A stretch of DNA of 63,997 nucleotides, the filler included, from Sanchytrium tribonematis (lineage: Eukaryota), in assembly GCA_018985235.1 (NCBI GenBank). It is 7 parts of 7 records of this genome, joined end to end, with 100 filler letters (N's around TTAATTAATTAA, not from the genome) between each part and the next. Parts side by side here need not be neighbours in the genome. Positions count along the whole stretch, not along the records: positions 6,066 to 12,022 come from JADGIG010000565.1; positions 12,123 to 18,034 come from JADGIG010000567.1; positions 18,135 to 47,007 come from JADGIG010000055.1; positions 47,108 to 53,012 come from JADGIG010000568.1; positions 53,113 to 59,009 come from JADGIG010000569.1; positions 59,110 to 63,997 come from JADGIG010000666.1; 1 more part is not named here. The stretch is one strand, 5' to 3'. Both the position numbers and the translations under genes were made by a program. Positions 1 through 63,997 of the stretch are shown piece after piece. The notes below the pieces were generated by a model, which saw only the letters and a list, made by a program, of their open reading frames with translations, did no database searches and was not told the DNA's origin. Each line of letters starts with the position of its first letter. The first letter of the stretch is position 1.

Positions 1-1455
1 TTGACTCATTATTTATTAAATCTTCCAAACTATAGCATAAAACTTGGAAAACAAATATATAAACTTCTTCCATTTGCCGAAGGCGATGCAGGTGATCAAT
101 ACATGCTGCTCAATTTAAACAAAAAAGAGGCTAAATTACCTTTTAAATTTGAGCAGCATGTCTTAGTAAAGCGATTGGTTATAGAGAATAAAAGGTGCCA
201 CGACAGATTGCAAAATTTGCCAAAAGAAATTGATCTATATAAGGCTCTCACCGAAGAAAAAAGCGACCGAGGTTCCAAACATATAGTCCCTCTTCTTGGC
301 GCCGGAATGATAAATTGTGACAATTTATGCGATAAGGCAAGAATAGACATCGAGGAATCATCTAATGAAGAAGTTAAAAATTCTGACATTGGGATAGACG
401 ATGAATGGATGCATTTCAAAAACGAAGTTTGGATAATAACACCATTTTGTGAATACGATCTCAGTCAATTAATTGAATATATTCACTCGGATGCAGCAAA
501 AAAGGCCCCTGTAGATTTAAATCTACTAAATGGATTTCCTCAAAATATATTAGCTTTAATTTGTATTCAGATTTTGAAAGGAATTGACTTTTTGCACTCA
601 ATGAAAGTCATACATAGAGACATAAGGCCAGAAAATATACTCATTACCGCTGGAGGTATTGTTAAGATTGCTGAATTTGCACAGTCGGTGATGCTTGAGC
701 CACTAGATGAGAAAGAACAAAAAATAGCTATGGAAATTAAAAAAAGTAAGTCATCCAATGAGCTCAAGAGCGCAGGTAGCATGAATTCAATATCAAGCTT
801 GGGTAGCAGTGCTAATCATGAAAAAACTTATTCTAATTATTTAACTTCACATAAACATCGTCGTTCAGCTATCGGTACATTATTTTATATGGCACCAGAA
901 TGTGTCAAAGGCGAACCATATCAATTTTCGGTGGATATTTGGTCATTTGGTGTATTGGTTCATGAATGTATTACAGGCCACCCGCTATTCGTTGGAAATA
1001 CTCCTGTTGATGCCATGTCTTCGCTTAGCACTCTGGTTTCAACGCCACCACTCCCAGAGGAATGCAAACAAATGTGCACAAGTTTATGTAGAGATTTCAG
1101 AAAAAGATGCCTAGTAGTTGATCAGTATCAACGGGCTACAGCAAAGCGAATGTTAATGCATAGGTTTCTTGGTGAACATGGAGCTGTTAAACAATTACAA
1201 ACTATTTTAAGAGAGCTAGGAAATCCAATAGACGAGATGATTGAGGACTATAAAACTGAATATGGTTCCATGGAAGAAGAAATGAAAATAAGCTCTAAAT
1301 CCACTAATAATCTCGCAAATACAGACACATCCAATCTAGATAAAATTACTCGGACTAATAGTGTTCATAGTATTGGAAGTAGCAGGCAGTCACTCAATGG
1401 TAAATTCAAAAGACAATCTAAAATACAACGATTTTCCAGGCATTTTTTTGAATAA
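1..1455 (+). CDS. STE-group (PAK/STE20-like) kinase-fold protein, probable pseudokinase, 5' partial
   Basis: HRDIRPEN catalytic loop, GTLFYMAPE and VDIWSFG present; DFG position reads EFA; frame open from window start; stop overlaps AATAAA. Confidence 0.8.
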   Translation: MTHYLLNLPNYSIKLGKQIYKLLPFAEGDAGDQYMLLNLNKKEAKLPFKFEQHVLVKRLVIENKRCHDRLQNLPKEIDLYKALTEEKSDRGSKHIVPLLGAGMINCDNLCDKARIDIEESSNEEVKNSDIGIDDEWMHFKNEVWIITPFCEYDLSQLIEYIHSDAAKKAPVDLNLLNGFPQNILALICIQILKGIDFLHSMKVIHRDIRPENILITAGGIVKIAEFAQSVMLEPLDEKEQKIAMEIKKSKSSNELKSAGSMNSISSLGSSANHEKTYSNYLTSHKHRRSAIGTLFYMAPECVKGEPYQFSVDIWSFGVLVHECITGHPLFVGNTPVDAMSSLSTLVSTPPLPEECKQMCTSLCRDFRKRCLVVDQYQRATAKRMLMHRFLGEHGAVKQLQTILRELGNPIDEMIEDYKTEYGSMEEEMKISSKSTNNLANTDTSNLDKITRTNSVHSIGSSRQSLNGKFKRQSKIQRFSRHFFE

Positions 1456-1485
1456 ATCATGAAACTTCACACACTTTAGGCCAAA

Positions 1486-3135
1486 ATGATATTTACTTCG
1501 ATTGTTCAGGCTACATGCTTTGGTTCAAATAATGTATGTGTGTCGGGATATATTTCTGGAAACTCAGCGTACATAACACTTGATACTTTGACAAGCAATG
1601 GATTCGGTGCTTTCGGATTTGGATCGTCAATGTCAACGGCAGATATATTCACTTTAGAAAACTATAAGGGCACAATAGTTTTTCATGCTAGATCATCTAC
1701 TGGTCAGTCCACACCGCGAGTTGTGACTGATGCAGCTGTAAGCTTGATTTCCTCTAGCATTACTAGTACTCGAAGCACAGTAACATTTTCCGTTCCTCTC
1801 ACAGCTCAAGGGTCTTTTGTAGTAGGGTCAAAATCAGGTTCGAATTATATAATTTGGGCATATGGAAAACTAAATACCAATGGTGGAATTATGCAACATG
1901 GAAGTACTGGATTCGGCACGGGAAGCCTCATTATGGCGCTGACCAATAGCCCTCCACCAACACAAGCTCCCACTAGCACAAATTCTGGGTCCGGTCCTGT
2001 ATTAGCACCTACAACCACCACAACTTCAACCCCTCTTACAACTGAAAGTATTTACACCCCCTTCAATCCAATCTGCGTAGATCCTAATCATAATGTTTGT
2101 GTGTCTGTCCAAATTAGTGAAGATTTAGGATTTATAGTCATGGATGTAAGTAATAAAGTTGGATATGGTGGAATAGGATTTGGTCCCTCAATGTTGGATG
2201 CCGATTTGATTACAAGTGAAATTGACAATGGAAAAATATCCGTCAATGCACGGCTTGCTTCTGATTACAGCACTCCTGGAGCTGTGAATGACGTAAATTT
2301 GAATGTTACAAATACTCTTTTGATTAACGGAAGAAGAATCACCTATTTTACTTTACCTACAAAAGGTGAAAATTCTTTCAGCCATACAATCAGTATGAAC
2401 CAAAAGCTCGTTTGGTCATACGGTGATATTGTGAATGGAAAATTGCAAGACCATAAAAGCAATTACGGTACTTTAAATATTGATTTTACATCTGCACAGC
2501 AACAAGGGTCTTCATTAGCCTTAAAACTTGACTTGGTTCCTTACCATGGGATTCTGAATACTTGGACATGGCTGGTACTGATGCCTATCTCGATGTTAAT
2601 CGCGAGATTTGGAAAACACACAATCGGAAAAAAATGGTTTCCTATTCACAAAGCACTGAATATAATCACCTTTTTGGCTTCCACAACTGGTCTAATACTG
2701 GTGTGTAAGGCATATAATGACGATGTCTTTAAGACCGGATTTGCACATCCATTTATAGGTAGCTTGATTTATGGCTGCATGATCCTGCAAATGTATTTGG
2801 GATATTATATTGATAAACACTGGGATCCTCATAGATTGAAAATGCCATGGACAGACTATTTTCATTGGTTTGCAGGATATGGGTTAAGTCTGCTTGCATT
2901 TGTAAATGCCGTATTAGCTGTACAAAAAAACAAGGAATGCGGATACTATGTGTATCCAGCAGTTTCACTTTACTCTGCTTATTTGGCATTTATGATGTTT
3001 TACGCTGTTTGGAAATATTCTTTGACACATCCGATGAAAATGAAAGTTAATGCTCCAAAATTACCGAAATTCAAGAAGCCTCAACCCTCTCCTGCCACGC
3101 TTTCGACTGACAATCCACAAATTGTTTCCAAATAA
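1486..3135 (+). CDS. Tandem DOMON x2 + cytochrome b561 membrane protein
   Basis: Two repeats of GFG.SM..AD / W.YG....H heme-DOMON pattern with a Pro/Thr linker, then b561 helices with His ligands (YHGIL, WFPIHK, AHPFIG, FHWFAG). Confidence 0.85.
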   Translation: MIFTSIVQATCFGSNNVCVSGYISGNSAYITLDTLTSNGFGAFGFGSSMSTADIFTLENYKGTIVFHARSSTGQSTPRVVTDAAVSLISSSITSTRSTVTFSVPLTAQGSFVVGSKSGSNYIIWAYGKLNTNGGIMQHGSTGFGTGSLIMALTNSPPPTQAPTSTNSGSGPVLAPTTTTTSTPLTTESIYTPFNPICVDPNHNVCVSVQISEDLGFIVMDVSNKVGYGGIGFGPSMLDADLITSEIDNGKISVNARLASDYSTPGAVNDVNLNVTNTLLINGRRITYFTLPTKGENSFSHTISMNQKLVWSYGDIVNGKLQDHKSNYGTLNIDFTSAQQQGSSLALKLDLVPYHGILNTWTWLVLMPISMLIARFGKHTIGKKWFPIHKALNIITFLASTTGLILVCKAYNDDVFKTGFAHPFIGSLIYGCMILQMYLGYYIDKHWDPHRLKMPWTDYFHWFAGYGLSLLAFVNAVLAVQKNKECGYYVYPAVSLYSAYLAFMMFYAVWKYSLTHPMKMKVNAPKLPKFKKPQPSPATLSTDNPQIVSK

Positions 3136-3255
3136 AATTAAATACCTGGCAACCAACTAAATAAATTTTTAAACTTTAAGAAATCCATTCGTTTATAAAC
3201 AAAGCCGGACTTCTTGCCAGATTTCAGGCCAATCCCGATTGCACTCCTTGAGACA

Positions 3256-3882
3256 ATGACAATTATTGAAAAATCACCGACAAAAACGCTCCTTGATACA
3301 ATGACATTGGCAGACAAAGAACAGAAAGATTTAGAAAGTCACTTGGCAAAACTAGAACAAATTGACGATAAATTCAACGCAGAGTTTCAATCTCTAAAAG
3401 AAAAAATTTTTAAAGAAAAGCTACCGACGTATAAGAAAAGAGACTCTTTGTTAGCCAAAATTCCAAATTTTTGGTTGGCTTGCATTAATAACTCTCCTAT
3501 TAGTCAGCATACTAATGATGATGACTTAAATATTTTGCAACATTTAACTGGTGTATCCATAGATATAACTAAAGAGTTTCAAAAAGCTACTCTTGCTTTT
3601 AGCACAAACGATTACATTGAAAATTCTACTTTGTCTAAAACCGTTTATTTCGGAGAAAATGGCAAAATTTTGTTTGATAAAATCAAATGGGCCAAGAATC
3701 CAAAAAGAACCAAATCAGAATCTGAATCAGAGTTTTTCAAACTATTCAATGACGAAGAAACAGAGCTTGTCGATGCTCTAGTAGATATTTATGAAAGTGC
3801 AATCGAATACTTCGATGACAATGATACAGAAGACACAAAAAGCAATGAAACTTTAAAAAGTAGTGATGGCGAGCAAGAATAA
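3256..3882 (+). CDS. NAP/SET/Vps75-family histone chaperone
   Basis: KRDSLLAKIPNFW, F..N.Y.EN..L.K, IKW motifs and acidic tail; start at ATG 3256 or 3301. Confidence 0.8.
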   Translation: MTIIEKSPTKTLLDTMTLADKEQKDLESHLAKLEQIDDKFNAEFQSLKEKIFKEKLPTYKKRDSLLAKIPNFWLACINNSPISQHTNDDDLNILQHLTGVSIDITKEFQKATLAFSTNDYIENSTLSKTVYFGENGKILFDKIKWAKNPKRTKSESESEFFKLFNDEETELVDALVDIYESAIEYFDDNDTEDTKSNETLKSSDGEQE

Positions 3883-3942
3883 ATTATTTTCAAGACAATA
3901 TGAATTTTCTTTAAAGGGTTGAAATTTGGAATACTCCTTGAA

Positions 3943-4770
3943 ATGAATGATTTGCCAAAAATTGTATTTGTGGGAAATATATCATACGATGCCACAGAGC
4001 AAGGATTAAAACAAATTTTTTCTCGTGTTGGACCCGTTCATTCATTTCGTTTGGTTACAGATAAAGACACGAAGCGTCCAAAAGGGTATGCGTTCTGCGA
4101 ATTTTTTGACCATGAGACCGCAGCAAGCGCGGTGCGTAATATGAACGGATTCGAAGCTTTTGGGAGAAATTTAAGAGTCGGCTGGGCCAACGAAGGTCTT
4201 AAGAATGCTCCGAGGGATGTTCAACAAACTCTACAACAAGAAAGTGAAAGAGTTCAGCAGCAGGTAGCAGCATCTCTGGACCCGTCTCAAAGATCTCTCT
4301 TTTTGCAACAACAGCCAACACAGGCGCTCCCTAATATTTCTCCAAGTTTGCAGGTCATCAGCTCCACTTTGGGAAATATGCAGCAAGATCAGCTTTTACA
4401 ACTAATAACTCAAGTACGAGAACTTATTGTTTCAAATCCAAGTGAAATGCAAAATATTTTATTAAGTAATCCAAATTTGTCATTTGCAATTTTACAAATT
4501 TTAATCATGTTAAATTTGGTCGATCAGCCCACAATTCAAAAAATTTTAGCACAACCACTCCCTCAAGCCCAAAATCCTGTTCAGCAAACAAACCACTCTC
4601 AACCTATACACCAACCCAGTCACCCACCACAACCGGCTCCAAATCAACAAAGCACGGACCAACAAGCCCTACTGAGGCAGGTGCTCGCATTGACTCCCGA
4701 GCAAATATCAACCTTGCCTCCAGATCAACAAAAAACTGTTTTGCAATTGAGGGCGGCGCATGGTCAATAA
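3943..4770 (+). CDS. CSTF2: Cleavage stimulation factor CstF-64/Rna15
   Basis: RRM (VFVGNISYD, PKGYAFCEF), hinge region, C-terminal QVLALTPEQISTLPPDQQ. Confidence 0.9.
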   Translation: MNDLPKIVFVGNISYDATEQGLKQIFSRVGPVHSFRLVTDKDTKRPKGYAFCEFFDHETAASAVRNMNGFEAFGRNLRVGWANEGLKNAPRDVQQTLQQESERVQQQVAASLDPSQRSLFLQQQPTQALPNISPSLQVISSTLGNMQQDQLLQLITQVRELIVSNPSEMQNILLSNPNLSFAILQILIMLNLVDQPTIQKILAQPLPQAQNPVQQTNHSQPIHQPSHPPQPAPNQQSTDQQALLRQVLALTPEQISTLPPDQQKTVLQLRAAHGQ

Positions 4771-4846
4771 ACACATTTTTAATCAGCGTGAAATTTTTAG
4801 GTTCATGGTGTTAAATTCTTAAACGGAGAATCTGAAACATTGATAA

Positions 4847-5380
4847 ATGACTGCTCCAACAAAAAGTCCAACAAAAGTAGCCCAACCCGCTCCTCCTACT
4901 CAGGGATCTCCTATTAAACCTACACAACAATCTGCTTCACCAGTGGCAAAGCCGTCATCACCATCGAAAGCTGCGCCTCAGAATGCCGCTTTAAGTACTC
5001 AGCCAAAGTCAGCTGAAACTGCAAAAAGACCAGCTGATCAACCAGATGTGTCCAAAAAACCAAAAGTAGAAGAGACAAAGCCTGCTGTAAATACTACAAA
5101 ACCAGCTTCCCCAAGCAAGCAAAACACTATTCCAGCAGCTCAGCCGCCAAAACCTGTAGTTTCTTCTACATCAACACCTCAGCCTCTAAAGCCCACTGCA
5201 ACTGCATCACCTACAAAGCCTGTTGCTTCTTCATCTGCAGCAAAAACTGCATCCCCAGTTAAACCTGTTGCAAAAAAAGCGGAACCTGTAGAGGAAGATT
5301 TTGAGGAAGACAGCTTTAACTCAGAAGAGTTCGAGCAAGATGATTCTGAAGACTACTCTGAATATAACGAGGAAGATTAA
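4847..5380 (+). CDS. Low-complexity Pro/Ala/Ser/Thr/Lys-rich protein with SP.K motifs and acidic tail
   Basis: 177-aa ORF with ATG; AATAAA at stop. Confidence 0.7.
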   Translation: MTAPTKSPTKVAQPAPPTQGSPIKPTQQSASPVAKPSSPSKAAPQNAALSTQPKSAETAKRPADQPDVSKKPKVEETKPAVNTTKPASPSKQNTIPAAQPPKPVVSSTSTPQPLKPTATASPTKPVASSSAAKTASPVKPVAKKAEPVEEDFEEDSFNSEEFEQDDSEDYSEYNEED

Positions 5381-5421
5381 ATAAACTAAATTATATTTAC
5401 CTCACTCTTTGTGAAAGCAAA

Positions 5422-5965
5422 ATGAGTATATCTGATGCGGTTCTGTTATATGCAATTTGTGCTTCTGCGTATTTAAGTGTTTGTTCAAGTTTATTGCTTT
5501 TCATTTACTATTTTAGATATATTGATGAAATAAAATATAGGCAGCCTTGTTTGATTTTTGTAACAAATGTTTACATAATATTACTTGGACTCGCAGAATT
5601 CACGAATTTGATATTTGATGAATTAGAACTAAGGTATGATCTTAATTATTGTAAGTTTTTATGCTTATTTCCAATTTGTGCCTTGAATATTTTGCAAACA
5701 GTTAGATTTACTTATTTGTTGAAGACTCGATGCACATTAACAGTTGAAAATGCTAACAATTTTGCTTACCTGGAACCTAATAGAATTATTTGCTTTACGC
5801 CGACCAAAATCATACCAAAAGCGCCTTCCTCAACTATGCAAAGAAAAACTTCATCAGAATCTCATTTTTCTACATATGTTTCTCCATCTGTCGCAATAAA
5901 ATCACGGAACATCGACAAACCTGATAAGACCTATAACTATAAAGCTATTGAATTTTCCAGTTACA
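5422..5965 (+). CDS. Multi-pass membrane protein, 3' partial
   Basis: About three hydrophobic segments; runs into contig linker. Confidence 0.6.
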
Positions 5966-6065
5966 NNNNNNNNNNNNNNNNNNNNNNNNNNNNNNNNNNN
6001 NNNNNNNNNTTAATTAATTAANNNNNNNNNNNNNNNNNNNNNNNNNNNNNNNNNNNNNNNNNNNN
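5966..6065. other. Artificial contig linker
   Basis: N44-TTAATTAATTAA-N44 six-frame stop spacer. Confidence 0.98.
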
Positions 6066-6217
6066 CACAAATATCATGAACAAATCAAGACTGCAGACAT
6101 GACAGAGACATTTAAGAACTTGAGACGACAATTGCCATTGACTAAACAGGAAATTGAGTGGGAAAAAGTAATTTTAATTTGATTTAGGTGGCTGGTTATC
6201 AAATGCTCAAAAAATAA
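6066..6217 (+). CDS. CAP1: F-actin capping protein alpha, C-terminal fragment, join(6066-6167,6188-6217)
   Basis: Not in ORF track. Reads ...MTETFKNLRRQLPLTKQEIEWEK|VAGYQMLKK*, matching the CapZ-alpha FK.LRRQLP.T...I.W.K...Y motif after removing a 20-nt intron. Confidence 0.85.
6168..6187 (+). other. 20-nt spliceosomal intron (phase 0)
   Basis: GTAATTTTAATTTGATTTAG; contains an in-frame TGA; removal restores the conserved C-terminus. Confidence 0.8.
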
Positions 6218-6230
6218 AATAAATTATTTA

Positions 6231-8629
6231 TTAAATGGCTGTTTGATTGCCCACTTTTGGCTTTTGTTTTCGCCACTGTCGAATGTTTAATATCAATTGC
6301 TGTGAAATAGCACCAAAGACAATCCCAGATATCAAGATTCGAATCATTTTCATCAATGATAAATCAATTAGAGCCATTTGGATTGGTTTGATATTTGACA
6401 GAATAATGGAGTTAGTTTGGGTTGAATTGGACATTTGGGTGACAGTTTTGGCGAATAGCAGGGTAGTTGAGACAGGTAAAATTGGTGTAGATGTTAAAAT
6501 GCGAGTGGGAATAGAAGGACCTAAATAAATGACAAATTACGAGTAATCTGGGTCATATCAGACTCATTAATAGAGAAAATGATAGTCGTGGCTCTCTCTG
6601 CTTCCATATGTGTTGTATTTGGTGCGTTTATTGTAGATTCTACAGAGTCTGGCCAATTTCGCGTGGTTGAGGCTAGATTTGTTAAAGTCGAGACTGTCGT
6701 ACTTGTAGCAACATATCTCGGTAGCACCTCTCCAAGAGCCAATATTCTACAGGTGCTCTGACTAGCCGTGTAAATCCCATTTAAATTGCATTGATTTTTA
6801 AATGTTTTACCAAACACTCCTGGTGCCATTGGATTATTGGCCAAACTACAATTTGATAACCCTATTGCATTGCTAATCAATACGTCATTCACTCTGTTAT
6901 TCCGTAAATACAGCTGAGAGGGTGCTAGAAATGACAAATTGCCACTCAAATAATTATCATTGAAATAGAAACTAGAGCCATTGAATTGGAAATTGATGCA
7001 GCCACTCAAGTAATTATGAGATATGTCTAATGTAGTAGCATATTGAAGGGATTTCGGGATGCTGCCAGTGAATGAATTGTTGGAAATATTAAAATAACTT
7101 AAATCTGACAAAATAGTTGGAATATTTCCAGTCAAATTGTTGTTTGACAAGTCAAATGTGGTGAGTGTTGATGGCAAATCATATGTGATGTTGCCCTGCA
7201 TCCCATTATTGTCCAATTTAAGCGTTTTAATACCTTGGGGAAGAGTCTTTGGAAATTTGGTAAATTTGTTAAAACTCAATCTCAGATCGTTAATTGTAGA
7301 GTATCCCAAATCCACATCACCAGATAACTGATTTTATGATACATCAACTAGTGAATAAACCAATGGCTTAAATTTCTGCAAATTACCAGAAAATGAATTC
7401 CACGACAAATCCAATTTTGTGATGCTATTCGTCAAATTAAGACTTGCAAGGTCTCCTGTTAGTTTATTATGCCCAATTAACAAATCAGTAAGTCCTGCTG
7501 GCCATGAGGTGGGCAGTATACCCGTCAATAAATTATTATTCAAATTCAATGTTAAAAGCGAATTTGGTAAATTTGGAATCGTTCCATTTAATTGGTTATT
7601 GCTCAAATCAAGAGTAGTCATTGCGCTATTAAGTGTAGGAATGGACCCGTAAATCTTATTTCTGGCTGCTTGAAAATTCTTTAGCGTTGCAGGGAAAGTA
7701 TTTGGTAATTTGTCGTAAATTAAATTGTCTGATATATTCATTTGTTGGATATTTGGTGGAAACGATGGAAGAGTTGTAAATAAGTTACCACCAATAGAAA
7801 TCCTCTGGGTCCCAACTGGAAATGAAGTCGGCAAAACACTCAATTGATTTTCACTCAAGTCCAAATCAAATAATTTTGATGGAAGTGAATTTGGAATAGC
7901 ACCTTGTAATACATTAGCTGATAAATACAAATATTTAATTGAGTTGGGAAGGTTGTTTGGAATGGTTCCAGTTATCAAGTTCTGATTGAGGTCAAAATCA
8001 AGAATATAACTTGGGCTAGGAAAAGATTTGGGGAATTGTGTCACTAAATTGTCATACATGAACAAATTATTCAGACTAGCCGGTAATGGAGGTACTTGAG
8101 TGAATTTTCCACTTTCTAAATACAAATCCGTGATGCTATTCGGAAGTGAAGCTGGCAATCCCGTCAATTGATTACTAGAAGCCCCAAACTCAATTAATTG
8201 ACTAGGTAGCGTATTTGGAATAGTACCTTGGAATTTACTATACCATAAATACAAATATAAGATACTGTTTGGTAGATCACTCGGAATTGTGGTATTCAAG
8301 GGCGTAGAGACGATTTCCAAATAAGTCAAAGCAGACGGGATAAATTGACTTTTCATCGTCCCATTGACATTTCCACCAGTAAGTCGAAATCCATCAAGAC
8401 GCTCATTTGGTGCGGTACCTGAACAGTACATGTAAAGATCCCCGAGACTACTACTTATAGTTGTCGTGCAACAATCTGCTGGAATACTTTGATAAAGCAC
8501 TGGATCCGTTAAATGAAGATTCAAACCCTGTAAAAAGTTGAGAATAACTGGGCAATCAACAGTAACTCCATATAGGTTCGTGATAAAGATCAAATAGATC
8601 ATCAAAATAGATTTTAGAGCAGTCATCAT
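6231..8629 (-). pseudogene. LRR receptor-like surface protein with one in-frame TAA (7334-7336) and a 20-nt intron
   Basis: Signal peptide, DC..CC..C cap, many LP.SL / L.G.IP LRRs, Ser/Thr stalk, TM, basic tail; DVS*NQLSG continues in the same frame. Confidence 0.75.
6521..6540 (-). other. 20-nt spliceosomal intron (phase 1)
   Basis: GTAATTTGTCATTTATTTAG; joins the stalk to the TM-coding ORF 6231-6434. Confidence 0.8.
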
Positions 8630-9116
8630 TTGGAAATGAAACTTTGAACGGCCTAGACGAGTTTTTGATGGCTTTTAATCGTGCGCTGATTATACAGTAG
8701 AATCCAATTTTCAAATAAATATTTACAATACCAATCATGGCAACATGGCAAAGCGCAGCAATTCCTGATGATATTCACTTTTTTATTAAAACTTCAGTTT
8801 GATGTTCCATTTTTTGCTTTTGATTTCTCAAATACTCAATGTTTAAAAGCAATTGCTGTGAAATGGGCACCAAATACAATAGCAGATATTCTTTGCTCAA
8901 ATATGGTGGTGTATTCAGCCCACTTTGAGAAAAGCGCCCATATGTTGGATCTCCAGTATGAATTATCAAATCATGAAATGACAGCAATCTGTTGGGACAG
9001 TATGATATAGTGTCTGTTATATGAAGATTTAGTCCTTATAAGAAGCCCATAATGACTGGACATGGCTGTCAAAAGTCAAAACACGGTGTTTTTAAAAAAG
9101 AATAAAATTTAATAAA

Positions 9117-9757
9117 TTAAAATTGATTTTCTTTGTCAGTTAATGGGACATACATGACATCCATCAATGATTGTTTGTGATACTCATTGCCATTTCTTGT
9201 GACTAGCATTAATTTTTGATCTTGTTTGCCAACTGGAATTAATAATCTGCCATGATTGGATAATTGTTGTAATAAATCAGAATGTAATTCACTTGCAGCA
9301 GCACCTACATGAATCACATCATAAGGAGCATATGGCTTATATCCGAATCTGCCATCTACTGTAAAATATTGTAAATTGGTGATTTCTGGATTACCCTTTG
9401 AAACATTATTTTGAGATAATTTGACCAATTCTGGTAAATGATCAATGGCAATCACTTGATTATGGGTCAATTTAGCAAAACACGCTGATAAATACCCTGA
9501 TCCACATCCAATATCCAATATTTTATCATTTTCATGGATATTTAATAATTCTAATGCGTATGCGTGCATGTGGGGTGCTGAAATCGTAGCACCATATCCA
9601 ATAACTTGTGGGCTATCTGAATATGGGTGATTTGGGCAATAAAATTGACGATTGATTGAGACATGGCATAAAATACTTGATGAGATTTGATAATGGATGC
9701 TTCTTGTAGATTCTGGAGTAGTTTAATGTTGGAAGTGGCACTGCAAGTCCATGCCAT
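9117..9757 (-). CDS. PCMT1: Protein-L-isoaspartate O-methyltransferase with a 1-nt frameshift near 9655
   Basis: MAW..S..SN..L, PY.DSPQ.IG.GATISAPHMHA, LDIGCGSGY, APYDVIHVGAA, V.YVPLTD; split across two frames with no intron-like sequence. Confidence 0.85.
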
Positions 9758-9791
9758 TTGTGTTTTGACTAAAAATCTCCTAATTAAAAAT

Positions 9792-9992
9792 TTATTGATT
9801 TTCTGCAAAATCTGATTTTTGCTTTATTGGGCCCAATTTTGGTTTAAATATCTTGAAATCAAAATATTTCTGTAGTTCTTTCTTTAATTTGTCAATTTCA
9901 TCTTGCATTTTATTGATAATTAGTTGATTTTGATGCATTTCTATAAAATGTCTTTCTTTTAAAATTTTACAATTTTGACAAGAATCACACAT
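9792..9992 (-). CDS. Small coiled-coil hypothetical protein
   Basis: 66-aa ATG ORF filling the gap; stop fused with AATAAA. Confidence 0.45.
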   Translation of the reverse strand: MCDSCQNCKILKERHFIEMHQNQLIINKMQDEIDKLKKELQKYFDFKIFKPKLGPIKQKSDFAENQ

Positions 9993-10045
9993 AATGGCCT
10001 ATTTATAAGGAATATTTAATTTACAAATCAAATTTATCAATTTAT

Positions 10046-10954
10046 TTAATCACAAGTCAGCAACAAACAGCCTCCAATTAAGCAACTCTTTTGTAATACC
10101 TCTAAAACAGTCAAATCACTGGCAATTGGCATTAAATGCCCTTGAGCATCAATTTCTACTCGTACTCTCTCATTAATTTGTGCCATTTCCAATAAACCAC
10201 TAATATGCGCATATACATCCACTTTTTCAAATAAAATGGATTCTGAATTGATTTTAACAATAACAGGCACACAGAATGACTCATCAAGTACTGGAATATA
10301 CTGCGCATTAGCCAATTCTCCCACTACTTTAATCTTCAATTCATCCAATATCTGGTATATTTTATCAAATTTCTCATTTTGCAATTTAATCATTTTATCG
10401 GCATTCATTTGCTTTCTCTCTCGTAAAATGCGTTGCTTTATACAATTTTTTTTGATTTTATCAAAATACTCATCTTTAAAATAGTGATTTGCCACATTTA
10501 TCAATTCCAAACATTCCTCATATTTCTCACATTTAAAGAGTGAATTAACTGCTTTAAAGTATGCTTTAACCTGCATTCTATCCATTTTCAACACATCTAT
10601 GCAAATCAAATAGCAACTACGGAAATTACTCAACATTAAATGAGATTGTGCCAAATTTAATTTCAACACAATTTCCAATTCTTTCCCTACTGTCTGCTCC
10701 AATCCCCGTTTATAATATTGAATAGCCTCTTTATATCTCTTTAATGTATACTGCTCATTCCCTTTTTGTTTAAAATTCATTGCAATCTCTTCTGGATTCC
10801 CTTCATAAACCAATGATTGAATGGCTTCTAATTCCACATGATCACTCATATTCTCTGGTAATTCTGTCATAAATAGTGGTGTATTCTCTAAATATGCATT
10901 AATATCCACCTGTTTTCTTTCCGCAGTGGATTCTTTGATTTCGTCTTTGGTCAT
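10046..10954 (-). CDS. CNS1: TPR co-chaperone Cns1/TTC4
   Basis: TPLFMTELP...LEAIQSLVYEG.P.EIA.NFK.KGN followed by TPRs; first ATG at 10954. Confidence 0.85.
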   Translation of the reverse strand: MTKDEIKESTAERKQVDINAYLENTPLFMTELPENMSDHVELEAIQSLVYEGNPEEIAMNFKQKGNEQYTLKRYKEAIQYYKRGLEQTVGKELEIVLKLNLAQSHLMLSNFRSCYLICIDVLKMDRMQVKAYFKAVNSLFKCEKYEECLELINVANHYFKDEYFDKIKKNCIKQRILRERKQMNADKMIKLQNEKFDKIYQILDELKIKVVGELANAQYIPVLDESFCVPVIVKINSESILFEKVDVYAHISGLLEMAQINERVRVEIDAQGHLMPIASDLTVLEVLQKSCLIGGCLLLTCD

Positions 10955-11161
10955 CAATCCGTGTTTCCTCCGCAAACTAGATGAAAAAGAAGGGATTTTA
11001 AAATTGAATAGTCGATTTATTATCAATGACTCAACATGGCGGCTTAAGGTAACAAGTGTGTGGGTACTATGATTAGGAAGTGTTTTTGATGCACCATTTT
11101 TTGACACCAATTAATTTATGTTTAAAAATAAATTTTATTGTCAAGTGTCTCAAGCCCCTTT

Positions 11162-11536
11162 TCAAACCTCAAAATAATAAAGCAGAGCCAGTGATGTTAT
11201 TAATATCACAATAGCACTAACTACCTTTATAGCAAAAACCAGATCTTTTCTTCGATTTGCCTCCACCTCTTTTAGTTGCTTTCCATTCAAAAATTCATTG
11301 CGATTTGTTATGTCTGCAGCGGCTTCAGCTGCATGTTCTAAAGTAGCTTCTCTTAATGTGTCTTTAATTCCTGAAACATCAATTGTAGTCTTTGGTTGTT
11401 TAGCATAAATATTTGGATTAAATGTTGGCTCTTCAAATGTTTGATCTATTTGACCCTCAGTAATCGTCTTTTCTAGATGAGCTTCCCCTTCTACTGGTTC
11501 TGCTCCAAATATGATTGCCAACAAAATCAATTGCAT
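11162..11536 (-). CDS. Small type I membrane protein
   Basis: Short signal MQLILLAIIFG and C-terminal TM. Confidence 0.65.
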   Translation of the reverse strand: MQLILLAIIFGAEPVEGEAHLEKTITEGQIDQTFEEPTFNPNIYAKQPKTTIDVSGIKDTLREATLEHAAEAAADITNRNEFLNGKQLKEVEANRRKDLVFAIKVVSAIVILITSLALLYYFEV

Positions 11537-11690
11537 TAGTTGATAATTGACTAGAATGGTCCTTTTATCATCATTACAGATTCTGTCATTGGTTACAGAA
11601 ATAGCACAGTGTCTTGAATCCAATCAATCAAGTGCTAAACACTGAATACAGGTCTAAGCACGGTATTTCATAAATGTAATTTATTATGTT

Positions 11691-12022
11691 TCAAACTTGT
11701 TTCTCCATCAAATCAATTGATGTATATTTGGGATGCTTTCTACGCCATTTTATTATAAATATTATCAATAATACACTCAATAATATAGTAAATGACATGA
11801 TCCATTGCAATTCATGGTCATTCATGTCATCCAATTTATTTCTCTCCTCAGGATATCCAAAATAATCATATTCAGAATAGGGCACTTTACAGACTTGCAT
11901 AGGTACTTTCAAGACACTTTGAATGGATAATTCACTCTCAAATATCAATTTATCATCCAATCCACCACTTAAAATCAAAATATCCTCTAAATCAGCAGTC
12001 AAACTATTTTTATTTTTTAAAG
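11691..12022 (-). CDS. Single-pass membrane protein, 5' partial
   Basis: Frame open from contig edge; TM followed by basic residues. Confidence 0.6.
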
Positions 12023-12122
12023 NNNNNNNNNNNNNNNNNNNNNNNNNNNNNNNNNNNNNNNNNNNNTTAATTAATTAANNNNNNNNNNNNNNNNNNNNNN
12101 NNNNNNNNNNNNNNNNNNNNNN
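12023..12122. other. Artificial contig linker
   Basis: N44-TTAATTAATTAA-N44. Confidence 0.98.
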
Positions 12123-12508
12123 ATTGGCTACTTTATCAGAATGTTGGGGATATTCACACAATGAGAGTTTTGAGGCGCTATTACAACAAAATCCACTTTA
12201 TCAAATGCAAAATGGATATTTTAAATTCATGGAATTATTAGGATCAAGTGTTAAAAACGACTGCTCATCACTATTTAATAAAACATGATTTATAATGGCA
12301 ATTCTTCTTTATCCGAATCATCTAAATAATCTCGTCTATATTGAATCATGAATCTTGTTAAAATCATGAATGCGATGAATGCAAATGCAATAATAAACAG
12401 TGGGATAGATTGAAATACCATTAAATTCATCAACAACATGATGAAAATGGGAGGGATTCAAATATAAATTAAAAAAGATGCTTGCAAATAGCCTTGGTCA
12501 TTCACGAT

Positions 12509-13021
12509 TTATTGATGAAGATGTGCGAAATTTGCTTTTAAATCACTAGGGCAATGCGTGGCCATATAATGCAATACATTATTATTTTGACATTTCATTA
12601 TTTCATTTAATATCCCATTTTCAAATCCATATTCATTTAATAAATAAATCATTAATTCTAATTGACCATATTTAGCAGCATATCGACAACAATCTCGATG
12701 ATATTCAAATTGATTTGAAATGGCCCATTTGAATACTGGCAAACTACCAAATTTGCCAATTAATATCATGAATTGATAATTTGGTATTTTGGATTGATAA
12801 TGGGTTAAAAATGGAATATTATCAGTGGATATACTACATTCTAGTATAATACTGATTCGGATACATTCTACTTCCACCTCATTGGTGATTTGATGGATAA
12901 AATGGTCATAAGATTGAGTAGAATGTAATAATTGGATATATTTTAAGTGTTTTGTATGGCCATATGCTAGTTTAGAGAGTATCATATGTTGTAATTCGTT
13001 GGGGAAGCATGTTAAAAACAT
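12509..13021 (-). CDS. F-box-like + divergent ankyrin-repeat protein
   Basis: FPNELQHMILSKL (F-box-like); G.L...KW and CC.YAAKYGQLELMIYL (ankyrin-like). Confidence 0.55.
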   Translation of the reverse strand: MFLTCFPNELQHMILSKLAYGHTKHLKYIQLLHSTQSYDHFIHQITNEVEVECIRISIILECSISTDNIPFLTHYQSKIPNYQFMILIGKFGSLPVFKWAISNQFEYHRDCCRYAAKYGQLELMIYLLNEYGFENGILNEIMKCQNNNVLHYMATHCPSDLKANFAHLHQ

Positions 13022-13261
13022 TTGAAGGCGATAGTCAAACAAGGAGATGAAATGGAGATTTGGATGGGTTAAAAAGGAGAAATTATCAGTCACATTTTAT
13101 TATCCTTCATTTTGATTGCTTTATTAATGATGCATTGCTCAAATATTCTGTATTTCTTCTGAAACAAAACATGTGGATGACTTCTTATCGGGAACATTTG
13201 ATTGGTGACTATAATCTTTGTGTGAAAATCGTTGTTATCGTAATTTCCACGTGATTTTTCG

Positions 13262-13759
13262 ATGAAACTGCAATCCGAAATTACCATTTTCAAAGTCGTC
13301 AATCTCGATGCTCACAACTCATTATTTTCACAAATCTCTGAAATGATTCAGCAAGGCAATCATTTCCACTCTCAAATCTATCCAGAATTAGGTGATCCAT
13401 CTCTATATCTCACCGACATGTCCTATTTGATAGATAACAAAGCAGTCTTTATTGTTGCTCTTGAAAATGATGAACTAGTGGGAATGGGTGCAATTTTATA
13501 CCATGAACAATATTGTGAATTTAAGAGGGTATTTGTCAATCCAAATCAACGCGGGAATGGAATCGGGAAGCGAATTATCTTGGCAATGGAACAAGATGTC
13601 ATTTCAAATGGATATTCAAAGGCGTATTTAGTAACAGGAACACGCCAATGCAAAGCTATCCAATTATATCAGCAGATGGGATTCATGTTAATGGAATCAT
13701 TTGGATCCTATCAAAAGAGTCCATTATTGGCATTCTTGGGAAAGACGATGACCCAATAA
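13262..13759 (+). CDS. GNAT N-acetyltransferase, bacterial type
   Basis: EFKRVFV.P.QRGNGIG motif A; L.TG..Q..AI.LY...GF; FG.Y...P...F..K tail. Confidence 0.85.
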   Translation: MKLQSEITIFKVVNLDAHNSLFSQISEMIQQGNHFHSQIYPELGDPSLYLTDMSYLIDNKAVFIVALENDELVGMGAILYHEQYCEFKRVFVNPNQRGNGIGKRIILAMEQDVISNGYSKAYLVTGTRQCKAIQLYQQMGFMLMESFGSYQKSPLLAFLGKTMTQ

Positions 13760-13788
13760 AATTATGTGAAACATTTAAATTAATTTGA

Positions 13789-14779
13789 TTGGTTCGATCT
13801 TCCATCGGGATAATTATCAAATGCGGCTCCCCTGCCGCATCTGTGAAATATATCTACATGAAGAAATCTAAGCAATTTCAGTACGATTTAAATGATTTAA
13901 TGGAAATTTATGATAATTTGGAAAATGACGAATATTTAGCATGTATCACTGTAAACCCACAACACAATCCAACTGGGATCAATATGAGTGAATCACAAGT
14001 CAATGGATTGATTCAATTTGCTGATAAACACAAATCTGCACTTTTAATTGATGATGCAAATTTCGGTATTTGTAGTGCTGCAAAACCCACAATTGCATTA
14101 AAATTATTAGCTAACTACATTAAATCAGATGCATATAGTGGTAGCTTACTATGGTGTCAAGTGAGATCACTCGGTAAGCAATTCTCCTCAAATGGATGGG
14201 GAATTGGTAAATTTAATTTATTTAGGTTTCTGTGTGGCACATCCATCTGTGTTAAAACCATTGATGTGGAAATACTTTTATGCGCATTCATATGGTTCTG
14301 GTGTCCCATTACAACTAGCCATGTCTAAATTTTTAAATGATCCAGCAAGTACGCAATATTTGTCAAAAGTGAATGAAACCATGATTTTAAAGAAGCAATT
14401 CATTAAAAAGAGGTTTTTAGATTTAAATTATCCATCTGATGCTCTGATTGTAGGTGAATGTACATCTTACATGTTATTTGAAATCCCTCCTAAATTTCAT
14501 AAATTGTTGCAATCTCAAGTGGAGATGCTAAAACACAAGAAATCTAATAATTTAGATGTGTATCATGAAGATGATGGATATAACTATTTGGAAATTGCAT
14601 ATAGAGAACATATTGCAGAGAAATGTGGGTTGGTATTCGGATATTGCAGTATGATTAATCCTGAAAATACTGAAGATTATTATCCTGCCATGTTGAGAAT
14701 GTTTTTAGGACCATCTATGGATGTATTGGCTGAAGCAATGGATAGATTAGAAAAATGTGGATTCGGATGGAGTGAATAA
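13789..14779 (+). CDS. Class I/II PLP-dependent aminotransferase-fold protein, apparently 5'-truncated, join(13789-14206,14226-14779)
   Basis: NPQHNPTG, LIDDA, SLGKQFSSNGWGIG|FCVA (PLP Lys), LRMFLG; N-terminal part of the fold is missing. Confidence 0.75.
14207..14225 (+). other. 19-nt spliceosomal intron (phase 1)
   Basis: GTAAATTTAATTTATTTAG; restores GWGIGFCVAHP. Confidence 0.85.
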
Positions 14780-15088
14780 ATTCTTGATCTCTAGGAGATG
14801 AGGAGGAAACGAGTAAGTATTTTTGCAAAATGATTATTTTCATCTTCTGATTATTGATGATAATACGTTCTACCTTTATGATGCAGTTCATCTGACATAG
14901 TTGATATTGATTAGAATGACTTGAGACCCTTGAAATGCGCATAGATGCTTAGAAGTCTCGTAATTTGCCACCAATTCGTAACTAGGTAAGTTTGAACACT
15001 GATGATATATTCTCCGCTGATCTGTACTACTGTAGACAGAGAATCTCTGACCATTTCACTCACATAGATTCAAATCCAATAAATTTAT

Positions 15089-15550
15089 TTAAACCAGCAA
15101 TAAAATGGATACACTTAAAACAGAGAATGTGGCAGTCATTGCAGATGATGTACTTCCAGTTCCAATTTGAGTATCATTTGGATATTTAGCAGCGCATCCT
15201 TTTACACTTTGCAATGCCTTGTCATTCAATTTCTTCAATTCATCTCCACCTGACAATAAAAGCATTTTAGATTCGAATTGGTCACATTTACTCTCACATG
15301 TCTTTGGATTTAACTTTTTGGAAGGATCTGGATAACAAATTGTGTCATCTTCTTTGTGGCATCTCATTGCTGGAAGTAAAATGGTAGTATTTTTGAAATC
15401 AGCTTCACTACATTGCGGAAACAATGCTTCTGTCAAATCACCACATTGATTGCAAATATCATCTGCACTTGTGTTGTTTGAATTTGAGATACAATCCAAG
15501 GCAGAGGTGTATGCTGTTTGACATGAGGAAGAGATTTCAGTAGAATTCAT
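15089..15550 (-). CDS. Cys-rich, possibly GPI-anchored protein; start uncertain
   Basis: About 10 Cys, Ser/Thr spacer, hydrophobic C-terminus; no clear signal peptide at first ATG. Confidence 0.55.
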   Translation of the reverse strand: MNSTEISSSCQTAYTSALDCISNSNNTSADDICNQCGDLTEALFPQCSEADFKNTTILLPAMRCHKEDDTICYPDPSKKLNPKTCESKCDQFESKMLLLSGGDELKKLNDKALQSVKGCAAKYPNDTQIGTGSTSSAMTATFSVLSVSILLLV

Positions 15551-15614
15551 TGCAATCAAATACCCTCTCAGTATTTATTCATACAATTAAATTGATGGCG
15601 AATCACAGAATTTG

Positions 15615-15654
15615 TGCAATCATTTGCAAACATTTGCAATCATTTGCAAACATT
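15615..15654. repeat. Tandem repeat (TGCAAWCATT)x4
   Basis: tgcaatcatttgcaaacatt occurs twice in tandem between divergent genes. Confidence 0.9.
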
Positions 15655-15784
15655 AAGGCAAGCATTCGAGATAAACAATTTAGAATTTGATTTGGAAGTG
15701 ATCACCATATAATATTTTAACCATCTCTGTGAACCATCTTTGTGTTCTTTGTCGAATACACACGGAGGATCTCCCTTTTTTCGA

Positions 15785-17942
15785 ATGGAAGCATTTTTGA
15801 TCACCAATGCCATTGGGATTATCGGTAAAATGCTACCCGTATTGCAACAAATCAAATTAGTCCATGAAAATTTTAAAGATGCAGATATTTTACTGGAAAG
15901 ACTCACACGATTAAACTTTATTTTAAAAGGGATGGAGATTAACAGACAATCAACCACCACCCATCACATACTGAGTGTACTAAATGATAAATTGAAGAAT
16001 GCGAGTGAATTTATTGTGGATTTTGCGGATAAACATGCTGTAAAAAAGATTTTATTGGCAGACAGATATCGCGATAAATTCATTGCTTTGAATGATGAGC
16101 TGTATAAAATGCTGTTTGAATTGGCCTTGTGTCAGACGATAGATATGAAAGACGGCGACGGAGAGATGAGTGGCAAATTAGAACAAATTATGGGAATATT
16201 GAAGGATATGTCTTTTAATGGATCCAATGAGGCATACAATGGAATATATGCGCATTTGAATGCATCAGCCAGTGAAATTCAAGAACCCTGGTAGCTTCAA
16301 AGTCAAATTAGATGCTTTATAGAAAAACAAAGCCATTTTGAGAGAAGTGAAGGCGTTTGAAAAATTAAACAAATCTCCGTTTATTGTTAAATTTTACGGC
16401 GTGACTGCCGTAGAGGATAATTTGGGATTCGTAATTGAGTATGTAGACAATTATACGCTCTACAGTTGGTTATATTTTGAGAGATCGCTCCCAAATGACC
16501 AAATCAATAAAATTCAACTCGGGATTGCCCGTGGACTCGCTTATATGCATCTAAATGGAATAGCCCATAATGACGTCAAATCCAATAACATCATGATCGA
16601 CAGTCTGTACATGCCCCGCATTATAGACTTGGGAATGGCTAAAATCACAAATTCAACTGTTTCTACAATTGGCAAAAATCGAACCATCGGCACAGATCAA
16701 TGGAGAGCCCCAGAATACTGGCAAATGTCACCAGATAATATGCGATATCGTAAAGAGTATCCATTCGCAGGTGATATTTACGCATTTGCAATCGTTTTAG
16801 GGGAAATTGCAACAAAAATCATTCCCTGGATTGATTTTAGTAGTGAGGATATTAAGCAAGCAGTTTGCCAAGGAATGAGACCCTATTCCAATACTGATAT
16901 AAAATCACACATATTTCAATTTATAGAAAAGTGCTGGTCTACAAATCCACAAAATAGACCAGATATGACTGAAATCAAGAATTTCCTACTCACTCTTGTA
17001 TCTCCACCATCCTTTAAACCTTCATTGAATAATCCCCTTTTTGCTAATAATTATCAGCCAAAAATCAATTCCGCTACACCCATTCCACCCAAGCCAATTA
17101 CACCCACTGTTGATTTATCCAATTTATACGGTCTTGATCTTTTAGACCTTTTAAAACAGTCTATATTTGATTGCAATCTCAATTTATTTGAGCCACTATT
17201 AATAAGAAGTACCGAATACATTTTTATCCACGACTTGGCTTTATTTTTTAAAACATTATGTAAAAATCACGCTGTAACATTAAATCAATTCAAAACATCC
17301 TTAAAATCATCTCATTTAGTGAATGATTCATATGTATTAGCATTAATATCCTATTATAATTTATTTTCCAAATCTAAAAAGCAAATTTATACCACATTTT
17401 TAGAATCAATCCATCGCAATTCTTTTTCATTGGTCATTCTGGGTGAATTATGTAAAAATGGTTACGGCGTTGTCAAATCAAAAGAAGAAGCATTCAACTA
17501 TTTTGAAAAAGCAGCAAAATTAAATATTCCATTAGCGCAAGTAAAATTGGGTGACTGCTATCGATATGGCAATGGTTGTAAAAGAAATCATACACTAGCC
17601 CACGATTATTACAATTTGGCAGCCAAAGCTAATTGTCCCCAAGGATTTTACTCTTTAGGATATAAAAATGAAAATCCTCTGTATTCTCTAAAGCAAGCCG
17701 CATGTGAGCATTTGATAAAAGGGGCCAAGTATGGATCTATCGAATGCATCTCATATCTTTTAGATATTATTGAGGATGTCACGCCTTTTATAACTCAGGA
17801 GGTGCGCCTTGATTGTGAAAAGAAATTGTTTGAATACAAGAAATATGGAATAATTCGTAAATACATAACTGTCAAAAATTATGGCTTCGCAAGTAAATTG
17901 CCATGGCAGTTGCAAAAGATGTACTGCAAGCATTTTCAATAG
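15785..17942 (+). pseudogene. MLKL/RPW8-like helical domain + TKL kinase + Sel1 repeats, interrupted at about 16290-16340
   Basis: Helical N-domain ORF ends at TAG 16294; kinase resumes in another frame at helix C with no Gly-loop or VAIK; HNDVKSNN, DLG, WRAPE; Sel1 repeats (AQVKLGDCYRYGNG). Confidence 0.7.
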
Positions 17943-18034
17943 ACGCGAATCTAAAAGTAAATCCCAAATCATTTATTGTTAATGACACAAAACAGCTTCA
18001 TCCTCATTCAAATTCACTTTCTTGAGAATCACAG

Positions 18035-18134
18035 NNNNNNNNNNNNNNNNNNNNNNNNNNNNNNNNNNNNNNNNNNNNTTAATTAATTAANNNNNNNNNN
18101 NNNNNNNNNNNNNNNNNNNNNNNNNNNNNNNNNN
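18035..18134. other. Artificial contig linker
   Basis: N44-TTAATTAATTAA-N44. Confidence 0.98.
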
Positions 18135-18135
18135 T

Positions 18136-21100
18136 AAAATTCCAATTGTTCCAAAAAGATTTGTAATTCCGCCTGCTCCGACTCAGACTAACTTATATAA
18201 AACTTGTAAATCAAAAAAGAACGTTGCTATGATCCTAAGTGGTGGTCCATCGATGTATTATAACGGCTATCTTAAGGTTCTCAATGACCTTAATGTAGTG
18301 GCTAATTTTTTCCCAGACTCCAACACCTCTGCAATGTGGTACAATCGAGATGCAATAGATTTAAATAAGCGAAACCAATTCGGTATGGGATCTTCGTGGG
18401 TTTTAGACTCTAAAAATGGAAAAATTACAAAGGTTACAAGTTTTGAAATTGCCACTAATGCCTCTCGAGATACGGTACAAATGCTGACTCACAACAATGG
18501 ATCTATGTTCATTTATCCTCCTTTTGATGGATACGATGCCCCAACCCTATTTAAGTGGAATCAAATGGGATATTATGTCGTAGGACCTTCGATCGATTCA
18601 CAGGATTGGCAAGTGAATGCTAATACTGATTCAGTACTGTCAAATGTACAGACTTTTTTAGATTCCGATTCAGATCAAGGCTACATTTTGTCCTGCAGTG
18701 GCTATAGTAATGTTTGCTTAAATGCACTACCCAGAATGGTAGGATTATTTTATAGTTATGGATATCAATTTGTGAGCTTGTCTACATGTTTGAACACCAC
18801 AGCAAATACAATTCCTGTTGCACACCCCGTGAGCTACAACAGTCCAGACAAATCTGTCACTTCTGGTACTGTCAGCAGTTTTTGTGGTCCAAATTACAAC
18901 AATCAGAATTGCGATGCCAATTATTGCTGTTCCATTTTTGGTACGTGTGGTCTAAATAAGAACTTTTGCTATGGTGACTATTTTTGTGGATGGTTGTGCA
19001 AAGGTGATACACCACCAGTGGTTGACGGTGCTTTAGAAGAACCAATCACAACTTGTTTGCCTGGAAATAAAAAGAAAGTCGCATTGACATTTGATGATGG
19101 ACCGCATTCCAATTACACCAACTTATATCTGGACATTTTAAAGGCAAGAAATATTACTGTTACTTTTTTTGCGAGCGGGTACAATTTGATTAAAAACGAA
19201 AAAGTTTTCAAAAGAATTATAAACGAAGGCCATGAAATTGCGCACCACACTTGGAATCACAGTGATTCTCAAGTATTAATGAGGACGCCGTATGCTTTTG
19301 ACTTGGATATGAATTCTACTTACAATTTATTGGTTCAATACACGGGGAAACATCCTTACTTTTTCAGACCACCATATGGTAGTTTCAATCAACTCACAAT
19401 GAATCGATGGAAGCAACTCAATTATCTTCCAATTATTTGGGACATCGACTCCAATGATTGGCGAAATCCGGACAAGTTTGACCTCGCATTTCAAAATATT
19501 AAAGATCAATTTTTGCAAGATACTGAGAGTGGACATATCATACTTTGTCACGATATTCATCCGACCTGTTTGGCTCATTTAAATGATATCATAGATCTTT
19601 TTCACAGTTACGGATACACATTTGTCAAAACTAGCGACTGTATTGGAGAGAAACCATTTTTAGAAGATCCCCACCCTCCTACACCTACTACCAAATATAC
19701 TGTACAATATCCGCCTACAAATGCTATACATAGCACCGCTATACCACTTACAACTGACGCGCCCCTCTTTTCAAATGCCACCATGCCACCTGCGCCACAA
19801 CAATTTCAAGCGTATGGACAATGCTCGAACAAAAAGGTTCACATATTTGTAGAGGATGGCCCTAGTGGCGATACAGTTGCAATGTTCAATGCTTTTAAGA
19901 CCTTGAAAATCCCTTTGACTTTTTTCATGAGTAATGACTCTCTGGATGAGCCGAGACAGATATTAGACATCAGCAAGGTTGACGATGTGGCACTTCTATT
20001 AAATACCATGCCAGTCACATCGAATAGTGCCATAGTCAATCAGAGCACATTCGATGCGTATGTGAATAACACTCGAGAAATTCTTCAAACTCTTACACAC
20101 AATCAAGCCGTAAAATTTGTTAAATTCGCAAATAATATGTACGACCAAGCTGTCACTGATAGACTCAATGAATTGGGCTACTATTTAATTAAAAGTAATT
20201 TGGATCCTGATGATTATGCTAAAAATGTTTCTCACACCATTGATGTTTTAAGTCAACAACTAGCATCAAATAGTAATCAAGGATATATGGTAAATTGCGG
20301 TGGATTTACCTCAGTATGCGCAGATGCAGCATCACAAATTAAAGATCTCTTTATAAGCAAAGGTTACACTTTTGTTTCTATAGAAGATTGTCTAGGTCTA
20401 GACCCACAAATTATTGAGATTCCTACAAAACAAATTTTTGGAAGTAATGCGACAAAGCCTGTAAGTGGATTGGTTGCCTCAGATGCACTTTGTGGACCAA
20501 ATTACGCAAATCAAGGCTGTGACACATTTTATTGTTGTAACATGTATTCTTTTTTAATTTAGATTTGGAAATTGTGGGCTTTCGGTGAACGATTGCTATG
20601 CAGATTATTTCTGTGGCTGGAAGTGTCATGGAAAAACTCCCAATTTGAAGCCGGGAACTCTGGAACAACCTATCAAGACTTGCGTCAACGACAAGGAAGT
20701 GGCACTTACATTTGATGATGGCCCACATGCTAATTATACTGACTTATACTTGGATATTTTGAAAGATAGAAAGGTAACGGCGACATTCTTTGTCAGTGGG
20801 TACAATCTTGTTAAAAACAGTGCCCAATTTATAAGAGAACTCAATGAAGGCCACCAAGTTGCCCATCACACCTGGAATCACACAGATAGTCAACTTTTGA
20901 TTCAAAATCCTGCAATGTTTGACTATGACATGAATTCTACAATTAATTTAATGCACAAGTTGAGCGGGTCTTGGCCAAATTTCTTTAGGCCTCCTTTTGG
21001 AAGCTACAATGTGGATGCTATGAACCGATGGAACGATTTAAAATTACTACCAATTATGTGGGATGTCGACAGTAACGATTGGAGAAATCCTGACAAGTTC

Positions 21101-21295
21101 GATTTGGCATTTCAAAACATTGTAAATGCTTTTACGGATAAGAAAAAGGGACACATTATTCTTTGTCACGATATCCATCCTACTTGCTTGGCGCACTTGA
21201 ACGATATCATAGATTTATTTCAGGGTTTTAATTACACTTTTGTAAATATTAGTAGATGTTTGGGCGGTGCAGCACCATATCGATCTTCTTTTTAA
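18136..21295 (+). CDS. Multidomain CE4 chitin deacetylase with CBM18/hevein modules, 5' partial, join(18136-20543,20563-21295)
   Basis: Two complete NodB domains (TFDDGP, HTWNH, RPP.G, DSNDW, LCHD), two degenerate NodB domains, two CG...C...CC...G.CG hevein modules. Confidence 0.9.
20544..20562 (+). other. 19-nt spliceosomal intron (phase 2)
   Basis: GTATTCTTTTTTAATTTAG; splicing gives YCCNIFGNCG, matching YCCSIFGTCG in the first repeat. Confidence 0.92.
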
Positions 21296-21313
21296 ATTTT
21301 CAGAATAAATAAT

Positions 21314-24300
21314 TTAAGTCCATGCCTGCCAACCATGAAATAATTGACAAAGCAAATCCATATTTCTTGCCTGGTCGATCCACTGCTTTACTTGGTGTTC
21401 TACGGTCAACCCACTCTCCAATTTTCTGCGAACTTGTAAAATGACCCTATCTGCATTTAATGGTGACAATTTGATATCTTGCTCGAAATTTTGCTGCGCC
21501 TGCTTTAATTTTTCTTCGCTAATTGTCCAATTCAAAAGAGGGTCATATTTGAGAATTTCAATACTCGACATGATAAAATTGGCCTTTTTACGAAATGCAG
21601 CGAGACTTTTTTCCATAGCAACAGTGTATGGACCCTGTATTTTGTATATTCCAAATGCATCGACAAATTCTCGCGTTAAGCGGAAGGGAACATATTCCGG
21701 GCAAGGTAGCAATTTTGATTGCTCAAATGCAAATCCAAAATCGATATGACAGATTTCTCCAGTTCGCTCATCGAGCAACAAATTCATTAGATGTCTATCT
21801 CCAATACCCAGAATAGCACCAACAACATTGTTAATAGCCATAGACTTAATGAATAGTATCTTGGCGTCATACCAAGTTTGAGGGTCCTTGTATCTTTCAA
21901 AAAAGAAATGCTTTAATATCGGATCTGTATGCTGTAATATATAAGAAAGCGATCTCAGCCTTTCCTTTGAACCAGAATATTTTTTCATTCTATCTCTACA
22001 TTCAGCTGGAGATAATGAACTAGGACTTGAATATTTAGAAACAGAACTATGATACCAACTTCCCACAGGCACAGTATTCTCCAACCATTCTATGCATCCA
22101 GTATTTTTATTCAAGGGAATAACCATATAAGTCCTTATTTTGACTTGATTTTGCTTCTGCAAAATATGATTTAAATTTTTGAAATTTTCTTGAATTAAAA
22201 CGTCTTGTTTCAAATCATCATTACCCTTTAAAAGCTGCTTGTACGCAATTCCGTTAGAGCAGATCACTCGAACTTGCTTAGGTTGCGATAAACCTGTTTG
22301 AATGTTGCATTGACTATCATACTTGACAATTCTGCTTTCCATATATCTACAATAAGACATGTCTTTAATGTGACGCAATTTCGCACCAACTGGTATTTGA
22401 TTCCCAATAACTCTTTTAGGTTCTAGTAAACACAATTCTACCAGCGAAGAATATAGATTATTGTATTCTTTGAACAATGGTGGATTCTTTTGCTTTATTT
22501 TTGAAGCAGCAACTCTTAATAAATTTAGTCTTTTATCTTCTTTGCAGTGATTAATGCTACTTATAAGATGTAAGATACACTCATGTGGGCATTCCACATT
22601 CATTTTGAAATATATACCAGTCAACAAATCATCATGACCAATTCGACTATTAATTATATGTAAAACAGGAAGCATCTTCTTACTATCCAACGTGGTCAAG
22701 TCAAAAGTCAAATCACTTTGAAAATATTCGTAGTATGAAAACAAGATGTTTAACAATTCAGTGACAAGTTCAGGTGTATCATCAAATTGTATGGCATTGA
22801 TGAAAAGCTGGATAACTCTATTGAGAACCTTTCCCAATTGAAGAGATTGAAATTCTTTGAGATCTAGCTCATACTCCCGAATCAATTGCTTACTATTGAT
22901 CATCTCCAAATTGTTTTTCTTGGCTTTTAATAAATTCATTTGATCTTTTGCACAACTCGTTTCAAATAAATTTTCAAATTCAGAATGAAGAAATTTGGCC
23001 ATTTTAATGGATAGATCTCCATCACACCGAACTTGAGAAAAATAATCACCCATAACGTTTATCTCAATTTCATCGTTTTTGTATCTCTGCATCAAAATTT
23101 CATAGCGATACTTTTGATTGTTGCTTCCATTATACAATTTCAGCAATTGAGAGTTAAATGCGTCATCCTTGCTATTTTCAATTGCCAAAAGTACTATATT
23201 AAAGTTTGAGTCATCAAAACTTTTTTGGACATTAAACCATTGTTGAAAAACTGTGAAAAAAAGGTACACATATTCTTTAGTTTCCTCCAAAGTCCGCAAA
23301 GTAGCAGCATTGCAATCAGGCGTATTCAAATAGCATTTAAAAATAAAAAGTAAAGCATCTATATACTTGGATCGATTATTTCTGAGTGATTCAACAAATT
23401 GCACTGATTTAGAAAATGGGGATTTATGCTTGACTTCCTCACAAATTGATCGATATACTTCATTTTTGATGCCGCTTACCATTTTCAAATTTTCAGAATT
23501 TAGATTTCGAATAAACAAAAATTTTCTTGCCTCATCATGAAATTCAGTCATCTCATCGATTTTGTCCCATTGACTCAATAGGGTTGCCGACTTCCAATAA
23601 ATCTCATCTTTGGTATCAGAAACTGGCTGCAGGTAAAATTGGATTTGACGATAAAAGGGGTGATCATTGATGTAGGAACTAGGAAGATATTCCGCAAATA
23701 TTCCGCATCTGAGAGCGTACAACTGCTTCGCTGGAATATTTTGGCTTATTTTAAGGACTTCATTATTTTCATGATTGTCATAATTGTAAATGTATTCGTG
23801 GTAGAGTTTATAAATTTCAACTAACTGGTCATTGCTTGGCTCTATAATAATATTTCTAAGCTTTTTGTAGATATTTTGCCAGTCTGTCCGTTCTATCAAG
23901 CCTTGCAAGATAGCTGAATTTAATTTTATAAGCTTGAGGGCTGAAAATTTGGTTTGAAGTAAAACCTCAATGGCTAATATAGAGTAAATATTATCGGGAA
24001 GTTCTATGTTTAATAACGAAATTGGATTGATCTTGTTGCCAAGCTTTTGAAATAGTCCATAGTGCTTACAATTATGATTGAATTTAACACAGAAATACTG
24101 CAAAATTTTGAGAGTGTCGCAATTTAAATTGTTTAAAGCATGGCAAATTAAAATTTCATTTTGAGATATAGGATTCAGAAGAAGACAATTCTCACACGGC
24201 TCTTTAATTTCAAGTATAAAATCAACCAAGGATTCCCACTTGGGTCGTGAAAGTAATAGAAGTAAAGTTGACAAATTTTTCTTGATTCGATCTTTATCGG

Positions 24301-26854
24301 GAAAGATCACTTCTTTCATCATCTGCACATATTGAATTACACATTCTATCATGTCATACTCAGTCATTAGTTCCTCGATATGGCAACTTCTTTTTTCTTT
24401 CAGGATAAATGTGGAACAAATTTTTTTGATCTGATCGAAAGTTCTTTCAATAACTTCTATCTCAAAGCACTTTTCATTATTAAAATTGGTATAAAAGGCC
24501 AGCCAAACAATGCAACTTTTTAAAAAATTCAGGTCACACTTGATATCAACCAGGACGTGGTCTCGCACGAATTTTGCGTGCACCTTATCCACAAAAACTT
24601 TTGGTAAAATCTTACAAATAAATCTTGAAATTGCACCTCTCAAGCAATTGTGCTCGATGCAAGTCATATAGTCAGGAATATTATCAAAGTAGTATGGATA
24701 TTCCTGATAAAACTCCTGTAAATTACATTTGAGTAGATCTAAAAGGTACACAACGTCTGTTTGAAGAAGATAGATGTTTGCAACAATCATCTGCTTGACC
24801 GTTGAGAATTCAAAATTCTCTGCAAATTCAGCCAAACAATCTAGTACAATTGGAACACAATCTTCATACTTTAATAAGTCAAGCAGCATATGCAAATTAT
24901 TAGGATCTTTGATTTTCTTTAGCTGAATACAATTAAATCTGACAAGCTCAGAATATAGCTCTCCTTCTATCAAATTATTATTAAAATACAAGTCTCCAAA
25001 TGGAGTTAAAGCAAATTCATTGGCATTCGTAACGCAAATTCTGGTCCTATCTCTTGCTTCAAATGAAAATGACAGGGAAGACAATCTATTTATCTTTATG
25101 GCCCTAATATCTTCTAAATCTGAAATCAAAGGATGAGAAGGATTGTGACTTCCAAGGTACACAAATAGCAACTTTCTACAATATTCTGGTACATGACATA
25201 TGCTATCGACTTTGTTTTCAATTTTCATTAGAAGAAACTCCCTTGAATATTTGGCATCGTACAACAAATCGCTTCCCAAAGCTATACAATAAGACATTTC
25301 ACAAAAATTTGATTTTTGGTTTGCACACCAATATATTAATTCCTCGGAAACTAATTTGGTCAATAAAATAAAAATATAAATAGGCTCATTTAACTTGTGT
25401 CGTTCTATATAATTTATGTAGGACTCTAACGGTAAATCATGCAGCATTAAAAGATTAATATTCGACCCATTAATATCCTTAAAAGCGCTTTGTCGGAACA
25501 GGTAATACATACTATTTGCATCTGGATTATCGAGATTAATGATACTTGTTTCGACTATGCCGTGAATAAGTAAAGAAAATCCAAAGAGATACTTTAATTG
25601 ATCACTACAATACTGTATGATTGAACTAGCAACTTGATGAAGCTTATTTACATATTTGTGTTTTATAAAGATAATACAAATTATTAATATCACATTATGG
25701 TAGTCAGTATGGTCTTCCAAATGTATTTCCAAAATTATAGAAATCCTTGCCTTTTTAATGGACTTGATGTTTTCCATATCCATTGTTCTGACTATAATAT
25801 CAGCAATTGTATTTAGAAACAATAAATAGTCACTCTCTTTTGCACTAGTCATCAACCTCTCAAATATGAAGAAACTCGCTTTAATATCGTTTGCCGTGTA
25901 CAGTACATATGCTAGTTTATCGATCGAAATAATTTCTTTTTCAGAAAATGGATGGAGGCTATTTAAAAATTTAGCTTGAAGATCTTCAATTACATGTGCA
26001 TTATCAGAAATAAAATCGACTTCATCAATTAAACTTGTGCCAAATAAAATGCTAATGGATAGGTTGACTAAAACAACAAGCTGCCTTACTAAATGGAAAT
26101 TCTGCTGGCGGTATAGAGTGGGCAGATGTTTAAAATATGTCAAAATGAAATTCTGAATTTGGTCGACTTGATTCGGAAACGTATGAGCAATAAAAGTATT
26201 AAGAATTTCCAGGCTAATTAAAATGCGATTATAGTCTCTTTCATTTTCCCAAACAAAAACTATAAACTCAAGAAAATAATCAGTGTCCTTTAATAAGTAA
26301 TAATAATACTTTTCCACCAATAAAAGAAACGCTTTTATGACCGCCATTCCATCTATTTTGACCTTGTATTCACCAAGCTTAAAGTTTTCTTTGCTGCTTC
26401 TGTATATTTTAATTAAATTATTCATGTATCTTAAAGCCCATTCTTCTGTAATTTTCTCAGGATTATCCAAAATGTATTCTGCCATTCGGATATATTCAGT
26501 ACATATAAATAAGGCTTCAGGGCTAAACATGACACTTTGCACATGCAAGTAAAATTTGGAAGTCATCCCATTGTTTTCCCACTTGGAAAAAGTTTTTTTC
26601 ACAAGCTTTCTAAGAACTTCCGCAACATGTATAACTTTAATAATCGCATTTTCGTGATCCTTAATTTTATTTAACTTGCACTTAGTATATGTATCATGGA
26701 TATCTGATTCTAAAGTATCAATCAAATTTGCCGCTAAATTCTCACAGTCATATGAATTTAGATCATTGTCCATTAAAATTTCTTCGATATCATCAAGGGC
26801 TTTGGCTCTGTCGGTCTTGCGATTTGATGATAATCGCTGTAAAATAGATCTCAT
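21314..26854 (-). CDS. TEL1: ATM/Tel1 PIKK kinase (1846 aa)
   Basis: N-terminal TAN-like LSS.RKTDR.KAL; KGNDDLKQD, GIGDRH, VPFRLTR; ATM-type FATC end LFHGWQAW. Confidence 0.88.
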   Translation of the reverse strand: MRSILQRLSSNRKTDRAKALDDIEEILMDNDLNSYDCENLAANLIDTLESDIHDTYTKCKLNKIKDHENAIIKVIHVAEVLRKLVKKTFSKWENNGMTSKFYLHVQSVMFSPEALFICTEYIRMAEYILDNPEKITEEWALRYMNNLIKIYRSSKENFKLGEYKVKIDGMAVIKAFLLLVEKYYYYLLKDTDYFLEFIVFVWENERDYNRILISLEILNTFIAHTFPNQVDQIQNFILTYFKHLPTLYRQQNFHLVRQLVVLVNLSISILFGTSLIDEVDFISDNAHVIEDLQAKFLNSLHPFSEKEIISIDKLAYVLYTANDIKASFFIFERLMTSAKESDYLLFLNTIADIIVRTMDMENIKSIKKARISIILEIHLEDHTDYHNVILIICIIFIKHKYVNKLHQVASSIIQYCSDQLKYLFGFSLLIHGIVETSIINLDNPDANSMYYLFRQSAFKDINGSNINLLMLHDLPLESYINYIERHKLNEPIYIFILLTKLVSEELIYWCANQKSNFCEMSYCIALGSDLLYDAKYSREFLLMKIENKVDSICHVPEYCRKLLFVYLGSHNPSHPLISDLEDIRAIKINRLSSLSFSFEARDRTRICVTNANEFALTPFGDLYFNNNLIEGELYSELVRFNCIQLKKIKDPNNLHMLLDLLKYEDCVPIVLDCLAEFAENFEFSTVKQMIVANIYLLQTDVVYLLDLLKCNLQEFYQEYPYYFDNIPDYMTCIEHNCLRGAISRFICKILPKVFVDKVHAKFVRDHVLVDIKCDLNFLKSCIVWLAFYTNFNNEKCFEIEVIERTFDQIKKICSTFILKEKRSCHIEELMTEYDMIECVIQYVQMMKEVIFPDKDRIKKNLSTLLLLLSRPKWESLVDFILEIKEPCENCLLLNPISQNEILICHALNNLNCDTLKILQYFCVKFNHNCKHYGLFQKLGNKINPISLLNIELPDNIYSILAIEVLLQTKFSALKLIKLNSAILQGLIERTDWQNIYKKLRNIIIEPSNDQLVEIYKLYHEYIYNYDNHENNEVLKISQNIPAKQLYALRCGIFAEYLPSSYINDHPFYRQIQFYLQPVSDTKDEIYWKSATLLSQWDKIDEMTEFHDEARKFLFIRNLNSENLKMVSGIKNEVYRSICEEVKHKSPFSKSVQFVESLRNNRSKYIDALLFIFKCYLNTPDCNAATLRTLEETKEYVYLFFTVFQQWFNVQKSFDDSNFNIVLLAIENSKDDAFNSQLLKLYNGSNNQKYRYEILMQRYKNDEIEINVMGDYFSQVRCDGDLSIKMAKFLHSEFENLFETSCAKDQMNLLKAKKNNLEMINSKQLIREYELDLKEFQSLQLGKVLNRVIQLFINAIQFDDTPELVTELLNILFSYYEYFQSDLTFDLTTLDSKKMLPVLHIINSRIGHDDLLTGIYFKMNVECPHECILHLISSINHCKEDKRLNLLRVAASKIKQKNPPLFKEYNNLYSSLVELCLLEPKRVIGNQIPVGAKLRHIKDMSYCRYMESRIVKYDSQCNIQTGLSQPKQVRVICSNGIAYKQLLKGNDDLKQDVLIQENFKNLNHILQKQNQVKIRTYMVIPLNKNTGCIEWLENTVPVGSWYHSSVSKYSSPSSLSPAECRDRMKKYSGSKERLRSLSYILQHTDPILKHFFFERYKDPQTWYDAKILFIKSMAINNVVGAILGIGDRHLMNLLLDERTGEICHIDFGFAFEQSKLLPCPEYVPFRLTREFVDAFGIYKIQGPYTVAMEKSLAAFRKKANFIMSSIEILKYDPLLNWTISEEKLKQAQQNFEQDIKLSPLNADRVILQVRRKLESGLTVEHQVKQWIDQARNMDLLCQLFHGWQAWT

Positions 26855-26892
26855 ATCTAGGGAGACAAAACAATTGTGTCAGAAATTTATTC

Positions 26893-28254
26893 TCAAACTT
26901 TGTCTACTTTCACATCAAATGATTTTTCGTGATTTTTTTGCTTTGAAAACATTGAATCAATATCCTCCAGACTCATCATCATTGTTTCTGGCAAATGGCG
27001 GTAACAAAATACGAAAGCCAAAAGGCAAAACGTTCCGAAAATAATGAATGTGTTTGAACCTAAATTTGCAAATAATGTTGGTGATAGCATTTGTACTATA
27101 AGATTAGAAAACAAGTTGATGGTAACACATAAAGATACTGCTTTGGATCTTATGTTAGATGGGAAAATCTCGCCCACAAGAATCCATGGCAGTGGCCCAA
27201 GAGAAATAGCAAAAAATATGACAAAACTATATATAAACACCACAGCTAGAACTTGATATGAGAATGTTACAGAAATAGATACACCGAAACAGCTCAGGGC
27301 ACATCCTAAAGATCCCGCAACGAGAAGGGGTCTTCTGCCAACTCTGTCCACCAACAATAAAGCAGGTATTGTGGAAACTACCTTCAAGATTGTCTGCGCG
27401 AGCGCTAAAGTATCAGCATATTCTGGGAATATATTGCCATACATTTTTTTGTAATAATACACAAGTGCATTCGCTCCAGACAATTGTTGAAAAATATGAA
27501 GCGAAAGCCCTAACATTAATGGTTTCTGATAATTAAACCAAATAGCTTTTATGCTTTCTCTTTTTGAAGGTAGATTTAAAAGGTCGAAAACAAGAGAGTC
27601 ATAGTCACTCTGACCGAGCTCCAACATCGCTTTCGTTGCGTCGTCATATCTTTCCGTCGATATCAACCACCTCGGGCTGTAAGGAAGAGAAAACATTCCA
27701 GATAGCAGCGTCAAAGCAGGGATTACCTGCATGATGGTAGCAATTTGCCAGTCGTTTAGGATCCAAATAGTTGCTTTTTCCAATTTTATTGCTGCAAAAA
27801 ACGCTGATAAGATTCCAAGCGTAATTGCGAAATGTTGAGTGCCTACAAGCCGCCCTCTAATGTTTTTAGATGCGATCTCAGATAAATATGTAGGCACCAC
27901 ACTGGACAATATTCCTAGGCTTTCCCCAGTAATTAGCCTTCCAAGGAGAAGAACTAAGTACCCATAAATGCCAAAAGTCTGTATTATAACCCCTACACAA
28001 AATAAGATGGATGCCGCCATTATTGTTAACTTTCTACCAATTTTCTCTGACAAAATTGACGAAATTCCACTTCCTAGAATCGATCCAAACAAAAGAGTGG
28101 CTACTAGAATTCCTAGTTGAATATTATCTAATTGAAATTGAGATTGAAATGTTTCAAAAGTCTGAATCTTAGCAAATAATCCTATGTCTAGACCATAAAG
28201 CATTCCACCTAATGCTGCGATTGCAGTGACATGTAATTGCTTTCTCAAATCCAT
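26893..28254 (-). CDS. MFS sugar porter
   Basis: GGMLYGLD, GRK, RGRL, P.SPRWL, QQLSG.N, DRVGRR, EIFP...R, LPET motifs. Confidence 0.92.
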   Translation of the reverse strand: MDLRKQLHVTAIAALGGMLYGLDIGLFAKIQTFETFQSQFQLDNIQLGILVATLLFGSILGSGISSILSEKIGRKLTIMAASILFCVGVIIQTFGIYGYLVLLLGRLITGESLGILSSVVPTYLSEIASKNIRGRLVGTQHFAITLGILSAFFAAIKLEKATIWILNDWQIATIMQVIPALTLLSGMFSLPYSPRWLISTERYDDATKAMLELGQSDYDSLVFDLLNLPSKRESIKAIWFNYQKPLMLGLSLHIFQQLSGANALVYYYKKMYGNIFPEYADTLALAQTILKVVSTIPALLLVDRVGRRPLLVAGSLGCALSCFGVSISVTFSYQVLAVVFIYSFVIFFAISLGPLPWILVGEIFPSNIRSKAVSLCVTINLFSNLIVQMLSPTLFANLGSNTFIIFGTFCLLAFVFCYRHLPETMMMSLEDIDSMFSKQKNHEKSFDVKVDKV

Positions 28255-28535
28255 GGTTGCGAACACTCCTCGATCTGGTTTGTACGCAATGAACGATCTG
28301 ATCGAGAATATAATCTCTCCTCTGCGTAAACTTTGAAACAAGATGTACCCATTGGTGATCTAAAATTTTACGCCAATTTACAGATTAAATTAGTTCATTT
28401 GATGATAATTACTAGCTAGATTAATTTGTACGCAAGAAGCAGGATCAAGTAGTCCACAATTTGAAATTGTTAGGTACGGCAAAGAAAATTTTCAAGTACA
28501 ATTATAATTCTTCAAAACTCCTTGCAACTCTGTTT

Positions 28536-29135
28536 ATGTCTCAGGTTCCTGTTGATTTGCCCGATTCAACTAACTCGAGAAAACTTAAAATAAGCGGATT
28601 GTTTGTTGCTTTGTTTGGCGGAAGTAATTCTCATTCAAAGTTTGATCTAACCTCCGTTGAATTATCTAGATTATTTTACAAAAACAATTACAATATTGTT
28701 TATGGTGGTGGAAAAGTTGGACCAATGGGTACTGGTCCGCTTGAACTCTCCAAATTGGGAGGCCAAACAATTGCTGTCATTCCAAAAGTATGGGAATGTG
28801 AATCCCCTGGGCACACAATATTGGTTGAAACCTTAGCGGAAAGAAAAAAGTTGTTTTTTGAATATGCTTGTGCTTTTGTTGCTATTCCTGGTGGCTTTGG
28901 AACTGTTGACGAAGTTTGCGAGTATATCACTTGGAGGCAAATGGGGCTACACAAGAAACCTATCATACTCTTGAATTGTGATAATTATTTTGACGGATTC
29001 ATAGCGTGGATTGACCATGCACACAATGAAGGTCTTATTCGAGAAACATGCAAAGAGATTATCACTGTTTGCTCTACAGTAGATCAAGTTATTGATGTCT
29101 TGAACAAGTACCAAAACCTGGCTCCGCGATTTTAA
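28536..29135 (+). CDS. LOG-family phosphoribohydrolase
   Basis: VYGGG..G.MG, ERK, PGGFGT.DE, QMGLHKKP. Confidence 0.9.
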   Translation: MSQVPVDLPDSTNSRKLKISGLFVALFGGSNSHSKFDLTSVELSRLFYKNNYNIVYGGGKVGPMGTGPLELSKLGGQTIAVIPKVWECESPGHTILVETLAERKKLFFEYACAFVAIPGGFGTVDEVCEYITWRQMGLHKKPIILLNCDNYFDGFIAWIDHAHNEGLIRETCKEIITVCSTVDQVIDVLNKYQNLAPRF

Positions 29136-29174
29136 AAATTTACTTGGTACAATAAATAGATTTTCTCAAGGGGC

Positions 29175-30167
29175 ATGAATGTTGGATGTTCGTCGATATC
29201 CAGAATGATTCTTGATGACATAGAATTTCCATCACTGAGAAAAGAAAGATTGCTTGGAGGCGGAGGAATTTATGCAATCTTCGGAATGCGAATAGTTACT
29301 AAAAATGTGGGCTATGTTGTAAAATGCGGCCCAGATTTCAATTTGGATATTTTAAGGGATTTGGAAATAACCCTCAAAGAAATAGTCTTGCCCTACGAAA
29401 CCCCAAGAGCCCTCAATACCTACAAAGATAATCACAGGACATTTTCACTTCTCAATTCTAATTACGATAAATTTAGAACCACCTTTTCTGATATTCCATC
29501 AAATTGGAATATCTCACACTTGCATGGTGTTCTTAGCTGGAAGAGGGTTCTCCAAGTTCAGATATATTTTAAGGGTCACATAATTTGGGAACCAAATCCG
29601 GATGATTGGGAATCATTGGAAGATCTGCAAATGAACTGGATCACTTGTATCTCAAAAGTGCTTATTGTTTCTCCAAATCACATAGAAGCTATGCAATTTT
29701 TAGGCTTACAGGAACCTATTTTTGACAGTATTGAGTCGTCGATTAAATTTTATGCCAACATCGCTAAGGTTTTATCTCACGAAAAGACAATTGTGATTCT
29801 TAGATGCTCCTATATGGGTACTATTTTATACAAAAACTGCAACTATGAGTATATTCCCCCTTATTATACTTCCAAATTATTGAAAGGAATTGATGATCCC
29901 GAGATCGTAGATCCAACTGGATGCGGCAATGCCTTTACCGGAGCAGTAACGGCTCACCTCTCTCTTACTGGAAATTCCTTTGAGAATCTTGTGCGCGCTT
30001 GTCATTTAGGAAGCATCGCGAGTGGTTTGACAATAGAGCAATTTGGCCCTCCAAATTATAAAAACGGTCTTTGGAATGAGACAGAAGTGCAACACCGTTA
30101 CAATACATACATCGACAAATGTAAATCTCTGAAAGAATATCATCCTAATCTATTTATTTTGAAATAA
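29175..30167 (+). CDS. PfkB/ribokinase-family protein (Mak32-like)
   Basis: LGGGG.YA..G.R, WEP.P, SPN..E, VDPTGCGNAF, IEQFG.P. Confidence 0.8.
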   Translation: MNVGCSSISRMILDDIEFPSLRKERLLGGGGIYAIFGMRIVTKNVGYVVKCGPDFNLDILRDLEITLKEIVLPYETPRALNTYKDNHRTFSLLNSNYDKFRTTFSDIPSNWNISHLHGVLSWKRVLQVQIYFKGHIIWEPNPDDWESLEDLQMNWITCISKVLIVSPNHIEAMQFLGLQEPIFDSIESSIKFYANIAKVLSHEKTIVILRCSYMGTILYKNCNYEYIPPYYTSKLLKGIDDPEIVDPTGCGNAFTGAVTAHLSLTGNSFENLVRACHLGSIASGLTIEQFGPPNYKNGLWNETEVQHRYNTYIDKCKSLKEYHPNLFILK

Positions 30168-30654
30168 AATAAATATAATCTAATTCAGGGGGTGCGTAGC
30201 CAAATTGAGTTAAGGCTGCAGAAATTTGGCCGCGGTGATGAGTACCATGATTCACAATATGATATAATATCTCACTTTTCTCAGTACTTCTTTCATTCCC
30301 ATTAGTACTACAATAGGTTAATCGCCCCTCGTAGTCTATATTTTCTAATTCCTTAAGCAATTCTAAATAGGCTTGGTGTGTTGCTTCCTTGGAGGGGTAA
30401 ATATCCTCAAATTGAATTTTAAGATCATTTTTATATCCATATTTTTCTGGGTTTTTCCAGTATCTTGTCAATTCAGAGCAATTCTCGTTTTTAATTCTTT
30501 TTATCCACAATTGCTCCGCTACAATTAAATGATTTAATGTTCCATGGATAGATCTGAAGGCTAATTTTGCGCTGGCGTGATAATGTTGTTCAGAAACATT
30601 TTCGAGAAGTTCAAAGAGGCGTGAAGTTGCCCAATTATGATATTTTAATGACAT
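30154..30654 (-). CDS. DinB/YfiT-family putative metalloenzyme
   Basis: Y..WA...L, SIHGTLNHL..AE..W, HIVNHGTHHRGQISAAL, P.LD. Confidence 0.88.
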   Translation of the reverse strand: MSLKYHNWATSRLFELLENVSEQHYHASAKLAFRSIHGTLNHLIVAEQLWIKRIKNENCSELTRYWKNPEKYGYKNDLKIQFEDIYPSKEATHQAYLELLKELENIDYEGRLTYCSTNGNERSTEKSEILYHIVNHGTHHRGQISAALTQFGYAPPELDYIYFISK

Positions 30655-30959
30655 GGGGTATTTATTTTTAGAAACAATCAGTCTATTTTTCTTTGCAGTT
30701 TGCCTGACTAATTGAAATTCCTGTGTCGCATTCAAATGTCAATAGTTTAATTACTTATGCTTAAAAATCAATTATCTACGGCTGTTGTGAAATTTTTAGT
30801 TTTCTGAATTAATTTTTAAGCTGGTCTAGAATTAACAGAATGTGTACCATATGCTTTGTTTGCAATGTTTTAAATTAAATCTCCTATTGCCCATACCTAT
30901 TGCAGATCTATTTCTAGAGCAATTTGGCTGGTACAAAAGGAGCTCCCATCCTACTTACT

Positions 30960-31142
30960 ATGTCGAAGCGAACACTCACTATTGGACTTATCAATGAAAG
31001 TCTTTTCAAGCTTAATAATAAGACAAATCTGAGAGATCATGTTCTGATTATGACAACATTAGACCGTATGGTCAAAGAATCTCCTAGTGAGTATACTGTA
31101 GCTATGAATAAAATGCGAGGGCATTTGAGAATAGGGCAGTGA
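30960..31142 (+). CDS. 60-aa protein with SERTA-like motif
   Basis: SLFKL....NLRDHVLIMTTLDRM resembles SL.KL...LRR.VLI.NTL; CTCCC motif upstream of ATG. Confidence 0.45.
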   Translation: MSKRTLTIGLINESLFKLNNKTNLRDHVLIMTTLDRMVKESPSEYTVAMNKMRGHLRIGQ

Positions 31143-31266
31143 GTCGCCAATATCCGATAATAAATAGAAATTATCTTTTCAATATGAAAGATTTACAAAA
31201 ATATGATTGGCTTATAACACGTGTTTTTTGGAATTATGGTAAAAAAAATTAATAGAAAATTGGTAA

Positions 31267-32297
31267 ATGAGCGAAATTCCATCATATAGAGGTACTCTTG
31301 AAGGTCACGGAAATTGGGTTACAGCATTAGCCACCACTCCACATTATCCAGATATGTTGGTCAGTGCATCCAGAGATAAGACAATTTTAGTCTGGAAATT
31401 AACAAGAGAATCACAATACGGATATGCAAAAACTGCATTACATGGACATAATCACTTTGTCAGTGATATTGCTATAAGTGCTGAAGGATCTTATTGTATT
31501 TCTTCATCTTGGGATAAAACCCTCAGATTGTGGGATTTACAAACTGGTGAGACTCGCAGACGTTTTGTCGGACATGATGCTGATGTGTTGAGTGTTACAT
31601 TTTCACCTTCCAACAAAGTCATTTTGAGTGCTTCAAGAGACAAAACAGTCAAGTTATGGAATACTATTGGAGAATGTAAAGACACAATAAAGGATGCCCA
31701 CAGTGAATGGGTATCAACAGTTAGATGCTCTCCTAATCTTAAAAATGAAGCATTTGTTACAAGTGGATGGGACAAATTATTAAAGGTAAGTTATTTGATA
31801 AGATTATTTGGTGATAGTTGCTACTTCGGAGCTTTACTGCGATGAGATTTAAATATCCCAATGATCGAACAAAACTAACGAAGGTATGGGATATCAATAC
31901 TGGTAAGCTTAAGACCAAACATATGGGTCACACTGGATATGTCAACACTGTCACTATTTCACCTGATGGTTCATTATTTGCTTCTGGTGGTAAAGATGGT
32001 ACCACCATGCTTTGGGATTTGAATGAAGGCAAGCATCTTTATTCTTTGGATGCGCATGATCCAATCAATGCTCTTTGCTTTGCTCCTAATCGCTATTGGC
32101 TTTGCGCAGCTACAGACAAATGTATTATTATTCATGACTTGGAAACTAAGAGAATTGTTGATGAATTGAAACCCGATGTAGCTGAGGGTGAGGCTGTACC
32201 AAGACCAACGTGTTTAACTTGGTCTGCTGATGGTAGAACCTTGTTTGCTGGATACACTGACAACAAAATTAGAGTTTGGGAGATTACTGGCTCATAA
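31267..32297 (+). CDS. ASC1: RACK1/Asc1 WD40 ribosomal scaffold, join(31267-31785,31884-32297), 310 aa
   Basis: [52 protein letters not shown]. Confidence 0.96.
31786..31883 (+). other. 98-nt spliceosomal intron (phase 0)
   Basis: GTAAGT...ACTAACGAAG; restores WDKLLK|VWD. Confidence 0.92.
31793..31870 (+). ncRNA. Candidate intronic box C/D snoRNA, U24/snR24-like (degenerate boxes)
   Basis: RACK1/ASC1 intron is the snR24 host in yeast; contains TTGCTACTT-CGGA (guide + D'-like), GATGAGA (C'-like), TTGATAA (C-like), ATGA (D-like). Comparison to snR24 is from memory. Confidence 0.6.
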
Positions 32298-32428
32298 GGA
32301 AGCAATAAATTCATTTCACTTACCTCGCAATTGATCTGTGCAAGTGATTTCTATTCCTGCGAAAATTTGTTGATTGGTGGGATTGATTAAAAAATGCTGA
32401 TAAAGAAGACAGTTCAATTGAAGGCAAA

Positions 32429-32704
32429 ATGAATATTCCGATCCCATATACATGCAAGTTCAGCGGAAACACAATGAAAATGTGCTATATCTCTACAATA
32501 GGTGTTTCCGTAGCTGGTGCGGCTATAGTGTTCACGTTAATAATGTGCTGCGTAATTAGAAGGCGCCGTTCTTTGAATGCACTAAGGAAAGAATTAAAAG
32601 ACTTGGAAGATTACAATGAAAGAAAAGGCGCTAGATTTTCGCAAATGAGTCATAACAGACTTAGTTTATTTAACAATCGAACAATAGTGAGAAGCAATAA
32701 ATAG
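32429..32704 (+). CDS. Small single-pass membrane protein
   Basis: TM followed by CC..RRRR. Confidence 0.6.
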   Translation: MNIPIPYTCKFSGNTMKMCYISTIGVSVAGAAIVFTLIMCCVIRRRRSLNALRKELKDLEDYNERKGARFSQMSHNRLSLFNNRTIVRSNK

Positions 32705-32707
32705 AGC

Positions 32708-34354
32708 TCATGCTAAAGTCTGATCGTTCATTCTTTCCGGTTTTCTTTTGCCCTTGAATCTGTCTATTTTTCTTAAATATTCCTCAATTGTTGCCTGACT
32801 TACCGAACTTCTGATATTAAGTTCCACATTTCCAATTCCATTTGTATGACGATTTTCAGAAATAAAATCGTAGTAAATATTCAAAAACTCTGCTTCAATA
32901 TCACAAACAGTGCAATTCTTTACATAATGATACTTGACTCCATCAAAATCATATTTCTGACAAAGCATCTCCACTGCTTCTTGAAATTCACTTTCAGTCA
33001 AAAATTCGCATTCTACATGCGTATCCAGTCTTCCTGGTCTTAGTATTGCAGGATCTATAACATCTGGTTGAGATGTAGTTCCAATGACATAAACATTTCT
33101 AAGCTCTTCGCTGCCATCTAAAACCGTCAAAAACTGGTTCACAATTCTATCCGTTATACCAGATGAATCATGGCCTCTTTTCGGAACTAAGCAATCAATT
33201 TCGTCAAAGAGAATGACAAATGGGCTTCTGTTTAAAGCATCTGTGAAGATATCCCTTATGTTTCTCTCGGTTTCACCTATATATTTGGAAATGATCTCTG
33301 GACCTTTGACTATTTTATGAGACAAACCGCTCTGCCTTATAAATTCTTTAGCTAAACAAGACTTGCCGGTGCCAGTCATACCGTACAATAACACCCCTTT
33401 ACTTAAAGTAGGTAAACTCTGATACAATTTTTTGTATTTTAGCGGTCGCATAATGCAAGACTCAAGCGCTTTTTTGGCTGCCTCTAAACCGATGATTGGT
33501 GTTACTTGTTCACCCTTTTGGATATCTACATCTTTAATTTTTGATTTCCAAACAATTTCAGGAATTGAATTAATGTCAGTTCTTTCTAGATCAATACTTA
33601 CACTTGTATCAAACTCTTCGCAAATTTTGTTCAAAAGCCTTTGTTTGATTTCAAGACTTGTTCTATGATGCCTAGTGATCCATAGACCCGGAATATCCGC
33701 AATGTCTTTAGTGGATTCCGCCGCAATTATGACAGCTTGATTTTCTAGTTTCCGTACTGACCCCATGTAGTATCTAAATGTTTTTTCCATGTACTCGAAA
33801 TTTTTGATCTCTATGATGCAAGGCTGATATTTAAGTGCTTCTTCAATTTTCTCGTCAAAAAGCTCCTCCTTTAAATCTAAACTTCCTTGGACAATGACAA
33901 CATTTTCACAAGGCCATTCCACATCACAATAGCCAATATACAAATGCATCACTGGTTTGTGTGGATATAATTCTACGTCCAAAATAGGCCTTGTCCATTT
34001 GCAAATAATCTCCAAAATTGTATTTTCTCTTAATAAAAGACATTCTTCGTCTGGTTCCAGTTCTTTAATTTTGAATTTTAAATTTTCATATAATATAGGC
34101 TGGCTCTTAGCTACAAGCTTAATTTGTTTGAGTAGATTATTTTCGATATCACCTGGGTTTTTGACAGGTTGATCAATAGTACAAACCACCCGTTTAGCAT
34201 ACTTCACAGTTATTGGAATTATATCTGTGGTTGATTTTGGAACTAAAATAGAAGATTTATCAGCATAGACATAATATGGCTGTGGCCCAAGACATAAAAG
34301 TGGCCCTCTCTTCGGAGCTACAACTAGTTCAAAATCAGATTTGGAACTGGCCAT
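32708..34354 (-). CDS. PEX1: Reduced peroxin Pex1 AAA+ ATPase (548 aa)
   Basis: GVLLYG..GTGKS, PKRGHDSSG.TDR.VNQ, ILRPGRLD and C-terminal QTLA are Pex1-like; D1 degenerate. Confidence 0.78.
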   Translation of the reverse strand: MASSKSDFELVVAPKRGPLLCLGPQPYYVYADKSSILVPKSTTDIIPITVKYAKRVVCTIDQPVKNPGDIENNLLKQIKLVAKSQPILYENLKFKIKELEPDEECLLLRENTILEIICKWTRPILDVELYPHKPVMHLYIGYCDVEWPCENVVIVQGSLDLKEELFDEKIEEALKYQPCIIEIKNFEYMEKTFRYYMGSVRKLENQAVIIAAESTKDIADIPGLWITRHHRTSLEIKQRLLNKICEEFDTSVSIDLERTDINSIPEIVWKSKIKDVDIQKGEQVTPIIGLEAAKKALESCIMRPLKYKKLYQSLPTLSKGVLLYGMTGTGKSCLAKEFIRQSGLSHKIVKGPEIISKYIGETERNIRDIFTDALNRSPFVILFDEIDCLVPKRGHDSSGITDRIVNQFLTVLDGSEELRNVYVIGTTSQPDVIDPAILRPGRLDTHVECEFLTESEFQEAVEMLCQKYDFDGVKYHYVKNCTVCDIEAEFLNIYYDFISENRHTNGIGNVELNIRSSVSQATIEEYLRKIDRFKGKRKPERMNDQTLA

Positions 34355-34414
34355 TTAAGTGCTCCTTGAAATTAAACTATCAAATGAAAACAATTTTTAT
34401 TGTCGAAATGGTTA

Positions 34415-35881
34415 CTAGTAGCTTTCACTCGTAAAATCAAATACATTCCCATCACGGGAGTATTGAATTGCCAGTTCTTGGATCAGATTTGAGAGGCTCT
34501 GTGATCCACAAACATAAACCCCTATCTTTTGATTTTGAAATGCAAAAGATATTCTCTGAAATATCTCATGAAAATTAGGTGGCCAATTTTTAGTTTTTGT
34601 AAATTTGCTTATATTTACGTGTGGTAATGAATGATTCGTGCTACTCAAAGATCTTTCGTCAATTTCGTTTTTGAAAAGATAGACGACTTCAACTTTAGGA
34701 ATTTGAAAAATATTATTTTCAAAATCTTTTTCGAGTTTACTCATGAGGGCTTGAAAGGATGTCATTCCGATTCCCTGTGAAATTAAAATCAAAGTATTAT
34801 AAGATCTAAAGTCAGAACTGGTTGTAAAATACGGACCCTCAATAATTATTTTATCATATCCCATTTCGATTGTTGTAGCCAAGCTTTTAGTCCAATCGCC
34901 AGTCACCTTCATTTCCAAGCTGAAACTGGCATCGGAGTGAATCTCGGACACTGTGAATGGATGGTATTCGTATTTGGACAAGTGCGGTGCATTTAGAAAA
35001 ATATACGATCCAACAGAATGATCGCTTCCAATCGCAACATTATCGATAGTCAATTGTATAACTTCGCTGTTGATCCATTCATAAGCAATAATTTTGCCTT
35101 CACTGGATTTGAAATACTTAGATACATTGTATTCAATAAAATATAAAAAGAGGCTAACAGGAATAAATCTGTAACCATAATAATGACACTGCATTCCAAT
35201 GAACTGATTAATGAAACAACTCGTTCCATGGAATAGGGATATAACCATTAAAGGAACAGCCAGGAAATGAGAAAAATAAAATAATTCAAAGTTTAGTCTC
35301 CTTAAGGGAATAGATGTAAGCATTAAAAACAATAAAACGCTCAATGCTAAGCCAGTGTAGCCAGGAAGTGTGTTGATTAATAATCGTTCCGGCTCGAAAT
35401 CATTAAAATATAGAGTATTTCCGTATGTTTCTGCTACTTTGAGATAATTTAAGGTATGAGCAGCGACATGAATTACTGAATAGTATAGGATGTGATAACC
35501 AGCCAAATTATGGATATACATAACTTGCTTTAAAGGCAGAAGGTAGCGACACCAGCTTATTCTTAGGAATGATATGAGGTTTTTTGCAACGGGAATTGCA
35601 ATGATTCCCAAATTTATATTGATGCCCATCGCGCAGCTTTTAGCAATTCTTATTAATAGCGGGTATGTAGAATAATGAATCATAGTGGCATTAATCATCA
35701 AAAGGGAACTAGAATAGTAGCATACTAGAATTATTATTTTCAGCTGATGATGTTTAATCCAAGCAACTTGATATTGTAAATCGAACATCGAGTTGCGGTT
35801 TCCATAGCCGAAAATTTTTGATGATACTGGACTCCAGTCAACACTATGGATTGAATCGCGCTTCAATAGTTTTTGATCCAT
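34415..35881 (-). CDS. NADPH oxidase / ferric reductase (gp91phox-like)
   Basis: Heme His pairs, HPFT, EGPY, GIG.T, VYVCG, terminal E.Y. Confidence 0.85.
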   Translation of the reverse strand: MDQKLLKRDSIHSVDWSPVSSKIFGYGNRNSMFDLQYQVAWIKHHQLKIIILVCYYSSSLLMINATMIHYSTYPLLIRIAKSCAMGININLGIIAIPVAKNLISFLRISWCRYLLPLKQVMYIHNLAGYHILYYSVIHVAAHTLNYLKVAETYGNTLYFNDFEPERLLINTLPGYTGLALSVLLFLMLTSIPLRRLNFELFYFSHFLAVPLMVISLFHGTSCFINQFIGMQCHYYGYRFIPVSLFLYFIEYNVSKYFKSSEGKIIAYEWINSEVIQLTIDNVAIGSDHSVGSYIFLNAPHLSKYEYHPFTVSEIHSDASFSLEMKVTGDWTKSLATTIEMGYDKIIIEGPYFTTSSDFRSYNTLILISQGIGMTSFQALMSKLEKDFENNIFQIPKVEVVYLFKNEIDERSLSSTNHSLPHVNISKFTKTKNWPPNFHEIFQRISFAFQNQKIGVYVCGSQSLSNLIQELAIQYSRDGNVFDFTSESY

Positions 35882-36031
35882 TTTGCAAATTAGAACGGGA
35901 AACGTATTTACAAAGACTATTTACCCAATCAGGAAGATTGGTCATTAATTGATCACGAGAGTAAAGTCAAATTCTAAGGAACTCGTGGTATTCTTAAAAG
36001 TGCTTTATTCAGCGCTCGTTGTGAAATAAAT

Positions 36032-36743
36032 TTACTCCTGATTTTCGTCTGCCTCCTCATCATCGGGCTGATGCTCCCAGGCAGCTTTTACAACTAGCTG
36101 ACGTCCTTCGATTTCTTTTTCATTGAATAGACTGATGGCTTTTTTTTGGTCCTTCTCAGAAGCAAATTCTACAAACCCAAAACCTTTGCTTAAAACTCTT
36201 GTTCTAGTTTTTCTCGTAATTACCTGAGAATTCGTCACTGTAAGACCCTGCTCTTCAAACAATGTCTTCAAATTCTCGCTTTCATATTTCCATGGCAAAT
36301 TTCCAACATAGACGTTGGTCTTCGTCGCAACTTTTTCTCCCTCAATAACCTTCTAAATAAAAAATTAGTACCGGTTTGCCACCCTTATAATTGGCACTAG
36401 GAACACGAGAACTCTCAGCAGCATCTCTTCCACCTCGGCCACGACCCTTTCCACGTCCTCTACGACCTCTGCTACTTCTTTTCTGCTCAGATCTTTCTTG
36501 TTGGACTTCGACTTTAATAGCTCTATCCAATAAAGTAGTTTGGTCCATTTTTGTAATTAGTTCATCAATGTCATCAGCCTCGATTTCCACATAACCATAT
36601 CCCAATTTCTTGCCATTTCTTTCCTTGATCTCTACAGAAATAACTTTAGCGGAGTCTTTAAAATGATCTTTTAATTGCTCATTAGTAACCTCATAACTAA
36701 GATTACCCACGTACAACTTACAACCATTTTGTTCTTCTGACAT
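36032..36743 (-). CDS. RRM-RGG-RRM RNA-binding protein (Sbp1-like), join(36743-36372,36352-36032), 230 aa
   Basis: LYVGNL, GYGYV, RGG tract, then VYVGNLPW and SKGFGFVEF after splicing. Confidence 0.85.
36353..36371 (-). other. 19-nt spliceosomal intron (phase 0)
   Basis: GTACTAATTTTTTATTTAG; brings RNP2 of RRM2 into frame. Confidence 0.88.
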
Positions 36744-36879
36744 TAGGGGAAGTAATCAATTATGATTTTATAGAAATTATTAAAGGATCAACGGCGTTAA
36801 AATATTCTCAAAACCATATATTGGATTATTTCAAATTAGTTGAAAGTCCCAATTGTTTTTTGCTTATCTGAAACTCTTG

Positions 36880-37149
36880 ATGCTTAAACAAGTGCAAAGC
36901 GACATGAGTGCGTTTGTTCATAAAATTAGGCAAATTGAATGCGAACTAGAGCAAGTGAAAGACAGAATAAAAGAGGAAGATGGAAAAACAAGAGAGATAC
37001 AATTAGAATTCCAGAGATTAGAAAAGCAATTAAAGAAGCAAAATTCTATCAATTCAAATCTAGAAAAAGAGGAGACATTGTTGAATTCAAAACTTAAAGA
37101 TATGTATAGCATCTTGGAAAAAATTACTCAGACTCTCAACAGGCCTTGA
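36880..37149 (+). CDS. Small coiled-coil protein
   Basis: 89-aa heptad-rich ORF. Confidence 0.5.
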   Translation: MLKQVQSDMSAFVHKIRQIECELEQVKDRIKEEDGKTREIQLEFQRLEKQLKKQNSINSNLEKEETLLNSKLKDMYSILEKITQTLNRP

Positions 37150-37186
37150 AATTACCGTTTTTCATTACAATAAATACTTGTAGAAT

Positions 37187-38393
37187 TTATTTAGGTGCAT
37201 TGAAAATGAATAAATTATTTGTAGCTGCTACCGCCAAGGTATTTTCTTTAGGGTGCCAACTGGCATACAACATTTTCTTAGAGAAGTCCATTTCCTTGCT
37301 CACTATATTAATTCAAGATACCAGTCATTTTCTTTTTCAATTTTCTCTGTTTAAATGCTACTTTGTCTGCTTGCAAAACAGTTTCCGCACCTGTGTGAGC
37401 TCCATAAATGTGGAAATAATTACTATAGGATCCAGTCAAGCAATATTCCGAATCGCCTGACCAAGTGCATTCAAATTTATCAAAAATACAGTCATTTTCG
37501 TATAGGTCACACAGCTTAGATCGAAGCTGATCATGAATTGCGATTGAATTTACAGGCTTTGAATTATTTCGGATATCCCAAATTTTCAAATGAAGGTAGT
37601 CTCTTGCCAATAAGTAATTACCGTCAGGCGAAAATTGCACATCACTTATGCTAGAAATAATTTCGCTGAAAAATGTCCGCGCAGCAGGGTCCTCTTCCTC
37701 CCCAAAGTTGGTTGCATTTTGGTCTAAAAGAGCATTTTGTCTCATATCGCAAAGCTTAATGCATCCTCTAGAAATAGCATATGCGAGTATATTACAAGAG
37801 ATGGGGTGAAATTGTGCGGCAGTTATCACCTCTGTCAATTCTTCCATATTCGGTGGCTTCATGTCTACAATGTTAAAGGATTTATCAGGGTGAGAAAGAT
37901 CCCAAAGATTAACTCTTAAGTCGTCTGCACTCAAAAATGTACAGCCGTCACTATTAACACTGATGCTGTTAATATGATATGCATGAGCATGCTGAAACGA
38001 TTTTTTAGGCTGGGCAGCAATTACTGATGGATTTCCTTTTTCGTAAATTTTCCACAGCTTTATAGTTTTGTCATTAGTGCTTAGTAAAAAATGGCCGTTT
38101 GTATTATATGGAAGCCATTTAAGTTTGTTGATTTTTTCTTCAATTTCTAAAGATTTTAAATAATCAAATTCAGGTTCATGACTTTGGAATTCAGTATAAA
38201 ACTGATATTCTTTGAATTGCTGTTGTTTGGTGCCTTTTTGTTGTCTAAATAAGACGACTCGGCCACCCCTATCTCCCGTCGCTAAATATTCCCCAGACTT
38301 GTTAAATTGAATTGCACTTATTATATCAGATTCGGTATAAGAATCTTCGTTCTTTTCTCCGAAACATTGCACACACTGCCAATCTAAATTCAT
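37187..38393 (-). CDS. CDC55: PP2A regulatory subunit B55, join(38393-37322,37302-37187), 395 aa
   Basis: [32 protein letters not shown]; exon 2 gives [24 protein letters not shown]. Confidence 0.96.
37303..37321 (-). other. 19-nt spliceosomal intron (phase 1)
   Basis: GTATCTTGAATTAATATAG; restores the conserved B55 C-terminus. Confidence 0.92.
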
Positions 38394-38725
38394 AAAAAAC
38401 TGAAAATGAAAACTAGAAGTGTTTTATAACTTCTCCTATTGGTAAAAAAATAATTTTTCGCTCTTGCCTAAATTATGATTTGGATTATACACATCAATAG
38501 AAATGTAACGCTTTAAAGTAAAATAATTGTAAGCACCATGATTAAGGCAAAAATTAAATTTATTTATAAATGGTGGAGATGAAACTTTTAACTTTATTCA
38601 TTGGATTTCATAATATTCGGCTAACTTTTAAATGTGGAATAGTTATATTCAATTATTAGATCTTACCACAAAACTCAATTTTCATCGCGTTATAAGCTTA
38701 TAAGCCACTTGCATCTTGCTACAAC

Positions 38726-41700
38726 ATGAAATACGATATTAAAGCGAAAAGATATCTATATATTTATTTGGGGATTGCCATTTTATGTAATGTTCTAACT
38801 GGAGTTGTGGGTCCAGTATTTCAAATTTATTTTGGTCAAGTCATAGAAAAATTTATTACGACTGCTGATTCTACACAAGACTTAACACCGCTTTTATACA
38901 TGATTGCACTTGGTTGCTTCAATTTTATGATTTTTTATATAGGTAAAATCGTTTTGCTGGTCAACTTTGATGTTGGTAAAATTATTCGCTTGAAGTTAAG
39001 CCATGCTTTGTTACTAAAAGACATGGACTGGTACACAGACATGGAAGGAAAAACATATGATAATAACGATGCCGTCACAAATGCCGAGCCAAATTTAGAC
39101 AATGTCCCAATACTACAGGATCCTCCAACAAATCCCATCGGAAAACGAAATAATAATAACATATTTGATTTCGGCGTGGAAAATTATGATTCTGAGAAAA
39201 TAAAAGATGTTGAGAGAGAAGAGAAATTAAAAATTTCCGAGAGAGGCAATAAGAATAGGCTATCGCAAGGGTTCACGGAACTACATTCATCTGATAAAAT
39301 TGTCGAAGAGAAGCCTCTTCTTAAGCAGCCTGACTTCAGCAAATTTCCTGAAATGCCACCGGAGCTGAAAAATCAATTACCTCCTGGATTTGACATATCG
39401 AAAATGCCACCAATTCCACAAGAACTGCTCAAAGAATATGGACTTCCACCAAATTTTGATATTAATAATCCGCCTCCTATACCCCAACATATTTTATCCA
39501 AACTTCCTTCAGACTTTGATATCAATCAGTTGCCACCAGATTTCGATGTTAGAGATATACAGACACCCTTGCGGACCCCAACATCTCCAAAAGTAGGAAA
39601 AGGTAAGGATGGCGATAAGAATGCCTTAGGAGTTCCATCCCTCCTTGCAAGTGTTGGAGAAATTGAACAAATTGGAACGGTTCTATGTGAATTGGTGAAT
39701 GCTATCACAACAGTCATAGCTAGTTTTTCAATTGCCTTTTTATTTGATTATAAAACGACTTTAGTCCAGTTGAGTGTGATACCGTTAATGCTAATGTTAG
39801 GGATCATTGTTATGGTCTATTATCAAAAAATAGGATTTTTAGAAACAGAATACAAAGCTAAGGCTAGTCATATTCTTGGAGATGCTATCACAAATATTAC
39901 TACAATCATGACATTTAATTGTCAAGATTATATATATTCTCAATACGAAGAGCAGCTTTTAAAGATTTTAAAATTAGCAAAAATTTCGTGTGCAATTCTT
40001 GGTTTCACAGCGGGGGCTTTTATGTTTATCATGTACGGAATTACTGGTTTAAGCTTGTACTTTGCCAGCATTCAAGTTGAAAATCACGTCTTAACCGTTG
40101 CTCAATCAATTACAATATTTACTGTAATCTTAGGTGCCTTTGGTGCATTAGGTAAAATACCCATGAGTATACAGGGTCTATCTAAAGGAATGGGGGCTTG
40201 GAAAAGACTTAAACCAGTCATGCAATTTGAAGAAAAAGCACCGTTACGACAATTAGAGGATTTTAAAGGAGAAATTGAATTTAAAAATGTTAGTTTTAAG
40301 TATCCAAACCGAGACGAATACGCTCTTAAGGACGTCTCTTTTTTTATTCCTTCCGGCCACAATGTTGCATTTGTAGGAGAATCTGGGAGCGGTAAATCGA
40401 CATGCCTTAATCTGCTTCTAAAGTATTATGACTATGAAGGTCAGATTTTAATAGATGGAGTTGATTTACGATCAATCGATGAGGTCTTCTTAAGAGAAAA
40501 ATTTGGTTTAGTGGAACAAAACCCCAAACTATTTAATATGACTATAATTCAAAATATAATTTTGCCATATGGTATTTTCGGGTCAAAAGTGGAGCCTCAA
40601 TATATGGATTTGGCAATTTATTGTTGTGAGAGAGCGTTTGCCCATGATTTTATCACAAAATTCCCTGATGGATATTTTACATTAGTTGGAGAAAAAGGTG
40701 TCACTATGAGCCAAGGACAAAAGCAACGAATTGCAATCGCACGCTCATTAGTTAAAAGTCCACAAGTTTTACTTTTTGATGAGGCAACGTCTGCTTTGGA
40801 TGCTTTATCAGAAGAAATTGTCCAGCAAACTATAGATGATGTCAAAGAAGGACGCACCTGTATTCAGGTATCTCATAGAATTAGCAGCATAAAAAATTGT
40901 CAGGAAATTTTTGTTTTTAAAGACGGTCTCATTGTAGAATTTGGTACTTTTGATGCTCTTTGTGATGATAAAGGCTACTTTTATGAACTTGTTCAAGGTC
41001 AGACTATAAACCAAATTTCCCCGACTTCAGCGAAAAAGCGAAATGTGTCTGTTTTTAATGATCTGGAAGTCGATTCAGAGATTACGGAAAAGGGTAAAAG
41101 TAAGATCAATTTTACTAAAATTTATAAGGAATCAAAAATCAGAAACCCTGTTTTTAAATACTTGGCCAAGCAAATCTACCATAGACCTTATATGTTTACA
41201 TTTGGTCTAGTTGGTTCTTTTGTATTTGGGATGATAATGCCGTTGTCAGGATACTTGTTTTCTAGTATTATCGGCTATCTTGGACATCCTGAATTTAGAC
41301 AGCAAATCAACGAATTTTGTCTGTACTATCTTTATATTGCTGTGGTTGCTTTTGTTGGACTTGGGACTACCTTTTTCTTTTTAACTTATTTATCAGTGTC
41401 ATTCTCAACAAAATTTCTACCAGCTATTTTTAGAAGCTTATTATACGCTGATATGGCTTATTATGATGATCCTACTAATAGCAGTTCTCAGCTTCAATCT
41501 AGAATAGAGGAAGATTTGCAAAGAATCGAATTGGCCAGTGGAAATTTGATTGCACAAGTTCTTCAAAATACTGTTACGTTTGTTGGCGGTTTTATTTTTG
41601 CGTTGTTGGTATCCCCAATTATTGGTGCAATTTGCTGTATATTTTTATTGGCATTAAGCATTGGAAGCTACTTTACAAGCAACGTCGCCAAAAGATATAA

Positions 41701-42847
41701 TGATTTATTGGTTTTAAAAAAGATTGAAGCGAGTGGCCTTGTGGCAGATTGCTTGGGCAATATTCGAATTCTGAGATCTTTAAACTGTCACGATTTTATT
41801 CTTCAACAGTATGATGATCTAATTGAATCTCAAAGAAAATTAGTCTTATATATGTTGTTTGTTATCGGATTGTTCGATGGTTTGATTAGTTCCCTTAGGG
41901 AATTTCTGTTCCCACTTATATTTTATATTGGCTACATTTTAATGAATTACAAAATAATCACCGGACCCCAGTTAATTCAACCACTCTTCATCATCCTGAT
42001 GTCAAGTTCTTCGGTTGACTCCTTGTTAGGTTCGTACAGAACTTTTTTACAAACAACAGATAGTGCTGCGCGATTTTTTGAGCTTTTGGAACAAAAGCCA
42101 AATATTGACTTACTTAAATCTGGAGAAAAACCTGTGGACATTCAAGGTGATGCACAATTCCAAAATGTTTCGTTTCAATATTTGACCAGACAAGAACCTG
42201 CAATCACAGATGCAAATTTACATATCCAGCATGGTGATCGAATTGGTATTGTTGGAGGTTCAGGATCGGGAAAAACTACGATTGCAAAATTACTATTAAG
42301 ACTTTATGATCCAGATCAAGGCAATGTTTTGATGGAATGCGTCAACGCAAAAGACTGGGATGTTCACTATTTAAGATCTAACGTGTTGTTTATAAGCCGT
42401 GATGGTGTATTTAGAGATACAATCAAAAATAATATATTATTGGGAGCCACCCCCACGGAACTTGATCAAGTATTAAAAGCTGTGAATTTATATAAATGGA
42501 TTCAAGACCTTCCCTTCAAGGCAGACACTATGATCGATGCTAATAGTGTTAGCGGGGGCCAGCTGCAGCGATTATTAATGGCAAGAATTTTAATAAGAAA
42601 GCCCAAAATCTTGATATTAGACGAGGCTCTTTCTGCTTTGGATCAAGAAAATGAGGAATTTATGATGGAATTGCTTGACCAAATGAATTGCAGCATAGTT
42701 ATAATTTCCCACAAACTTAGCTCTGTGGAAAAATGTGATCGAATTTATGTTGTGGAAAATGGCGAGATTGTGGAGCAAGGGACACATAATGACCTTTACA
42801 GAAAAAGAGGTAGCTACTATAAACTAGCATCTCTCCAAGAGTTATAA
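38726..42847 (+). CDS. Full-length ABCB/MDR transporter with large Pro-rich insert
   Basis: TMD-NBD-TMD-NBD; GESGSGKST, MSQGQKQR, GGSGSGKTT, VSGGQLQR. Confidence 0.92.
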   Translation: MKYDIKAKRYLYIYLGIAILCNVLTGVVGPVFQIYFGQVIEKFITTADSTQDLTPLLYMIALGCFNFMIFYIGKIVLLVNFDVGKIIRLKLSHALLLKDMDWYTDMEGKTYDNNDAVTNAEPNLDNVPILQDPPTNPIGKRNNNNIFDFGVENYDSEKIKDVEREEKLKISERGNKNRLSQGFTELHSSDKIVEEKPLLKQPDFSKFPEMPPELKNQLPPGFDISKMPPIPQELLKEYGLPPNFDINNPPPIPQHILSKLPSDFDINQLPPDFDVRDIQTPLRTPTSPKVGKGKDGDKNALGVPSLLASVGEIEQIGTVLCELVNAITTVIASFSIAFLFDYKTTLVQLSVIPLMLMLGIIVMVYYQKIGFLETEYKAKASHILGDAITNITTIMTFNCQDYIYSQYEEQLLKILKLAKISCAILGFTAGAFMFIMYGITGLSLYFASIQVENHVLTVAQSITIFTVILGAFGALGKIPMSIQGLSKGMGAWKRLKPVMQFEEKAPLRQLEDFKGEIEFKNVSFKYPNRDEYALKDVSFFIPSGHNVAFVGESGSGKSTCLNLLLKYYDYEGQILIDGVDLRSIDEVFLREKFGLVEQNPKLFNMTIIQNIILPYGIFGSKVEPQYMDLAIYCCERAFAHDFITKFPDGYFTLVGEKGVTMSQGQKQRIAIARSLVKSPQVLLFDEATSALDALSEEIVQQTIDDVKEGRTCIQVSHRISSIKNCQEIFVFKDGLIVEFGTFDALCDDKGYFYELVQGQTINQISPTSAKKRNVSVFNDLEVDSEITEKGKSKINFTKIYKESKIRNPVFKYLAKQIYHRPYMFTFGLVGSFVFGMIMPLSGYLFSSIIGYLGHPEFRQQINEFCLYYLYIAVVAFVGLGTTFFFLTYLSVSFSTKFLPAIFRSLLYADMAYYDDPTNSSSQLQSRIEEDLQRIELASGNLIAQVLQNTVTFVGGFIFALLVSPIIGAICCIFLLALSIGSYFTSNVAKRYNDLLVLKKIEASGLVADCLGNIRILRSLNCHDFILQQYDDLIESQRKLVLYMLFVIGLFDGLISSLREFLFPLIFYIGYILMNYKIITGPQLIQPLFIILMSSSSVDSLLGSYRTFLQTTDSAARFFELLEQKPNIDLLKSGEKPVDIQGDAQFQNVSFQYLTRQEPAITDANLHIQHGDRIGIVGGSGSGKTTIAKLLLRLYDPDQGNVLMECVNAKDWDVHYLRSNVLFISRDGVFRDTIKNNILLGATPTELDQVLKAVNLYKWIQDLPFKADTMIDANSVSGGQLQRLLMARILIRKPKILILDEALSALDQENEEFMMELLDQMNCSIVIISHKLSSVEKCDRIYVVENGEIVEQGTHNDLYRKRGSYYKLASLQEL

Positions 42848-42858
42848 ATAAAACAGGT

Positions 42859-44434
42859 TTATTGCCAAGTTTTAAAGAATCCCTCAATTTGGGCCTTCAA
42901 TTCACCTTCGATCGATTTGTCCAATTGTCCTTTTGATCTAATCTTTTCAAGTACTTCTTTTCCGGTTTCTCTCATGTACGGTAAAAATGCTTTTTCAAAC
43001 TCAGTGATTCTTTTAGTTTCAACTTTATCTAAAAATCCATTCACACCACAATAGATCAAAGCCACCTGGTCTTCAACAGGTAGAGGCTTATACTGATCTT
43101 GCTTTAATAATTCAGTTAGTCTAGCACCTCTATTTAATAAGAATTGGGTAGATGCATCCAAGTCACTACCAAATTGTGCGAATGCAGCAACTTCACGATA
43201 TTGAGCCAAAAATAATTTCAAAGAGCCAGCAACTTGCTTCATAGCCTTTAATTGTGCTGCGGAACCTACACGAGATACACTTAGACCAACATTAATAGCT
43301 GGTCTTACACCTTTAAAGAATAACTCTGCTTCCAAGAAAATTTGACCGTCAGTGATCGAAATGACATTAGTTGGAATATAAGCAGAAACATCACCTCCTA
43401 AATTAATATGTTGTACCTTGAGTTTCAATGACTGGAAGTGCTGTCAAAGAACCGGCCTTGAATTCATCATTCATCTTTGCAGCTCTTTCCAATAATCTCG
43501 AGTGCAGATAAAACACATCACCAGGGTAAGCTTCACGACCAGGAGGACGTCTTAACAATAAAGACATTTGACGATAAGCAACAGCTTGCTTGCTCAAATC
43601 ATCGTAAATAATTAATGAATGCTTTCCGTTATCTCTAAACCACTCACCCATAGCACATCCAGAATATGGAGCTAAGAATTGAAGTGGAGCAGCCTCGGAT
43701 GCTGTAGCAGCGACTACAATCGAATATTTCAAAGCATCATTTTCTTCTAACGTTTGAACAAATTGGGCAACTGTAGATCTCTTTTGCCCGATCGCAACGT
43801 ACACACAATAAAGTTTTTTGGACTCATCGGAGCCCTGGTTCCATTTCTTTTGATTTAAAATAGTGTCCAGAGCAACAGCTGTCTTTCCTGTCTGACGATC
43901 ACCAATAATTAATTCTCTTTGCCCTCTACCAATTGGCACCATACTATCAATACATTTAATGCCAGTTTGCATAGGCTCATGTACAGATTTTCTTGGAATA
44001 ATACCAGGAGCCTTCAATTGTACTCTAGTTCTAGTAGATGATTTAATTGGCCCTTTCCCATCGATAGGATTGCCGAGAGCATCAACAACTCGACCTAATA
44101 GCTCAGGACCAGTTGGAACATCGACGATATTTCCAGTTCGCTTCACAGTGTCTCCTTCTTTAATTAATCGATCATTTCCGAAGACCACAACACCGACATT
44201 ATCAGCTTCCAAATTCAATGCCATTCCTTGAAGTCCACTGCTAAATTGCACCATCTCTTCTGCTTGTACATTTTTTAAACCATACACACGAGCAATACCA
44301 TCTCCGATGCTTAATACTCGACCACTTTCTTGTAATTCGGGCTGGTTTCCAACTATTTTACCCTCCAATATACTGGTTAATTCTGCTGCTTTTGGCTTTT
44401 GCAAACGTACCAAGCTTGTGACTCTCGCGAACAT
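42859..44434 (-). CDS. ATP1: Mitochondrial F1 ATP synthase alpha, join(44434-43417,43397-42859), 518 aa
   Basis: [51 protein letters not shown] across the intron. Confidence 0.98.
43398..43416 (-). other. 19-nt spliceosomal intron (phase 1)
   Basis: GTACAACATATTAATTTAG; boundaries fixed by the conserved ETQGGDVS motif. Confidence 0.96.
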
Positions 44435-44587
44435 TTTGTCTCAAAGGGACCTCCGTGATTTTTTGCATATCCAAAAATCATTAGAGACATGTAAAAGTTA
44501 ATGCAGGATGGATCAAGGTCTCAAAAATCTTTATTTTGAATGAACAATTATAATATAAATTATAAAGGAGATGCCTGCTGATACCAA

Positions 44588-44953
44588 ATGACACATCCGA
44601 CTTTCACTAGAGCTTCAAAATCTGCCTTGGATCAACGAAGCAGAGTCTTGGCTCTGTATAGAGAAAGTTTGAGAAGTGCTGAGACCATGTGCAAATCATA
44701 TGCTATCAATTATCCACCTTCGGTGATAAAAAAAACTATTCGTCATCTTTTTGATGAAAATGCCCATTTTGAAGGCAAACAACTCGACGCAGCTTTGCTT
44801 AAAGGTCAAATGGAATTAAGAGAAGCATTAATGATTTGGAAGCAACCAACTCATATCAACAGATTAATTTCAAAATACTTGAACCATCAACAGACTTCCA
44901 ACAATCCCAAATCTGGATTTTTGCAAGACTTTATCACAGGAAAAATTCAGTAA
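44588..44953 (+). CDS. NDUFA6: Complex I LYR subunit B14
   Basis: RVLALYR, LLKG..EL.E....WKQ.TH, S.FL..F..G. Confidence 0.85.
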   Translation: MTHPTFTRASKSALDQRSRVLALYRESLRSAETMCKSYAINYPPSVIKKTIRHLFDENAHFEGKQLDAALLKGQMELREALMIWKQPTHINRLISKYLNHQQTSNNPKSGFLQDFITGKIQ

Positions 44954-44965
44954 AACAATTAGTAT

Positions 44966-45493
44966 TTATTCTGATAATTCTTCCACTAAAGGCTCGCTAG
45001 ACTGTAGCTGTTCCATTTGGCTCTGAGGTGTTTGTGGTGAGTCTAAAGCAATGACATGAACTAATAATTGAAACACTTTTTCTGGCAAGGATTTTTGATA
45101 CAATTGAATCAACTCTTGGGGAACAGGATAAACTTGCAAACCAGAATAAAATAGAACGCAAGCAGTCTCTAAATCCTGCACATTATTTGAGGTACATAAT
45201 TGTTCACCTTTAGCCAATACTTCCATGAAAAACTGCTCTTTTTTCTGAGGATCTGTTGGAAGATCGACTTGCTTGTACTGCGAGAGGACTCTGTTGGCGG
45301 ACTCCAAGATTTTTTCGCGAGAATGCAAAGGTTGTGATTCCAGACGCATTTGGTCAACCATTCGTTGTTCATTTTTTAATTCATTTCTAAACTTGTAATC
45401 CGTTCTTCTTTTGTAATCAAAATAGATGCAATATGAAATGAGACCGATGGCAACTGTTGAAATTGACGCTGCTTGAAAATAATTGACCGTCAT
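44966..45493 (-). CDS. TOM20: Mitochondrial import receptor Tom20
   Basis: YCIYFDYKRR.D..FR, GE.L, VYP.P..L..LYQ.SLP. Confidence 0.92.
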   Translation of the reverse strand: MTVNYFQAASISTVAIGLISYCIYFDYKRRTDYKFRNELKNEQRMVDQMRLESQPLHSREKILESANRVLSQYKQVDLPTDPQKKEQFFMEVLAKGEQLCTSNNVQDLETACVLFYSGLQVYPVPQELIQLYQKSLPEKVFQLLVHVIALDSPQTPQSQMEQLQSSEPLVEELSE

Positions 45494-45557
45494 GTTTCAA
45501 CCCCGTTGTGCTCAAAATTGTCAGTGAATCTTACAGAAAATTACACAACCGAATAAT

Positions 45558-46019
45558 TTATTTACAATTAGTTTTTAGCCCGTTCTTGTAATCTACTCTC
45601 GTATCCATCTGATCCGTGTTGAACGATCTCTCATGAGCAATCCACTTTGGAGCGTCACTAAAAATTCTCATCGCTTTTATATACATATTATCGTCTAGGC
45701 TAAATCGGTGGTATATACCCGCGGGAATGATAACGAAATCTCCCTTTTGGATTGATATGCGCAGCCAATTATCTTTCTCATTTCTAACATCAAAAAATCC
45801 AGATCCTTCCAAGACATATCTCATCTCATCGTCTTCATGCAAATGCTCCACGTAAAATTTCTCAAGCAAAGATTTCAAACCTGGAGTCTCATGTGATAAA
45901 GTCACTATATCCTTATTTGCATGAATGGAAATGTCTTCCATTCTACAATTTCTGATAAGGAAAACTCCTAATTTACACAAACTCTCATCGCCTTTATTCA
46001 TGAGGGAGCTTGAGATCAT
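45558..46019 (-). CDS. ADI1: Acireductone dioxygenase
   Basis: EHLHEDDE.RY...GSG.FDVR, PAGIYHRF, AMR.F. Confidence 0.93.
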   Translation of the reverse strand: MISSSLMNKGDESLCKLGVFLIRNCRMEDISIHANKDIVTLSHETPGLKSLLEKFYVEHLHEDDEMRYVLEGSGFFDVRNEKDNWLRISIQKGDFVIIPAGIYHRFSLDDNMYIKAMRIFSDAPKWIAHERSFNTDQMDTRVDYKNGLKTNCK

Positions 46020-46114
46020 TTTAAATATTCAAAACGATTAAAACGTCTAACATGTGAAATCCAATATTCACTTGCCAAGATTTGAGACGTAGTCATAAAA
46101 CTTAAAATGATTTA

Positions 46115-46780
46115 TTATACATTCGAGTGTTCTGAGGTCTCTTTGGCAACAGATTTTCTCTTAGATTCATTACTTTTCGTTGAATTAGATTTTCCCTTGA
46201 ATAAATCCACCCAAGATTTCCAAATATCATAATCTTCTTCATCGTCCTCGATATCTTCACGCAATTGCATGATGCTAACTGGCCTGGACCTTCTATTATC
46301 GCCGCTGCTTTTGGCGCGTTCTCGCCTTCTTTTTAATCGTCGCATATACTTCCGCATATAATGGTAAAATACAATTAAACGATTAATGACTGCAACTAAA
46401 TGAATGGGACAATAGATAAGCAGTGTCCAACAAAGTATAGTTGCCGCACTTGAGTTACTACCATCTTTCAAGTCGCCAAATAAATATGCATATTCAAAAC
46501 TCATTGCGATTAGACAAACGTGTGAAAACATCGCAATGATATTAAACTTGTGGTAAAATCCTGTAAAGCCCATAAGTGCTGCCGCTAATAGTAGATAACC
46601 AATTCTACCTGTGCCATTTCCGACGTCATACACAATGCATAAAATGGCAATTGTGAGATTTACTGTATATAATGCAGTCAAGTCGTGTCGAATATTGTTA
46701 TTAATAACTCCTGGCATTGGGATGCAATTGATGTTGAGATGTTTAATAACAAAACTTGAACAATCGTGATTGGTGTACAT
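46115..46780 (-). CDS. Four-TM hypothetical membrane protein
   Basis: Four hydrophobic segments then a basic/acidic tail. Confidence 0.6.
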   Translation of the reverse strand: MYTNHDCSSFVIKHLNINCIPMPGVINNNIRHDLTALYTVNLTIAILCIVYDVGNGTGRIGYLLLAAALMGFTGFYHKFNIIAMFSHVCLIAMSFEYAYLFGDLKDGSNSSAATILCWTLLIYCPIHLVAVINRLIVFYHYMRKYMRRLKRRRERAKSSGDNRRSRPVSIMQLREDIEDDEEDYDIWKSWVDLFKGKSNSTKSNESKRKSVAKETSEHSNV

Positions 46781-47007
46781 TTGATTATTTTTCCTTAGAC
46801 AGTCTTTGAGTTTTAAGTTGGTGATTAGAAATTCTCTCGAGAAAAAGACAATAATTTGATTCTAATCAATCCAATATTAACCATTTTAAAAGGAAGATGA
46901 TTCTGATGGATAATCTACTCGTCAGTTTCAGAAGGGCTCCCAATAGATTTGTAAGGTAATTTGGTTATGCCAATCAGATGAGTCGTTGAATTGCAATTAA
47001 AACCAGA

Positions 47008-47107
47008 NNNNNNNNNNNNNNNNNNNNNNNNNNNNNNNNNNNNNNNNNNNNTTAATTAATTAANNNNNNNNNNNNNNNNNNNNNNNNNNNNNNNNNNNNN
47101 NNNNNNN
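47008..47107. other. Artificial contig linker
   Basis: N44-TTAATTAATTAA-N44. Confidence 0.98.
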
Positions 47108-48290
47108 TAAATTGATTTTTGGGGATCTTGCCATCAACTAATGCTGGAGGCTGGATCATTTCTGTTTGTTCCTCTGCGAATAATTTGTACTCTTTCACAC
47201 CAAGTTCATCAATTTCTGATATTTTTCTTTTTCTTCTGGTTAATATTTCCAAAGGCAATTCTCCACATTTCACACGCTTGCCGATGCGAAGCCATCTATC
47301 CTCGGTATACAAATTTTCTAATTGAGATTTTCTATAAACATTAATCCCTTTTACAACTCCTATTGGGGATTCGCTTTTGCGGATCCTTTTATAGATTGGT
47401 ATTTTGTTCGAAATAACATAAAGTGGGTGTGATTGAAGAAGCGATATAGTTTTGGGCATAGGCTCCTTCAATGCCTTTTCATTCAAAGATACTAACTCTT
47501 TTTGGTAAATGGATTTAATTTCAAGTGACGTGGTGCATTTTACCAATTTCAGTAGGCTGTCCCACTCCTTAATTCTTCCTTTGTAAGACTTGCCATAAAA
47601 CATATTACAATATCTTATACTTGTATCAGAAACAAAGCCATAATTATCTATTGCTAGTACGTATGGAATAAAGTCCTGCTTTCTAATCGATTGAATGTTC
47701 CTGCATCTATTCACAACGATCTTCTCGAACAAAAAAGCTTTTGTATTAAAACCACCGCTCATAACATCTAAAAAAATCCATTCGTCTTTTCCAGGAATGT
47801 ATATATCTACCCAACTTGTATACAGGTCAAACTTATTAATGTCTTCTTTATACCACGAGGGAAATATTGCAAGATTAATTCGAGAAAGAGCTCCTACACT
47901 TCGAAATAAGACAGTTAAAATAATGCTTAGGGTTTCCCCACTACATCTTCGTGATGCGATTTCTTCTATTAGTTGTTGATTTGTATTGCAAAATTTAATG
48001 TCAGTTTTGGTAAAGTGAACTTGCATAAATTGTATTAGCTCTTTGGAAGCCTTGTAAATATTCTGAGAAAGATTTGTAATTAATTTTGTTGGAAATAAAG
48101 AGATAATCATGGCAATAATTTTATCATTAGTTGTCCATTCATTTTTAATTTTCGATAACAACAGTGTTAACGCAAGCTGGTGCAGGTGGAACATTTTGTC
48201 TTTTTTCACTTTCGTTTGGAGAGTAATTATAATAGGTTCACTTTTTCTCTCGTTCGCATCTTCATGAACCGATTCCCAATCTGATGACAT
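47108..48290 (-). CDS. RAD4: Rad4/XPC nucleotide excision repair protein, 3' partial
   Basis: WE.V, transglutaminase-like core, P.T......HPLY, W.R.G, PP..VDG.IPKN.F. Confidence 0.85.
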
Positions 48291-48337
48291 CCGTGTTTGA
48301 TTGTATATATCTTAAAAAACAAATAATGAAATTTATT

Positions 48338-48598
48338 TCAGTGGTGCTGGCCTGATTCATGACCATGTCCATGGTGATCATCGTGTTTATTGTAAACACT
48401 ATCATAAACACAATAAGCTGTGAAAATGGCGATTGCTGTTCCAAGACCAGGAAATATTTCTCGTATTTTAATTTTACTTACTCTTGGATCCAATTTCCAG
48501 GAATGATGCTTAGCCCACGGATCTTTTAAAGGCTTTCTTAATGCAGGATCAGATAGTGGAAAATCGGATCTTGCTCTTTTGAAAAAGGCAGATATCAT
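48338..48598 (-). CDS. NDUFB3: Complex I subunit B12
   Basis: KDPW.....W, FPGLG.A...F..YC, His-rich tail. Confidence 0.82.
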   Translation of the reverse strand: MISAFFKRARSDFPLSDPALRKPLKDPWAKHHSWKLDPRVSKIKIREIFPGLGTAIAIFTAYCVYDSVYNKHDDHHGHGHESGQHH

Positions 48599-48619
48599 TT
48601 GTTTTTCAGGGAGATTTTA

Positions 48620-48886
48620 TTATTTTTTCCGATACCGACTTTTAAGTTTAAACAAAATAAATAAAAGAAAAGAGAGTACCCCAGCGATTGGAATTATGTA
48701 AAATTTATATTTTAAAAACCAGTGCTCTGGCTTTTCTTTCTTAACCAAGCTATACAATTTTTCTTTCTGATCGTCGGTTAATTTGTTCAACTTGACGAAA
48801 TTGTCCACTTGATTGAAAGTCAATTCTCTTTTGATATGCAAAACAATTATGTCTTCTACCGATTTTATTTCCAATGTCTTAGACAT
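48620..48886 (-). CDS. Small tail-anchored membrane protein
   Basis: C-terminal TM plus basic tail; CTCCTTGA upstream of ATG. Confidence 0.6.
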   Translation of the reverse strand: MSKTLEIKSVEDIIVLHIKRELTFNQVDNFVKLNKLTDDQKEKLYSLVKKEKPEHWFLKYKFYIIPIAGVLSFLLFILFKLKSRYRKK

Positions 48887-48913
48887 AAGAATTCAAGGAG
48901 CTGAAAATATTTA

Positions 48914-50255
48914 TTAAAGAGAAGCTAATTTTCCAAATAAATCTTTCCAATTTCCTGTCGGATCAATTAAATAAATAGAATCATAAGCGTTCTGTATTTG
49001 AGAATCTGTGGCATTAGGATACAATGAATGGATTGCATTTTCAAATTTCTGCTTAGATGAAAGAATATGAACATCAGGAGACAGTACCACAGGCGAGTCA
49101 ATCAAAGGTCTCGATGTCTTTTGTTTCATTGTTCCTCTCACTGTGCCATATTCATCTTCATTTGTTCTACCTCCAAAGGTCTCTATATTTGAATTGTCGG
49201 TTATAGGAGCCGAGATGAGAGGAGCTTGAAAATTGGAAATTTTGAGTGTTCCACTTTCATTATTCTTAGATTTCGCTTTCACTGTACCCTTTTTTACCGT
49301 TCCAAAATCCCATTCAATATCTATTTCTCTAAGTTAATATTAGATACTTTTCGGCATCACTTTCATTTTCTTCCTCTTCCTTTGATGGATTCTCTGCTTT
49401 TATTCTATCTCTTCTTTCTATCAACTCAGTTAAGTAGCTTGTCTTTTTAACTTTGACGAAAAATTTGTGCTTTAGAAGCTCCTTCGCAGATGGTCTACTC
49501 TCTGGATCTTTTTGCAAACAGGCGGCGACAAATTCTTTAAATTCTCTTTTGTAATCACCTTCCAGAGCTGGAGGATCATTCTTCGGAATAATAAAAAGAA
49601 CTCGCATTGGATGCATTTCAGCATGTGGTGGTTCGCCTTTCGAAAGCTCGATAGCTGTAATTCCGAGTGACCAAATATCGGCTTTATAATCATAACCGAC
49701 TTGTTTAATAATTTCTGGCGCCATCCAGAATGGTGTGCCAACAAACGTATTTTTTTTCGTCATTGTGGCACTTATTTGTCCACTGACCCCAAAATCTGCC
49801 AATTTAACACTTCCATCTCCAGTCAATAAAATGTTTGCACTTTTTATATCCCTATGAAGTTTTTGCTGAGCGTGAATGTATTCCAGCCCCTTCAGTACTT
49901 CCCTTAAAATTATACAAGAATACACTTCTTCAAAACCTCCAATTGTCTTTAATAAATCCAAACAACTTCCACCAGCCGCATATTCCATAACAATCCATAA
50001 ATTTGTAGTTTCTAAAAATGAAGCATAGAATTTGGTAATAAATGGGCAATCTAATTGAGACAATATTTGAATTTCTTGCTGTATGTCCTCGATTTCATCT
50101 TCGGCTTGTTCCAAATTAATCACTTTGATCGCGACAGCTTCTCCAGATTCAGCGTTATATCCTTTATATACACTGCCAAATGATCCCTTTCCAATTCTAT
50201 TTTGTCTAACAAAATGACTTGCATTGGAAATATGAGTTTGACTCTGTTGAGACAT
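48914..50255 (-). CDS. GCK-III (MST3/STK25-like) STE20 kinase, join(50255-49348,49328-48914), 440 aa
   Basis: [47 protein letters not shown] after splicing. Confidence 0.92.
49329..49347 (-). other. 19-nt spliceosomal intron (phase 2)
   Basis: GTATCTAATATTAACTTAG. Confidence 0.88.
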
Positions 50256-50333
50256 TTAAAAATATGAGTTTCAAGGCTTATTGACGCGTCAAAATTTATT
50301 TCTGCAAGATATTCATCTAGATGTGTATTCCAC

Positions 50334-50654
50334 TCAATTACTATTTATGGGTAAGGATCTATTCGGGGTTGCTTTATACATCATACAAAATTCCCCTATT
50401 TTGTAAACAATGGAAAGATCATTGTACCGTAACCTAACTGCATCATTCATCTGTTTACAATCAAATCCTTTTAATTCAATTATGTCGCCTATTTCCAAAT
50501 ATTCTGCGAATTTGTATGGTATATCGACAAAAATAGAGCCAGTACTATCTGCAATAAGAAAAGTACCACCTTTTACTCTTTCAATGATGATTGCTTTGCA
50601 TTGTATGTTATTCGCTTGTATTAATCCGATAATAGGTTTGTACAGAGTAGACAT
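50334..50654 (-). CDS. SOSS-B/NABP (hSSB1-like) OB-fold ssDNA-binding protein
   Basis: AD.TGSI, GDII.L, KIGEFCM.Y...PN.S. Confidence 0.8.
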   Translation of the reverse strand: MSTLYKPIIGLIQANNIQCKAIIIERVKGGTFLIADSTGSIFVDIPYKFAEYLEIGDIIELKGFDCKQMNDAVRLRYNDLSIVYKIGEFCMMYKATPNRSLPINSN

Positions 50655-50801
50655 GAGTCAAAAATTGTTAACTCCTTAAAAAAAATTGGCATGGTCCACA
50701 TGACCACAGTGCTTGCAGAACATTAGAAATGCTTTTTGACAATTTCAATTATAAATTCCACACTTTAAATTTTGTGACGTCGCCTAAAATTTGCTCATAT
50801 T

Positions 50802-51804
50802 ATGTTGAGCAGTTCCGATAAGTTTCAATCGTCCTCCACAGGATACCTCTGTAAGCAATATAAGATAGACAAATGTATTGGAAAAGGAAGCTTTGGCTGT
50901 GTACTGAAATGCAAAAAAGGTCAAAGCTTTTACGCTATTAAAGTTTTACATAAAACTCCAGAATTTTATGAACTGGGATTACATGAGATTTCGTTACTTA
51001 AAAATCTCAAGCATCCAAATGTTGTGAGCTTTGTACATCACTTCGTCGACCAGGGTCATTTAAGTATTGTATTTGAATTGTTAGGACCTAGTCTTTATGA
51101 GATATTAAAGAAACGAGACTACAAAGGATTCAATTTAAAAGTCATTGCAAGTATATCAGAACAGCTTTTATCGGTATTGATCTATTTAAGAGAAAAGAAA
51201 ATATGCCACGCTGATTTAAAGCCAGAAAATGTTTTGTTTGTTGAAGAGTTTACTACGAAAATCAAATTGATCGATTTTGGAAGTGCCTGCATTGACCCAA
51301 AATACTCATATATACAATCAAGATATTACAGGAGTCCAGAGGTACTTCTTTCTGCTCCATATGGAGTACAAATGGATATGTTCAGCTTTGGGGTTATGCT
51401 GGCTGAGTTGTATACTGGAAAGCCATTGTTTGCTGGAGAAAACGAGCACTCTCAGCTAATACTTATATCTAAAATATTAGGGAAACCGCCGCAATACATA
51501 CTTTATGCGTCAAATAGCTTAAAAATTGATAAATTCTTTGGTACTTTATGCTCATCTAGACTGCTTTTATAATTGGCAACCATGTCATTCAAAAAGAAAC
51601 ACGTATACCGGTTGCAATATTATAAAAAGTCCAGTGGAGGTTCGAGAGTCTCTGGGTGTCGTGCTCCAGTTACCGCAAACACACGATTTTATAGATTTGC
51701 TATCGAAATGTATAACATGGGATAGTATACAAAGAATTATACCCTCTGATGCAATAAGCTCTAAATTTATAAAAGGTCAAAAAACCACGTTTTTAGGATC
51801 CTAA
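50802..51804 (+). CDS. DYRK/Yak1-family kinase, join(50802-51540,51560-51804), 327 aa
   Basis: HADLKPEN, IDFGSAC, YIQSRYYRSPE. Confidence 0.9.
51541..51559 (+). other. 19-nt spliceosomal intron (phase 1)
   Basis: GTACTTTATGCTCATCTAG; brings kinase subdomain XI (FIDLL.KC..WD...R) into frame. Confidence 0.88.
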
Positions 51805-51852
51805 TAAATCCTGCTATTGAAATTTTAAAATTTTGATCCTCCTTTTGTTTCT

Positions 51853-52390
51853 ATGAATTTTAATTCTGATTTTGTAGATGTCTTAAATTCTTTGCCGAAT
51901 GAGATCGTTAGTAAGCTGACCACTCTAAAGGAAAAAGATGCTATTGGAAATCAATATTTTGACGAGCTGGAGCAAAAAACCAAGAATATTATAGATCTAG
52001 ATGAAAAATTATCTGATTCAGATACCACAAAATTGTATGATCTGTTTAAAAGAACATTGACTATATATGAAGAAAAAGTAGCGATAAGCTCGCAAATGCA
52101 TGACCTTGTTGAATCAAATATTAGAAGAATTGATGAAGATTTACAAAGAATGTCAGCGAATGACAATGTGGCTCCAACCATGCATATAGAAGTTGAGCAA
52201 AAGTATTGCTATTGTCAACAACCGGCTAGTGGAGAGATGGTCGGTTGTGATGCTGACAATTGTCCTATTGAGTGGTTTCATTTGGGATGCACAAATTTGA
52301 TCAAAATCCCAACAGGTAAAAATTATTTATGAAGGCAAATGGTATTGCGACGAGTGTTTAGGAAAAAGAAAAGTTGGGATAAAAAGATAA
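51853..52390 (+). CDS. ING-family PHD finger protein, join(51853-52315,52335-52390), 172 aa
   Basis: LNSLP.E coiled-coil, YCYCQ....GEMVGCD..CPIEWFH..C, P.G|KWYC..C. Confidence 0.93.
52316..52334 (+). other. 19-nt spliceosomal intron (phase 1, AAG acceptor)
   Basis: GTAAAAATTATTTATGAAG; required for the last two PHD Cys. Confidence 0.92.
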
Positions 52391-52453
52391 TTTGAATCAC
52401 ATTTAATAAACCGTATATCTAATTTAATTTTCACTTTACGGCATGTTCTATTT

Positions 52454-53012
52454 TCAATTTAAGGAAGGAAAAAAATCATCAAATGACTTGGTTTTGTATT
52501 CGCCAAGAAAATCAAATTTCGGTTCAAGTTTGATATCTGCCTGAACGCGTGAACTCTGAGTAATATCGAGATCACGAAATTGTTGAGCAAAATCAAAGGG
52601 ATCGCTTTCTTTTGTCGGAGAATACTGATTCGATAAAAACTCCTGATTTAGGGTACCCAGACTTCCAAAATTTGCGAATGACTGCTCAAATAAGGACGAG
52701 TCAAAGGTGTTTTCAACAGGTTCTTTTTCTGTGTTTTTTTCTTCCCCGTAGCCTTTAGGTCTTGGCAATTTCATTTGCGATACCTTCATATTATTTAAAG
52801 GGCCTTCGACCAAAAGGCTCTTTTCGCGAAAATGTCCGATGAGATGAAACCATAAAGAATTCTTCGCCAACACTCTGGGGTTTCCAACAATAATAAGTCC
52901 GAATTTGGACCTAGTAATAGCCACATTCAATCTGCGAGGATCTCTCAAGAATCCGATTCCTTGCTTTTCATTAGATCTGACACACGTTAAAATAATATAA
53001 TCTTTTTCCCGA
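52454..53012 (-). CDS. UPF1: Upf1/Nam7 NMD helicase, C-terminal part
   Basis: [32 protein letters not shown]...[12 protein letters not shown]. Confidence 0.9.
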
Positions 53013-53112
53013 NNNNNNNNNNNNNNNNNNNNNNNNNNNNNNNNNNNNNNNNNNNNTTAATTAATTAANNNNNNNNNNNNNNNNNNNNNNNNNNNNNNNN
53101 NNNNNNNNNNNN
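53013..53112. other. Artificial contig linker
   Basis: N44-TTAATTAATTAA-N44. Confidence 0.98.
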
Positions 53113-54116
53113 CGCATTTGACTACTGATAGATGGCAATGTTGTTGCAATAAATGGTACGGTAGTTTCACTAGTCTGAATCGTCCGACTAATGGTATCAG
53201 AAGTATGGGTATTGCCGAATGCATTGCTGGTCGTGTGGGATATGTCTGCTGTGGATGATGAAATCAAAGTAGTAAAAGTTGAAACAGTGGAGGAAATCAT
53301 GATTAGATCTTGCTTACAAATGGACAAAGCTGTTCTATTTCCTACAAATGGATTATCAGATATATCGCAAAGTATGACTTTGGATGTATCTAATATTTGC
53401 AAGTTCTGCAAATTGGAATGTGCTAAAAAGACATAGATGGGTTGATTTAATGTGAGATTATAGGGATTAAATAGATTCAATGCTAGATCTAATTTGGTCA
53501 TGATGTTATTGAGAGGTGGAAGGGTACCACTAAGGAGATTTCTGGCTAGAGCTAATTCATTCAATCCAACAGGTAAATTCGGAACTGTGCCGGTAATTTG
53601 ATTATTGACAGCCAAAAATGCAATCAAGGTCGAGGGAAAACTATTTGGTAAGGTGCCATTGAGTTGATTCACATTGTAATCTACAAGTTGGAGGAAATTA
53701 GGAAGACTTGGAATTTGACCTTGGAAGTTGTTGAAACCGAATCCTAATACTCTTAAATTTAACGGAATATTGGGTACTTGCCCAGAATGTTTATTGGACC
53801 AGGCATCTAACACATTGAGCTGATCAGGGAGTTTCCCAAATTCACCAGATACCAAATTATCACGATATGACAAAACTGTGAGAGATGGTGGTATAGCAGT
53901 GACATTCAAAGTTCCATTTAGATTTTTACTATCCCAATAAATGCTATTAACTGTGGAAGTTGGTAAATTACCATTGCAATTGATATTCGCTGAAGTGCAG
54001 CAATTATTGAGCACGTCAGAAAATAATTGGGGTGCTGATAATTGCATATTGAATCCACGTGCTAAATTGATCACATTTTCGCAGTCTGTGAAACCATATA
54101 TCACTTGTAACAACAT
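53113..54116 (-). CDS. LRR receptor-like protein, 3' partial
   Basis: MLLQVIYG signal, DC..CC..C cap, LRRs, CDIS.NP, Ser/Thr stalk. Confidence 0.85.
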
Positions 54117-54326
54117 GTCTCATTGAAAAGGGCATCGTGCGATTTTATGAAAAGTCTAGTAATTTGATTGGATAAAATTAGAATATTCTCGTTTATGACT
54201 AATCAAATGTGGACGTCAATGCTCAATATAAAAACACTGCCCATCTTTAATAGAGCTTAATAAAATTATCTTTTAAAGGGAGTTCACCAGAGTTTTTTGA
54301 AACTGTCATTCAAACGACTTCTTAGA

Positions 54327-55394
54327 ATGCATCTCAATTTTAACAAATCTACAGCACCCAAGGACCATCATCTACCCAATGGTAAATTCAAGAACCCATG
54401 GGCATCTGCTGGACCACCACATGCTTTTAAAGATATTTTAAGTATGTTTAAAGAAATCAAATTTAGTGAAATCAACAACTTACCACCATCCAGTGAGACG
54501 ATTCCTCTAGTACCCGTCAATTTCACCAAATTAAATCAAATATCTGATAAAAATGGATATTCAGTGACATGGCTCGGTCATTCATGTTTTTTAATCATTT
54601 GGAATGGTGTCAGAATATTAACAGATCCCGTATTCAGTCAAAGATGCTCTCCATTTTCATTTGCAGGTCCTAAAAGATATACTCAACCACCTTGTAAAAT
54701 CACAGATTTAAAGAATATTGATTTATGTTTAATTTCACATTGTCATTATGATCATTTAGATCAACAAACAATAAAATTAATTGGCAATCAATGCCATTAC
54801 ATCGTCCCTTTAAAAACCACTAAATTACTCAGACAAGTCGGTATTGAAGATGCCAATATTTCTGAAATGGACTGGTTTGACAATTGTGAGATTGAATGGC
54901 AAGGGAAATCACTTAAAGTAACATGTACACCTGCACAGCACTCAACAGCACGTGGTATATTCGATAAAGATGCGTATTTATGGTGTTCTTACGTCATTAG
55001 TGCAAAAGATAAAAATATCTTTTTTGCAGGTGATACTGGATATCGTCGTGTTCCTAGAGATGTAAATGGTGACAAAGTATTAGATTATCCATGTAATCCA
55101 TCATTTAAACAAATCGGTGAGACATTTAAGCAAATGGATGTCTGTTTGTTGCCAATTGGCGCATATTCTCCAAAACACTTCATGTCTCTGGTTCACGTGG
55201 ATCCATTTGATGCTGCTTGCATGTTTAAAGATTTAAATGGTATTAAATTCCATCCTATGCATTATGGCACTTTTAAATTGACCATTGAGCCACATCATGA
55301 ACCACCCAAATTAGCCATTGAAAGTTTACAGCGATTGGGGATTGATACCAAGGTATTTGACGCATTAAAAATTGGTGAGACTCGTGAATATTGA
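54327..55394 (+). CDS. NAPE-PLD/Fmp30-like metallo-beta-lactamase-fold enzyme
   Basis: FKNPW, TWLGHS, LTDPVFS.R.SP, ISH.HYDHLD, FAGDTGY, LPIGAY.P, MHYGTF. Confidence 0.9.
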   Translation: MHLNFNKSTAPKDHHLPNGKFKNPWASAGPPHAFKDILSMFKEIKFSEINNLPPSSETIPLVPVNFTKLNQISDKNGYSVTWLGHSCFLIIWNGVRILTDPVFSQRCSPFSFAGPKRYTQPPCKITDLKNIDLCLISHCHYDHLDQQTIKLIGNQCHYIVPLKTTKLLRQVGIEDANISEMDWFDNCEIEWQGKSLKVTCTPAQHSTARGIFDKDAYLWCSYVISAKDKNIFFAGDTGYRRVPRDVNGDKVLDYPCNPSFKQIGETFKQMDVCLLPIGAYSPKHFMSLVHVDPFDAACMFKDLNGIKFHPMHYGTFKLTIEPHHEPPKLAIESLQRLGIDTKVFDALKIGETREY

Positions 55395-55407
55395 TTAATA
55401 AAGTATT

Positions 55408-56423
55408 TTATTGCAGTATTTTAGCTTTAATTCTATCCAATTTAGATTTATCAAAATCATTGCAAATAGAGTCTCCCACTCTACCAAGTACTTCCTTAAC
55501 AATATCTTGAGAATACTGATTTGCTATATCATATACATAATGCCATAAATGACAGTTTTGAGTAGGCAAACTTGCAACAAGTAGAAATTTCAAAATATTT
55601 GCCACATCATCTCCTTGAATCAACAAACTTGCCAACACGACTACATCTGTAGCAACTTCTTCACTCAATTGATCTAGTTTCAAGCTATACAAAGCATCAA
55701 AATCATCAAAGTTATTCCAATTATAGTTGCCAATCGTAGTTTGCAACAAATTCAAAACATCATTCATTTTTTCCTGCAGGATGTTACCATACACCAATAA
55801 ATGTCTGATTTGATAATCTATTGCCATTTCTATGTTTTGATCATATTTGGTGCTGCCACCGTCACCTAAAGACACCAAATGGGAAATGGCCACAAATTCG
55901 ATTTGATTTTTTGTAGAGACACTTAAAAGCAATTCAATCAATCTATATTCTTGTTTTGTTTTGAAACATTTCTAAATGCTTTCTTGATGGTGCCTAGATT
56001 TAAATGAATTGCAGCTTTAGTGAAATCCACTTTTTTGTTGTTTTGCTCATAAAATGGTCTCAAGTAGTCCAGCATGTAGATGTATTCAAATACATGATCA
56101 ATTAATATACCATGCTCATTCACATATGCCAAGATAGTAAATTGGCTTAATAACTTTAAATACTGATCAAATTTGGGTAATTTAATCAGATTTTTACGAT
56201 TTCCTGGATTTAATACTGTTTCTACGGAATGAATAGTTTTAGTCAACTCATGATTCAATGTTTCTGATAATTTTGATAGGTATGTTGGAATATCCGGTTC
56301 CTCATTGGGAATTCTATTAAAGAGGTTTTGTATTTCATCTTGATTATGAATGATCTTCTTCTCATATTTAGAGAAATAAATGCAATTTAAACAACCCGCA
56401 AATAGAAGAGAAATGAACAGCAT
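55408..56423 (-). CDS. Putative secreted helical protein(s): two ORFs overlapping at 55938-55941, possibly one frameshifted gene
   Basis: MLFISLLFA signal; second ORF has no ATG at the junction and ends at AATAAA. Confidence 0.5.
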
Positions 56424-56636
56424 GTTTTGGGGGAATTATCTCATGATGTGATTGAGATGGGAATGACGAAATGAATTGCAAATTTTGATCAGATGATAAA
56501 TTAAATTCACGTGCATTTTCACAGAAATTACAAAGATTTTTGATTAAGTCTACTGTATATACCAATTATATATTGTCCTATCTACTTTCCCGATTTAATT
56601 GCATTTCAATATATTTTTGAAATAGGGGTGAAACAC

Positions 56637-57044
56637 ATGTTTGCGCTGCGTAGAATCCAATTTCTCAAATTATCTCGCCCATTATTCCAACACAAAACAC
56701 CAGAATCATATAAATATGGTCCAGGTGGTCAACCAGATAAAATTCCAACTGATTTAGAACAATCTACAGGTGCAGAAAGAATTGAATTAATGCATCATTT
56801 ACAGGGTGAAGATCCCTATGATATGAGTGTGACGACATTAAAAACAAAAGGAACAGAAAAGAATCCTGTGATTGTCAAGTCATTGGGAATGAATGATCGA
56901 GTTGTGGGCTGTTATGGCGTTGGAAAAGAGAGACATGATATTATGTGGATCTTTTTAGAAGGTAAACGTATTGGGAGATGTACTGAATGTGGTAATGCAT
57001 TTCAATTGGATGAAGAAGTGGGACAAGATGACCATCACCATTAA
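56637..57044 (+). CDS. COX5B: Cytochrome c oxidase subunit Vb (fungal Cox4)
   Basis: PTDLEQ.TG.ER.E, GT...P..V, R.VGC, W, RC.ECG..F. Confidence 0.92.
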   Translation: MFALRRIQFLKLSRPLFQHKTPESYKYGPGGQPDKIPTDLEQSTGAERIELMHHLQGEDPYDMSVTTLKTKGTEKNPVIVKSLGMNDRVVGCYGVGKERHDIMWIFLEGKRIGRCTECGNAFQLDEEVGQDDHHH

Positions 57045-57060
57045 AAATAAAACAAATATT

Positions 57061-58633
57061 TTATTGAGAATTCAAAGAGTATTGAGGCAAATGCTTTTCT
57101 CTTTTCGTATGGACTGGTGTCTTGACTAGTACCATTCCAATAAGCATGGCATCTATGAGTAAATGAATGCCATAAGTGATCAAGGCATCAAAAGTCAATC
57201 GAATCAATATAGTTTTATGGGAGAAAACAACAGAAATTGAAGAATTATATTCAATTTTGTTAGTTTCCGAGGATCTTGGTAATAGTGTAAATTGAATTAT
57301 GGGGGTCTTGGAGGTTTTTTGATAGAAAATTCTACTTGGAACCACAAAATTGTTATCCGTTTCTGATCTAGTAGATTCTATTTCACTATTCCATAATAAA
57401 ATGGTCGTATCAATTGAAACTGAAAACAAGCTAGTAGTTTCAAATTTAGAAGAGCTGTCAATTGCGTTTGTTGTTTTGAATTGAGATAAGCTATCAATCG
57501 ATATCACTGAACTGGAGTCAACTAATTCTAAATGTTTACAAATTTGCAATAAATTGATTGAATAATTGTAACTCACAGGATTATTATAAATCAAATCGCA
57601 ATATGTCATTGCAGTAATGTCTTGTACAACTACATAATCAAAATTGTTATCTTGAATATCTAAATAAACTGGTTTAGAAATATTTAGTACACCAGAAAAT
57701 GAATTAGTGGAAATATTTAAAATTTTGAGACTGTTTGGAGTATTCAATGGACCACTGAATTGATTTCCATATCATTGAAAGCTATTGATACCATTAGGAA
57801 GTATAATAGACCCGTTTAAATGATTTCCACCTACCATCAAATCATACATTTTGGAATTTATCGTGTTGAATCGCCCATAAATATGACAATTCGTCAAATC
57901 AAAATGATATAATTGACTTGGAAGATCAAATATGGTATATTGATTTGTAGAATAGCCATTTTTCACGGAGAAATATAACATGGAAGTAGGCAAAATTGGG
58001 AATATTCCAGTAAAATGATTCCCATCATAATAGGCCATCATTTGATTTTTTGACAACTTTATAGCACCATTTAATTGAAGTGATTGTGCAGAAAGTATCA
58101 ACAATGAATCTGGCAGAGTAGGTATTTCACCTGTTACTTGAGTAAATGAAATAAACAATGTTTTGATGGAATTTGACAATACTAGACTTGTAAGATTGCC
58201 ACTGATCAGGGTGTAGTCGAAATTGACATAAGTTAGAGCACTTGTCAAATTGTTTTGGATAAGATCTAGTAAGCGCATTTGGAAATCTATCAATGTACCC
58301 ATCTAGTCTATTATTTGACAAATCTAATTTTTGCAACGAATCTGGTAAATTGGTAACATTTCCTGTAACCCGATTTCCATGAATTGACAAATCCACCACT
58401 CCCCTCGGGATATATTGACCCTCAAATATACCAGATAATGCCATACCCTCCCAGTGTATGTATGTGATTGCATTCGAATTACAGATTATACCAGAAATGG
58501 AACCCGTGCAGCAATTGTTTTGGATTTGAGAAAATACAGTTGGATTAGCTTGTTGCATTCCCAAACTAATCGCGAAGTTGAGAAGATTGTCACAATCTAC
58601 CAATGCGAACAAAGTAAAGCAAAATGTCAACAT
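57061..58633 (-). pseudogene. LRR receptor-like gene with a frameshift (about 58265) and an in-frame TGA (57772-57774)
   Basis: Three ORFs give cap, LRRs, stalk and TM; no consensus intron at either break. Confidence 0.78.
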
Positions 58634-59009
58634 TTGTACATTGGGGGCGTCGCTGCTTTTTACAGAAAATTGGGATGACATGATTTGTCAAGCATTAGAA
58701 TGTTCTTTAAATGATAAAATTCAAAATAAACGTTGTTTACTTTAGCTTCTTGACATTATGTTAATTATAATATTCTAATAGCTTGTTCAAAAGTTCAATC
58801 GAGAATTATAATTGAATTGATAGATTAAAAACTTAAAACTTGGAGGAGTGCGCAAATCCCATGATTTCCATTTATTAAATTAATGACTACATTTATTCTT
58901 GCTTAATAATCCTTCTTCACTTCCATTTGGGTGCCTCTAATCGGATGAATCGTATAGGGGTCTTTGTTTAACATGACTGGAGATTCTTCCAAATCAGAAG
59001 TAGAATCTG

Positions 59010-59109
59010 NNNNNNNNNNNNNNNNNNNNNNNNNNNNNNNNNNNNNNNNNNNNTTAATTAATTAANNNNNNNNNNNNNNNNNNNNNNNNNNNNNNNNNNN
59101 NNNNNNNNN
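59010..59109. other. Artificial contig linker
   Basis: N44-TTAATTAATTAA-N44. Confidence 0.98.
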
Positions 59110-59998
59110 GATATAAATTGTTAATTTTCAAGATGGGAGATTTGGTTTGAGTGGCTCGTGGTTTTGTAGAAGATCTTGTTTGAATTACTTCTTTTGTATT
59201 TTCATGATGATGGTTTGTATTCGGAGTATGTGCAATAATTGACAATTCCACATTTACCAGCGTGGATTCAATCAGATATACATTTTCTGCCTTATTTTTC
59301 TTAATTTGTGAATTTCCCTTGATTCGTAATTTCTTCAAATCATTTAATATTTCTTCTTTAGTCTTTGCAATCGCTGGCATATCTTGTTCATTTTCTACGA
59401 ATTCTTTTAATTCATTTATAAAGGAATGCCATCTTTTCCTTGGTGATTTGTTTGCGTACTTTTCACAAAATAATTTAAAGATTTCAATTAATGGTGTATT
59501 CCAAATTTCACCATCCCAATTCTCTAAATCTAATGTATTTTTTAAATTCATTAAATTATTATTATATACTCTAGATACTTTCAGTGAATTGGCTCTTGTA
59601 TTGACAAGTTTCGTCCATTTTGTATAAAACTCATCCAATTCATTTTTTGGCATATCATCAAGAGATGAAAATGCATCATCCGATTCAGGTTCAATCAAAT
59701 GAAGTGCGATAAATAATTGAGTATCCAAATCTGACTTGGATCGAATCCATTCCGTATGATGGCCAATTGTAGTCAATAATTTGTAAATAGCGGTGTTTTC
59801 TTTGGTTTGCATCTTTAATCCAGTGACCATCGATTCCCATGTCTCTACTGGCGGAATAGATGGCGATTCTCTAATGAGCTGTTTCAATAAATCATAAGCG
59901 GGTGTTTGCTGATAACGTTGATCCTCTACATTCAGTTGCGAATGTTTGGTCGTAGAATCCATTGATGGAAATGCAAAGAGAAAGACCAAAAAGATCAT
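59110..59998 (-). CDS. Putative secreted helical protein, 3' partial
   Basis: MIFLVFLFA signal; open to contig edge. Confidence 0.65.
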
Positions 59999-60488
59999 GT
60001 TTTATCCTAAATCATTTAGGAGTTGAATTGAAGTACAAAATAACCCCTTTGAATGTCTTTACCATCTAGCTTGAGCGTATTCGATGTTGGAAACAATACT
60101 TTATCTATCTATTTACCAACAACCCAAATAACAATCATGTAATGCGCTCTATTTTAATGAAAATTTGTTAAGTGGTCAATGCTAGTTCCGTACGCCATTT
60201 ATTTTTTATGTTAATTGGTATGCTTTTAGTGAAATCACCTGCACGCACAAATGTAATGTGTGCATATAAATTAAATCGTCCATTTTGTGTCATCCTTTCT
60301 CAAACTGCCGTCCAACAAGAAAAACAAAAACAACACGGGACATTGAAAACAAATCCCAAGAAATGGTTGCTAATGACGATTATTCCTATTTATGTGCGTC
60401 CAAAGAACTAGCGATTTCTCAAAATCAAGTTAGCGGGTACCATATTTCATCACAATTTGGACTTTTTTTAAAAATTACCCATTTTCAA

Positions 60489-63159
60489 ATGTACGCGCTA
60501 CTTCTCTCTATTTTGATATCTGTCTCACAAGACTGTCCCATACTAGTCCAATTAGCACTAGTTATGGATTTCAAGTATACAAACACGGATTATTTCATTC
60601 AATATGAAAAAGATTGTTGTTTGGGAGTCGGGGTAATTTGTGAAAATAATCTGGTGACAGAGATTCATTGGGGATTTCCAGCAGATCACCTCAAGAATTC
60701 AGTACCAGTTGTCACATTCCCTCCAAATTTACGTGTATTGGACCTGGCAAATATCAAAAAATCAATGATAATTAATGATTTACCAAGTTCATTACAAATA
60801 TTGGATTTAACTTATGCTGAAAATGTAATAGTTGATTTAAAGAAGATTCCTTACTTGAAAGTGCTTCGATTGAAGATTAATAATCTCGACAACAGAGCAA
60901 TCTTGCCAAGATTGCCAGACTCATTGGAAGAATTAAACATCAACTATTTTGGTGACGATTATTTGCCCCTGAACCCTGTCAATTTGATAAAAATTTACTT
61001 TGTATGCATTTACAATGTAAATTCCCCAGATATACTATTTCCCATATTGCCAGATACTATTGAATTTATTACTCTTGCGAATTGTAGAATGTATGGTCCT
61101 ATTGCTGTAGATTTTAAAAGTTTAATAAGCATCAATGTGTATGAAAATAAAATTTCTGGAAATTTAACTATTTCTTCCCCAAATATTACAAAATTAGATT
61201 TGGATGGGAACGAATTTGATAGGCTATTCGTCAAATATCCTGAAAAACTCACATTTTGTAGTAATTATTATAATTATTTCGAGTCCGATAATGAAAGTGA
61301 ATTACAGAAATTGTTACCGTATGGTTGCGGATATAATTTGAAAGCCAGTTCCCCTCCAGAATGCCCAAATATCATTGAATTTGCAAAGCAATTAAATATG
61401 CACAAAGTGGCACCAGATTTGTTTGTCAAATTAGTGAGTGGTCCAAATTGCTGTGTAACATTAAGAAATTATGTTGCTTGCATTAACAACAAAATAGATG
61501 CGCTTTATTTTCAAGATTTGCGATTGAATGGCACCATTAATGGCACTTTACTACCGCCTTCTTTTTATGGACTTTACTTGGGTTTCAACAAGCTGTCTGG
61601 TCCATTTCCTGATTTGAAAATGGTATCTTTAACTTACCTTTCCCTAACTGATAATCAATTAAGTGGAACAATTGACAATAAACTACCAAATGGAATTGCT
61701 TATTTAGATATTAATTCAAACAATTTAAATGGAACAATTCCACTATTTCCTGGTTTGGGATATCTTAGCTTCGCCAATAATAAGTTTAGCAAAATAGATA
61801 ACACTCTGACAGTGAATCAAGATATAGATTTCAGCTTGGAAAACAATAACTTTTATGGAGTTGTAGATTTGTCACATACAAATTCGCGTTATTTATATAT
61901 TCAAAATAATTATATTGAACAAATCATAGTTTCTCAGCCAATCACCATTTCAAATTGCGATATCTCAATGAATAATATTCTACCAGGGAATTTCACAAAT
62001 TTCATGAATTGTAGGCCATATATTCAACGAATTGATGCATCTTCATTGGACTCTTGTAAATATGTTGTGAAAATGTTTCAAAAATTAGGGATTTCTAATC
62101 CATTAATTGAAACAAATTGCTGTCACTCGAGACTTGAATATTACACAACTGTATGTATTGGAAAACAAGTGATTGAATTAAAGATATCTTCTACAAATAT
62201 ATTTAAAACTGTAAATGGATATGCATTTGATGCTGCAGATGTGCCACCATCTCTACAAAAATTGACAATTACTGGTTTATTTAATCAAACTGCCATATTT
62301 CCAAATATGACATCCACAAATCTGACATTTCTGGAAATCAAATCTGCCAATATTGACAAAATATTTATAAAGTCTCCCACATTGCCCAAATCATTGTCCA
62401 AATTGCATATTTTATATTGCAATCTTACTGGTAGTATCATGAATTTACCACCCAGTTTACAGGAATTGCAAATTCAAGGTAATTATTTGACTGGCCCATT
62501 TCCAGTGTTTCCTGTTACTTTAAATAGCATCATACTTGGTGATAAAGCCAAAGAAGGTAATTCATTTAATGACAAGTTGATTTTACAACAGCCATTGTCA
62601 ATAATTTTGGGAAGTACAAATATTTATGATGTATTCATTCAAAACACGAGTTTATTGACAAATTGTGACTTGTCATTCAATCCGCTATTAAATAGTACCA
62701 ATATTGGTAATTATACAATGTGCAAACAATATTATTTGACTCCAAAAATAGACAAATTACAAATTGGCTCTGCTGTTTCATCTATCAATTTGTCTTTCAC
62801 AAATACTGCAGCACAAGAATATACAACAGATTCCACCCAGGATGATTCAAAATCAAGTAATTTGTATTTATTTAGTTGTCACCCGTGTATTTTTCAAAAC
62901 CACCACCAGAGATGTTTCAAATAACTCAGATTTGACTCTAAAAAATGACTGGAGTGAATCATCAACTTCAAAAAACTCAATAACACTCTCTAAATTTCAT
63001 TATAATGTCAAATTATTTGAAATTAATTGGAATTGGCAAATGATTACCCGATTGGAAATCAGTCTTTTGCTGATTGTGAGTTTATTAACTCGTTTAACAG
63101 TATTAAAGAGAAAGAAAACATCAAATAAGCCTCAATCTTTCACAATGGGTGATGTTTAA
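60489..63159 (+). CDS. Three-module LRR receptor-like protein, join(60489-62856,62876-63159), 883 aa
   Basis: Three Cys-capped LRR blocks (DCP..CC, ECP..CC, SCK..CC), stalk, TM, KRKK. Confidence 0.85.
62857..62875 (+). other. 19-nt spliceosomal intron (phase 1)
   Basis: GTAATTTGTATTTATTTAG; joins ectodomain to TM exon. Confidence 0.85.
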
Positions 63160-63578
63160 TAACATATTTAATTGTCTGCCGTCCAACATGAAAAACAAAA
63201 AGATATGGACAATAAAAACAAATCGTAATAAATGGACATCCACAGATACCCAAATAACTTCAACACATAGTTCCAAATGTCGATTATTCCTATTTATATA
63301 CATCCAAAGGGCGAGCAATTTATAAGCTATAAAAATTCGATTATTTTGTTAACAATTGTTTCGAGTACACAATGAGACGGATAAGTCGATTTCTAGTAGC
63401 ATTATAAATATTGAATAGAATACACTCAAGTATTTGAAATGATCTAGGGTATCCAGGTCTTTGAATCTTAAAATAGTCTCTGTGATTGGATATTAATGGT
63501 CTGTATCAGAAATTGGCATTGGATGACAGGGCTATTATAAAGTATTTTACTGCTTCATCTCCATTTTGAGTACCAACA

Positions 63579-63997
63579 ATGATCTATTTGATTCTCTTAT
63601 TTGCATCTCCATTATTATCAAAATTGTTTAATTTTGGATCAAAACCACCAAAACCAGCCGAAAAACAAATCGCTGAATTTATAAATTTTTCGGAATTTTC
63701 TATTAAAGTCAAAGTCGCAACAATGCCATTAGATGATTGGGAAGCAGGATTAGAAGCAGAGGTTGCTAAATTAAAAGTTATATTGAGTCAATCAAAACGT
63801 ATGATGAACAATCCCCGTGAATTGCAAAAGTTTTTAGAAGAACAAGGATACAGTGAGAGAAAGTATAAGGAAACTAAAATCACTTTGAATCATATGGAGC
63901 TCTTTAAAAATGACCCCGAACATAAAAAAAAGCTGGAAACCCGATTTCAAAAATGTGATGAAGAGTTTACTGACGTTAGAGAAACTCAAAAAGATGC
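63579..63997 (+). CDS. Putative secreted protein, 3' partial (not in ORF track)
   Basis: MIYLILLFASPLLSKLF... open for 139 codons to window end. Confidence 0.7.
   Translation, partial: MIYLILLFASPLLSKLFNFGSKPPKPAEKQIAEFINFSEFSIKVKVATMPLDDWEAGLEAEVAKLKVILSQSKRMMNNPRELQKFLEEQGYSERKYKETKITLNHMELFKNDPEHKKKLETRFQKCDEEFTDVRETQKD

What the first reader, a model, noticed from the sequence alone, without database searches (positions are those of the whole stretch)
6168..62875. Genome-wide 19-20 nt spliceosomal micro-introns in an apparent fungus
Seen: eleven GT-AG elements whose removal restores the reading frame. Nine are exactly 19 nt (14207, 20544, 36353, 37303, 43398, 49329, 51541, 52316, 62857) and two are 20 nt (6168, 6521), spread over five contigs. 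In ATP1, ING and the hevein repeat, conserved residues fix the boundaries exactly. Known: introns this short occur in chlorarachniophyte nucleomorphs (about 18-21 nt) and heterotrich ciliates (15-16 nt); typical fungal introns are 50 nt or more and even microsporidian ones are usually longer. Inference: a length-locked, remodelled splicing system evolved independently in this lineage. Gene finders with default minimum intron lengths would miss it. I cannot verify whether it has been published.
Basis: partly seen in the sequence, partly recalled or inferred. Interest (0 to 1): 0.92.

Follow-up and report, generated by a model that had tools for sequence, protein, structure and literature searches.

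The report
Sanchytrid fungi carry 19-20-base introns
Genes of this sanchytrid (a group of algae-parasitic fungi) and of its relatives are interrupted by 19-20-base segments with intron signals that are likely cut out by an ordinary spliceosome and likely are the shortest standard introns of any fungus, and public protein sets leave these genes broken in two.

Summary
All 11 elements are at the stated coordinates. They are GT-AG, 19 or 20 nt long and share GTA...YTNAYNNAG, with an invariant A six bases from the end. The motif peaks at 19 nt (11 seen, 1.8 expected). The organism groups with Amoeboradix gromovi (ATP1 94% identical, 100/100 support), so it is a sanchytrid. Relatives' truncated protein records break at the same sites; three decode as 19- or 20-nt introns followed by 12/13, 15/15 and 15/15 exon codons. 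That excludes an assembly artefact. RACK1 carries an exact 98-nt intron with the same 3' geometry and a conserved interior (likely a snoRNA host), so length is not strictly locked. A. gromovi keeps U1-70K, U2AF, SF1, SF3B1 and Prp8; only Slu7, Prp18 and U1C went unannotated. No RNA data were found, so splicing is inferred. Ultra-short introns are known in ciliates, Mikrocytos, nucleomorphs and myxozoans. I found none this short as the norm in fungi, and no report for sanchytrids, whose published proteins were predicted without introns. Earlier scan notes describe 25-38-nt introns in other fungi or allies, none in sanchytrids.

The parts
6168..6187 (+). 20-nt intron near the 3' end of a capping protein alpha gene (gene cut by the contig edge)
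   Evidence: GT-AG with A at -6; upstream exon matches PF01267 positions 230-254 of 263 and removal adds 9 residues. Weakest of the set.
6521..6540 (-). 20-nt intron in a leucine-rich-repeat gene
   Evidence: Joins 264 to 96 codons; only candidate of 45 nt or less listed at this break; identical in run X1 record 1. No homology test of the boundary.
14207..14225 (+). 19-nt intron in a class I/II aminotransferase gene
   Evidence: Only candidate join at this break; joins 139 to 184 codons; exon 1 matches PF00155; exon 2 gave no significant Pfam or PDB hit.
20544..20562 (+). 19-nt intron inside a hevein-like repeat of a polysaccharide (chitin) deacetylase gene
   Evidence: An intron-free copy of the same repeat earlier in the gene aligns in register with the spliced copy.
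31786..31883 (+).
   Evidence: Exons meet at human residues 175/176; the same break in 3 of 3 relatives; interior conserved in two relatives beyond shuffles; no Rfam hit.
36353..36371 (-). 19-nt intron between two RRM domains
   Evidence: Joins 128 to 106 codons; each exon holds one RRM. 58 joins are possible at this break, so the boundary rests on the motif, not on homology.
37303..37321 (-). 19-nt intron in the PP2A B55 regulatory subunit gene
   Evidence: Profile score 613.7 spliced against 583.0 (23-nt alternative) and 581.9 (unspliced); exon 2 hits 100 of 150 homologues; relative P0139 decodes as 19 nt plus 12 of 13 exon codons; identical in X1.
43398..43416 (-). 19-nt intron in ATP1 (F1 alpha subunit)
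   Evidence: Only the 19-nt removal gives the residue count of Blastocladiella ATP1; 116 of 125 homologues are unbroken here; A. gromovi and three ENA records stop at the same site; identical in X1.
49329..49347 (-). 19-nt intron in an STK24/25-type kinase gene
   Evidence: Relatives P0152 and P0269 (one cluster) decode as 20 nt plus 15 of 15 exon codons; P0150 and A. gromovi P0153 fit 19 nt.
51541..51559 (+). 19-nt intron in a DYRK/HIPK-like kinase gene
   Evidence: Only candidate of 45 nt or less listed; joins 254 to 81 codons; exon 2 resembles the end of HIPK2/DYRK2 domains only weakly (E 0.27-0.8); an STK-built profile did not gain from splicing.
52316..52334 (+). 19-nt intron in the PHD finger of an ING gene
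   Evidence: Three close relatives (P0127, P0129, P0131) are unbroken here and match the spliced C-terminus; A. gromovi P0128 stops at the same site.
62857..62875 (+). 19-nt intron in a long leucine-rich-repeat gene
   Evidence: Only candidate of 45 nt or less listed; joins 862 to 94 codons. No homology test of the boundary.

Best explanation
The 11 elements are 19-20-nt GT-AG segments with an invariant A six bases from their end that break conserved genes of a sanchytrid fungus, and they are likely ordinary major-class (U2-type) introns shrunk to a floor and removed by a largely conventional spliceosome. Shown: the sequence pattern, the frame repair, the same sites in related sanchytrids, and a 98-nt RACK1 intron with the same 3' end. 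Inferred mechanism: GTA pairs with U1/U6; the YTNAY motif pairs with U2 and its A at -6 is the branch point, giving a lariat loop of 14-15 nt; the AG two bases after the motif is taken by fixed distance rather than by a pyrimidine tract. That short distance would make Slu7 and Prp18 unnecessary. Deletion bias in a compact parasite genome would have eroded introns to the smallest size that can still be spliced, sparing the RACK1 intron because it likely carries a snoRNA. All 11 are non-multiples of three, so retained copies would be open to nonsense-mediated decay.
For: Pattern: GTA in 12 of 12, T at -8, A at -6 and Y at -5 and -9 in 12 of 12; length peak at 19. Homology fixes the ends in ATP1, ING, the hevein repeat, PP2A, the STK kinase and RACK1. 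Lineage: window, A. gromovi and three ENA records form a clade at 100/100. Of 12 informative read-through tails of relatives, 10 fit a 19- or 20-nt intron with the full rule, against 843 of 6703 (13%) for simulated AT-rich tails. P0139 and P0152 beat all 300 shuffles. The interior sequence differs between species while site, length and signals are kept, as expected of spliceosomal introns. A. gromovi annotation lists the core U1, U2, U5, U2AF and SF1 proteins. Precedent: branch A at the same -6 place in Stentor (PMC9505925) and Yarrowia (2 nt between branch motif and AG, PMC2483917); Slu7/Prp18 are dispensable at short branch-to-AG distance in yeast (PMC5340917; PMC10158995). A Upf1-like AAA_12 fragment lies at 52457-53011.
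Against: No spliced read or lariat was seen, so removal, its efficiency and the branch point are inferred. Short introns of E. cuniculi are mostly under 50% spliced (PMC3629993), and that may hold here. Five or six boundaries (6168, 6521, 14207, 36353, 51541, 62857) rest on motif and frame only. Two of the 12 relative tails do not fit the full rule: P0128 fails position -9, and P0001/P0123 fit 18 or 22 nt. The tails are related by descent and are not independent. P0122 alone is not better than shuffles (129 of 300). My ab initio model without a length prior recovered only 2 of the 11 exactly. snRNA genes were not found in the window and could not be sought in the genome.
Confidence: 0.86

Rival explanations
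1. A rebuilt, strictly length-locked spliceosome measures 19-20 nt from the 5' end; the 98-nt RACK1 intron is tolerated only because its interior folds out and leaves about 20 nt exposed.
For: 11 of 12 introns are 19-20 nt. The predicted fold pairs intron bases 10-12 with 85-87, which would leave 9 + 11 = 20 nt outside. Slu7, Prp18 and U1C have no row in the A. gromovi table.
Against: The fold is no better than shuffles (z -1.57; 17 of 200 as good) and the closing helix has 3 pairs. Most spliceosome proteins sought are present. Only about half of A. gromovi proteins were annotated and they are intron-blind ORFs, so a missing row is weak. One relative's ATP1 intron fits 18 or 22 nt.
Confidence: 0.08
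2. The segments stay in the mRNA and are bypassed by ribosomal frameshifting or hopping, or are removed by a non-spliceosomal enzyme.
For: No RNA evidence of removal exists here; other frame breaks in the window (PIMT near 9650, LRR near 58241) have no intron signals.
Against: Every element carries GT, a branch-like motif and AG at fixed places; none shows a shared hairpin or slippery run; the 98-nt intron has the same ends; three ING relatives lack the segment precisely; spliceosome genes are present in the closest named relative.
Confidence: 0.04
3. Assembly artefacts or chance insertions in decaying genes.
For: The window holds real broken genes (in-frame stops at 7334 and 57772, frameshifts near 9650 and 58241), and run X1 may be the source of this DNA.
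Against: X1 contigs match the window without gaps across four of the introns. Different species from EukProt, ENA and JGI break at the same codons with different inserted sequence. The hosts include ATP1, PP2A B55 and RACK1 with intact conserved exons on both sides.
Confidence: 0.02

Closest known systems
15-16-nt introns of heterotrich ciliates (Stentor coeruleus; PMC9505925, passages read)
   Same: GT-AG, conserved GUA start, AU-rich, branch A six bases from the end, two adjacent lengths, snRNP core retained.
   Different: Four bases longer here (lariat loop 14-15 nt against 10-11); a fungus; a 98-nt intron coexists; about 0.2 introns per gene in this window.
16-17-nt introns of Mikrocytos mackini and 18-21-nt introns of chlorarachniophyte nucleomorphs (PMC10245619, section 7 read)
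   Same: Narrow length range in a reduced genome; the nucleomorph range includes 19-20 nt.
   Different: Mikrocytos has a spliceosome of 17-19 proteins and highly conserved intron sequence; here the interior varies, and the relative keeps U1, U2AF and SF1 proteins. Unrelated lineages.
Microsporidian introns (Encephalitozoon cuniculi 22-76 nt; PMC3629993, PMC6349667, passages)
   Same: Fungal relatives with tiny introns plus a rare long, conserved intron proposed to hold a C/D snoRNA; short branch-to-AG spacing.
   Different: [quoted passage not shown]
Ultra-short introns of myxobolid myxozoans and Dicyema (median 22-27 nt; PMC13644364, parts 1-2 of 3 read)
   Same: Parasite genome, 5' signal reduced to GTa, U2AF retained, conventional U2 splicing proposed.
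   Different: There the branch-like A moves away from the AG as introns lengthen; here it stays at -6 even in the 98-nt intron. Lengths are broader there.
snR24 (U24) host intron of yeast ASC1/RACK1 (PMC4848094, passage)
   Same: Same host gene; a long, conserved intron retained in an intron-poor genome.
   Different: No Rfam match; no CUGA D box in the window's copy; guide function untested.

Membership tests
U2-type (major) spliceosomal intron | GT...AG ends | tested here: met
   12 of 12
U2-type (major) spliceosomal intron | Branch-point motif with an A near the 3' end | tested here: met
   YTNAY at -9 to -5 in 12 of 12; its use as branch point is inferred
U2-type (major) spliceosomal intron | Precise removal restores a conserved protein | tested here: met
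   ATP1, ING, hevein repeat, PP2A, STK kinase, RACK1; the other six rest on frame and motif
U2-type (major) spliceosomal intron | Site kept in relatives while the interior diverges | tested here: met
   10 of 12 informative tails fit 19-20 nt with the full rule; inferred from protein read-through, no DNA of relatives was obtained
U2-type (major) spliceosomal intron | Removed from the RNA through a lariat | not testable with these tools
   No RNA run listed
U2-type (major) spliceosomal intron | Organism encodes a U1/U2/U4/U5/U6 spliceosome | tested here: inconclusive
   Core proteins are listed for the relative A. gromovi; no genome of this organism is held; snRNAs not found in the window
U12-type (minor) intron | Extended 5' site and long branch consensus (motifs recalled, from no call) | tested here: not met
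   Positions +4 to +8 are variable and the branch motif has only T(-8) and A(-6) fixed
Strictly length-locked intron systems (Stentor, Mikrocytos type) | All introns within two adjacent lengths | tested here: not met
   98-nt RACK1 intron; 11 of 12 are 19-20 nt; one relative fits 18 or 22 nt
Strictly length-locked intron systems (Stentor, Mikrocytos type) | Branch A at a fixed place six bases from the end | tested here: met
   12 of 12; Stentor value from PMC9505925
Intronic box C/D snoRNA (snR24/U24) in RACK1 | Match to an Rfam snoRNA model | tested here: not met
   No hit at gathering score or at E up to 10 on the intron alone
Intronic box C/D snoRNA (snR24/U24) in RACK1 | Interior sequence conserved across species | tested here: met
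   P0135 score 51.3 (shuffle maximum 26.8), aligning to base 93 of 98; P0133 39.4 (maximum 30.5); P0134 too short
Intronic box C/D snoRNA (snR24/U24) in RACK1 | C box near the 5' end and CUGA D box near the 3' end | tested here: inconclusive
   One-mismatch C box at base 11; no CUGA, only variants at 42, 57 and 76
Intronic box C/D snoRNA (snR24/U24) in RACK1 | Antisense element complementary to large-subunit rRNA | not tested
   No rRNA of this organism in the window
Sanchytriomycota | Groups with Amoeboradix gromovi in protein trees | tested here: met
   ATP1 94% identical; clade of 5 rows at 100/100; ATP1, RACK1 and PP2A share one contig in both. One-gene tree of 22 rows; the link to Blastocladiomycota is unresolved in it.

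The most novel reading that the evidence does not exclude
A whole fungal phylum splices about 2,000 unannotated 19-20-nt introns with a spliceosome that picks the 3' site purely by counting from the branch A, has shed Slu7, Prp18 and U1C while keeping U2AF and SF1, and handles its few long snoRNA introns by looping them out. Part of the published gene loss and of the unannotated 'sanchytrid-specific' proteins would then be fragments made by intron-blind prediction.
Probability: 0.3. Interest if true: 0.88.

Novelty: new member of a known kind. Interest (0 to 1): 0.77.

Why it matters
It adds an independent origin of ultra-short introns, the first I could find in the fungi proper, below the 22-nt microsporidian floor. 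It converges on the same branch-at-minus-six geometry as Stentor while the spliceosome looks close to complete, so it is a good test of what sets the minimum intron size and of whether Slu7/Prp18 are lost once the branch-to-AG distance is fixed. The 98-nt intron is a built-in control in the same cell. In practice, sanchytrid proteomes used in fungal phylogenomics were predicted without introns (PMC8371127): ATP1, RACK1, PP2A B55, ING and an STK kinase of A. gromovi are truncated in EukProt, so gene counts and loss inventories for this phylum need re-annotation.

Tried and rejected
No whole genome is held. No RNA holder listed; this says nothing on expression. The one metagenome scan, for an ATP1 junction with a 13-43-nt insert, gave 3 hits, all false matches in intron-free ATP1 genes (L002 is mitochondrial), so no DNA of relatives was obtained. 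An ab initio model with a flat length prior found the break regions but only 2 of 11 introns exactly, among 10 predictions. Plain GT..AG counts show no length peak. Rfam gave no snoRNA or snRNA; ARAGORN no tRNA. The RACK1 intron folds no better than shuffles. The Atlas search on the 6168 exon gave an unrelated bacterial family; Pfam and PDB identified it instead. Exon 2 of the aminotransferase had no useful hit. The 150 PP2A representatives held no close relatives (best identity 65%) and served only for the profile test. Rejected by eye as introns: 7328-7342 (15 nt; better read as an in-frame stop in a leucine-rich repeat), 57755-57811, 58241-58298, the PIMT break near 9650, the break near 16295, and the 32-nt RACK1 candidate. 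Left out of the tail count: P0154, P0140, P0270 and P0134 (tail of 3 residues or fewer, or cut) and P0130 (no GT at its ING site, judged by eye); P0001 and P0123 were counted once.


Full report
Observation. The window is seven contigs joined by N spacers, 34% G+C and densely coding: 55 non-overlapping ATG frames of 100 codons or more cover 51 of 63 kb. All 11 reported segments are GT..AG of 19 nt (nine) or 20 nt (two) at the stated places, on five contigs. Ten join a long upstream frame to a downstream frame; 6168 sits at a contig edge and turns out to be the end of a capping protein alpha gene. AT-rich GTA..TAG segments peak at 19 nt (17 against 6.9 +/- 1.9), while looser patterns show no clear peak. 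The shared motif GTA..YTNAYNNAG has 11 hits at 19 nt against 1.8 expected and at most 5 at any other length from 12 to 120. The motif was derived from these elements, so the length peak is the informative part. That scan does not depend on frame breaks and found no in-frame 18- or 21-nt candidate inside a gene (1 antisense hit at 18, none at 21).

Boundaries. ATP1: of three possible joins only the 19-nt one gives the residue count of Blastocladiella ATP1, and 116 of 125 homologues are unbroken there; the nine others are five members of this clade, three partial records and one record lacking a segment. ING: three close relatives are unbroken and match the spliced C-terminus. Hevein repeat: an intron-free copy in the same gene aligns in register. 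PP2A B55: profile score 613.7 spliced against 583.0 and 581.9, and exon 2 hits 100 of 150 homologues. The joins at 6521, 14207, 51541 and 62857 are the only short candidates listed at their breaks but lack a homology test; 36353 has many possible joins and rests on the motif.

Organism. The best named ATP1 match is Amoeboradix gromovi (94%), well above Blastocladiella (88%). The window, A. gromovi and three ENA records form a clade at 100/100 in a one-gene tree of 22 rows. ATP1, RACK1 and PP2A lie on one contig in both species. It is a sanchytrid other than A. gromovi. Contigs 4 and 5 are placed by homologues; the others are assumed to belong by composition, presence in run X1 (contig 2) or a verbatim EukProt record (contig 7).

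Relatives. No DNA of relatives could be fetched, but their protein records were called without introns and read on into the intron, which lets the intron be decoded. P0139 (PP2A) fits one good length, 19 nt, followed by 12 of 13 exon codons; 0 of 300 shuffles reach that. P0152 and P0269 (STK kinase, one cluster) fit 20 nt plus 15 of 15 codons; 0 of 300 for P0152. Of 12 informative tails, 10 fit 19 or 20 nt with the full rule, against 13% of simulated tails. Against: P0128 fails position -9; P0001/P0123 fit 18 or 22 nt; P0122 alone is not better than shuffles; the tails share descent. Five records were left out (see Tried and rejected). P0271 shows a 20-nt-compatible intron at another ING site, and three relatives lack the window's ING intron, so sites turn over within the group. 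X1 contigs match the window without gaps across four introns, but X1 may be the source of this DNA.

A twelfth intron. RACK1 is split by 98 nt (31786-31883); exon 1 ends at residue 175 and exon 2 starts at 176 of the human protein. It has the canonical six-base 5' site and branch motif, with the A again at -6. All three relatives break there, and two long tails match the window's interior beyond shuffles, one to base 93 of 98. Yeast ASC1 hosts the snoRNA snR24 in its intron (PMC4848094, one passage). Rfam finds nothing and the D box is not canonical, so the snoRNA reading is likely, not shown. Either way the system is not strictly length-locked.

Mechanism. Shown: GTA at the 5' end with little beyond it, YTNAY two bases before AG, no pyrimidine tract, low G+C, lengths not divisible by three. 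Inferred: U2-type splicing with the branch at -6, a lariat loop of 14-15 nt and the 3' site set by distance. The published eggNOG table for A. gromovi (PMC8371127 supplement file 4, 3,755 rows, searched by term) lists U1-70K, U1A/U2B'', Prp40, Luc7, SF1, U2AF1, U2AF2, SF3B1, Prp21, Prp8, Brr2, SNRNP40, Snu13, Prp16/22-type helicases, Isy1, CCDC94, Cwc22, Cwc25 and cactin, and has no row for Slu7, Prp18 or U1C by identifier or name (identifiers recalled). Slu7 and Prp18 are dispensable in yeast when branch and AG are close (passages in PMC5340917, and PMC10158995), which fits a fixed -6 branch. But only about half of the proteins were annotated, so loss is a lead. A deletion bias bounded by a splicing floor is the model proposed for Mikrocytos and is the simplest here. 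Eleven micro-introns in 63 kb extrapolate to about 1,900 in an 11-Mb genome, the size of published sanchytrid assemblies; this is an estimate from under 1% of a genome.

Comparison. Ultra-short introns are known in Stentor (15-16 nt, branch A at -6), Mikrocytos (16-17) and nucleomorphs (18-21), myxozoans (median 22-27) and E. cuniculi (22-76). Yarrowia has the same branch-to-AG spacing in long introns. Cryptococcus has a small, poorly spliced class of 20-40 nt (PMC11913375, passages), so single fungal introns near this size are annotated elsewhere; a 19-20-nt norm is not. Microsporidia show the same pairing of tiny introns with a long conserved one. The finding works like the Stentor system but fails its all-introns-in-two-lengths feature.

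Novelty. Eight searches of the open-access library (listings only unless named) found no report of sanchytrid introns. The genome paper (PMC8371127; passages, sections 6 and 18, supplement searches) has 'intron' once, in its reference list, and 'splic' never, and predicted proteins with TransDecoder on genomic contigs. Its main supplementary PDF and one table were too large to read, one PDF was a scan, and the second species' sheet was cut at 171 rows; these may bear on the claim. Subscription journals are not searched. Other papers seen as passages: PMC10459994, PMC5381614, PMC8476143. Eight of 11 intron-split window frames looked up are verbatim in the collection under EukProt, as is the ATP1 fragment; the ING fragment is also in the collection. 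Earlier scan notes describe 25-32-nt introns in Rozella and about 38 nt in Neolecta, none in sanchytrids; I did not test them.

Verdict. Observation confirmed, interpretation partly supported. A new, apparently unreported case of ultra-short U2-type introns, the shortest norm I could find for a fungus, with a long-intron exception and a practical effect on published proteomes. RNA proof is lacking. Interest 0.77.

Noticed in passing
window 9120-9760 (-), break near 9650: The protein-L-isoaspartate methyltransferase gene has a one-base frameshift with no intron signals. An X1 contig that differs at 19 of 1,717 bases has no gap there, so the shift is shared by two alleles or copies. Pseudogene or programmed shift.
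   Followed up: partly
window 6066-8700, 53113-54119, 57061-58687, 60270-63159: A large family of leucine-rich-repeat surface-type genes; summed X1 depth reaches 3,000 over 6663-6861 against about 100 elsewhere. Some copies carry in-frame stops (7334, 57772) or a frameshift (near 58241).
   Followed up: partly
window 15713-17942 (+): An MLKL-N/RPW8-like frame followed by a kinase with Sel1 repeats that lacks its first subdomains; broken near 16295 with no fitting intron.
   Followed up: partly
P0130 and P0271 (ING relatives, one cluster): An intron at a second ING site, 20-nt-compatible in P0271; in P0130 the read-through suggests a start other than GT, which may be an error or a non-canonical donor.
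   Followed up: partly
P0200 (Lobosporangium STK kinase) and P0009 (Rhizophagus ATP1): Public records of distant fungi end or lose a segment at the same codons as the window's STK and ATP1 introns, a hint that these sites are old and shrank.
   Followed up: no
window 6066-12022: X1 contigs differ from the window at about 1% of sites over several kb, while 35500-47000 is identical: heterozygosity or duplicated segments.
   Followed up: no
window 21314-26878 and 38696-42847: A 1,854-codon Tel1/ATM-type kinase and a 1,383-codon ABC transporter have no frame break, showing how intron-poor the genome is.
   Followed up: no
window 52454-53056 (-) and 3904-4770 (+): A Upf1-like AAA_12 fragment and a CstF-64 gene: decay and 3'-end machinery are present.
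   Followed up: partly
L002 1-20068: An AT-rich mitochondrial contig of an unrelated eukaryote with very long fused or extended reading frames (nad5, rps3 regions); a false hit of my scan.
   Followed up: no

Follow-up and report, generated by a model that had tools for sequence, protein, structure and literature searches.

Putative 19-20-nucleotide introns with a predicted branch adenine at a fixed distance from the acceptor in Sanchytrium tribonematis

In Yarrowia lipolytica, the intron branch site is fused to the acceptor, with a gap of 2 nt and no pyrimidine tract (Irimia and Roy 2008, PMC2483917), and Trichomonas and Giardia likewise have anchored branch sites that lack a pyrimidine tract (PMC2483917). 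Entamoeba invadens has an anchored branch site at -8 (bioRxiv 10.1101/2022.06.08.495308). Tiny introns are reported from heterotrich ciliates, mikrocytids and nucleomorphs (PMC10245619) and from myxozoans and dicyemids (PMC13644364). For instance, chlorarachniophyte nucleomorph introns measure 18-21 nt and mikrocytid introns 16-17 nt (PMC10245619), and the introns of Stentor coeruleus are 15-16 nt long, with nucleotide 10 of the 15 as the branch A (Nuadthaisong 2022, PMC9505925). The introns of Encephalitozoon cuniculi, about 37 in number, range from 22 to 76 nt, with strict donor and branch motifs (PMC3629993, PMC6349667) and the branch consensus CTAAYTT (PMC2483917).

Sanchytrium tribonematis belongs to the sanchytrids, a little-known group of algal-parasite fungi in which introns as short as those described below are apparently unreported. 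Searches of the literature on sanchytrid and early-fungal introns yielded no paper on sanchytrid nuclear introns, and earlier mention in subscription papers or supplements is possible; two of the papers use the word 'intron' solely within the title of a reference, and the available portions of PMC8476143 and PMC13685798 added nothing on this group. The sanchytrid proteins of Galindo et al. 2021 were predicted by TransDecoder on contigs, with introns ignored (PMC8371127), and the string 'splic' is absent from the main text of that paper.

We analysed one 63,997-nt stretch of S. tribonematis DNA (the window), which holds 63,397 real bases in seven pieces. The six spacers between them (5966-6065, 12023-12122, 18035-18134, 47008-47107, 53013-53112 and 59010-59109; 100 bases each, consisting of 44 N, TTAATTAATTAA and 44 N) are non-biological joins. 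We scanned for GT...YTNAYNNAG and then translated across the candidates, a procedure that UTR introns, stop-free introns of 3n length and motif-less introns of genes without relatives may escape. The 64-kb window contains twelve GT-AG inserts, at a density of about 0.19 per kb: nine measure 19 nt, two measure 20 nt and the remaining one measures 98 nt. The rescan matched exactly the twelve introns, and their last nine bases, that an earlier note on this DNA had listed.

6168..6187, plus strand: 20 nt, phase 0, F-actin capping protein alpha; sole short GT-AG solution.
6521..6540, minus strand: 20 nt, phase 1, LRR protein gene; sole short GT-AG solution.
14207..14225, plus strand: 19 nt, phase 1, class I/II PLP aminotransferase-like gene, with 14220 as the predicted branch A.
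20544..20562, plus strand: 19 nt, phase 2, multi-domain polysaccharide (chitin) deacetylase; sole short GT-AG solution, with PF01522 on both sides.
31786..31883, plus strand: 98 nt, phase 0, RACK1/ASC1; spliced junction gap-free against full-length RACK1 proteins.
36353..36371, minus strand: 19 nt, phase 0, between two RRM domains; five short options, chosen by motif.
37303..37321, minus strand: 19 nt, phase 1, PP2A B55 subunit; sole short GT-AG solution, placed also by alignment, same position in four relatives.
43398..43416, minus strand: 19 nt, phase 1, ATP synthase alpha (ATP1); same position in four relative proteins.
49329..49347, minus strand: 19 nt, phase 2, STE20-type kinase; three short options.
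51541..51559, plus strand: 19 nt, phase 1, DYRK-type kinase; sole short GT-AG solution.
52316..52334, plus strand: 19 nt, phase 1, PHD finger of an ING protein; sole short GT-AG solution, with WYCDEC read from the spliced frame.
62857..62875, plus strand: 19 nt, phase 1, second LRR protein gene; seven short options, chosen by motif.

All twelve inserts begin with GTA and end in YTNAYNNAG. By column, Y at -9, T at -8, A at -6 and Y at -5 are each found in 12/12, as the earlier note had claimed, position -7 may be any of the four bases, and the gap between the branch motif and the AG is always 2 nt. The intron at 14207-14225 on the plus strand, which serves as our example, is GTAAATTTAATTTATTTAG (19 nt). 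Removal restores the reading frame in every case, no insert has a length divisible by three, 7-8 of the 12 interrupt the frame in phase 1, and GC content is low (11-37%; AU-rich). None of the 11 short inserts contains an internal AG. From these features of the DNA and its translation, it is very likely that the 19-20-base inserts are introns that are spliced out.

A search that starts from a motif could create the very pattern it reports, and the geometry was weighed against selection bias and chance. With every frame-restoring GT-AG pair listed at 20 junctions, the motif-bearing intron is the sole solution of 40 nt or less at six of the 11 short junctions. The ATP1 and RACK1 introns are placed by homology alone, through gap-free alignment to full-length homologues; in ATP1, splicing joins IETQ exactly to GGDVSAY, and positions 171 and 173 of Pfam PF00006 flank the junction. 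The flanking homology varies among the other genes: exon A of capping protein alpha matches Pfam PF01267 up to position 254 of 263, the PP2A-B55 junction alignment falls in a variable region, and in the DYRK-type kinase exon A matches DYRK2 while exon B does so weakly (E 0.27-0.42). Altogether, eight of the 12 introns are placed without the motif. Given the base composition of the introns themselves, the motif has a 7.4% chance of occurring in any one of them, and all eight would carry it by chance with a probability of about 1e-9. At the other four junctions (the example, RRM, STE20 and second LRR genes) there are 3-7 short alternatives, and placement is partly by motif.

Across the window as a whole, the four motif features occur together at 2.4% of 6403 AG sites. 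Matches to GTA..YTNAYNNAG number 11 at length 19 and three at length 20, whereas other lengths average 1.81, and no GTA-plus-motif match of 18 or 21 nt was found on the sense strand. Order-3 Markov simulations (n = 60) produced 3.55 +/- 2.0 matches with a maximum of 10, compared with the 14 observed. When the motif is instead set 0, 1, 3, 4 or 5 nt from the AG, length-19 matches drop to 2-4 and the excess is gone. In 200,000 trials with shuffled intron interiors, an all-A column appeared once and an aligned YTNAY never. The fixed YTNAY-NN-AG geometry is confirmed as a real property of these introns.

How do the sanchytrid introns compare with the described systems? They resemble those of Yarrowia in having the A at -6, a fixed distance to the AG and no pyrimidine tract, but Yarrowia introns have a median of 204 nt and a strict ACTAAC, whereas 11 of the 12 introns described here measure 19-20 nt and their YTNAY is degenerate; the window set does not show the strict ACTAAC-like branch consensus of anchored introns, and CTAAC itself occurs in one of the 12 (the 98-nt intron). 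In Encephalitozoon, the AG directly follows the branch consensus. Encephalitozoon shares with S. tribonematis its standing as a fungal-lineage parasite with miniature GT-AG introns, and its rare long introns are proposed hosts of C/D snoRNAs; the sanchytrid introns differ in being shorter, with weaker signals, and in belonging to a separate lineage adjoining Blastocladiomycota. Nucleomorphs and mikrocytids similarly combine a narrow length class with a reduced genome but are unrelated lineages. The introns in the window fall within the tiny, AU-rich class of 15-21 nt, as do the lengths implied for relatives (19, 19 and 20 nt), and one relative likely has 22 nt. Stentor shares a fixed -6 A, a 5-nt tail, AU-rich sequence, two adjacent lengths and a very short loop, and the earlier note was right to draw this parallel (PMC9505925). 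Stentor is however a ciliate, its loop is 10-11 nt rather than 14-15 nt, and its branch region is without a strong consensus, whereas T at -8 and Y at -9 and -5 are fixed here. In eight complete non-sanchytrid RACK1 introns at the same junction, the A of the last CTRAY lies at -6 in one, at -12 in two, at -14, -23, -26 or -41 in others, or the motif is absent. Given this one -6 case in eight and the 2-nt gap of Yarrowia, the fused geometry is a recurring and known state. What looks new is the lineage, in which introns lie below the 22-nt minimum reported for Encephalitozoon.

We next consider the relatives of S. tribonematis. The best ATP1 matches are an ENA protein and Amoeboradix gromovi (94%), followed by Blastocladiella and Allomyces (86-88%), and identity to A. 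gromovi is 93.6% for the ATP1 exon 1 product, 98.3% for PP2A-B55 and 93.2-96.0% for the RACK1 parts. RACK1, PP2A-B55 and ATP1 lie together at 31267-44440 and on one A. gromovi contig, which is conserved synteny. In the public protein collection, ATP1, RACK1 and PP2A-B55 are truncated or split at their introns, and exon fragments of the window appear as separate proteins. The inserts in these three genes are found at matching codons in relatives whose genomes were assembled independently. For eight read-through tails of relative ATP1 and PP2A-B55 proteins, with intron lengths not divisible by three, compatibility with an intron was judged through degenerate codons rather than bases. Three tails span the whole intron, agree with the motif at 6/6 testable positions and allow a single length (P0122, 19 nt; P0366, 19 nt; P0124, 20 nt). 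Two A. gromovi tails end in a stop codon that, for a 19-nt intron, would occupy positions -8 to -6, and the window shows the same arrangement. The identical ATP1 tails P0001 and P0123 are incompatible with 19 or 20 nt and would require either 22 nt with 3/6 motif positions or a motif-less 17 nt, and the tail of P0367 is uninformative on both length and motif. This back-translated evidence points to short introns of the same geometry throughout the sanchytrids, with some variation in length. Further searches were negative: scanning metagenome contigs with a degenerate ATP1 motif gave 0 matches, a RACK1 scan (at least 80 loci) gave none above 64% identity among the matches listed and no sanchytrid DNA, and protein-cluster look-ups for ten lone ORFs and four ORFs of the window returned no relatives, with three further ORFs absent from the protein collection.

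The example intron lies in a PLP aminotransferase-like gene at 13789-14776 (+). Exon A corresponds to positions 115-226 of Pfam Aminotran_1_2, matches CcbF-like PLP enzymes (the best solved relatives) up to the donor, and ends on an SxxKxF..GW motif. Exon B, in a different frame, is aminotransferase-like by language-model features (0.95) and has no match in the PDB. Since the two exons are in different frames, a frame change is needed, and the 19-nt intron provides one. The junction has five short GT-AG options, and the motif is found in 14207..14225 only. A search of prokaryote genomes with this gene gave one match, at 31%; if the gene is of bacterial origin, its 19-nt intron was gained recently. 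Roughly the first 115 positions of the profile are missing from the gene, which sits close behind a GNAT gene.

Based on these data, we propose that the inserts are probably tiny U2-type spliceosomal introns, that the A at -6 is the predicted branch point, and that near-fixed length lets each intron be read as a single unit. U2 snRNA would pair with positions -11 to -5 and leave the -6 A bulged; the branch motif forms 4-6 of 6 pairs, including G-U, with the canonical U2 recognition sequence, where the U2 used is the conserved consensus and not that of S. tribonematis. The major spliceosome would then treat each tiny intron as one unit and would use neither a strong donor nor a pyrimidine tract. 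The donor would have shrunk to GTA with little further information, near-fixed length and high AU content would add specificity, branching would give a 14-15 nt loop and a 5-nt tail, and the acceptor would be the first AG after the branch. The earlier note had named the -6 A as the branch point; the geometry is indeed fixed and this is the best reading of it, with the branch as a predicted position. Its loop of 14-15 nt holds for our predictions in the 11 short introns but not in the 98-nt intron (93 nt). Only 2-4 nt would separate the donor from the branch helix, so U1 and U2 probably act one shortly after the other, or with a smaller protein footprint.

It is conceivable, though on balance doubtful, that the introns are removed by a remodelled spliceosome in which U1 pairing is bypassed or U1, U2AF, Slu7/Prp18 or parts of SF3b have been lost, a reading implied by the earlier note that extends the proposal above and does not replace it. 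The donor is only GTA, with no G at +5 in 11/11 short introns, and a 14-15 nt loop contrasts with the requirement for about 50 nt in human extracts (PMC6692369), which makes the steric argument of the earlier note reasonable. U1 snRNA is reported as not identified in Encephalitozoon (PMC3629993), and only U2, U4 and U6 as identified in Mikrocytos (PMC10245619). However, the donor of the long intron is still GTAAGT, the canonical complement of U1 and U6, and Stentor removes 15-nt introns, with loops shorter than those predicted here, while retaining U1 snRNA, U1 core proteins, SF3b and U2AF, with Slu7, Prp18 and similar factors the only ones lacking hits (PMC9505925). Factor loss is therefore not implied by short loops.

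Other readings dispense with the -6 branch point or with tiny introns of the major class. The TTTCAG of C. elegans is an extended acceptor motif read by protein, and the -6 A could likewise belong to such a motif while the true branch lies elsewhere, for example at an A at -7 or -10. An A is present at -10 in eight of 12 introns and at -7 in five, and positions -5 to -3 are mostly T, but upstream of the AG no column other than -6 consists entirely of A, and the CTAAC of the long intron falls in the same register; we regard this reading as improbable. Minor (U12-type) introns, defined by the donor GTATCCT and the branch CCTTAAC, likewise have no pyrimidine tract and place the branch near the acceptor, and three introns here start with GTAT, two of them with GTATC. 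Yet neither consensus is found in any of the 12 and positions +4 to +6 vary freely, which makes a U12 identity very improbable. Amplification or assembly artefacts and pseudogene lesions would also interrupt reading frames, and the window does hold other breaks (one in PIMT, three LRR breaks and one in a kinase) with the look of nonsense codons or indels of a single base. These breaks have a 19-20 nt GT-AG solution in 0/8 cases (seven viewed at base level), whereas the 12 inserts share their ends and motif and those of ATP1, PP2A-B55 and RACK1 recur in the assemblies of relatives. We accordingly give almost no credence to an artefact and retain the proposal of tiny U2-type introns.

The 98-nt RACK1 intron is the only one with both GTAAGT and CTAAC, and it contains the following element:

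31793..31848, plus strand: U24/SNORD24-like box C/D core within the 98-nt intron, with a C-like box, a TTGCTAC guide, and D'-like and C' boxes.

A snoRNA model was built from eight segments with the conserved guide, taken from non-sanchytrid, fungi-like RACK1 loci and excluding the window. Positions 31793-31848 are its top match in the window (E 1.1e-6; next 0.037), covering model positions 4-62 of 93; the 3' third, with the D box and 3' guide, is unmatched. The training segments themselves reach 30.7 bits against RF00069 (gathering threshold 41) in one of the four loci scanned. Rfam, RF00069 included, gave no hit in the window at E up to 1, and RF00069 none up to 10; an antisense TarA match near the long intron (E up to 10) was dismissed as chance. 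The fold of the intron is unremarkable (z -1.57). The read-through tails of P0244 and P0370 conserve this core as well. Among 80 RACK1 matches listed from other eukaryotes, an intron is present at the same junction in nine and absent in 60, and the junction was not located in 11. In yeast, U24 is hosted by an intron of ASC1 (PMC4888481). The window candidate shares the host gene (ASC1/RACK1) and the guide core, at a junction shared with the fetched homologues, but it is diverged, without an Rfam hit, and its D box and 3' guide are not recognised by the model. By these resemblances, the 98-nt intron likely hosts a diverged U24 snoRNA, and it likely escaped shrinking because it does so. We infer that it keeps full-strength signals because length cannot define a long intron. 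One non-sanchytrid RACK1 intron (6535-6718 of locus L034; 184 nt) ends in CTAAC-TT-AG, with the A at -6, and is without the U24 guide.

If the proposal of tiny U2-type introns is correct, sanchytrids would represent an independent fungal origin of sub-21-nt introns beside a sister group with ordinary genomes, and comparing the two would test which components of the spliceosome have to be altered to accommodate a lariat loop of 14 nt. A bolder extrapolation, which we consider rather unlikely as a whole, is that sanchytrids carry about two thousand unannotated introns of 19-20 nt, shorter than any other nuclear introns in fungi, and remove them with a remodelled spliceosome guided by length and the branch A without U1 pairing, while GTAAGT/CTAAC recognition serves a few long introns that host snoRNAs. 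Proteomes predicted blind to introns (PMC8371127), together with the split ATP1, RACK1 and PP2A-B55, may bias analyses of gene loss and domains in this phylum.

The window also contains frame breaks and motif matches that are not introns. The eight other breaks resemble single-base indels, nonsense codons or gene boundaries. Breaks at 9120-9823, 7334-7336, 57772-57774, 58130-58302 and 55941-55971 on the minus strand and 16291-16323 on the plus strand look like assembly errors or pseudogenes; a protein isoaspartyl methyltransferase (PIMT) gene has a single-base shift, LRR genes have a shift and in-frame stops, and a kinase has a broken start. Motif matches at 20349-20367 and 61964-61983 were rejected as antisense, and matches of 15-18 nt (for example, 33586-33601, 37180-37194 and 3157-3174) were also rejected. 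In a final example, a perfect GTA..YTNAYNNAG 19-mer at 25633-25651 (-) lies on the coding strand inside an uninterrupted 1854-codon ATM/Tel1-like frame. This natural decoy demonstrates that motif and length are insufficient for intron identity, and from its presence in an intact frame we infer that the cell must use additional cues or degrade mis-spliced RNA.
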